Positions 1 to 32,000 of a DNA stretch of 32,000 nucleotides are shown here, piece by piece. Made by a program: the position numbers and the translations under genes. Numbering within the stretch: position 1 is the first letter of the stretch; each line of letters begins with the position of its first letter. This stretch comes from Candidatus Saccharimonadota bacterium (GTDB lineage: Archaea > Nanohalarchaeota > Nanosalinia > Nanosalinales > Nanosalinaceae), in NCBI GenBank assembly GCA_001761425.1, contig CP012986.1:1086575-1118574 (forward strand), given 5' to 3'. The notes beneath the pieces are model-generated. The model saw only the letters and a list, made by a program, of their open reading frames with translations, had not been told where the DNA came from and did not search any database.

Positions 1-70
1 GGTTGGGCGCTGAAGGTTTCTTTCTGTTTAGAGGTAATCTATAAGTCCCAGAATCAGTTAACTGGTAGGT

Positions 71-991
71 ATGGAAGAAGTTGTTATTGTTGGTGGAGGT
101 CTAGCAGGTTTGAGCGCTGCTGTTGACCTTGTTGAGGATGAGGATACAAATGTTACTGTACTTGAGAAAAACGGTCATCTGGGCGGTAGAGCAGGGAATA
201 AGATTGATCCTGTGGAGGAGGATCCTGTACCGATCGCTCCGCATATCTATGTAAGTTTCTACGATGAATTGAAGAGTTTCTTCAGTAAGATTGGTTCGGA
301 GGACGCAATATACTGGGAGGATGGCCAGATATGCGATGTCTACTATGAAGGCGAGTTTTCAACGGTAAAAACAGGTCACCTAAAGCCTCCCTGGTATCTG
401 GCATCTCTTTTCGCCAACTATCCGCTTTTCAGTACTCGTGAGATGTTAAACAATTTCAAGGTAGGGTCAAAGCTATACCTTCTAGATGAAGATGATATTG
501 AAGACCTGGATGATACCACTGTTGAAGAATTTTTAAACGATCTCGGTGCGAGCAAAGGAGTGATAGATAAATTCTACAGGTTGATCTGCCTGGCACTTCT
601 TAACGCACCTGTAGAGAAATGTTCCGCGGCAGAGTTCTGCAGGTTGATGAAGAATTTCATGAAGACAGACGGAAGAGACTGGGGGTACGCAAAGGGCGGA
701 CTCGGAGATGTCTATACAGAGAACGCTAGAGAGTTTATCGAGGAACATGGCGGCGAAGTAAGGATGAAAACCGCAGTTGAAGAGATAAAGTTTGAAAGCG
801 AAGAGGTTACCGGTCTAGAACTTGAAACCGGGGAGTATGTAGAACCAGATCAGATTATCTCTACTGTTCCGCCTACAGTGCTTAGAGACATTCTTCCGGA
901 GGAGCAGATGGAGACAGAGTTCTTCTCCCATCTAGAGAACTTCCACGGTGTACCTTACTACTCTGCCTTCGCATGTTTGATGGTAAGGTAA
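71..991 (+). CDS. FAD-dependent oxidoreductase of the amine-oxidase/phytoene-desaturase (CrtI/HpnE-like) family, N-terminal part of a frame-disrupted gene
   Basis: ORF track. N-terminal dinucleotide-binding motif VVIVGGGLAGLSAA...VLEKNGHLGGR. The ORF stops at 991 while the family-typical C-terminus continues in another frame from 973. Confidence 0.7.
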   Translation: MEEVVIVGGGLAGLSAAVDLVEDEDTNVTVLEKNGHLGGRAGNKIDPVEEDPVPIAPHIYVSFYDELKSFFSKIGSEDAIYWEDGQICDVYYEGEFSTVKTGHLKPPWYLASLFANYPLFSTREMLNNFKVGSKLYLLDEDDIEDLDDTTVEEFLNDLGASKGVIDKFYRLICLALLNAPVEKCSAAEFCRLMKNFMKTDGRDWGYAKGGLGDVYTENAREFIEEHGGEVRMKTAVEEIKFESEEVTGLELETGEYVEPDQIISTVPPTVLRDILPEEQMETEFFSHLENFHGVPYYSAFACLMVR

Positions 992-1413
992 CCGATAAAC
1001 GCTTCTGGGCCTTGATCGATGCTGACAGAGACAAGTACTGGAATACTGACTTCTATGATAAAAGCAATATTCCGGGAGTAGACGAGGAAAACTCCTACAT
1101 CACATCCAACATCATTAATACAAACGAGATGGAGGAAAAATCAGAAGACGAGATAATGGAAAAGACCAAGGAAGAAATCCAAGAGGCCTTCCCGGAAAAC
1201 GAAGCGGAAGTCCAGCACTTTAGCGTTCACAGAATCGACTACGCACTGTACGAACCGGTAACAGGTATGAGAGAACACAAGTTACCGCATGAGACACCTG
1301 TAAGAAACTTTTATTTGGCAGGAGACTGGACAATCAAGGAAATACCACAGTGCATGGAAGCAGCAGTCAGAAGCGGAAGACGTACAGCGGAGAAAGTCTC
1401 CGAAAAGACCTGA
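973..1413 (+). CDS. C-terminal part of the same FAD-dependent oxidoreductase (frame-shifted relative to 71..991)
   Basis: C-terminal FAD-binding signature NFYLAGDWT..P.CMEAAVRSGRRTA is typical of the family. Overlaps 71..991 by 19 nt in a different frame. Confidence 0.65.
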   Translation: MFDGKVTDKRFWALIDADRDKYWNTDFYDKSNIPGVDEENSYITSNIINTNEMEEKSEDEIMEKTKEEIQEAFPENEAEVQHFSVHRIDYALYEPVTGMREHKLPHETPVRNFYLAGDWTIKEIPQCMEAAVRSGRRTAEKVSEKT

Positions 1414-1647
1414 CTAACAAGGCCAGACACCCAAACTCTCCAAATTAAAGGATTCAAAGCCTGATACAATCCAGAACAGGCCTTTACCATGAAACAGGAA
1501 CTGATCGAGAAGTCCAGAGATTACTTCGGTGAGAGAAGAGTTAGACGAGTCTTTGTGAAGTATCTGGATTAGATATTTTATTGTGTCAGGTCGAGGCCTT
1601 GTCCCTTTTTGGTCATTGATTTGATCTGTGAGCGGGGTATCAGCCAT
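1414..1647 (-). CDS. Hypothetical protein; possibly the out-of-frame continuation of ORF 1578..1868
   Basis: ORF track only. Overlaps the upstream ORF by 70 nt in another frame. No recognisable motif. Confidence 0.2.
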   Translation of the reverse strand: MADTPLTDQINDQKGTRPRPDTIKYLIQILHKDSSNSSLTEVISGLLDQFLFHGKGLFWIVSGFESFNLESLGVWPC

Positions 1648-1868
1648 GTTGTTGTTTTGCCCTGTCTTTCTTCCTCGAAAACTTCCATTATGGCTTTGAG
1701 CATCTCTCTTTCTTTGATATAGGAAAGTTTAATGACCGTGAAGGTTTCTCTTAGGCCTTTGGTTCTTCCGTCGCTTCTGAGGATGATGGTTTCCCTATCT
1801 AGGTTGTGGTCGAACCATGGTATGGCATGTTTGTCGATAACTGCTTTATCAAGTTCTATGCTGGCCAT
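1578..1868 (-). CDS. Hypothetical protein (possibly 5' part of a frame-disrupted gene)
   Basis: ORF track. Protein-like composition for the first ~75 residues, then a low-quality tail that mirrors the start of ORF 1414..1647. Confidence 0.35.
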   Translation of the reverse strand: MASIELDKAVIDKHAIPWFDHNLDRETIILRSDGRTKGLRETFTVIKLSYIKEREMLKAIMEVFEEERQGKTTTWLIPRSQIKSMTKKGQGLDLTQ

Positions 1869-1910
1869 GTTTCTCTATTGTTCATCGAGTTTATTGAATA
1901 GTACGGGAAA

Positions 1911-2429
1911 CTATCTTTTCCTGACGTACCAGTCTGCCAGAATCGGAAGGCCTTGAATCACCGCTGCGGTCTGGAAGGCATAAAGCTGGAAGACAGGTTT
2001 CAGCACCAGTAAAGGAACCGCAAGCAGGTTCAGAACTGCTGCAGCACCGTATATTTTCTTAGAAAGATCTGACATATTATATGCTGTGTAGATGAACAGC
2101 ACACCAGGCAGAAGGAACCATTTATGGTAGTAACCAAACGTTAAGGCCTCTCCAGAGAGAAACATCTGGCCGAAAAAGTTTCCTACAAGGCCCATAACCA
2201 TGAACACAGACCAGATCGGGTTCAGCGTCCTCCAGCCGAGAGGGCCTTTACCTTCCTGATAGCTCATGTAAACTGGCGGTATGATGAACAGAGTCCATAG
2301 AAGAAGTATCTGGTACTCTACCGCTACTGCTGTTATCCCCAAGACCTTGATATACGGTGTCAGAAGATAGGCAAGTGTTACTGTGAGACCCCACGTGGCC
2401 GCCCCATCGAAGTCTCTCTTCAGGTTCAC
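1911..2429 (-). CDS. Integral membrane protein, unknown function (about 5 hydrophobic helices)
   Basis: ORF track. Multiple hydrophobic segments. 4-nt overlap with the upstream lipoprotein gene suggests co-translation. Confidence 0.6.
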   Translation of the reverse strand: MNLKRDFDGAATWGLTVTLAYLLTPYIKVLGITAVAVEYQILLLWTLFIIPPVYMSYQEGKGPLGWRTLNPIWSVFMVMGLVGNFFGQMFLSGEALTFGYYHKWFLLPGVLFIYTAYNMSDLSKKIYGAAAVLNLLAVPLLVLKPVFQLYAFQTAAVIQGLPILADWYVRKR

Positions 2430-2869
2430 TCAACTATCACTGTTCCAGTATGAGATGAGTAATCATGGTTATGGTATCTCCATTCTCCTTCTTTCTCAAA
2501 TGTGAAACTGAACCTGTCTCCTGAGGAACACTGGTCGAAGGCTGAGGAGGCCTGATCCCCGTTACTGCAGTGTTCGTTCAGGGATGTCCCTGCATACTCT
2601 GAATGTACCGGATGCTGGTCGGAGCCAACCCACATGGACCTTGAGGCCTCTGATTCCCAGACAACTGTATCTCCCTGCTTTACTGTAACCGTCTCCGGCT
2701 GGAAACCGGAACCAGTGTAAGTAATTACTGTAGCATTCTCCGAGGTATTAGAGGGCAAAGTTTCAGGCCCTGGTTCAGAAGGAGCAGGATCTGAAGGCGA
2801 CGAAGGGTTTGAAGCACATCCGGAAGCAACTAGAACTAATGCGAAAAGAACAGCAGTTCCCAGTTTCAT
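2426..2869 (-). CDS. Secreted lipoprotein with cupredoxin-like domain
   Basis: Signal peptide plus lipobox (LVLVASGC). TVTVKQGDTVVW...SDQHPVH...GEWRYHNH...HTGTVIV pattern resembles cupredoxin-fold (plastocyanin/EfeO-like) proteins. AT-rich TATA-like tract 2882-2899 lies about 27 nt upstream of the ATG. Confidence 0.65.
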   Translation of the reverse strand: MKLGTAVLFALVLVASGCASNPSSPSDPAPSEPGPETLPSNTSENATVITYTGSGFQPETVTVKQGDTVVWESEASRSMWVGSDQHPVHSEYAGTSLNEHCSNGDQASSAFDQCSSGDRFSFTFEKEGEWRYHNHDYSSHTGTVIVE

Positions 2870-2931
2870 AACTTGACTTTGTTAATAAAATTAAATTAAG
2901 GTTTCGTGAAACATTATTCGAACACTGAAAT

Positions 2932-2949
2932 GTAGCGGAAGTAGCGGAA
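2932..2949. repeat. Perfect tandem direct repeat GTAGCGGAA x2 in a divergent promoter region
   Basis: Read directly: GTAGCGGAA at 2932-2940 and 2941-2949, between the cupredoxin lipoprotein gene (-) and the small zinc-ribbon ORF (+). Confidence 0.8.
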
Positions 2950-2996
2950 AGGCCCCTTGAAACGGTTAAAAGGAGGCCTCGAAATTAGTCCTTGCT

Positions 2997-3101
2997 ATGA
3001 AACGTGAGGGGGAGAGGGTTGATTTCTGTCAGACATGCGGTTTCAAAATCGCGTCCAGGGCCTCGGTCTGTGTAAGATGCGGTTCCGAGGTGAAAAACTG
3101 A
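2997..3101 (+). CDS. Small zinc-ribbon protein, 34 aa (MKREGERVDFCQTCGFKIASRASVCVRCGSEVKN)
   Basis: Not in the ORF track (below size cut-off). CxxC-X10-CxxC motif. TATA-like GTTAAAAG at 2964-2971 is centred about 27-30 nt upstream of the ATG, the same geometry as other first genes here. Confidence 0.45.
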   Translation: MKREGERVDFCQTCGFKIASRASVCVRCGSEVKN

Positions 3102-3243
3102 ATTTCATATAGAAAAAGCTCTGTAAGGCCTTCCAACAGATTTCCCGCACTTTACTGAGTGGGAATAGATGTGTAGAGATTTCTTGAGTCAGGTCTCCCA
3201 GGATCTCTCTTTCTTTTTAAACGAGCGGAGATAATTATGTTGT

Positions 3244-3600
3244 ATGAGTGTTTCAAGTATTTCTGCAGGACTTATTGTTCGCAACAAGAAAATTCTGATG
3301 TTCAGAAACAAGGAAGAGGAGGCCTGGGATGTTCCCAGTGTAAGGCCTGAAGAGGGAGAGATCTCTGCTGAAGCTGCTTTACGTGCTTCTGAAAAGTTCT
3401 CCCAGTGTGATTGTGAGGTTACTCGTTACAAGAAAAAGCTTCAGTTGACTCTTGGATCAGGTAACAACTGGAATCCTTATCTTGTAGAGCTGGACGGCAG
3501 CCCTCAGAGAGGAGAATGGGTCTCCAAAGACGAGATAAAGGAAAAACAGCTTGTACCTCACCTTGAGGAGAACAAGGAAAAGTTCATGAGCAAAATCTAG
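3244..3600 (+). CDS. Nudix-fold protein with degenerate Nudix box
   Basis: AGLIVRNKKILMFRN..WDVPSVRPEEGEISAEAALRASEKF aligns to the Nudix box of the paralogue at 5912..6394, but the GG and RE..EE residues are partly lost. TATA-like TTTTTAAA at 3214-3221 is centred 27 nt upstream of the ATG. Confidence 0.5.
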   Translation: MSVSSISAGLIVRNKKILMFRNKEEEAWDVPSVRPEEGEISAEAALRASEKFSQCDCEVTRYKKKLQLTLGSGNNWNPYLVELDGSPQRGEWVSKDEIKEKQLVPHLEENKEKFMSKI

Positions 3601-3610
3601 GGTGATTTAT

Positions 3611-3964
3611 ATGAGCCATCTCTCTTCCAAGGTCTGTACAGCATGCAGTGGCGACGCTGATACTTTGAAGGCAACTGAGATCCACGAACATATGAAGGAC
3701 CTGGATGAGGCCTGGGAGGAAAAAGACAATCATCATATTGTCCGGGAGTTCGATTTCCCTGATTTCAAGTCTACTCTGGAATTTGTAAACGATGTAGGAG
3801 AAATTGCGGAGGAACAGGGCCATCACCCTGTCTTCAACGATTTTACCTGGGGTAAGGTCACTGTCAAGCTTTACACCCACAAGATCGACGGGCTTCACGA
3901 AAACGATTTCATCATGGCAGCGAAGATCGACGGACTGATCGAAGAAAACAGTTACGGAGAATAA
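3611..3964 (+). CDS. Pterin-4-alpha-carbinolamine dehydratase (PCD/DCoH family)
   Basis: Family signature EEQGHHPVF..W..V.V.L.TH...GL...DF..A..ID. GGTGA Shine-Dalgarno-like motif at 3601-3605, 6 nt before ATG 3611 (the ORF track starts at GTG 3602). Confidence 0.85.
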   Translation: MSHLSSKVCTACSGDADTLKATEIHEHMKDLDEAWEEKDNHHIVREFDFPDFKSTLEFVNDVGEIAEEQGHHPVFNDFTWGKVTVKLYTHKIDGLHENDFIMAAKIDGLIEENSYGE

Positions 3965-3967
3965 AAA

Positions 3968-4198
3968 GTGTTTAAGGAAAATATCAGCGACAGAGAGAGC
4001 AAAATAAGGGTAGGCCTCGGAGCTTTCCTGGTACTCCTAGGCGCGCTCGGTCATTCAGGAACTCTGCCTCTCGCAAATATTTTACCTCCGGCTTTGACCT
4101 CAGTAACTCTAACAGTTATAGGCCTTGTACTTGTAATTGAGGGCTATTACAGCAGGTGTCTTCTGTACCGTGTTCTGGGTATCAACAGGAAGGACTGA
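3968..4198 (+). CDS. Small membrane protein, DUF2892/YgaP-like
   Basis: Two hydrophobic helices and a C-terminal G.Y..C.LY..LGI motif typical of DUF2892. GTG start with GGAGA 9 nt upstream. Confidence 0.6.
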   Translation: MFKENISDRESKIRVGLGAFLVLLGALGHSGTLPLANILPPALTSVTLTVIGLVLVIEGYYSRCLLYRVLGINRKD

Positions 4199-4259
4199 CC
4201 TATTCTCCTGATTTAAAAAGTTTTCTTTCTCTCATGTAGTTACAGCCTATAAGTGGCCC

Positions 4260-4275
4260 GCAGGCACTCGCCTGC
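4260..4275 (+). promoter_or_regulatory. Hairpin GCAGGC-ACTC-GCCTGC in the putative 5' leader of the r-protein operon
   Basis: Read directly. Lies between TATA-like ATTTAAAAA (4211-4219) and the GAGGTG SD (4309-4314) preceding rpl18e. Confidence 0.25.
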
Positions 4276-4324
4276 TTGAAGACGAAGACCCTTGGTTTTC
4301 GATGCCGCGAGGTGTATTTTAACT

Positions 4325-4675
4325 ATGGACGCTAAAGCAGACCCAACCAACCCTGTACTCAGGGAGACGATCGAATTCCTCAAGGAGCAAGATGCTCCTA
4401 TCTGGAATGAAGTAGCTGAAAATCTAGGTAAAGTTAATAGACAGAGGCCTGAAGTAAACCTCTCCGATCTGGAGAGAGTTGCGGAGGACGGCGAGACAGT
4501 CATTATCCCGGGCAAAGTCCTTGGTTCCGGACGTTTGACGAAGGAACTGGACGTTGCAGCTTTCAAGGCCTCCACAGGAGCCCGTGAACAGATCGAGGAA
4601 GACGGAGAGTTCATGTTTATCCGTGATCTAGTCGAGGAGAATCCTGAAGGTTCTAAGGTGAGAATTGTAAAATGA
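4325..4675 (+). CDS. rpl18e: 50S ribosomal protein L18e
   Basis: TNP.L...I..L...W..VAE.L....R.R.EVNL..L.R....GETV..PGKVLG.G.L......NPEGS.VRIV matches archaeal L18e. Conserved operon position. Start chosen at MDAKADPTNP, with GAGGTG 11 nt upstream. Confidence 0.9.
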   Translation: MDAKADPTNPVLRETIEFLKEQDAPIWNEVAENLGKVNRQRPEVNLSDLERVAEDGETVIIPGKVLGSGRLTKELDVAAFKASTGAREQIEEDGEFMFIRDLVEENPEGSKVRIVK

Positions 4676-4676
4676 T

Positions 4677-4693
4677 GAAAATCGTTGATTTTC
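4677..4693 (+). promoter_or_regulatory. Intercistronic hairpin GAAAATC-GTT-GATTTTC (copy 1 of a repeated element)
   Basis: Read directly, immediately after the TGATGA tandem stop of rpl18e. A near-identical copy lies at 5172-5188. Confidence 0.5.
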
Positions 4694-4721
4694 GTGATAC
4701 AGAAATTCAGGTGAATTTCGA

Positions 4722-5150
4722 ATGAAAACAGTAAATGCAGAAGATAAAGTTCTCGGACGTCTGGCTTCCAGTATCGCCCGCAGTGTTAAGGATGGTGAGG
4801 AGGTAAGAGTTGTTAATTCGGAGAAAGCTGTTGTCTCCGGTGACGAGGCCGAAGTCAAGGACGAATACAAGACAAGATTTGATAGAGGTAGAAGAGATAC
4901 TGGGCCTTACTATCCGAAGAGGCCTGATAAGATCTTGAAGCGTACTGTGCGTGGTATGCTTCCTGATCATGAGAAGCGTGGCCGTGAGATGCATTCACGT
5001 GTCAAGACCTACCTCGGTGTTCCAAGCGAGTTTGACGAAGTTGAGGAAGTTGATGTCAAGGAAGGCGACGAACTTCAGAACAGGAATTATGTAAAACTTG
5101 GCGAAGTATCCAGACATATCGGCTGGACTCCAAGAGGTGATGGAAACTGA
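4722..5150 (+). CDS. rpl13: 50S ribosomal protein L13 (uL13)
   Basis: VLGRLAS.IA......GEEV.VVN.EKAV.SG...YYPKRPD.I.KRTVRGMLP matches the archaeal L13 pattern. Operon context. The AGGTG SD sits in the loop of hairpin 4702-4719. Confidence 0.95.
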   Translation: MKTVNAEDKVLGRLASSIARSVKDGEEVRVVNSEKAVVSGDEAEVKDEYKTRFDRGRRDTGPYYPKRPDKILKRTVRGMLPDHEKRGREMHSRVKTYLGVPSEFDEVEEVDVKEGDELQNRNYVKLGEVSRHIGWTPRGDGN

Positions 5151-5171
5151 TGAAATCAGTTCGATCTCGCA

Positions 5172-5188
5172 GAAAATCTTTGATTTTC
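5172..5188 (+). promoter_or_regulatory. Intercistronic hairpin GAAAATC-TTT-GATTTTC (copy 2)
   Basis: Read directly, 22 nt after the TGATGA tandem stop of rpl13. 17 of 18 nt are identical to 4677-4694. Confidence 0.5.
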
Positions 5189-5226
5189 GAGTCAGGCAAT
5201 TCAACATTGCGAGGTGAAGAATAATA

Positions 5227-5634
5227 ATGGCAGACGCAACACACGCTAACGGAAAGAGAAAGACGGCGAAGGCCCGAGTCACAGTTAAGGAAGGTGACGG
5301 CACGCTGAGAGTTAACTCCAGGCCCCTCCACGTTCAGAGAGAGATGGTGGAGGAGAGAGTTAAAGAGCCTCTTGTCATCGCCGGCGAAGAGGTCTACGAA
5401 GACTTGACTATCGAAGTCGAATCCCATGGAGGAGGAATCCAAGGACAGGCAGAAGCGATGCGTATGGCAATCGCCAGGGCGCTCGTAAAACACACAGGCG
5501 ATGACGATCTAGAACGGGAGTTCAGAGATTACGACAGGAATATGATGGTCGAGGATCCAAGAAGGACAGAGACCAGAAAACCAAGCCAGTCTTCGAAAGG
5601 AGCAAGGCACAAACAGCAGAAATCCTACAGGTAA
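5227..5634 (+). CDS. rps9: 30S ribosomal protein S9 (uS9)
   Basis: GKRKTAKARV...GGG..GQAEA.R.AIARAL....DPRR.E.RK....KGARHK.QKSYR. GAGGTGA SD 11 nt upstream. Confidence 0.95.
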   Translation: MADATHANGKRKTAKARVTVKEGDGTLRVNSRPLHVQREMVEERVKEPLVIAGEEVYEDLTIEVESHGGGIQGQAEAMRMAIARALVKHTGDDDLEREFRDYDRNMMVEDPRRTETRKPSQSSKGARHKQQKSYR

Positions 5635-5681
5635 ACCCTGTAGCTTTATTTTCTGCAATCTTCAAGAGGTAACAAGATACA

Positions 5682-5879
5682 ATGCAATTTCCGGTCAGAT
5701 GCTTGACCTGCGGCAAGGTAATCGGCGACAAATGGGAAGAATACGAACAGAGAGTTGAGGACGGAGAAGACAAAGGAGAAATCCTCGACGATCTCAACGT
5801 TGAGAAGTACTGCTGTAGAACAGTCTTCCTCACACACGTCGACGCAATCGACGAAATCGCGGAACACAAACTTACCTAG
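5682..5879 (+). CDS. rpoN: DNA-directed RNA polymerase subunit N (Rpo10/RpoN)
   Basis: MQFPVRCLTCGKVIG..W..Y......YCCR zinc-binding pattern. 65 aa. Conserved position after rps9. Confidence 0.95.
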   Translation: MQFPVRCLTCGKVIGDKWEEYEQRVEDGEDKGEILDDLNVEKYCCRTVFLTHVDAIDEIAEHKLT

Positions 5880-5887
5880 AGGCCTTC

Positions 5888-5910
5888 ACTTTTTCGCCTC
5901 CAATTTTTTC
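5888..5910 (+). terminator. Oligo-T tracts (T5 at 5890-5894, T6 at 5904-5909) after the r-protein/rpoN operon
   Basis: Read directly. Archaeal termination typically uses oligo-T. AGGCCT (5880-5885) directly follows the rpoN stop codon. Confidence 0.4.
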
Positions 5911-5911
5911 C

Positions 5912-6394
5912 CTATATCTTTCTCAACGCAGGAAGAATCATCTCAATGCTCGGAGCTAACTCGATATCATCCAGCTCCGAGGCCTTAAACCACTCAAGTC
6001 TTTCAAACTTTTCTTCCTTTATCTCTGGCTCTCCCTCTATCGAGGCCTTATAACAGTGCCAAAGGAAGATCCTGTCATCTTTCTGGAACTCTCCGCTGTA
6101 GAAAGGTTTCTCAAGTGAGGCCTTGACTCCTATATCTTCTTTAACTTTTCTCACTGCGGCTTCTGTAGGGCTTTCGTTTTTTCCTACTTTTCCGCCAGGC
6201 ATCTCCCACAAACCTTCAGGGTTGTTGGTAGAACAGCTTTCTTCTTGAGAAAGCTGTGACTCCTCCTGTTCTTTGTCTTCAGCGAAACTCTCCTGAGTTT
6301 CTGTAGACCCAGAAACCTCTGGTTTCGAGTCTCTGTACAGTAGAAGAACTTTGCCATCCTGTATTATCAGGTTTCCGGCGAGTTCCTGTGTCAT
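5912..6394 (-). CDS. Nudix hydrolase (MutT family) with an acidic low-complexity insert
   Basis: Nudix box GGKVGKNESPTEAAVRKVKEDIGV (G-x5-E-x7-R-x-V-x-E-D-x-G-V). ATGA start/stop overlap with the upstream ZIP gene. Confidence 0.8.
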   Translation of the reverse strand: MTQELAGNLIIQDGKVLLLYRDSKPEVSGSTETQESFAEDKEQEESQLSQEESCSTNNPEGLWEMPGGKVGKNESPTEAAVRKVKEDIGVKASLEKPFYSGEFQKDDRIFLWHCYKASIEGEPEIKEEKFERLEWFKASELDDIELAPSIEMILPALRKI

Positions 6395-7215
6395 ACAAAC
6401 GTGAATAACAGGATCATCATTATTAATCCTGTAATATTACCTGTGATGAACTCTTTCCAGCCCGATCCATCTAGGTCTTCGGCCTCCTCAAAGGCCTCCT
6501 CCACAAACTCTGTCAACACTAGATAGATCATCGCACCTGCTGCAAAACCATAACCTGCTGGAAGAAACATCCTGGCCTCACGCACAAAAATGAACGCAAT
6601 GACCGCTCCTATAGGCTGGGGTACGCTGGAAAATATCGCTGCACCCATGGTCTTCCAGTTGCTTACACCTGAGGCCTTGAACGGTATAGAGATCGCGATG
6701 CCTTCAGGTATGTTGTGGATAGAGATTGCGATCGTCATAGTGATGGCGATAGCAGGGACTGCAAAGCCGAGGATCGGGATACCTGACCCGAGGCCCATCT
6801 CCGCAAATGATACTCCGATAGCGACTCCTTCAGGAAAACTGTGAACCGTTAAAACACCGAGGATGAGTACCATCTTCTTGAAATCCCTCTCCTCGAAAGT
6901 GCCGGGATCAAGCTCCACTTCATCGACAATCCTCTGTGCCACAACAACTAGAGCAACGCCAAAGGCAAGGCCTATACCGACAGCGAGGTAAGGCGAGTTA
7001 AACAGTGGATACTCCTGTGCTGCAGCAAGGCCTTCAGGTAAAAGCCCTAGAAAAGAGGCTGCCAGCATTATTCCGGAGGCGAGACCCCACATACCTACGA
7101 GAAGCCTCTTACTGAACTCCTTGACAAAGAAAAACGGTACTGCACCCAGTCCTGTCGCCAGGTCTGTTATGAGGCCTGCGATAAAGACTATGAAAAGTGC
7201 TTCAAGAGTCGCCAT
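6391..7215 (-). CDS. ZIP-family divalent metal (zinc) transporter, ZupT-like
   Basis: Polytopic membrane protein with the paired motifs HSFPEGVAIG and HNIPEGIAIS characteristic of ZIP/ZupT. Confidence 0.85.
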   Translation of the reverse strand: MATLEALFIVFIAGLITDLATGLGAVPFFFVKEFSKRLLVGMWGLASGIMLAASFLGLLPEGLAAAQEYPLFNSPYLAVGIGLAFGVALVVVAQRIVDEVELDPGTFEERDFKKMVLILGVLTVHSFPEGVAIGVSFAEMGLGSGIPILGFAVPAIAITMTIAISIHNIPEGIAISIPFKASGVSNWKTMGAAIFSSVPQPIGAVIAFIFVREARMFLPAGYGFAAGAMIYLVLTEFVEEAFEEAEDLDGSGWKEFITGNITGLIMMILLFTFV

Positions 7216-7264
7216 GCCTAGTTTTTAGCGGGTACAGACTTATGTGTGTTACGCAGAGAAAAAG

Positions 7265-7282
7265 GTTTAGGCAGGCCTAAAC
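7265..7282 (-). terminator. Hairpin GTTTAGG-CAGG-CCTAAAC followed by T5 on the minus strand, downstream of the HIT gene
   Basis: Read directly. Contains AGGCCT. On the minus strand the stem is followed by CCTTTTTCTCT. Confidence 0.4.
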
Positions 7283-7346
7283 TTTTGTTGAAGATCGTAG
7301 AGGAAAGAAAATAGGGAAGAAATTAGCCTGAGAGGTTTTTCAGGCC

Positions 7347-7748
7347 TCAAAGTTTCTGTTTTATCTCTTCTACGGTTTTTTCAGCTTCTTCGAGGTCGCC
7401 TCTGTTATAGGTTACATCCAGTTCGTTTCCCTCGTAGATCGGTGTGACATGGAAGTGTAGATGGAATACTTCCTGCCCTGCCTTTTCACCGTTGTTCTGT
7501 GCGATGTTGATTCCATCTGGGTTGAACGCTTTTTCCAGAGCGTTTGAGACGTTGACAAGGCCTTCGTGGAGGAAGTTCATTCCTCCGGCTTCATGGATTG
7601 TTTCGACGTGTTTCTTCGGTATTACCAGTGTGTGGCCTTTTGAGACCGGGTTTGCGTCGAGGATTGCGATTATGTTTTCGTCTTCATAGATCTTGTGGGA
7701 TGGTATTTCGCCGTCGATTATCTTGCAGAATATGCAGTCGTCTGTCAT
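7347..7748 (-). CDS. HIT-family (histidine triad) nucleotide hydrolase/transferase
   Basis: CIFCKI..GE.P...Y.D.......D..P...GH.L..PK.H and the triad HLHFHV. Confidence 0.9.
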   Translation of the reverse strand: MTDDCIFCKIIDGEIPSHKIYEDENIIAILDANPVSKGHTLVIPKKHVETIHEAGGMNFLHEGLVNVSNALEKAFNPDGINIAQNNGEKAGQEVFHLHFHVTPIYEGNELDVTYNRGDLEEAEKTVEEIKQKL

Positions 7749-7862
7749 AGATTGTTTTTGTGGTTGAGGCCTTTTTTCTGTTTCTGTGGAGTTTAGTGAA
7801 GTTTTGTGTTAGACTTTGGTATTAATTGAGTTATTTAAACCAGGGATAGCATTTTTCTGTGT

Positions 7863-8864
7863 ATGGAAAGGACCGATATTGCTTTAGGTCTGGGTGCTTT
7901 AGCCCTGGTTATTTCTGTCGGCGTTGCTGTCCAAGTTACGACTCAAAACAACGGATCTGTTGATTCATTGAACGAGTCTGAGGTCACTGATATTGCCGAA
8001 GGTTTGGATAGCGAGCAGTCGAGCAGGTATGGGGAGCCGCTTTACGCTGGCTCTTCTATGGGCTATGTGATTGATTTCCCTAACGGAGAGAGCTTTTACG
8101 TTTCAGGAGATACTGGTCCTATGTGGACCCTTGAGAATTATGTGAAGGATTCTCTTGATCCTTCTGTATCGTTCTTCTCCACAGGGAATGTCTACACTGC
8201 AGATATGGAGACAGGAGCCGAGATGGCTTCCCAGGTTGATTCCGAAGTCTCCATTCCTATCCACTATGGAACTTTCCCATTCCTTGATCAGGATACTGAT
8301 GAGTTCGAGAACAGACTCTCTGAGCTTAGAAGTCAGGGAGAGACCAGTTCTGAATCAAGGACCCTTGAGACAGGAGAATGGGAAACCATCAGAGGCGTAG
8401 AGACCATGTGGGTAGGCCACGGAACTATGTTCTTTAAAGGCCCTGAGGGGACGGATATCATGGTTGATCCTTGGATCAAGACCAATCCGAAAGCTCCTGA
8501 GTCATGGAAGAACGATAGTTCCAACATCCCTGAGACAGATATGATCTTGATTACCCACGGACATCTCGATCACTTCACACCATCTATGATCGAGACACTT
8601 CAGGAACAGCACAACTCGACAGTTGTAGCTGAGTGGGAACTGGCTGGACATATGGCGAATCAGGGATTCTCCAACACCGTCGCCGTCAACAAAGGAGCTG
8701 ACCTAGACAAGTCAACTCTGAAAGGCGCAGGTGCTACTGGAGCAATCGAAAGAGTCTCAGACGACATCAATCTGCATACAGTCTGGGCAAAGCACTCTTC
8801 ATCACCCGCAACATCACTTGGAGACGCATTCGGAATAGCAGTTGAAGGAGAAATCACAGAGTAA
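7863..8864 (+). CDS. Membrane-anchored metallo-beta-lactamase-fold (UPF0173-like) hydrolase with permuted domain order
   Basis: N-terminal TM helix. Residues ~60-150 carry the family's C-terminal motifs (FYVSGDTG, PIHYGTFPFL). Residues ~184-333 carry the N-terminal motifs (W.GHGT, VDPW..NPKAP, ILITHGHLDHF). TATA-like TTATTTAAA at 7831-7839 is centred 27 nt upstream of the ATG. Confidence 0.75.
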   Translation: MERTDIALGLGALALVISVGVAVQVTTQNNGSVDSLNESEVTDIAEGLDSEQSSRYGEPLYAGSSMGYVIDFPNGESFYVSGDTGPMWTLENYVKDSLDPSVSFFSTGNVYTADMETGAEMASQVDSEVSIPIHYGTFPFLDQDTDEFENRLSELRSQGETSSESRTLETGEWETIRGVETMWVGHGTMFFKGPEGTDIMVDPWIKTNPKAPESWKNDSSNIPETDMILITHGHLDHFTPSMIETLQEQHNSTVVAEWELAGHMANQGFSNTVAVNKGADLDKSTLKGAGATGAIERVSDDINLHTVWAKHSSSPATSLGDAFGIAVEGEITE

Positions 8865-8923
8865 AAATCTCCTTCAACTCCCTTCCATTTATTTTAAACA
8901 AGACAAAGAACGTGAAACAATAC

Positions 8924-9964
8924 ATGAAGATCAGAACGATAATGATAGCAAGCTTCCTGTTCATCGCAGGGTTCACACCAGCACTGACATTTGCAACACA
9001 ACAGGCAGTAGCAGACACAAACCAGGAAGCAAAAGACAGGATAGACAGCTCACTAAAAGTGATAGAGAACAGCAAAACAACATTTGACTCATCAGAAAAA
9101 ATGCTAGAACAACTAAAGACAGTACAGAGGCAACTGGATAACGGAGAGATCTCAAAAGCAATAGATACTGCAGAAAAACTTTCAGAAAATTACAAAGACT
9201 TCCTTGAAGCCAGTAAAGCCCTTGAAGAACATGTAAATAACTCTGATACTGGGTCAGGCCTCCAGGCAGAACTCGAGACTATAAGAAATGCCAAGGAAGG
9301 TATGAGCGAACAGATAAGGTACGTCACAAGTGGAGTAAGAACAGGGTCTACACTCTCAACTACTGCAATAAATAACTTTCAGTCAGACTTCCAGAAAGTA
9401 GCATCTGCCTCTGCCACAATAAACGCCGAGATAGTCGAGAGCCAGAGCCAGGAACTTGTAGGCCTGCACGAAAGCCTGGGAGATCTAAGCAATCAGATCG
9501 TTGCAATGGGAGGCCTTGTAGTGTTCATATCTGTTATCATCGCTCTCGGCGCATCAATCAGGCTCTCAAGGCCTATCAAACAGCTTTCCGAAGAAGCTGA
9601 AAAGATCAAACACGAGAACCTCGACGAGGTAAACCTTTCTAGGATCAATACCAGAGCTGACGAACTAACCGAGTTCAAGGAAGTGCTGAGCGATATGGTA
9701 CTGGCTCTGAAGGCAGAGTTCAACAGAGACAGAACGCAGATGAACGACTTGACTCTTGACGTGGTAAGTGAACTTGAGAACGAAGTTCCAAGAGGTACAG
9801 CAGAGTCCAGCGTGACTTCCGCATGCAACAGCATGGAAATCGATCCTATGGAGCTTTCAGAGGATGACATCCCCGAATTAGCGGATAAACTGGAGATATC
9901 GATGAGAGGCCTTCAGACTAACGAGGAAATCTTCGAGAACATACGGAACCTGAACTCCGAGTAA
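8924..9964 (+). CDS. Membrane protein with extracellular helical domain and cytoplasmic HAMP domain, no recognisable output domain
   Basis: Signal/TM1, about 170 aa of coiled-coil-like ectodomain, TM2, then RLSRPIKQLSEEAEKI...ADELTEFKEVLSDMVLAL (HAMP pattern). ATG 8924 preferred over GTG 8912 because TTTTAAA (8892-8898) is centred about 27 nt upstream. Confidence 0.65.
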   Translation: MKIRTIMIASFLFIAGFTPALTFATQQAVADTNQEAKDRIDSSLKVIENSKTTFDSSEKMLEQLKTVQRQLDNGEISKAIDTAEKLSENYKDFLEASKALEEHVNNSDTGSGLQAELETIRNAKEGMSEQIRYVTSGVRTGSTLSTTAINNFQSDFQKVASASATINAEIVESQSQELVGLHESLGDLSNQIVAMGGLVVFISVIIALGASIRLSRPIKQLSEEAEKIKHENLDEVNLSRINTRADELTEFKEVLSDMVLALKAEFNRDRTQMNDLTLDVVSELENEVPRGTAESSVTSACNSMEIDPMELSEDDIPELADKLEISMRGLQTNEEIFENIRNLNSE

Positions 9965-9971
9965 GACCATG

Positions 9972-9979
9972 TTTAAAAG
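9972..9979 (+). promoter_or_regulatory. TATA-like box TTTAAAAG upstream of tRNA-Glu
   Basis: Read directly. Centred about 34 nt before the mature tRNA 5' end. Similar boxes precede the other two tRNAs. Confidence 0.45.
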
Positions 9980-10009
9980 TATTAACGCCACCACTCATAT
10001 CACGGAGTT

Positions 10010-10084
10010 GCGGCAGTAGTGTAGTCTGGCCAATCATCTCGGCCTTTCGAGCCGAAGACCCGGGTTCAAATCCCGGCCGCCGCA
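10010..10084 (+). tRNA. tRNA-Glu (anticodon UUC)
   Basis: Manual cloverleaf: acceptor GCGGCAG/CCGCCGC (A6-C67 mismatch), D arm GTGT-AGTCTGGCCAA-TCAT, anticodon stem TCGGC/GCCGA with loop CTTTCGA, T arm CCGGG-TTCAAAT-CCCGG, discriminator A. No encoded CCA. T-tracts follow. Confidence 0.9.
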
Positions 10085-10148
10085 TGTTTAGTAAATTTTT
10101 CCTGAGTTTTTTATCTTGAGAAAGATACTGCGGAATTAACTGAGGCTT

Positions 10149-10685
10149 TTATTCGGATACGTTTTCTTTTTTCTGGAAGACGCATTTTTCGTCTCCTGCG
10201 GCTTTACACTTTGTCTCTGTGAACTGTCTGTCGCTGGAGTATACTCTCTGGTAGGCTCCTGTAAGCATCCCTGTGAGGAAGTAACAGACTTTTTTCTCTT
10301 CGTAGTCTGCTTTCAGGTGTTCTTCGGCTGTAGGAGAGGATTTGACTGCGATCTGTTCTTCCTCGACGGTCATCTTTGAATAGCCCATGAACTGTAGAAG
10401 TGCTAGGAAGTTTGCGAACATATCGTCCTCTTCTTTTTCATCTATTACCTCGAGAAGTTCTTTGCCGTACTCCTGGCCTGTCTCACGTATTATGCCTCCG
10501 GCTGCTCCGGAGTAGAGTTCTGAGAGAGATTCCATGATGTCGGACATGAAATAATCAGCTCCCATTATGTTGAATCTCTTGCCTTCATAGTTTATTTTCC
10601 CGTTTTCATCTCCCTCGAATTTTTCGGAGACCCTTATCTCCCAGAAATAGTTTTCTTTCAGGTCATTCACTTTTTCAGGATTCAT
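10149..10685 (-). CDS. V4R (4-vinyl reductase-type) domain protein
   Basis: C-terminal V4R pattern CYFLTGMLTGAYQ...ETKCKAAGDEKCVFQ. Paralogue of the upstream gene. Start uncertain: 10685 (MNPEKV) or 10706. Confidence 0.7.
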   Translation of the reverse strand: MNPEKVNDLKENYFWEIRVSEKFEGDENGKINYEGKRFNIMGADYFMSDIMESLSELYSGAAGGIIRETGQEYGKELLEVIDEKEEDDMFANFLALLQFMGYSKMTVEEEQIAVKSSPTAEEHLKADYEEKKVCYFLTGMLTGAYQRVYSSDRQFTETKCKAAGDEKCVFQKKENVSE

Positions 10686-11295
10686 CGGAAACCACCTCGA
10701 AAACACAGTACTCTTTTTCTATAGATTCACATCTACATTCCACTTCTTCTCCTTCAACCTCTTTCTCCCAGAAGTAGGATGAAAGGCCTATAAGCACTCC
10801 AAGAAGGAATTTACATTCTTTTCTACCAGTTGTACCGTAACTGTATGATTCAAACGTGTTGTAGGCCTTTATCCTGATTTTTTCTCCGTCTTCGTATTCT
10901 TCTATCTCTGTTCGGCCAAGCCAGCCGACGAAGGTTCCGTAACCTAGTATCTTCTTTAACTGTGATTCATTGTCTGTTGGCTTGAGAGCTTTTACCCCTC
11001 CTACATCGAATCCTGACTTCCAGAGAAGGCTCAGTATCTCTTTATTGGATGTCTCATTGAACTGGGCATCCATCTTTCCGCCTATATTTTTTCCTGCTCT
11101 TTCACCAAACTCCTGTATCCTGCTCTGGATCACAGGGCCTGCGACGTCTTCCATGTTATGAAAGATTTTGGCAAAGACGTTTGTATCCATGAAGACGAAT
11201 CTGCGGTTAGCATAACTTCTGACGGCTTCCTCATCTACATCTAGGTCTATCAAATGAGGTGCCAACCTGTAGAATGCGTTGTACGAATCTCCCAC
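10675..11295 (-). CDS. V4R (4-vinyl reductase-type) domain protein
   Basis: C-terminal V4R pattern CKFLLGVLIGLSS...EVECRCESIEKEYCVFEV. GTG start. Overlaps the downstream paralogue. Confidence 0.7.
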   Translation of the reverse strand: MGDSYNAFYRLAPHLIDLDVDEEAVRSYANRRFVFMDTNVFAKIFHNMEDVAGPVIQSRIQEFGERAGKNIGGKMDAQFNETSNKEILSLLWKSGFDVGGVKALKPTDNESQLKKILGYGTFVGWLGRTEIEEYEDGEKIRIKAYNTFESYSYGTTGRKECKFLLGVLIGLSSYFWEKEVEGEEVECRCESIEKEYCVFEVVSDES

Positions 11296-11412
11296 ACTTA
11301 GTTATTAAGATGCTCTGGCTTATAAATTAGTGAGAAATTCAGGCCTCGAAAAAGGCCTTCCATCAGATGATTTTATATGTCGGGAAAACAGAATTGGATT
11401 ATAGTGTATAAT

Positions 11413-13014
11413 ATGGATATATCTAAGGCCTTGATGATTTCGACTTTCCTGATCGTTTTCACCGCTGGTGCTTCAGCTATCGGACCGGCGGAGTACGACG
11501 GTGATCTACAGGTAAACCTTGAGAGTGATTCTTTCGCACCGGGAGATGAGGTGAATGGAGATATCTCCGTTGCCAACTCCGATGAAAGGCCTGTAGTGGA
11601 TGGCTACGTTGTCGTAAACGTTGTGAGAGGTGAATCACCTTACTATCCATCTCAGAAGTCTGACAGGGACAATGTTTTCCACCAGGAGAAGATTGAAGAT
11701 ATAAATCTGAAGGCTGGCAACAGCAGAGATCTCGAGTTCAGCTACAGTCTTCCGGAGGATTTGAGGCCTGGAGATTACAGGGTTGAGGCCTATTTCAAGA
11801 ATGATAGAACCCCTGTAGACGGTCTTCCTTCGATTTATTCGACACCAAGACATGACTCCTTTACTGTTTCCGGTTCATCTGGAGATTATCCAGGCCTTGA
11901 TATTTCGAGGACCGAGACATACTTCACCGGTGTGGATGAAGCAGTCGGTGACTGGGATCCGGAATCACTTAACTTCAATGATACTAACTGGCCTTCGCTT
12001 ACAGGCCCTGTAGGTGTTTTAACAACAAATTCCATGGATACTGTAGAGGGCGAGGTCGTTATCGACAATCCTTCAGATTCAGGTAAATCCGCGAATCTTG
12101 AGGTAGTTGTATGTGAGTGGGACGATACAGCCTGTTCGAACAAGATCGATTCTGTGAGCAAATCTGTACAGGTTCCGGCCTCAGGTACTTCAGTTCCTGT
12201 AGAGGTTGAAAATCCTTCGGAACCAGGTGCTTACGCTGTGAAGATGAACGTCAGTGTTGACGACATGACTCACTCTATTTACAGGAACAGGATTATCAGA
12301 GAAGGTAATACTTCCAGGATCAGAAAACTTAGCGTCAACAGGCCTTACATAGGGTCAGGAGACCAGCTTTCCGTAGGCCTTGTTGCCGGTGCTTCGCCTG
12401 ATCATTACAATGATCCTTCAGCGGAAGGAGTTGATGCACAGGTTACAGTTGAAGCGGACGGTGAGGAGGTCTTCAGCAAGACTAAGGAGATCAATAGATT
12501 ATCGAATACGAATACTTTCGAACAGCTTTACTTTAACTCGACAGTAGACGATACTCTCACAACTTATACTGTTTCAGCCGAATTAAGTGCAAACGGAAAG
12601 AGTTACGATAGTTATTCATACGAAGTTGATTACAGCGACTTCAGAAACGAGGTTGAGAACGTAAGCCTGAGAAGCTATGAGTTTACAAATAGTTCTCTTG
12701 ACGCAGAGATTTGCGGTGAGACGGATTCAGGTGCGCCGGCTGCAGGAGAGGTTCAGGCCTTAGTGATGGAGAATGCGACGCTGATGGCTCAGGAAAATAA
12801 TCTTATTGAGGGCTGTTCGAGTTTCAAGTTTGAAGATGTAGATTCAGGTAACTACGAGCTTGTAGCGAATCATGGGAGTCAGACAAGATTCAATATCACG
12901 CCCGGAGGCCTTGAAGCGGACGAGGAAGAAGGAGGAGTTCCTTATGTTCCTTTGGTGATGGTAATGGTTTTGCTGGTTATCGCAGCAGTCTTTTACAGAG
13001 GTGTTAAAGAATGA
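11413..13014 (+). CDS. Acidic cell-surface protein with N-terminal signal sequence and C-terminal TM anchor
   Basis: MDISKALMISTFLIVFTAGASA signal. CARDB/Ig-like-looking beta-rich repeats (PGDYRVEAYF, PGAYAVKMNV). Many N-x-S/T sequons. C-terminal VPLVMVMVLLVIAAVFYRGVKE. ATG 11413 preferred because ATG 11377 lies inside the TATA-like TTTTATAT (11371-11378). Confidence 0.7.
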   Translation: MDISKALMISTFLIVFTAGASAIGPAEYDGDLQVNLESDSFAPGDEVNGDISVANSDERPVVDGYVVVNVVRGESPYYPSQKSDRDNVFHQEKIEDINLKAGNSRDLEFSYSLPEDLRPGDYRVEAYFKNDRTPVDGLPSIYSTPRHDSFTVSGSSGDYPGLDISRTETYFTGVDEAVGDWDPESLNFNDTNWPSLTGPVGVLTTNSMDTVEGEVVIDNPSDSGKSANLEVVVCEWDDTACSNKIDSVSKSVQVPASGTSVPVEVENPSEPGAYAVKMNVSVDDMTHSIYRNRIIREGNTSRIRKLSVNRPYIGSGDQLSVGLVAGASPDHYNDPSAEGVDAQVTVEADGEEVFSKTKEINRLSNTNTFEQLYFNSTVDDTLTTYTVSAELSANGKSYDSYSYEVDYSDFRNEVENVSLRSYEFTNSSLDAEICGETDSGAPAAGEVQALVMENATLMAQENNLIEGCSSFKFEDVDSGNYELVANHGSQTRFNITPGGLEADEEEGGVPYVPLVMVMVLLVIAAVFYRGVKE

Positions 13015-14996
13015 GAAAGAATCTAACATTGGTTTTGATAGGTTTAGGTTTAATTGCATCGGTTTCAGGTGCCGAGCCTGTACTGAACAATGAAAGCCCG
13101 GAAAATAATTCTGTTATTGACAGGACTTACTCGGAACTGCAAAATCAGGATATAACTCTAGGTATAAACGCGACGAACCCTGATGGAGATGTCAATGTTT
13201 CTTTCTTCAACGCGACCAGTGACGCTTTGATCGGTGAAAATACATCTGGAGGCCCTGTGTTCACCCAGTCATGGGATGTAAACGAGTTCAGGGAACATGA
13301 GTGGTATGTCAAGGCCTCGGGAGAAACAGGAAATAACACTAATACAACCAGTTCAGGGACTTTCAGTTTCGAGGTGAACAACCCTGACTCTACAGGTCCT
13401 ACGATAACATTTGATTCAACCCCGGACGATCCTACCCTGAACAGAGATGTCACCATCGAGGGAAGCCTTGATGAGGATGCTAGAGTAGAATACCGTGTGG
13501 ACGGAGGTAACTACAACAGTATCGCTGGAGGCTGGATGCAGAACTTTGACTTCGATGTTGAAGGCCTGAGTAATGGAGAGCATACTGTCACTGTTAGAGC
13601 CGAGGACAGATCAGGGAACACAAATACTAATTCTATTACCATCAGTGTAGCGGACGGTTCCGAGGTAACGTTTGATGTGAACGTAGATCAGTCTTATCCT
13701 CGTTCCGGGATCCCTATCGATCCTGACAGTGATCTTTATGAGAGAGAGACTAGTGTAGACTTTGATTTCAGCCTGGAAAGTGGAAGCCAAGACTATGATA
13801 TCTCTAACAGGTATGAAGACGGTATCTGTGACTTCAGAGGAGATGATGGCTGGCATCTCGGAAACGATTACTTCTGCGGTTCGGAAGTCCCTGCTAATAT
13901 TGATATAGGTTCTGGTAGCAAGGATTACGAGCTGGTAGCTGAATGGAATTTAAGAGGAGAAAATCACAGGAGAGTTCTGGACTCAAGTTTCTCAATAAGC
14001 GATACAGCAACTTGGTATTCCTCAAGCATGAGTCACGGTGGTAGAGTCGAAGGAGAGGTAAACCTGAATACCGAGTTTGATCGTGACTATGTATCGTACA
14101 ATGGTCAGAAAGTAACTTGTACCGGTAGCACCTACGAGGTAAACAACATCCAGGAGGTTACCGCTAGATGCAGCAACGGAGCGACTTCGACCAGTACGCC
14201 GCCAGTAGTTGCTTTCGTGAACAGAAACGGTGAGAAAGTTACCACGAACAACAACAATATGTTCGGGGACAATGACTGTAAGATTGGTGACGGAGTCACC
14301 AGACAGCAGCTTTTCGGAGTCGCAGGCCTTGATACTGACAACCAAGGTTACAATCCTCAGAACTGTAATATAGGATGGACTCTAGGAGGAGACTCAAGCT
14401 TTGAAGCACATACATTCTCCCAGCCGGGAGTATATAATGTATTTGTCGATTATCCAAATGCAATCTCAAACTCCCCAGACTATATCTGTCCGGCAAGAAC
14501 AGACAACAATAATCTCTGTGACTCAGGCTCAATCTCGGGAGATGAATCTGGATGGGACAATGTCGAACATGAATCGGTGAAAGTTGTAAGCACCGATGCT
14601 GAAATCACCGAATCCAGCTTCCCCGGGTCAGTGACTACCGATGTGAACGGAGATACATACATCAGGAGAAGTGATTACAGTGGAGACATTCAGGGAACGA
14701 TAGAATTTGAGAACACAGGAACAGGTATTGTAGAAGTGTCGAACATGAACTTTGACTGTCCTCAAGGAGTTGAATGTGAAGCCGTATCCGATCTATCAAA
14801 CAATCTTGAAGTAGAGGGAGGAGAAACTGTAGAAATTGTCTGGACCGCATCACCTGACGGAAGAACTACAGGAGAGATAAACGTGGAAATACAGTACGAT
14901 GACATATACGGTCTAAGCTGTGCCACGACAGAGCCATACTCTGAAACCTATTATCTAGATGAAGCTGATCCGGAGACTCAGGAGGGGGCGAATTAA
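13011..14996 (+). CDS. Secreted acidic, Cys-containing surface protein with Ig-like (D..SG...Y..DGG...D.SGN type) module
   Basis: Signal peptide MRKNLTLVLIGLGLIASVSGA. Module DEDARVEYRVDGGNYNSI...GEHTVTVRAEDRSGNTN. ATGA overlap with the upstream gene and GAGGTG 10 nt upstream. No C-terminal anchor. Confidence 0.75.
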   Translation: MRKNLTLVLIGLGLIASVSGAEPVLNNESPENNSVIDRTYSELQNQDITLGINATNPDGDVNVSFFNATSDALIGENTSGGPVFTQSWDVNEFREHEWYVKASGETGNNTNTTSSGTFSFEVNNPDSTGPTITFDSTPDDPTLNRDVTIEGSLDEDARVEYRVDGGNYNSIAGGWMQNFDFDVEGLSNGEHTVTVRAEDRSGNTNTNSITISVADGSEVTFDVNVDQSYPRSGIPIDPDSDLYERETSVDFDFSLESGSQDYDISNRYEDGICDFRGDDGWHLGNDYFCGSEVPANIDIGSGSKDYELVAEWNLRGENHRRVLDSSFSISDTATWYSSSMSHGGRVEGEVNLNTEFDRDYVSYNGQKVTCTGSTYEVNNIQEVTARCSNGATSTSTPPVVAFVNRNGEKVTTNNNNMFGDNDCKIGDGVTRQQLFGVAGLDTDNQGYNPQNCNIGWTLGGDSSFEAHTFSQPGVYNVFVDYPNAISNSPDYICPARTDNNNLCDSGSISGDESGWDNVEHESVKVVSTDAEITESSFPGSVTTDVNGDTYIRRSDYSGDIQGTIEFENTGTGIVEVSNMNFDCPQGVECEAVSDLSNNLEVEGGETVEIVWTASPDGRTTGEINVEIQYDDIYGLSCATTEPYSETYYLDEADPETQEGAN

Positions 14997-14997
14997 G

Positions 14998-16266
14998 ATG
15001 AAGAAGATAGCCATAGCAGTTCTGACAGCGGTCCTCCTCATCTCCACAGCATCAGCACAGACTTGGCACAACACAGAACAGCAAACTAATCTTGACGCGG
15101 AAGACGATGAATCAGGAGTTGAGGATACATACTACTGCATCGACCAGAGCGATGAATGCGGCCCAAAGGAAGACGGAGAAGAATACAATGAAGGAGAAAC
15201 AATAGATATCACAGATGAAGGTATAAACTACCTCAGATACTTCTCCGAGGACAAGGTAGGGAATGAGGAAGAAACACAGTCAAGAATTTTCAGACTTGAC
15301 TTCACCAATCCGATCAGTGAAAGCAACTACAGCGGCGGATGGTATAACGAACCTGTCACAGTCGAGATCTCATGCAACGATCCAGAGGACCCCGAGCCCT
15401 CAGGTTGTGACACAAAGCAGATCTGTAAGGGGAGCTCATGCACACCGAGAGAAGGAGACACAGCCACATACAACTCGGAGGGCAGACACACCGCCAGATA
15501 CAACTCCATCGACGTAGCAGGCAATAATGAACCGGTAAACGAACAGGAAGTACTACTGGATTTCACATCTCCACAGGTAGCGGTACAGAAGGAGTCAGTG
15601 AGTTCTGAGACAATGAACGCTACAGTGGCATGTACAGATGAGATGTCAGGATGTGACGGATCAAGCCAGAGACTTTACACCTCCGATGAACCAGCTCTGA
15701 ACTGTCCGACGGACGAAAGCAGATACAACGAAGGATCCACCTATCAGGTAAACCAGCATCTCTGGGTATGTGCAGCAGCGAAGGATGAGGCAGGAAACTG
15801 GGCCTTCAGCAATCAGCCTGTAGAGTTCAGCGTAGGAACCCTGACAACAAACCTTGATTACCCTGGAAAACCAGGATCGGTAGTCACAAACATCGACTCC
15901 GCGATCCCGATAACACTGGAGATCGGAAACGAAGAAGAGGATAAGGATAGAACGATAAACATCTCGCTGGAAGGCCCTACACAGTTCGCTGATCAGTCAA
16001 CCTGGAAAGAGATAGAACTTAACGGAGTAGAGAACCGGGAGTTCAACTTCATTGCGAGGCCTGAACAGGTCGGAAACACATCAGTCACTGTCAACATGAG
16101 GGAGAAGACAGAAGGGTTCACGATAACGAAAGAGGTCAAAATGGAAGTGAGAGAAAGCGGTTCAAGAACAAGCAGTGCAGGAAGGGAAACACCTGGTATA
16201 GGCCTTTTACAGATAGCAGTACTGACAGGTATAGCAGCAACGTACCTGGCCTTCAGAAACTGGTGA
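14998..16266 (+). CDS. Cell-surface protein with three Ig-like modules and a PGF-CTERM-like (PGI) C-terminal anchor
   Basis: Signal peptide MKKIAIAVLTAVLLISTASA. Three modules ending ...SEDKVGNEE / ...SIDVAGNNE / ...AKDEAGNW. C-terminus TPGIGLLQIAVLTGIAATYLAFRNW. GGAGG 10 nt upstream of ATG 14998. Confidence 0.75.
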   Translation: MKKIAIAVLTAVLLISTASAQTWHNTEQQTNLDAEDDESGVEDTYYCIDQSDECGPKEDGEEYNEGETIDITDEGINYLRYFSEDKVGNEEETQSRIFRLDFTNPISESNYSGGWYNEPVTVEISCNDPEDPEPSGCDTKQICKGSSCTPREGDTATYNSEGRHTARYNSIDVAGNNEPVNEQEVLLDFTSPQVAVQKESVSSETMNATVACTDEMSGCDGSSQRLYTSDEPALNCPTDESRYNEGSTYQVNQHLWVCAAAKDEAGNWAFSNQPVEFSVGTLTTNLDYPGKPGSVVTNIDSAIPITLEIGNEEEDKDRTINISLEGPTQFADQSTWKEIELNGVENREFNFIARPEQVGNTSVTVNMREKTEGFTITKEVKMEVRESGSRTSSAGRETPGIGLLQIAVLTGIAATYLAFRNW

Positions 16267-16306
16267 AAAAAGGGGAAACGGTTGAGAGGCCTTTTTCTGT
16301 ATTTTT

Positions 16307-16906
16307 CTATTTCAGCGACTCTCTTTCTCTGTCTCTCTTGTCCAGTGCTACTTCTACGGGTTCGTCTTCGTGTTCCTCGGCTTTCTGTATGATTTCCTGG
16401 ACTTTCTTGTTTCCTGAGTGTCTTGGCTGTAGTTCGCCTCTGAATACGTCTTCAAGGTCTTTCCAGTCTTCTCTCTGGATCATTTGCTGGACTTCCTGCT
16501 GTTTCAGTGTGTCTACGAGCTGTTCCTGGTCCATGTCCTGGATTTCTTGCACGAGGCCTTGATCTTCCATCAGTTTTTGCTTTCTCTTCATTGCGATGAG
16601 GCCGTCTATGACTCTGAGTGCGTCCATTATCTGTGCGTGTTCGTTGTGGTAGATGCTCATCTCGTCTTCTACTGATGCGATCTCTTCTGCCAGTTCTTCT
16701 TTGAGCATGTCGTCGTCTGTTTCTTTGAGGTGCTTGAATTTGGTTCTTCTTCTCTCTGCGAGGCCTTCGTGTTTCTGTCTTTTCAGGTCCAGTTCTGCCT
16801 TTAGTTCGGTTCTCTCCTCTTCAAGTTCATCTTGGTCCATGTCTTCAAGTTTGATCTGGTCGTCAGAAGTGAATTTCGACATTATGTTGCTGAGTACGCT
16901 TACCAT
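16307..16906 (-). CDS. Acidic coiled-coil protein, unknown function
   Basis: ORF track. About 200 aa, almost entirely helical/heptad-like and rich in E/D/K/Q. No catalytic motif recognised. Confidence 0.6.
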   Translation of the reverse strand: MVSVLSNIMSKFTSDDQIKLEDMDQDELEEERTELKAELDLKRQKHEGLAERRRTKFKHLKETDDDMLKEELAEEIASVEDEMSIYHNEHAQIMDALRVIDGLIAMKRKQKLMEDQGLVQEIQDMDQEQLVDTLKQQEVQQMIQREDWKDLEDVFRGELQPRHSGNKKVQEIIQKAEEHEDEPVEVALDKRDRERESLK

Positions 16907-16945
16907 AAAGTTACAGTTGTCAGAGGCCTTAATTAAAACTCAGGT

Positions 16946-17254
16946 TCAGTGTGTCTGGCTGTAGACTTTCAGCCTGTACTGTAGTTCTTCATGGCATTTT
17001 TCGACAGGATCTCCGATATGGAAAAACATCCTCATCCAGTTGCCTCCAACCTTGAACTCTATATTCGGAAAGACAGAACCATGGATTATTTTTGTGTCCT
17101 CTATCTCTGAGAAATGTACTTTGTCTACAAGTTTTTGGTCTGGAAAGTTTTCTTGGATTCGCTTCCAGTCATCTGAATTATTTCTCTTCCTCTCGATATG
17201 GGATTCGGTGACCGCTACTTCACCTAGGTCGGATTCAAAACGTTCGACATCCAT
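16946..17254 (-). CDS. Hypothetical small protein, possibly PH-like fold
   Basis: ORF track. ATG 17254 preferred over TTG 17293. Pattern VHFSEIEDTKII.G.VFPNIEFKVGGNWMRMFF is reminiscent of bacterial PH-like domains (weak). Confidence 0.5.
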   Translation of the reverse strand: MDVERFESDLGEVAVTESHIERKRNNSDDWKRIQENFPDQKLVDKVHFSEIEDTKIIHGSVFPNIEFKVGGNWMRMFFHIGDPVEKCHEELQYRLKVYSQTH

Positions 17255-17277
17255 ACAGAACAGTTCAACAGACAGGG

Positions 17278-17283
17278 ATTTAA
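17278..17283. promoter_or_regulatory. Single TATA-like element ATTTAA equidistant from two divergent start codons
   Basis: Centre 17280.5 lies 26.5 nt from ATG 17254 (-) and 27.5 nt from ATG 17308 (+). Confidence 0.4.
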
Positions 17284-17307
17284 CTCTTCTCAAAGAACGA
17301 GGTCTTT

Positions 17308-17826
17308 ATGACAGCTGATCTTGACTGGATCAATCTTGATGCGGACGAAGAAGTTCTCTGGGATGGAGAACCACGTATGAAAAGCATAATACCGGCACTC
17401 GCAATAGGTATTCCATTCTCCATATTCGGGATAGGCCTACTGATAATCGCGGGAGCATACCTCCAGATAAAAAACACCAGTTTCGTGGTAACCGATCAAG
17501 GCCTGTACAAGAAACAGGGGATACTGTCGCGTAGCGTCCAGAAAATAGGATTTGACAAAGTTCAAAACATCAGCTTCAGTCAGGGAATCTTCGGAACACA
17601 GTTCAACTACGGAAACATCGAGATCAGCACCGCAGGAGGATCAGGAGTGGAGATGCGGTTCAACAGCATTGACAACCCACGCGAAGTAGAACAGATAATC
17701 AACAAGCACCTGAAAAAAGAGAAAGAAAGCAAGGGGACAAAAGAAAGAAGAAGCGGAGACAAGGAACTGGTAGAGGAACTAAGAGAGATCAAAAGTCTGT
17801 TGAAGGAAATAAACGGGAAACTGTAA
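17308..17826 (+). CDS. Membrane-flanked bacterial PH domain protein (bPH_2/DUF304, YdbS/YdbT-like)
   Basis: L..DEEVLW.G.P, two TM helices, then Y.VTDQGLYKK.GILSR....I.FDKVQN....QGIFG..FNYGNIEISTAGG, typical of PF03703. Confidence 0.8.
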   Translation: MTADLDWINLDADEEVLWDGEPRMKSIIPALAIGIPFSIFGIGLLIIAGAYLQIKNTSFVVTDQGLYKKQGILSRSVQKIGFDKVQNISFSQGIFGTQFNYGNIEISTAGGSGVEMRFNSIDNPREVEQIINKHLKKEKESKGTKERRSGDKELVEELREIKSLLKEINGKL

Positions 17827-17845
17827 CGAAAGGCCTTCCAATCTC

Positions 17846-18550
17846 CTATTCTTCTCCTATGTATTCTCCTTCCTCTCTTCTAAAATCATCTTCGTCCATT
17901 TCCTCTCTGACATGTGCTACGAGGCCTGGTGTCCGTGCGATTATGAAAAGGCCTTTACCGAGTCTGTAGTCCCAGTCGAGATCGCTCATGACTGCTGAGA
18001 TCGCTCCGTCTACATTGATGACAAGAGGGATTTTCTTTTCGGCGAATACGTTTTTTATCTCTTTCATTTTTTCTGCGTATTCTCCTTTGAGGCCGAGATT
18101 TTCTGCTTTCTGGAAGATCTTTTCTGCTCTAGGATCTCTGTCATCGTATACTTTGTGGCCCAGGCCTGGTATCTTTTCTCCTCTCTCCAGATGTTCCTCT
18201 ACTATTTCTTCTGGTGTTTTCTGTGACTGTAGGGTTTTCATTCCTTCTTCGATTGCTCCCCCGTGTTTGTCTCCCAGTGCGAGGACTCCTGCTGCGACAC
18301 CTGTGTTCATGTCGTTGCCTCCGCTCTGGACAGTCCTGGCCGAGACAGTGGATGGGTTTCCGACTCCATGATCGATACTGGAGGACAGTACTGTGTTAAA
18401 TAGCTGTGATTCCTCCGCTCCGGGTTCTTCGCCTTTCAAGAGGAGCCAGATGGCGTCGGCGAATTCCATCCCCATGACTTTTTCCATATCCTGTCCACGT
18501 ATTTTCCCGTCTTCGCCTGAAGACGCTATCTCGGTTCTCCACTCTGTCAT
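17846..18550 (-). CDS. Citryl-CoA lyase-like protein (short citrate-synthase-family domain)
   Basis: 234 aa. LLLKGEEP....LF...L.S.IDHG....STV.AR...SGG....GVAAG.LALGD.HGGAIE...IPGLGHKVY..RDPRA matches the C-terminal domain of citrate synthase/ATP-citrate lyase and stand-alone citryl-CoA lyases. Confidence 0.75.
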   Translation of the reverse strand: MTEWRTEIASSGEDGKIRGQDMEKVMGMEFADAIWLLLKGEEPGAEESQLFNTVLSSSIDHGVGNPSTVSARTVQSGGNDMNTGVAAGVLALGDKHGGAIEEGMKTLQSQKTPEEIVEEHLERGEKIPGLGHKVYDDRDPRAEKIFQKAENLGLKGEYAEKMKEIKNVFAEKKIPLVINVDGAISAVMSDLDWDYRLGKGLFIIARTPGLVAHVREEMDEDDFRREEGEYIGEE

Positions 18551-18641
18551 AAAGGTTTTTGAAACCTGAACGGATTTAACCTTTCTGAAACCGGCGAAAG
18601 ATGAAAGACCTTATTTAATGCTTTCTACCATTAACATGTAT

Positions 18642-19157
18642 ATGGAAGGCCATAAATTCGCTCTAGGCCTCTTTCTGGTTTTAATTGCCTCAGGATGTGC
18701 AGAAATAACCGGAGAGGTCTCAGAGAGCCCGAGCTTTGAGACCCTGGCTCTGGACGTAGAGACTGTTGAGGGTGTTACAGGTGCAGATTACAGGCCTTCA
18801 GACGGGAATCTCTCAGGTTCTTTTCTGAATATGAGTTCTATGGTAAAGAGGGTCGAGTCCTTCTTTGTCCAGGACGGCAATCTCTCCGAGGCCCCTGATT
18901 CAGTTCAGTCCATGGTCGTGGCTCTGAACAGCAGTTCAAACGATACTGTTACAGACATCAGTTTCGACAGGACTGTGGACATAGATGGTTATGAGGCCCG
19001 CAAGTTGAACTCGACAAATCAGACCTTGCTTTACAGCGAAAGAGATAATCTTTCGTTCGCCGTCAGAACTGAAGGCGACGGATTTTACAGCTCCGCCAGA
19101 AAACTTTACAGTGAGATAGCTGAAGACATAGAATCCTTCGAAAATAGTTCTAACTAA
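18642..19157 (+). CDS. Secreted lipoprotein, unknown function
   Basis: MEGHKFALGLFLVLIASGC lipobox signal. ATG 18642 preferred because TTATTTAA (18611-18618) is centred 27 nt upstream and overlaps the ORF-track ATG 18618. Confidence 0.6.
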   Translation: MEGHKFALGLFLVLIASGCAEITGEVSESPSFETLALDVETVEGVTGADYRPSDGNLSGSFLNMSSMVKRVESFFVQDGNLSEAPDSVQSMVVALNSSSNDTVTDISFDRTVDIDGYEARKLNSTNQTLLYSERDNLSFAVRTEGDGFYSSARKLYSEIAEDIESFENSSN

Positions 19158-19911
19158 ATCCCGTATCGACATAATCAATCCATCTTCTCTGCACAGACTC
19201 GTCCGGGCCGTACTCCTCCACAGCTTCTTCAACCGCTGTCTCCAGGAACTTCCTCTGGTAGAGATCGTTTCTTGACCTTAACTTCGGATCATCCATCTCA
19301 TCTCCAGAAGGCATCCTGCCCTCAAGATCAGACCTGTCCATATCAGCTCTTTGAAAAGGCCAAAGCTCGAACTCCGAAGCATAGCTGAGGCCTATATCAT
19401 TCGGAGGCCCGTTCCTGTAATCATCGTGGAAACGGGAAAGCTCATCGCTCTCAGTGAAATCAAGATCTCTACGAAATAGTTCCATCTCAGAGAGAGCCTG
19501 TCCCTCAGCTTTCTCCGGTAAAACACTGTGAACATAGTTCGTCGCTGCTCTGTAGGCCTTCTGTTCTCTTCTGATAATTTCTCCCAACCACTGATCGACC
19601 GAGGCCCTCATATAGGCCTCTAGATTGTCTATATCTTCGTCGAAGTCTATCTGAAGGGATGTTCTTCCACCTGGAAAGTTTTCGACGTAGATATGCATGT
19701 TTCCGTTCTGTATCTCAAGATCCTTCGAGTTTCCGTTCGGGTGAGGTGTCACATTGTATCCTTTGCGGTTGGCGTGTTCCCAGAGGGTGTCGAAATCAAG
19801 GAGGTTTCTGGAGCCTCCTGCCTCTGTTCCAAGAAATTCTCTGTCGTATGTATTTTCCTCACGGTCGAATTCTCCCGGACCGAAGATCTCCTCAAAGCCT
19901 AGGACAGTCAT
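19150..19911 (-). CDS. Hypothetical acidic protein (253 aa), no recognisable domain
   Basis: ORF track. Protein-like composition. Lies 48 nt downstream of the CoA-ligase alpha gene on the same strand. Confidence 0.6.
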   Translation of the reverse strand: MTVLGFEEIFGPGEFDREENTYDREFLGTEAGGSRNLLDFDTLWEHANRKGYNVTPHPNGNSKDLEIQNGNMHIYVENFPGGRTSLQIDFDEDIDNLEAYMRASVDQWLGEIIRREQKAYRAATNYVHSVLPEKAEGQALSEMELFRRDLDFTESDELSRFHDDYRNGPPNDIGLSYASEFELWPFQRADMDRSDLEGRMPSGDEMDDPKLRSRNDLYQRKFLETAVEEAVEEYGPDESVQRRWIDYVDTGFS

Positions 19912-19959
19912 ACATCATAACTGTGCGGGAAGTTTTTACCAAGTTATGGAGGAACATAT

Positions 19960-20853
19960 CTAATCCAGTACATTATCCAGCATATCACCGATCTCATGGT
20001 GAACATCTGCGACGTGAGCACCGGCCTGTTTCAAGGCCTTTTCTTTGTGGCTAGGCTTCCCACGATCTCCTCTTATGATCGCTCCTGCGTGGCCGTACTT
20101 TTTCTCCGGCATATCCTCCGTGAACTTTCCGGTTATATACACTACCAGGGGCTTCGTGAACTCTCCTTTTTCCACGAATTCAGCGGCTTTCTCCTCGTAA
20201 GTTCCTCCTAGCTCTCCAAACAAGACGACAGCCTCAGTCTGGTCATCCTCCTCGAACTTTTCCAGTGCGTCTTCAAACGCAGTTCCTGCAATAACATCTC
20301 CGCCAAGGCCTGCGGCGGTAGAAACTCCATATCCTGCCTGTCGGACAACCCATGAAGTTTCCGTTGTCATTCCACCGCTCTTGGAGATTACCCCTACCTT
20401 CCCTTCTCTGTAGACTCTCTCAGGTTTGTTTCCTCCGATAGGCCCGAGCTTTGCTTTTCCAGGAGAGATGATACCTACGCTTGTAGGACCTACCATCGTC
20501 GCATCGTATTCCTGAACTTTCTCGTATATCTCCCAGGCATCCCTCGTCGGAATCCTTTCAGTAATAACGTTCAATGTCTCTACACCGTTTTCCAAGGCCT
20601 CGAATACAGCGTCTCTAGCGGCGAAAGGCGGGACATAGATCAGTGAAGTATTTATGCCTGGATGCTTCTGTAAGGCCTCCCGGACGGTGTCATAGACCGG
20701 TACGCCTTCAACTTTCTGCCCTCCCTTGCCGGGAGTTACGCCCGCAACGACGTCGGTACCGTACTCGATCATCTCCGGGACCTTTTCACTTGCCTCCCTG
20801 CCCGTGATCCCTTGAACCAGAACCTTGGTATCTTCATCTATGAGTATACTCAT
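19960..20853 (-). CDS. Succinyl-CoA synthetase alpha-type subunit (SucD/CcsB-like CoA-binding, phosphohistidine subunit)
   Basis: MSILIDEDTKVLVQGITG...GVTPGKGG...VISKSGGMT.E...GLGGD...GELGG..EE and the active-site GHAGAII. Confidence 0.9.
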   Translation of the reverse strand: MSILIDEDTKVLVQGITGREASEKVPEMIEYGTDVVAGVTPGKGGQKVEGVPVYDTVREALQKHPGINTSLIYVPPFAARDAVFEALENGVETLNVITERIPTRDAWEIYEKVQEYDATMVGPTSVGIISPGKAKLGPIGGNKPERVYREGKVGVISKSGGMTTETSWVVRQAGYGVSTAAGLGGDVIAGTAFEDALEKFEEDDQTEAVVLFGELGGTYEEKAAEFVEKGEFTKPLVVYITGKFTEDMPEKKYGHAGAIIRGDRGKPSHKEKALKQAGAHVADVHHEIGDMLDNVLD

Positions 20854-21488
20854 TTCGAGTCAACCTCCTTCAAGGCCTCTCTCACGTTCTCACAGGTAAG
20901 TTTATGGATGGTAGGTCCTTTAAAGCCCGAGTTGAACACATGGTAGTTATCGTTCCATACGAAATGCATACCCTCCTTCTCAGCGGCCTTATCTCTGTCC
21001 ACGTAGTTCCCGAAGTAGACGAATCTACCCGCGTCTTCATCCCTCTGCTCGATGAAAGCCTGGAAAATCCTTCTATCCGGCTTTTCAACGCCAACTTCCT
21101 CGGAAACAACGAAGCCCTGATAAGAAAGGCCTTCCTGGTTGAACAGCTCTTCGTAAAAGTTTTTCGCAGCGATGGAGTTGTCGCTGATGAACCCTATAGG
21201 TCCGAAATCTTCGTTAATCCTTTTCAGCTCTTCTATCACGTTTTCTCTGAGGAAGTCGCGCTCCCAGTCAAGGTAAGTCTTCTTCAGCTTCTCCGCGTCC
21301 GCCTCTATACTGTGTTTTTCCAGCCAGGCCTCGACCTCGGATGGCTTGTAGATGTTGTACTCGTTTATCGGGAGTTCAGGAGCATCTTTTACTCCTTCAC
21401 GTCTCAGTTCTTCGTGGACTTTCTCGTTTATCTTCTCGTGGGATGGTAGCAGGGTGTCGCCGATATCGAATACAGGTATTTTATTCAA
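20850..21488 (-). CDS. HAD-superfamily hydrolase-like protein (paralogue 2), non-canonical motif I
   Basis: Motif I VFDIGDTL (nucleophile Asp kept, Asp+2 replaced by Gly), ISDNS, VSEEVGVEKP, and motif IV YFGNYVDRD. 4-nt and 8-nt overlaps with neighbours. Confidence 0.75.
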   Translation of the reverse strand: MNKIPVFDIGDTLLPSHEKINEKVHEELRREGVKDAPELPINEYNIYKPSEVEAWLEKHSIEADAEKLKKTYLDWERDFLRENVIEELKRINEDFGPIGFISDNSIAAKNFYEELFNQEGLSYQGFVVSEEVGVEKPDRRIFQAFIEQRDEDAGRFVYFGNYVDRDKAAEKEGMHFVWNDNYHVFNSGFKGPTIHKLTCENVREALKEVDSK

Positions 21489-22131
21489 GGTTACTGATCA
21501 CCTCTCTTAGCTTCTCAAATTCAAGTTCGTCTATCTCAGGGCCTTCAAAGCTGGAGTTGACTGTATCAAACTGCGTGACCCAGATGTACTTCATACCTGC
21601 GTCCAGTGCTCCTGAATCTACCTCTGCATCATTTCCTATGTAGACAAATTCCCCGGGAGGCCTCTCTCTTTTCTCTGTAAAGGCCTTGAAGATCTCAGGG
21701 CTTGGTTTCTCCACACCTACCTCCTCGGAGACTACTATCGTATCATAGTCGACCTCATGTTCGTCAAGCAGCTTCTTCATAAGGTTTTTGGCCTCTACAG
21801 AGTTGTCGCTGATGATTCCTACAGTTCCGAACTCTCTGTTGCATTTTGCGAAGAGATCAAATACACCATTTTCCATCATAAGATCCTCGAAGGCCTCCAG
21901 ATACCTTTTCCTGCAGCCATGAGCCAGTTCCCTGGGATCGCCGTCTATATCATATTTTTCAAGATACTGTTCAATCTGGCTCGGATCATACATCATGAAC
22001 TTGTCAGGATCGAAATCGTGGACAACTTTATGATTCCTCTGACGCAGTTCATCCTCGATGACGTGTGAGGCAAATTTTCTTGAAGGAACCAGGGTATCTC
22101 CTATGTCAAAGACAGGTACAAATCCGCTCAT
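21481..22131 (-). CDS. HAD-superfamily hydrolase-like protein (paralogue 1), non-canonical motif I
   Basis: VFDIGDTL, ISDNS, VSEEVGVEKP, YIGNDAEVD. Clear paralogue of 20850..21488. Confidence 0.75.
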   Translation of the reverse strand: MSGFVPVFDIGDTLVPSRKFASHVIEDELRQRNHKVVHDFDPDKFMMYDPSQIEQYLEKYDIDGDPRELAHGCRKRYLEAFEDLMMENGVFDLFAKCNREFGTVGIISDNSVEAKNLMKKLLDEHEVDYDTIVVSEEVGVEKPSPEIFKAFTEKRERPPGEFVYIGNDAEVDSGALDAGMKYIWVTQFDTVNSSFEGPEIDELEFEKLREVISNLE

Positions 22132-23273
22132 TCAACACCACCCTTGTACTCTTTAACCATCTCCATTAAATCTTCTGCGGACTGTGTCATAGGCTTGTCA
22201 TTCCTGAAAAGTTTCATGTTTAGACCTAGCTCCTCTTTCTTCTCTCTAAGCAGTTCGAAGGCCTTGTCCGCATGAGGCCCATCTCTACGCACGACGATCG
22301 GATAATCAGGTTTTTCCTCCTCCAGGGCCTGGATAAAGCCTTTCATAGTCCTGAGAATGTCTGTATTGTTTGCTGTTCCTCCGACATGCCATAGACCGTT
22401 CAGATCTTTCGACATGATAACCTTTGCGAGCTTGTAAACTTTTTCTGTCGGCGGATTACCTCCGTACTCCGTGTAGTTTGCTGGTTCTCCGCCGTATTCG
22501 ATCAATGCATCTGTGTTGGTTAAGCTTGCGCCTCCGCCAGCCAGCATCATTCCGATATCGCCTTCAAGTTCAGTATATTTTCCTGCAACCCCTCTATGGT
22601 CCTGTTCATCGATTTTTTCCGCACGCAACTCTCTAGAAGTTTTTTCACGGCCAAGATCCGACCTTTCCGGCAGCTCCCGGTCATGCCTGTAACTTGCGTC
22701 ATTGTCCAGATCCATCATCGCATCCAGGATAATGTAACCGTCCTCCGTCTTCGCCAGTGGATTTACCTCCAGCAAGCGTGCATCTTCCTCCAGAAAGGCC
22801 TTGAACATCTTCTGAAGCACTTTTCCAAGGCTGACGATTTCCTTTCCTTCAAAGCCATTTTCTTTCAGGAACTGTCTGAAACGGAACTGAGAACTGTCTT
22901 CCAGCGGAAGTTTTGAGGCCTCTCTGTCCTCTATCCCTGAGCCTCCCTGTTCCGAGAATATCATAGCCGGTTTTCGCGTGTCTGTATCGTAGATGAATGA
23001 TACGTAGTATTCTTCTTCAAAATCTATCTGTTCCTCGACTAGAACTTTCTGTACTTCTTCGCCGTCGATCCTTCCACCGGTCATTTCGCTTTCAACTACC
23101 TGTACTTCCTTCCTGTTCTCCGCGAACCTGATTCCACCCTTCTCCTTCCTCTTGTTGGCCAGTACCTGGGCCTTAACAACGTATTCTCTATCGTCATGTT
23201 GAAGGCCTTTCTCTGGCGTTTTGAGGCCGTTTCTTTCCAGTATTTCTTTGGCCTCTTGTTCGTGGAGTTTCAC
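22128..23273 (-). CDS. ATP-grasp beta-type subunit of a succinyl-/citryl-CoA synthetase; C-terminal half resembles ATP-citrate lyase/CcsA more than canonical SucC
   Basis: MKLHEQEAKEIL (ATP-grasp N-terminus). GGEPANYTEYGGNPP...GGTANNTDILRTMKGFIQAL...VVRRDGPHADKAFELL resembles the ACLY ANYGEYSG...GGSIANFTNVAATFKG...VRRGGPNY, rather than the SucC ANFLDVGGGA...GGI.RCD...VRL.GTN. Confidence 0.85.
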   Translation of the reverse strand: MKLHEQEAKEILERNGLKTPEKGLQHDDREYVVKAQVLANKRKEKGGIRFAENRKEVQVVESEMTGGRIDGEEVQKVLVEEQIDFEEEYYVSFIYDTDTRKPAMIFSEQGGSGIEDREASKLPLEDSSQFRFRQFLKENGFEGKEIVSLGKVLQKMFKAFLEEDARLLEVNPLAKTEDGYIILDAMMDLDNDASYRHDRELPERSDLGREKTSRELRAEKIDEQDHRGVAGKYTELEGDIGMMLAGGGASLTNTDALIEYGGEPANYTEYGGNPPTEKVYKLAKVIMSKDLNGLWHVGGTANNTDILRTMKGFIQALEEEKPDYPIVVRRDGPHADKAFELLREKKEELGLNMKLFRNDKPMTQSAEDLMEMVKEYKGGVE

Positions 23274-23341
23274 ATCTGGGAATTTTTTCTGAATGTTTAA
23301 ATTTCGAAAGGCTGAAAACCATGGAGCTACAGTTTTTATTC

Positions 23342-23860
23342 ATGGTTTATACTGGACGTGGAGACAGAGGAAGAACCGATCTCTCCTCGGGGGAGAGAGT
23401 TTCCAAAAGTTCTGAAAGGATCGAGGCCTACGGCACGGTTGATGAATTAAACTCTCTTCTCGGAGTCTGCAGAAGCTTTACGGAAGACAAAGATAAAGAG
23501 ATTGAAGAGATACAGAACGAGTTGCATATACTTCAGGCAGAGCTTGCGAACCGTGAACCGGAGACAAAAGTCACTGAGGAAAACACTGAAAGACTCGAAG
23601 GCCTCTGCGATAAGTACCAGGAAGAATGTCCTCCGCTGACCAGCTTCATCCTTGCAGGAGGTACAGAAAGTGCGGCACAGTTACATAATGCTCGTTCAGT
23701 TGCCAGGAGAGCAGAGAGAAGAATTGTCAGGCTGGACCAAGACGAAGAACTCCGTGAAGAAGTCCTGGCCTATATCAACAGGCTGAGCGATCTTTTCTTC
23801 CTCATGGCAAGACATGAAAACTATCTAAACGATGTAGAGGAGAAAAATCCCAGGTACTAG
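23342..23860 (+). CDS. ATP:cob(I)alamin adenosyltransferase, PduO-type
   Basis: MVYTGRGDRGRTDL..GERVSK...RIEAYGTVDELNS..G and ILAGG...A.LH.AR.V.RRAER. Start set at the homology-supported MVYTG (ORF track starts at 23321). Confidence 0.85.
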   Translation: MVYTGRGDRGRTDLSSGERVSKSSERIEAYGTVDELNSLLGVCRSFTEDKDKEIEEIQNELHILQAELANREPETKVTEENTERLEGLCDKYQEECPPLTSFILAGGTESAAQLHNARSVARRAERRIVRLDQDEELREEVLAYINRLSDLFFLMARHENYLNDVEEKNPRY

Positions 23861-24615
23861 AGTTTTCTGTTCCACTCTGGAGAACAGAATTTTTCCTCCA
23901 CCAGTTTTTCAGCTTCTTCAAGTTCCTCCTCAGTAAGGCCTTCTTCCACCGTTTTCCTGTCCTCTACAAATTTCTGTATCAAGGCCTGTATTACCTGTTT
24001 CCGTGAGGCCTCTGTATGGTCTTTAATTTTTGATACTCTTTTCTCAGCTGATTTCACTGCTTTATCGGAGACCTTTTCTTTTCCGATCCTCAGGACTTTC
24101 AGCATTTCCTCTGTGTCAAGATCGTAGCTCATCGTTGTGTGGTGTAAAACTGCTTTCTGTTTCCTGAGCTGGGCAGCACCTCCAAGCTTTCCATCAGTGT
24201 GCTCGATATCGTTCAGAGGTTCGTAGCTCGCTTCAACGCCAAGATCGTTCAGGGCCTTGACCGCAAATTCATCCAGCTTCCTGTAGCTTTCCTCTACATC
24301 TTCCGGAACTTCGTCTTTCGGGATATAGATAGAGTATGTTATCACGTTACCTGGCTCGCAGAACATTGCTCCTCCTCCAGTTATCCTTCTTACAACCTCT
24401 ACGCCTTTTTCCTCAGCGTATTCATGCTCAACTTCATCCTGGTAGGCCTGAAACCTTCCGAACGGAACACTGGGTCCTTTTCTGTACCAGAACCTGAGTG
24501 TAGGCCTCATATCCACGTTATTCATTTTTTCTGTCAGCACTTCATCGATCGCATGATGCATCGCCTCAGAATACTCTCCCTCATTGATTACGCGCCACTT
24601 ACTCATCTCTTTCAC
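23857..24615 (-). CDS. lplA: Lipoate-protein ligase A, catalytic (BPL/LplA/LipB) domain
   Basis: LRFW.....V..GRFQ...E......GVEVVRRITGGGAMF..PGN.ITYS and the conserved Lys motif DGKLGGAAQ. Preceded by, and overlapping, the separate C-terminal-domain gene. Confidence 0.85.
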   Translation of the reverse strand: MKEMSKWRVINEGEYSEAMHHAIDEVLTEKMNNVDMRPTLRFWYRKGPSVPFGRFQAYQDEVEHEYAEEKGVEVVRRITGGGAMFCEPGNVITYSIYIPKDEVPEDVEESYRKLDEFAVKALNDLGVEASYEPLNDIEHTDGKLGGAAQLRKQKAVLHHTTMSYDLDTEEMLKVLRIGKEKVSDKAVKSAEKRVSKIKDHTEASRKQVIQALIQKFVEDRKTVEEGLTEEELEEAEKLVEEKFCSPEWNRKL

Positions 24616-24886
24616 CCTCTACAGCTTCCCTGAAGGCCTCAAAAACGTCTTCAGCGGAGAATCCTATCATATCGACATCTACCTCTTCCAGTTTCTCTAC
24701 TACCTCTTCCTTCTCTGCCTCTGTTTCGAGGCCTTCCAGCTTTCTTTCAAGCTCCTCCAGTTTTTCCGGCGGTTCAAGGAAGAAGTCGCCTCTGATTTCT
24801 GCGTTCTCTATCTTTTTGTTTTCCTTCTCCAGTTCCAGCTTTATCATTTTTCCATCCGGGACTTTCCTTGAAGCTTTCAGAGTCAT
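24599..24886 (-). CDS. lplB: Lipoate-protein ligase accessory (C-terminal) domain protein, LplB-like
   Basis: KVPDGKMIKLELE......NAEIRGDFFLEPPE.LE.LE..L.G matches the LplA C-terminal domain, encoded separately as in Thermoplasma. ATG 24886 preferred over 24955. Confidence 0.7.
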   Translation of the reverse strand: MTLKASRKVPDGKMIKLELEKENKKIENAEIRGDFFLEPPEKLEELERKLEGLETEAEKEEVVEKLEEVDVDMIGFSAEDVFEAFREAVEGERDE

Positions 24887-25038
24887 GTTTCTACACTTGG
24901 AGAGGCCTGAATAAAAACAGGATGGAAGCCTTGGGAGAATGGCATTCTTTTTCAACCAGCAGATTCTTTTTTCAGGTAGAGATAAACTGGCACAGCAGCA
25001 GATTTTTCCCTGCCTACAGCAATCTCGAGGTTTAACCA

Positions 25039-25782
25039 GTGAAAAAATGGAGATACATCCCGTTCAGGTACTACGACCCGTACTTCAAGACAGGCCTTAA
25101 CAAGGCCTTGATGGAGTCAGCAAGGGAAACAGGCGAGAAAATTATCTTCCTTTCCGGATGGGAGAACGACTGCGTCAACATCGGCTACAGCCAGAGAATC
25201 GAAGAAGAAATAGACATCGGGGAGGCGGAGCACAGAGGCCTTGACATCGTCAGAAGGCAGGGCGGTGGAGGAACCACTTACCTGACAAGAGACGGAGAGA
25301 TAACCTGGGGAATAGTCGCACCCGGAAAAGAGTTCCCGGACGATGTGAACAGTACCTACAGAAAAATCTGTAGCGAGATCGCTGAAGGCCTTTCAAAGAT
25401 CGGAATAGAGGCAAGACACGAACCCATCAACGATATCGTGACCGTTTACGGAAAAATATCCGGAGCCACACTGAAAAAAGAGGACGGAGTCATCTATATC
25501 GGCGGAACACTGATATTTGAGGCTGAAGTCGAGAAAATGTTTGAGGTGCTAACCCCAGGCAAAGAAAAAATCGCTGACAAAGACATAGAGAACTTTGAAG
25601 ACCGTATAACTTCTGTAAGAAAAGAGTCAGATGCCAGTTTTAATGAAACAGTTGAAGCACTGAGCGAAGGCCTTCTAAAAGACAAAAATTACGGCGAGGA
25701 CGAGTTAAAGGCGGAGGAGAAAAGACGTGCTCAAGGCCTCGCTGATAAATACAGGAGTGACGAATGGTTGTATAAGAAATGA
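25039..25782 (+). CDS. Second BPL/LplA/LipB-family protein (lipoate ligase or octanoyltransferase paralogue)
   Basis: YDP..NLA-like N-terminus, VNIGYSQ, GLDIVRRQGGGGTTYL, and the Lys motif YGKISGATL. GTG start. Confidence 0.75.
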   Translation: MKKWRYIPFRYYDPYFKTGLNKALMESARETGEKIIFLSGWENDCVNIGYSQRIEEEIDIGEAEHRGLDIVRRQGGGGTTYLTRDGEITWGIVAPGKEFPDDVNSTYRKICSEIAEGLSKIGIEARHEPINDIVTVYGKISGATLKKEDGVIYIGGTLIFEAEVEKMFEVLTPGKEKIADKDIENFEDRITSVRKESDASFNETVEALSEGLLKDKNYGEDELKAEEKRRAQGLADKYRSDEWLYKK

Positions 25783-26453
25783 GTGCTCCAACGTATGAGA
25801 GAAATGTCCAGTCTCCTGAGGAAATCGATGATCTTGTGGGCGAACTTCATTCCAGAGCCGAGGATGGAGGCCTTACCAGGTTGTTTCTTCAACATGAAGA
25901 GGAGCAAAACATTGTTCGCGGCCGTAACCAGGTCATGAGACATGGAGGAGATGTCCCTGAAGTCAAGAGACGTGACGGAGGTAAGGCCTGGTATCATGAT
26001 GATACTAAATGCTTCATGATAGGTCTTCCGGACGGAAACGGAAAGTTCCGGGAGAAGTACATGGAACAGTGGAGCAATCTGATCATCAACGAGCTTGAAG
26101 AACTGGGCTACAATGCTTTCATGACCGGCAGCGATATCTATCATGCAGAGACAGGAAGACAACTGGTAGGCCTCAGCGGGTCAAACACAGATTTCACAAC
26201 CGTTCTGAGAGCTTGCTGGTACGAGGATAGGCCCGAGATCAATCATCTGCTGGAGGCCGATGGAATAGATACAGAGGAGTTCCACGATGCATACGACACC
26301 GTAGAAGGCTTTTATGATAGATTGAAAGGAAAAGTCGAGCCTGAACCAGCCGGCGACAGCTTTATCTCACAGGAGATCAGGGAGGAGGAAAGAGATTACA
26401 CCACCGAGCCTCCAGGCCTTGAAGGCTCGTGCATCGAGCGATATCCTCTCTAG
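25779..26453 (+). CDS. Divergent third BPL/LplA/LipB-family-like protein lacking the conserved catalytic Lys
   Basis: LTRLFLQHEEEQNIVRGRNQ...VKRRDGGKAWYHDD...LEELGYNA...SDIYHAETGRQLVGLSG parallels the RR.SGGGAVYHD...G.K.SGSA architecture, but with R/Q where Lys is expected. ATGA overlap with 25039..25782. Confidence 0.5.
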   Translation: MSAPTYERNVQSPEEIDDLVGELHSRAEDGGLTRLFLQHEEEQNIVRGRNQVMRHGGDVPEVKRRDGGKAWYHDDTKCFMIGLPDGNGKFREKYMEQWSNLIINELEELGYNAFMTGSDIYHAETGRQLVGLSGSNTDFTTVLRACWYEDRPEINHLLEADGIDTEEFHDAYDTVEGFYDRLKGKVEPEPAGDSFISQEIREEERDYTTEPPGLEGSCIERYPL

Positions 26454-26547
26454 ACCAACCAGTTAAAAAAATAGCCGATTGTTTCCCTCTATACAGAGTA
26501 GGCCTCCAGCGCTGATTTCAGCCTACAAGGTCTTTGAAAGCGCTTCC

Positions 26548-26555
26548 ATATAGTA
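26548..26555 (+). promoter_or_regulatory. TATA-like box ATATAGTA upstream of tRNA-Leu
   Basis: Read directly. Centred about 37 nt before the tRNA 5' end. Confidence 0.35.
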
Positions 26556-26587
26556 AGGGCTTATTGCGTGCGATTAGCGTAACAATC

Positions 26588-26670
<83 letters not shown>

Positions 26671-26779
26671 GACTTCTCCTTTAAAATCTGTACACCAAGA
26701 ACTTTACTTCCAGAATCAAGGCCTTACAGACAACGATCGGAATGGCTTCCTGTTTATCTTCCTCTAGCTTTCAAACATT

Positions 26780-26795
26780 TTTTCAGGCCTGAAAA
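26780..26795. repeat. Perfect 16-bp palindrome TTTTCAGGCCTGAAAA in a convergent intergenic region
   Basis: Read directly. Centred on AGGCCT. Lies between tRNA-Leu/C-D sRNA (+) and the DUF4430 gene (-). Confidence 0.8.
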
Positions 26796-26833
26796 TATGC
26801 TGGTAAATAAAGTTTGAGAACCTTATTTGAACT

Positions 26834-26908
26834 GTCGAGATGATGAGGTTATTTGACATCGTCTGAGCTTTGAAAGAAGGATGATGACAGAAACACCCAC
26901 TGATCGAC
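26834..26908 (+). ncRNA. Box C/D sRNA candidate (2'-O-methylation guide)
   Basis: Terminal stem GTCGA(26834-38)/TCGAC(26904-08). C box ATGATGA 26840-46. 16-nt spacer. D' box CTGA 26863-66. 14-nt linker. C' box ATGATGA 26881-87. 12-nt guide CAGAAACACCCA. D box CTGA 26900-03. All four boxes are consensus. Intergenic, no ORF. Confidence 0.6.
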
Positions 26909-26938
26909 TTTCAAACTATAATCAGAGCTTCTGAACTG

Positions 26939-27391
26939 TTATCCTGTGGCCTCCAGGCTTTCGTTCTCGTTCATCAGGCTGAACCTGAGGCTGTCCTCAC
27001 CGGATAACTGGTACTTCCCTGAGCCGACTTCCGGTGTTTCACCGTTTACCTGATAGATCCAGTACTGGGTCTCATTACCGGATACTCCGTTTATCGATGT
27101 GATGAAGTAACCATAAGAGCTTTCCCGGTAACCTACTTCATGAGTCATATTCAAGGCCTTGAAAGCTGAAGTAGAGTTGTTCACATCTACCATAGTGGAG
27201 TCAATGGAATCTCTGTAATCCACTGTCAGGTTAACCCGGATCTGATCATCGCTTTCCGGAGAATCCAATAGCTGTGCACCTGCTATAAGACCAAGGCCCA
27301 GTACAATGAGAAGGCCTGCCGCGATATACCTGATTTCAACTTCTTCCGTAAACCTTTCCAAGCGTTCTGTTAAATCCATAGATTGTAACAC
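26939..27391 (-). CDS. DUF4430 (transcobalamin/intrinsic-factor beta-domain-like) membrane-anchored protein
   Basis: N-terminal TM anchor, then A...L........G.FITSINGVSGNETQYWIYQVNGE....G...Y.L..EDSLRF, typical of DUF4430. Start uncertain (27391 or 27379). Overlaps the upstream gene by 44-56 nt. Confidence 0.7.
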   Translation of the reverse strand: MLQSMDLTERLERFTEEVEIRYIAAGLLIVLGLGLIAGAQLLDSPESDDQIRVNLTVDYRDSIDSTMVDVNNSTSAFKALNMTHEVGYRESSYGYFITSINGVSGNETQYWIYQVNGETPEVGSGKYQLSGEDSLRFSLMNENESLEATG

Positions 27392-27923
27392 CGAAACCTA
27401 GAGTACTTACAAGATGCGTTAGAGCGAAAGGAACCGCAGCCAAAAGGTAAGCAGGCGCCGATAAAAGGCCTGTACCAGATAAGATCAGGGAAACACCATT
27501 TACAACCAGTTCAAAAGCTACTGTGCCTGTAAAAAGCGATGCAAAGTACATCTTCCTCCCGGAGCTGATTTTGCTGAGATAGTAGGCTGTCAGTGCTGCG
27601 AGGCCTGCTCCTGCCATCTGGTAGAAAGTCCATGGCCCCTGTCCTCCGTAGACCAGGAAGTTAGTTGCGTAAAATCCTGTTATTCCTGATGCGAGGCCTT
27701 GTTTTTTGCCTCCGTAGAAGCCTACTGCGATAGCCAAGGGTAGAACTGTCTCAATACTCGGATAATGCTGTAATGCGACTCTCCCAAGAATTCCTGAAGC
27801 TGTAAGTGCCGCAGTCACCGCCAGAGTTTCTGCACTGATTTTCTCACCGCTTTCAGAGCCTGATTCGCTGAAAATCTCTGACTCCGACAGCGGATAGTAA
27901 TCATCTCCCCCTACAACCGACAT
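27336..27923 (-). CDS. Polytopic membrane protein, ECF-transporter S-component-like
   Basis: About 5-6 TM helices with a GGQGPWTFYQMAGAGLAA motif resembling ECF S components. Immediately upstream of, and overlapping, the DUF4430 gene. Confidence 0.55.
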   Translation of the reverse strand: MSVVGGDDYYPLSESEIFSESGSESGEKISAETLAVTAALTASGILGRVALQHYPSIETVLPLAIAVGFYGGKKQGLASGITGFYATNFLVYGGQGPWTFYQMAGAGLAALTAYYLSKISSGRKMYFASLFTGTVAFELVVNGVSLILSGTGLLSAPAYLLAAVPFALTHLVSTLGFGVTIYGFNRTLGKVYGRS

Positions 27924-27998
27924 GGTATAACACCGTTATATATTCAGCTTTAAACATCCTTCGGACAAAGATCAAACTCTGCTCTCCGACCACTGAGG

Positions 27999-28007
27999 AA
28001 TTAAAAG
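27999..28007 (+). promoter_or_regulatory. TATA-like box AATTAAAAG upstream of tRNA-His
   Basis: Read directly. Centred about 36 nt before the tRNA 5' end. Confidence 0.4.
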
Positions 28008-28038
28008 CTTCGCCCTCAATCCAATTTACAGAAAAATC

Positions 28039-28113
28039 GGTGGAGGTAGGTTAGTTGGTCTATACTCCGACCTTGTGGCGGTCGGGACGCGGGTTCGAAT
28101 CCCGCCCTCCGCC
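28039..28113 (+). tRNA. tRNA-His (anticodon GUG) with genomically encoded G-1
   Basis: Manual cloverleaf: G-1 (28039) opposite discriminator C73, acceptor GTGGAGG/CCTCCGC (U2-G71 wobble), anticodon stem CGACC/GGTCG with loop TTGTGGC, T arm GCGGG-TTCGAAT-CCCGC. T-tract follows. Confidence 0.9.
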
Positions 28114-28154
28114 CTTTTACATACTCAAAATCTTGAAGGCCTCTCTAAGCCCCT

Positions 28155-29042
28155 TTAACTCTTCTTGTTCTCCAGGATTTTTACTCTGTCGCTGTCCATT
28201 ATTGAGAAATTGATTACAGTGTTGGAGATGTCAAGCATTAGTCTTCGTATTCTTTCTATGTTCCTGTCTTCTGTATTCACCTCTCTCAGTACCTTGACAA
28301 TGTTTTCAGCCTTTTTTTGTTCCGAATCGAAAATTGCAGTACTCAAGTCTCCATAGATTGGCTTGAGTTTATCCAGACCTTGATCATAGTCTTTTTCATG
28401 TTTAGAGATTTCTACCAGGTGGTCTCCAATTCTTTCAATTGACTTGGCTATCAGTCGGTAGTCCATCGCCTTCAGATTTTCCTCAACTTCCAACTTTTTC
28501 CCTACGTTGAGATTTCTCTGTGAAAGGACTAGCTGTCTTAGTAATAATATGTAGTATTTGTCAAGTACATCTTCCATTTCGCGGACTCTTTCAGGATTAG
28601 ATTCAATGTCATCCATCATGGACTTGACTGTCGAATCCATTCTTCTCAAACCGTTTCTGCTTGATAGATCTTCGGAGCGAAACAGGTTCTTGATCTCCAG
28701 ACTATCATTTTCCACTCTCGTTATTTCAACACCTATCAGGACTTCTCTGACAAATTTCTTTATCTCCTCTATATTTTCTATATCCTTTATCCTGATGGTC
28801 TGAGTTCCGTTCAGGTATAGGCCTACAATATCCCTCTTCAAAATCTCGATTCCATCTGGAGCATTCAAGACAACACTGGCCTGGGATTTCTCTTTTTCTC
28901 CGAATAGGTCCAGGCTGATTTTACCGTTTACCTTCTCCATCTGGATACTTTCACCGGCCTGAATTTCCCCTTCCACCCATTCTTTCGGCAGAGAAACAGT
29001 GTATGTTGAGCCACCGGTCTTCTGGATCTTCCTGGTCTCCAT
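28155..29042 (-). CDS. PhoU-domain regulator with N-terminal AbrB/SpoVT-type DNA-binding domain
   Basis: N-terminus RKIQKTGGSTYTVSLPKEWV (AbrB/SpoVT looped-hinge helix), followed by two PhoU-like helical repeats (..RIGDHLVEI..). Confidence 0.85.
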   Translation of the reverse strand: METRKIQKTGGSTYTVSLPKEWVEGEIQAGESIQMEKVNGKISLDLFGEKEKSQASVVLNAPDGIEILKRDIVGLYLNGTQTIRIKDIENIEEIKKFVREVLIGVEITRVENDSLEIKNLFRSEDLSSRNGLRRMDSTVKSMMDDIESNPERVREMEDVLDKYYILLLRQLVLSQRNLNVGKKLEVEENLKAMDYRLIAKSIERIGDHLVEISKHEKDYDQGLDKLKPIYGDLSTAIFDSEQKKAENIVKVLREVNTEDRNIERIRRLMLDISNTVINFSIMDSDRVKILENKKS

Positions 29043-29066
29043 GATTCTTAAACAAATGTAATAGAA

Positions 29067-29091
29067 TATATAGATTTTGGTAATCTATATA
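29067..29091. promoter_or_regulatory. Perfect 10-bp inverted repeat TATATAGATT-N5-AATCTATATA in the divergent promoter region
   Basis: Read directly. Lies 25 nt upstream of the PhoU/AbrB regulator start (29042, -) and about 31 nt upstream of ATG 29122 (+). Confidence 0.6.
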
Positions 29092-29121
29092 GTCAGGGGG
29101 GAAAACTATGTACTCAAATGT

Positions 29122-30099
29122 ATGTATTATATGGAAGAATTGGAAGTAACCCCATCCAGTGCGAAAAATATACTTTACGCTGATTCTGTCTATGATGTTG
29201 CTGAAGGAGCAGTAGATTCGCAGCCTGATCTAATCGAGGCAGATGATGAACCTTGGGTGTCAACTCCACGTAACTCTGACCTGCTTTACGGCGATGGTTC
29301 AAGTCCTGAAGAGGAGGTTCAACGAAGTTTGAGGGCTTCCTCCTTGATGCATGATCTTACAAATGAAATGATAGTGCAGGGCTATAGAAACGGTTTTGCG
29401 AACAATCCAGAAGGCCTCGAATTGATAATTGATAGTGCACTGGAATCAGAACATCCGAGCTCCGATTATATCAATATTAAGTCCAGGGAACTCAGAGATA
29501 AGCACGACATCGATTCTGAACATATTGATGAGTTAGAAGTCTGGGGTAGAACGATCGGAGGAGTGAAAAACGATCTTTCGGAGAATCTGCCCTACATCAA
29601 GAGAAGATTAAACGGGGATAATATGAGGCCTGAATCAGAAGATTTTGAATCAACTTACTTTGGAGATATTGAGTACAGGACTATGGCTGATCTGAGGTTC
29701 AGCGATAGACAGAAGAGCGAGGTAGCTGAAACCAAGATCAAATGGAGTCAAGACCCCGATATACCTGTTGAAGAAGATATATTTCAGGCTAGATTAACTG
29801 CTAAAATACAGGGAGCGCAGAAAGCCTACCTGATCTATGCAGGGCAGGGAGAAGTGTTCGAATACGCACCGTTAAGCGACAATGAAATCCAGGAGATAAA
29901 CAATATCTTAAAACCGCTGATAGAGGAGACCTCCGAAGTTGCGGGTTGGGACTCCCAAGTCGATGAAGTTGATTCGGAGTTAAAATCCCTACTCAGAGAC
30001 GAGCTGGACCAAATATTCTCAAAATACTGGAAAAATGAAATACTGGGAGAAGAATTAGATTTTAAACGCCACCAGAACAGCCTCAAGGCCTACAATTAG
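29122..30099 (+). CDS. Hypothetical acidic protein (about 325 aa), no recognisable domain
   Basis: ORF track (frame opens at 29077). First in-frame ATGs at 29122 and 29131. Protein-like composition. Confidence 0.55.
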   Translation: MYYMEELEVTPSSAKNILYADSVYDVAEGAVDSQPDLIEADDEPWVSTPRNSDLLYGDGSSPEEEVQRSLRASSLMHDLTNEMIVQGYRNGFANNPEGLELIIDSALESEHPSSDYINIKSRELRDKHDIDSEHIDELEVWGRTIGGVKNDLSENLPYIKRRLNGDNMRPESEDFESTYFGDIEYRTMADLRFSDRQKSEVAETKIKWSQDPDIPVEEDIFQARLTAKIQGAQKAYLIYAGQGEVFEYAPLSDNEIQEINNILKPLIEETSEVAGWDSQVDEVDSELKSLLRDELDQIFSKYWKNEILGEELDFKRHQNSLKAYN

Positions 30100-30120
30100 G
30101 GATAGAATTTCAGAAAATCG

Positions 30121-30136
30121 GTAAAAGGCCTTTTAC
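30121..30136. repeat. Perfect 16-bp palindrome GTAAAAGGCCTTTTAC downstream of gene 29122..30099
   Basis: Read directly. Centred on AAGGCCTT. Followed by T-rich sequence including T6 at about 30157-30162. Confidence 0.8.
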
Positions 30137-30237
30137 TTGTTTCTTAAGCTCTGGTTTTTTCTCGGTTCTAATATAGTTTAAGGAGTTTCTAATCAGTTAC
30201 CTTTGAAGTAAAAACTTGTTATCTGTAAGTATATTTT

Positions 30238-31458
30238 ATGTCACAGCTTGAGGATTCAAGAAAGATTCTTGAGGATGCGTTGGAAACTCTGGATAAACAG
30301 GATTTCTATGAGAGACTTGCTTTCCACGAAAGAACTTTGGAGACACACGTTACTGTTGAAAGAGATTCAGGGAGGGAAGAAGTGTTTAAGGCCTTTCGCA
30401 GCCAGCATTCGACGCTTCGAGGCCCTGGGAAAGGAGGCATAAGATTTTCAGAAGATGTTTCGGAAGAAGAGGTTAAGGCCTTGAGTCTGTGGATGACGTT
30501 GAAGACGGCTGTGGCCGACATTCCCTATGGAGGTGCGAAAGGCGGTGTAGTAGTTGATCCTTCAGGGCTTTCTGACTCTGAGGAAAAACGCTTATCCGAG
30601 GCCTATACAGATTCTATCAGCGAGTTTATAGGCCCTGACAGGGATGTTCCTGCGCCGGATATGAATACGGGTGCGAGGCATATGGCCTGGATGATGGATG
30701 AGTACTCAAGGATTGAAGGCAAAACTGTTCCAAGCGTGATAACAGGTAAACCTGTTGAGGCCTTTGGTTCGAAAGGAAGAGCTAAGGCGACAGGTTACGG
30801 CGCTGTATACATTGTAGAGAAGATCATCGAGGAGGAAGGCCTTGAATCCGAGGAGTTGACTGCTGCTGTCCAGGGCTTTGGTAATGCTGCGGAACCTGCT
30901 GTGAAGAGGCTGGAGGAGATCGGTGTGGATGTTATCGCAGTTTCTGACAGCGGTGGTGCGACGTTTGAATCCGATGGTTTCAGCCATGAACTGCTTACGG
31001 AATGTAAGAGAGATGCTGGTACTGTCTGCAAGACCGGTGAGAACATCTCCAATAAAGAGCTTCTTTCTCTGGACGTAGATTTTCTGTTACCTGCTGCGAT
31101 TCAGGAGGTTATCACGGAAGAAAATGCCGGTGACATCCAGGCAGATTACATTGTAGAGATCGCGAACGGTCCGACCACCCGAAAAGCCGATGAAATCCTG
31201 GAAAAAAGAGACGTTACCGTGATCCCTGATATACTGGCCAACTCCGGAGGCGTAACCGTCTCCTACTATGAATGGGTTCAGAACAGGAGCGGAGAGTACT
31301 GGGAGAAAGAGAAAGTCCTTGAAAAACTGAAGAAAAACATTCAGGAGGCCTACACACAGTTCACCGAAGTTAGGGAGAAACAGAAGGCCTACGGCAGAGA
31401 CACAGCCTACATAATCGCTGCAAGGAAACTTGTCAGTGCCCTGGAAGCAAGGGAGTGA
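30238..31458 (+). CDS. gdhA: Glutamate dehydrogenase (NAD(P)+)
   Basis: GPGKGGIRF, IPYGGAKGG, PDMNTG, GFGNA nucleotide-binding motif, ANGPTT, NSGGV.VSYYEW.QN. Confidence 0.95.
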   Translation: MSQLEDSRKILEDALETLDKQDFYERLAFHERTLETHVTVERDSGREEVFKAFRSQHSTLRGPGKGGIRFSEDVSEEEVKALSLWMTLKTAVADIPYGGAKGGVVVDPSGLSDSEEKRLSEAYTDSISEFIGPDRDVPAPDMNTGARHMAWMMDEYSRIEGKTVPSVITGKPVEAFGSKGRAKATGYGAVYIVEKIIEEEGLESEELTAAVQGFGNAAEPAVKRLEEIGVDVIAVSDSGGATFESDGFSHELLTECKRDAGTVCKTGENISNKELLSLDVDFLLPAAIQEVITEENAGDIQADYIVEIANGPTTRKADEILEKRDVTVIPDILANSGGVTVSYYEWVQNRSGEYWEKEKVLEKLKKNIQEAYTQFTEVREKQKAYGRDTAYIIAARKLVSALEARE

Positions 31459-31488
31459 AAGGCCTCTATTTTTCTCAGTTCCCTTCCG

Positions 31489-31497
31489 TATATAAAG
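31489..31497 (+). promoter_or_regulatory. rRNA promoter module P1: TATA box TATATAAAG
   Basis: Read directly. The repeated box ..GGATGCGGACAC follows about 27 nt downstream of the TATA centre. Confidence 0.5.
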
Positions 31498-31504
31498 TTT
31501 TGAG

Positions 31505-31527
31505 TTTGTTTCCCTGGATGCGGACAC
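31505..31527 (+). repeat. Direct repeat copy 1 (TTTGTTTCCCTGGATGCGGACAC) in the 16S leader
   Basis: Near-identical to 31598-31619 (TTTGTTTACCCGATGCGGAGAC). Both lie at the same offset from a TATA box. Confidence 0.7.
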
Positions 31528-31574
31528 ATGATTCAGTTGATTGTGTACCGTGCTTTGAGTCCCTTAACACATCC

Positions 31575-31583
31575 TTTATAAGG
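31575..31583 (+). promoter_or_regulatory. rRNA promoter module P2: TATA box TTTATAAGG
   Basis: Read directly. Followed by the second copy of the GATGCGGAGAC box. Confidence 0.45.
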
Positions 31584-31597
31584 TTTAACTGGGACTT

Positions 31598-31619
31598 TTT
31601 GTTTACCCGATGCGGAGAC
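31598..31619 (+). repeat. Direct repeat copy 2 in the 16S leader
   Basis: See 31505-31527. Confidence 0.7.
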
Positions 31620-31781
31620 GTTTGGGGTGAAAGCTCGCAAGAGCCTTGATGAGCGCATTATTATTTTTGCGTGATGTAGGAGAGATGGACCCATGCAAGA
31701 TACAGTTTTCGCTGTATCTGGCATACACATTTTGTAGCCATGCATCTGCGTTTTTTAGCGGAGATGCTTGGTTCACTTGAC

Positions 31782-31898
31782 TGGAAGGTTTCCATCTGTG
31801 GAACCTTCCAATAGCAACTCGCTTGTCGAGTTGCGTTGGAAAGTTTGGAACTTTCCGTTCAGATAAATACCCGTCAAGAACCCTCCAACTTGTTGGAG
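31782..31898 (+). other. Four consecutive hairpins in the 16S rRNA 5' leader
   Basis: H1 TGGAAGGTTTCCA/TGGAACCTTCCA (31782-31810, one bulge). H2 GCAACTCG/CGAGTTGC (31814-31834). H3 GGAAAGTT/AACTTTCC (31838-31856). H4 CTCCAA/TTGGAG (31883-31898). Confidence 0.7.
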
Positions 31899-31900
31899 CA

Positions 31901-32000
31901 ATTCCGGTTGATCCTGCCGGAGGCTACTGCTATCGGAGTCCGATTTAGCCATGCTAGTCCACCGAGTCTTTGACTCGGGGCGGATAGCTGAGTAACACGT
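31901..32000 (+). rRNA. rrs: 16S rRNA gene, 5' end (partial, runs off the window)
   Basis: ATTCCGGTTGATCCTGCCGGAGG...GATTTAGCCATGCTAGT...AGCTGAGTAACACGT is the canonical archaeal SSU 5' end. Confidence 0.9.

Follow-up and report, generated by a model that had tools for sequence, protein, structure and literature searches.

The window is a 32-kb stretch of the genome of Nanohaloarchaea archaeon SG9, a tiny salt-loving archaeon. Its AGGCCT sites and individual features are as follows:

AGGCCT starts, 1–8 kb: 1184, 1478, 1594, 1753, 1948, 2144, 2548, 2644, 2974, 3126, 3320, 3343, 3708, 4012, 4120, 4445, 4566, 4920, 5880, 5980, 6043, 6118, 6492, 6672, 6968, 7028, 7172, 7273, 7342, 7558, 7767
AGGCCT starts, 9–14 kb: 9256, 9460, 9511, 9569, 9907, 10784, 10863, 11341, 11353, 11426, 11587, 11764, 11786, 11892, 12340, 12375, 12755, 12906, 13312, 13562, 14324
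AGGCCT starts, 16–20 kb: 16057, 16200, 16287, 16554, 16761, 16924, 17433, 17499, 17831, 17922, 17949, 18162, 18665, 18792, 19388, 19554, 19614, 20034, 20306, 20595, 20673, 20873
AGGCCT starts, 21–25 kb: 21127, 21326, 21658, 21681, 21891, 22259, 22796, 22916, 23203, 23424, 23599, 23936, 23982, 24006, 24444, 24502, 24634, 24729, 24903, 25092, 25103, 25236, 25386, 25668, 25734, 25868, 25984
AGGCCT starts, 26–31 kb: 26168, 26414, 26500, 26719, 26785, 27154, 27312, 27466, 27601, 27694, 28137, 28819, 29412, 29626, 30086, 30126, 30389, 30476, 30599, 30758, 30837, 31346, 31385, 31460
22..1559, + strand: SG9-specific 1.5-kb segment with overlapping amine-oxidase-like ORFs (71-991 and 973-1413)
4920..4925, + strand: AGG-CCT = Arg-Pro, phase 0 example, in the ribosomal protein L13 gene
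11341..11358, no strand: tightest AGGCCT pair, AGGCCTcgaaaaAGGCCT, in a divergent gap between genes starting at 11295 (-) and 11377 (+)
16287..16292, no strand: lone AGGCCT in the middle of a 40-nt convergent gap (stops at 16266 and 16307), with TTTTT following
23599..23604, + strand: GAA-GGC-CTC = Glu-Gly-Leu, phase 2 example
25092..25097, + strand: probable recent gain of AGGCCT in SG9, from comparison with relatives

The sites at 5880 and 17831 lie in gaps resembling the convergent gap of 16287.

By exact count the window holds 125 AGGCCT (3.9 per kb), approximately 16 times more than expected by chance, and the word tops all hexamers; the runner-up palindrome, AGATCT, occurs 15 times. The total equals the estimate of the first-pass annotation, which had also reported at least 24 copies of the extended octamer AAGGCCTT (24 by exact count) and about two thirds of GGCC inside AGGCCT (62% of 202), and its figures for one-mismatch neighbours agree with ours (AGGCCC plus GGGCCT 30, TGGCCT 11 and CGGCCT 6). 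Markov nulls expect 6.55 (order 0), 7.59 (order 1) and 20.96 (order 2) copies; expectations of order 3–4 come near the observed count only because these models are fitted on sub-words of AGGCCT itself. The excess extends over all SG9 sequence reached (201 copies in 50.3 kb) and recurs in independent assemblies of several projects (JGI, ENA, Logan and NCBI).

Within the 39 ORFs of the window the word occupies all three codon phases (AGG-CCT 12, xAG-GCC-Txx 44 and xxA-GGC-CTx 47), and 22 copies fall outside these ORFs. Between genes, 25 are observed versus 0.8 expected, a 30-fold enrichment. Both the occurrence in every phase and in intergenic DNA had been noted beforehand, and the phase examples then given (AGG-CCT at 4920, 9569 and 16057, GAG-GCC-TTC at 1184 and GAA-GGC-CTC at 23599) all match ORFs. 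The accompanying claim that codon usage alone is insufficient also stands: 500 synonymous-codon shuffles, which leave the proteins and their pooled codon usage unchanged, yield 11.9 ± 3.2 copies (maximum 20) versus 103 observed in genes (z = 29), with each phase approximately 6–9 times above its own null, and a codon-order shuffle yields 7.6. The force targets the DNA word itself, not codons or peptides. Peptide contexts synonymously able to encode AGGCCT (permissive contexts) contain it in 103 of 140 cases in the window (74%) and, across 50 kb of SG9, in 169 of 233; AGG-CCT encodes 12 of the window's 14 Arg-Pro dipeptides, and the codons of 12 of 14 EGL tripeptides contain the word. The suspected imprint on proteins is seen in the 14.6–17.5 permissive contexts per 1,000 codons of carriers versus 10.1–11.2 in non-carriers, approximately 30–50% more than in relatives. 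Nearly every tolerant position has been driven to AGGCCT, mostly synonymously and partly by amino-acid change.

The excess is limited to one clade: SG9, a Nanohalobium sp. MAG, strain M3_22 (genome L007) and two metagenome lineages. Permissive-context occupancy is 72–78% in SG9, 64% in L003 and 36% in L007, compared with 0–18% in twelve other nanohaloarchaea and 0–6% in the immediate sister lineages; the non-carrier sisters are L154–L157 and the L004/L006/L027 lineages. In neighbor-joining trees of approximately 880 aa the carriers form a single clade, with 100% bootstrap in the first sequence set and 66% after the nearest non-carrier, L154/L156, was added as sister. The force began once, on the branch from which SG9, Nanohalobium sp., M3_22 and their relatives descend. 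Non-carrier orthologues have synonymous near-misses at site positions (for example, AGGACT, AGGTCT and AAGCAT), and at Gly third positions the ratio of C to non-C is 72:23 in SG9 versus 11:76 in the sister clade. The force is of young origin and restricted to one small clade, a setting in which its cause could be traced.

Compared with a close relative 97.5–98.5% identical to SG9, 7 of 158 and 8 of 159 AGGCCT sites have changed, whereas other hexamers changed in 10.9% of cases (p = 0.003 and 0.007), a 2.5-fold slower turnover at 98% identity. Third codon positions diverge by 1.9% and 0.75% inside sites versus 4.3% outside (p = 0.046 and 0.0017), and site conservation between carriers is 24–61% versus 7–15% for control palindromes. 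Existing sites are still shielded from decay. The site at 25092 was probably gained recently by a synonymous A-to-C transversion in a Gly codon; both the 98% relative and sister L156 read AGGACT there, and L003 and L007 read AGGGCT. Newly inserted DNA enters site-poor: segment 22..1559, in place of which the 98%-identical relatives L188/L189 have 146 nt, contains 2 AGGCCT and uses one of five permissive contexts.

Spacing between sites is near exponential (CV 1.02–1.07). Flanks beyond ±1 show no conservation, which means that no longer repeat underlies the sites; a weaker symmetric preference exists for R at −1 and Y at +1. Among one-off variants, only those at the two outer positions are in excess (56 observed versus approximately 31 expected), those at the inner positions numbering 90 versus approximately 107, a bias to outer positions that Elhai also reported for HIP1 (PMC4390886). 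Occupancy is 55% with a neighboring site 6–50 nt away versus 80% at 50–400 nt (post hoc bins), which shows that the force does not act on each site entirely independently; a binding protein that covers a footprint would be compatible with this as well.

We interpret AGGCCT as a highly iterated palindrome that is specific to one clade of nanohaloarchaea, with an orphan Type II methyltransferase as the most likely agent, and give this reading as a whole slightly less than an even chance. A palindromic hexamer with symmetric R/Y flank preference suggests a dimeric protein reading double-stranded DNA; the cause is most likely a clade-specific protein recognizing AGGCCT, probably an orphan methyltransferase. 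This candidate would be a clade-specific Type II DNA methyltransferase of StuI-type specificity (AGGCCT). Methylated sites may be favored by repair or gene conversion biased to the strand with the intact methylated site, as in Elhai's ratchet for HIP1, or by a small fitness gain per methylated site; the strength per position would roughly be S = ln(21.6), about 3. The HIP1 ratchet remains unproven, recognition sites of orphan methyltransferases are usually not inflated, and we know of no methyl-directed repair in archaea. Indirect support comes from the literature: every alternate HIP of cyanobacteria is accompanied by a methyltransferase of matching specificity (PMC4390886), and CAGGCCTG is a HIP in Synechococcus PCC 6312 (PMC5861425). 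In Alcanivorax borkumensis SK2, AGGCcT is known to be cytosine-methylated on both strands (PMC12128166). In a REBASE survey, the single restriction-modification-related gene of M3_22 is a Type II methyltransferase, predicted m4C, with endonuclease, Vsr and m5C methyltransferase all unlisted (PMC10609329, Tables 1-2, S2-S3). The 50 kb of SG9 and the related loci examined contain no methyltransferase gene. An active restriction partner is unlikely, as the first-pass annotation had argued, given that hyper-abundant AGGCCT is incompatible with ordinary restriction-site avoidance.

Selection of the sites for binding by a clade-specific DNA-binding protein (in nucleoid organization, replication, segregation or condensin loading), with methylation not causal, we consider rather unlikely. 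A palindrome with symmetric R/Y flanks suits a dimeric binder, the sites are conserved and protected, occupancy falls with a neighbor at <50 nt as if sites were redundant inside a footprint, and for HIP1 Xu et al. prefer selection on a chromosome-level function to biased repair (PMC5861425). However, approximately three-quarters of codable positions are converted, including pairs 11–12 nt apart and amino-acid-changing cases, and such saturation is far beyond the needs of a mere density requirement; spacing is irregular, and a candidate protein was not found. AGGCCT might also be a DNA uptake or recombination signal, spread by molecular drive as word-rich fragments are preferred within the population, like Haemophilus USS and Neisseria DUS; it is clade-specific and, like uptake sequences, present in all codon phases and imprinted on proteins, and nanohaloarchaeal DNA import through giant surface proteins is supposed (PMC6642349). 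We nevertheless hold this to be improbable: a 6-nt palindrome at 4 per kb is unlike known uptake signals. These are 9–12 nt long, non-palindromic and present at approximately 1 per kb, frequently as pairs within terminators, and we know of no uptake signal or natural competence in the phylum.

Very-short-patch repair, a sub-option of the first-pass annotation, would have an m5C methyltransferase, together with an endonuclease or glycosylase of Vsr or Mig.Mth type acting on T:G mismatches, turn AGGTCT/AGGCTT into AGGCCT. One archaeal precedent is T:G repair linked to a GGCC methylase (Mig.MthI with M.MthTI), and at Gly third positions of the less saturated L007 the loss of T, from 34% to 12%, exceeds that of A, from 39% to 27%. 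The fit is otherwise poor, and a simple Vsr-type drive is disfavored, with very little probability left to it. T-neighbors, whose depletion such a drive predicts, are undepleted in the window (AGGTCT plus AGACCT 25 versus 25.7 expected; AGGCTT plus AAGCCT 17 versus 19.1), and T is the base most often left at synonymous positions that were not converted (34 of the 50 non-C residues in saturated genomes versus 37% in non-carriers). A- and G-variants are converted more fully than T-variants, which transition-only repair cannot do; by our own argument such repair is capped at approximately 50% C per position, versus 76% observed, and the M3_22 survey lists neither Vsr nor m5C methyltransferase (PMC10609329). 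A by-product reading, in which the excess would stem from codon or dipeptide preference, from assembly, or from a dispersed repeat or mobile element, has a negligible chance: GGC, GCC, AGG and CCT are moderately used codons, but nothing else favors it, and it is refuted by the codon-preserving shuffle and the intergenic enrichment, with unconserved flanks and recurrence across assemblies against it as well.

Rather than such a by-product, AGGCCT is an archaeal counterpart of the cyanobacterial highly iterated palindromes, new in Archaea, and the parallel with HIP1 drawn at first reading is upheld by its all-phase, intergenic, conserved and lineage-specific occurrence. The cyanobacterial set comprises HIP1 (GCGATCGC) and the alternates GGGATCCC, TCGATCGA, GCSGC and RCCGGY (Elhai 2015, PMC4390886; Xu et al. 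2018, PMC5861425). HIP1 and AGGCCT are both short GC-rich palindromes at least 15-fold above expectation, found in every reading frame and in non-coding DNA, conserved across related genomes above control palindromes, with codons better conserved where they fall within the motif, one-off variants skewed to outer positions, and absence from related lineages. Unlike HIP1, AGGCCT is a hexamer of young origin in one small clade, its host is archaeal (DPANN, with symbiont genomes of approximately 1 Mb), its density is 4 per kb versus 0.3–2.7, and it fills approximately three-quarters of synonymously codable positions. The Dcm/Vsr footprint of E. coli (CCWGG over- and CTWGG under-represented) is likewise a DNA-level inflation of a methylation-site word and not a matter of coding needs, but it is modest and tied to T-variant depletion, whereas AGGCCT is 16-fold enriched with T-variants undepleted and no Vsr listed for M3_22. 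Haemophilus USS and Neisseria DUS are also genome-wide words that invade coding sequence in all frames and shift peptide content, although those signals exceed AGGCCT in length, are not palindromes and are linked to a known competence receptor. The StuI-type restriction-modification system of A. borkumensis SK2 shares the identical recognition word, but is an active defense with an endonuclease and site inflation is unreported (PMC12128166), whereas the SG9 clade has hyper-abundant sites and no known endonuclease. The word CAGGCCTG of Synechococcus sp. PCC 6312 has the AGGCCT core and similar enrichment (O/E 14.7; PMC5861425) but is an octamer with C/G flanks, where SG9 prefers A/G and T/C, and occurs in its bacterial host at 0.37 per kb, ten times more rarely.

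The window, with 46.1% G+C over 32,000 nt, is the end of a JGI contig (sample 3300010222), and its extremely acidic proteins include AOV95447.1 and AOV95459.1 of Nanohaloarchaea archaeon SG9, a halite endolith named Candidatus Nanopetramus SG9 (bioRxiv 10.1101/029934). Exact counting gives 125 AGGCCT, 24 AAGGCCTT and 202 GGCC, which agrees with the roughly 125 AGGCCT of the manual scan in the first-pass annotation. AGGCCT is the top hexamer of the window, and the runner-up among palindromic hexamers, AGATCT, occurs 15 times. The expected count is 6.55 under a base-composition model and rises to 7.59 with dinucleotide and 20.96 with trinucleotide frequencies; higher-order Markov expectations come near the observed count only because they are trained on the word's own sub-words. 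Overall, AGGCCT is approximately 16-fold over-represented. The excess is not confined to the window, given that the ~18 kb upstream are equally dense: over the 50,345 nt covered (~4.5% of the 1.1-Mb genome) there are 201 sites (3.99 per kb) against 10.4 expected.

One-substitution neighbours are much rarer in the window, as had been noticed from the sequence (AGGCCC 20 and GGGCCT 10, together 30; TGGCCT 11; CGGCCT 6; each inner variant 2–14). These variants are biased outward, with 56 at outer positions against ~31 expected and 90 at inner positions against ~107, and the bias is greater in two relatives, strain M3_22 and the JGI contig L158. Sites are spaced near-exponentially (coefficient of variation 1.02 in the window and 1.07 over 50 kb). 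A purine is preferred at −1 and a pyrimidine at +1, with no conservation further out, so the copies are independent hexamer occurrences rather than pieces of a longer repeat. Several of the statistical contrasts reported here are based on tens of sites.

Codon usage does not account for the excess. In 39 long, non-overlapping, mechanically called ORFs covering 87.5% of the window we find 103 sites (82%), distributed over all three phases as 12 AGG-CCT, 44 xAG-GCC-Txx and 47 xxA-GGC-CTx, and a further 22 fall outside these ORFs. The word is denser there, at 5.5 per kb, than in genes (3.7 per kb), and intergenic DNA holds 25 sites where 0.8 are expected. Swapping codons among identical amino acids, which leaves proteins and pooled codon usage unchanged, yields 11.9 ± 3.2 sites (maximum 20 in 500 shuffles) against the 103 observed (z = 29), with phase means of 1.9, 5.0 and 5.1; a shuffle of codon order inside each gene yields 7.6. 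The first-pass annotation was therefore right that the word occurs in every phase, within and between genes, beyond what codon usage explains, and the codon-preserving excess is far from the one- to twofold level that it had named as grounds for abandoning the idea. Permissive contexts, that is, peptides able to encode AGGCCT synonymously (Arg-Pro; [K/E/Q]-Ala-[F/L/S/Y/C/W]; a residue with an xxA codon followed by Gly-Leu), do so in 103 of 140 cases in the window (74% occupancy) and in 169 of 233 across 50 kb of SG9. Within the window, 12 of 14 Arg-Pro, 12 of 14 Glu-Gly-Leu and 5 of 5 Glu-Ala-Phe are spelled with the word. Genomes rich in AGGCCT (carriers) also have 14.6–17.5 permissive contexts per 1,000 codons compared with 10.1–11.2 in non-carriers, and are again richer in orthologous alignments (for example, 43 versus 32 and 45 versus 33). 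Hence the force has altered amino acids too, and the suspected imprint on the proteins is borne out.

For comparison among nanohaloarchaea, orthologous loci around the CoA-ligase alpha gene were collected from genome and metagenome collections, with one syntenic region per relative; L002 is the same DNA as the window and adds nothing. Four relatives have AGGCCT-rich loci.

AGGCCT-rich loci in relatives of SG9 (locus, source, AGGCCT per kb)
L003, Nanohalobium sp. MAG, 3.7
L153, ENA contig, 3.4
L158, JGI contig, 2.5
L007, complete genome of strain M3_22 (CP046106.1), 1.7

Sixteen other nanohaloarchaeal loci have 0–0.8 per kb, approximately the expectation or lower, among them Nanohaloarchaeum antarcticus R1 (L159) and the very close L154–L157 (0, 0, 5 and 0 sites). 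Carrier genomes comprise SG9, M3_22, SW_7_46_7, Nanohalobium sp. DAL-WCL_22_76C1R (JBDGSM01) and the ENA contig set ERZ27300266; non-carrier sisters are JBEQAZ01, JBEQBC01, JBLGBK01 and the ERZ1034543/47 lineage. Occupancy in codon-aligned orthologues is 72–78% in SG9, 64% in L003, 36% in M3_22 and 0–18% elsewhere. In neighbour-joining trees from ~880 aligned residues of three proteins, bootstrap support for the carrier group was 100% in the first taxon set and 66% once the non-carriers L154 and L156 were added as immediate sister; carriers plus this lineage are supported at 73%, and the next group out is a non-carrier clade (L004, L006 and L027). These trees would be most simply read as one origin along a single short branch. 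At positions with AGGCCT in SG9 the word is present in non-carriers in 0/15, 0/41, 2/31, 0/31 and 0/25 cases, and they have chiefly synonymous near-misses such as AGGACT, AGGTCT and AAGCAT. Among related genomes AGGCCT is conserved at 24–61% compared with 7–15% for control palindromes, and relative to L153 GGC codons are conserved in 14 of 16 cases inside the word and 12 of 37 outside.

Avoidance of GGCC as an ancestral trait was considered and rejected, given that under order-1 and order-2 expectations only two non-carriers, L009 (JALDAJ010000001.1) and L013 (JACOQA010000003.1), are clearly depleted. Each has 12 GGCC in 20.9 kb against 33–76 expected, which suggests GGCC-specific restriction pressure in those two lineages. 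The same 20.9 kb of L013 also contains 29 TTCGAA; as its most frequent hexamers are TTC and GAA repeats, this is probably an effect of the Phe-Glu codon pair.

The force on AGGCCT acts in favour of the word as DNA, is inherited within a single clade, and is both strong and ongoing. Third positions of Gly codons in permissive contexts are A 34, C 11, G 12 and T 30 in the sister clade, A 11, C 22, G 3 and T 5 in M3_22, and A 5, C 72, G 2 and T 16 in SG9. From sister clade to SG9 the odds of C rise ~21-fold, which would correspond to a scaled advantage of ~3 per position. Maintenance was assessed directionally over 40 kb between SG9 and a lineage (L185–L189) at 97.5–98.5% identity. Only 7 of 158 SG9 sites are changed in the relative and 8 of 159 of the relative's sites in SG9 (4.4–5.0%), compared with 10.9% for other hexamers (p = 0.003 and 0.007). 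Third codon positions are 1.9% and 0.75% divergent inside the word and 4.3% outside (p = 0.046 and 0.0017). An earlier test over 21 kb gave p = 0.025, and pooling both genomes' sites over 40 kb gave p = 0.18; pooling is weaker because it counts variable sites by construction, and the directional test is the valid one. Gains and losses balance out, as they should close to equilibrium. One or two of the 15 variable sites can be polarised, and that at 25092 is a probable recent A-to-C gain in SG9. Relatives within the L158 lineage, 99–99.9% identical, are too close to inform on turnover.

The poorest stretch of the window, 22–1559, has two sites and uses one of five permissive contexts. It contains two overlapping amine-oxidase/phytoene-desaturase-like ORFs, apparently one gene split by a frameshift:

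71–991, first ORF
973–1413, second ORF

The segment is missing from the 98%-identical relative, which has 146 nt in its place. This fits newly arrived DNA for which conversion to AGGCCT is still to come, and deletion in the relative is a possible alternative. A horizontally acquired CRISPR island of SG9 (41.5% GC) is likewise predicted to be poor in sites. Occupancy also falls with proximity of a neighbouring site: over the window and the SG9 DNA upstream of it (L191 1–18345), 30 of 55 permissive contexts (55%) are used at 6–50 nt from a neighbour and 136 of 171 (80%) at 50–400 nt (Fisher p = 0.0007, with bins picked post hoc). This drop complicates a purely site-autonomous drive; it would fit redundancy of neighbouring sites, whether these serve as a repair signal or share a binding footprint.

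AGGCCT shares with the highly iterated palindromes (HIPs) of cyanobacteria every feature of that class that could be tested, which bears out the parallel with HIP1 drawn in the first-pass annotation. Like them, it is a short GC-rich palindrome in great excess (125 versus 6.5–7.6 in the window and 201 versus 10.4 in 50.3 kb of SG9), is enriched in all frames and in non-coding DNA beyond codon usage, is more conserved than control palindromes with codons better kept inside it, and has outer-biased one-off variants. The word itself differs: HIP1 proper is GCGATCGC or a GATC-centred derivative, and CGATCG occurs only 7 times in the window. The closest precedent for the word is CAGGCCTG in Synechococcus PCC 6312, at 0.37 per kb and an observed/expected ratio of 14.7 (PMC5861425). 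Other classes of dispersed word were rejected. REP or MITE repeats have a longer unit and are mainly intergenic, whereas here conservation ends at ±1 and 82% of sites are in genes; restriction-site avoidance leaves a word under-represented in the host, the opposite of the 16-fold excess seen; and oriented chromosome words such as Chi or KOPS are excluded because a palindrome has no orientation and so no strand skew. DNA uptake signals are non-palindromic, 9–12 nt long, read by a competence receptor and often arranged as inverted pairs in terminators; AGGCCT is a 6-nt palindrome with one close pair seen (11341/11353), and by these defining features is not one.

The palindrome and its symmetric flank preference suggest that the word is read in double-stranded DNA by a dimeric protein, and the most likely cause is a candidate orphan methyltransferase of AGGCCT-type specificity, which might be coupled to biased repair or gene conversion or, alternatively, to a benefit per site. 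We rank it first on three indirect lines from the literature. The alternate HIPs of cyanobacteria are found together with methyltransferases that match them in specificity, and show an outer bias of their one-off variants (PMC4390886). Among the 519 complete archaeal genomes of a REBASE survey, M3_22 is listed with exactly one restriction-modification-related gene, a Type II methyltransferase predicted to be m4C, and with no endonuclease, Vsr or m5C enzyme; the survey's authors warn that endonucleases of Type II are difficult to detect (PMC10609329, Tables 1-2, S2-S3). In Alcanivorax borkumensis, AGGCcT is cytosine-methylated on both strands (PMC12128166). Motif scans of the window and a first set of loci, as well as the Pfam gene tables of later loci, gave no methyltransferase candidate.

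A drive of the very-short-patch (VSP) repair type, in which an m5C methyltransferase and a Vsr- or Mig-type mismatch enzyme together inflate the word, had been raised from the sequence with the prediction that T-for-C neighbours be depleted. They are at expectation (AGGTCT plus AGACCT 25 versus 25.7; AGGCTT plus AAGCCT 17 versus 19.1). Moreover, T is the main residual in saturated genomes (34 of 50 non-C residues versus 37% in non-carriers), A- and G-variants are more fully converted than T-variants, and, by our own argument assuming symmetric transversion rates, transition-only repair caps C at about half of a position. A simple drive of this type is thus disfavoured. In addition, M3_22 is listed with V = 0 and no m5C genes (PMC10609329), and no Vsr- or Mig-type enzyme with an m5C methyltransferase was seen in the SG9 and relative loci examined. 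Ordinary mutation from C to T, which cytosine methylation may have raised, would leave T-rich residues of this kind where a strong force opposes it. Going beyond the orphan methyltransferase, we regard as improbable a scenario in which AGGCCT marks the chromosome of a DPANN symbiont as self. In it, ~4 (methylated) sites per kb would be recognised by a pair of enzymes specific to the clade, or else by a system of methyl-directed repair or gene conversion, and would let the symbiont tell its DNA apart from that of the host, imported as a source of nucleotides or for recombination; the word would spread by transmission bias and not classical selection. If true, methyl-directed repair or gene conversion of this kind would be the first in Archaea.

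The searchable literature yielded no description of such an excess, of AGGCCT or a comparable palindrome, in Nanohaloarchaea or any other archaea, and the SG9 genome paper is silent on it. To our knowledge, biased repair, methylation and a chromosome-level function are all, after ~30 years, still in contention as the reason why HIPs exist, and all well-studied cases that we know of are cyanobacterial. Because the trait is old and nearly universal there, the comparative genetics of HIPs has been short of contrast. AGGCCT is distinctive in being archaeal, very dense, close to saturating its coding capacity and young, with probably one recent origin in a handful of ~1-Mb genomes, saturation graded from 36% to 74% across carriers, and close non-carrier sisters at hand, some from the same ENA assembly series (ERZ10345xx). 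At least one carrier is reported to have a single restriction-modification-related gene. The causal gene could be traceable across a few small genomes. The case shows how strongly a DNA-level force can recast the synonymous positions of a reduced symbiont genome, and even the peptides it encodes, with bearing on codon-usage, phylogenetic and binning analyses of nanohaloarchaeal carriers.

Several further features of the window were recorded. Single sites lie in the middle of very short convergent-gene gaps or 2–30 nt past stop codons at 5880, 16287 and 17831 (also 28137, 30126 and 31460), several of them running into T-runs (for example, AGGCCTTTTTCTG at 16287). The tRNA genes contain no AGGCCT:

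10009–10085, tRNA-Glu(TTC)
26588–26670, tRNA-Leu(GAG), with sites nearby at 26500, 26719 and 26785
28040–28114, tRNA-His(GTG)

An ATP-citrate-lyase-like set, split into separate genes and conserved in order across nanohaloarchaea, spans 17846–23273:

17846–18550, citrate-synthase-like gene
19960–20853, CoA-ligase alpha gene
22128–23273, ATP-grasp/citrate-binding gene

The CoA-ligase alpha and ATP-grasp genes are separated by two paralogous HAD hydrolase genes. An unannotated 253-aa protein (19150–19911), after the CoA-ligase gene, has ~29% identity to a PD-(D/E)XK nuclease-family protein (PF12705) of the L158/M3_22 lineage (L193 10940–11776), a distant positional counterpart; it is no candidate driver because it is found in carriers and non-carriers alike.

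Viruses are linked to the carrier clade by CRISPR spacers, for example halite contig Ha1987. We also scanned IMG/VR for triples of AGGCCT with members at most 30 nt from one another, a poorly designed pattern given that such triples are absent even from 42 kb of SG9. Among the matches listed, most are chance occurrences or tandem repeats (L076 and L039 are tandem repeats). Two of the matches listed are viral contigs unrelated to halophiles with a dispersed excess of the word: L034 (IMGVR_UViG_3300029432_000018), with 13 sites in 3.6 kb at 36% G+C, mostly as AAGGCCTT, and L115, with 22 sites in 10.8 kb at 52% G+C and genes for ParA, an integrase and a primase.
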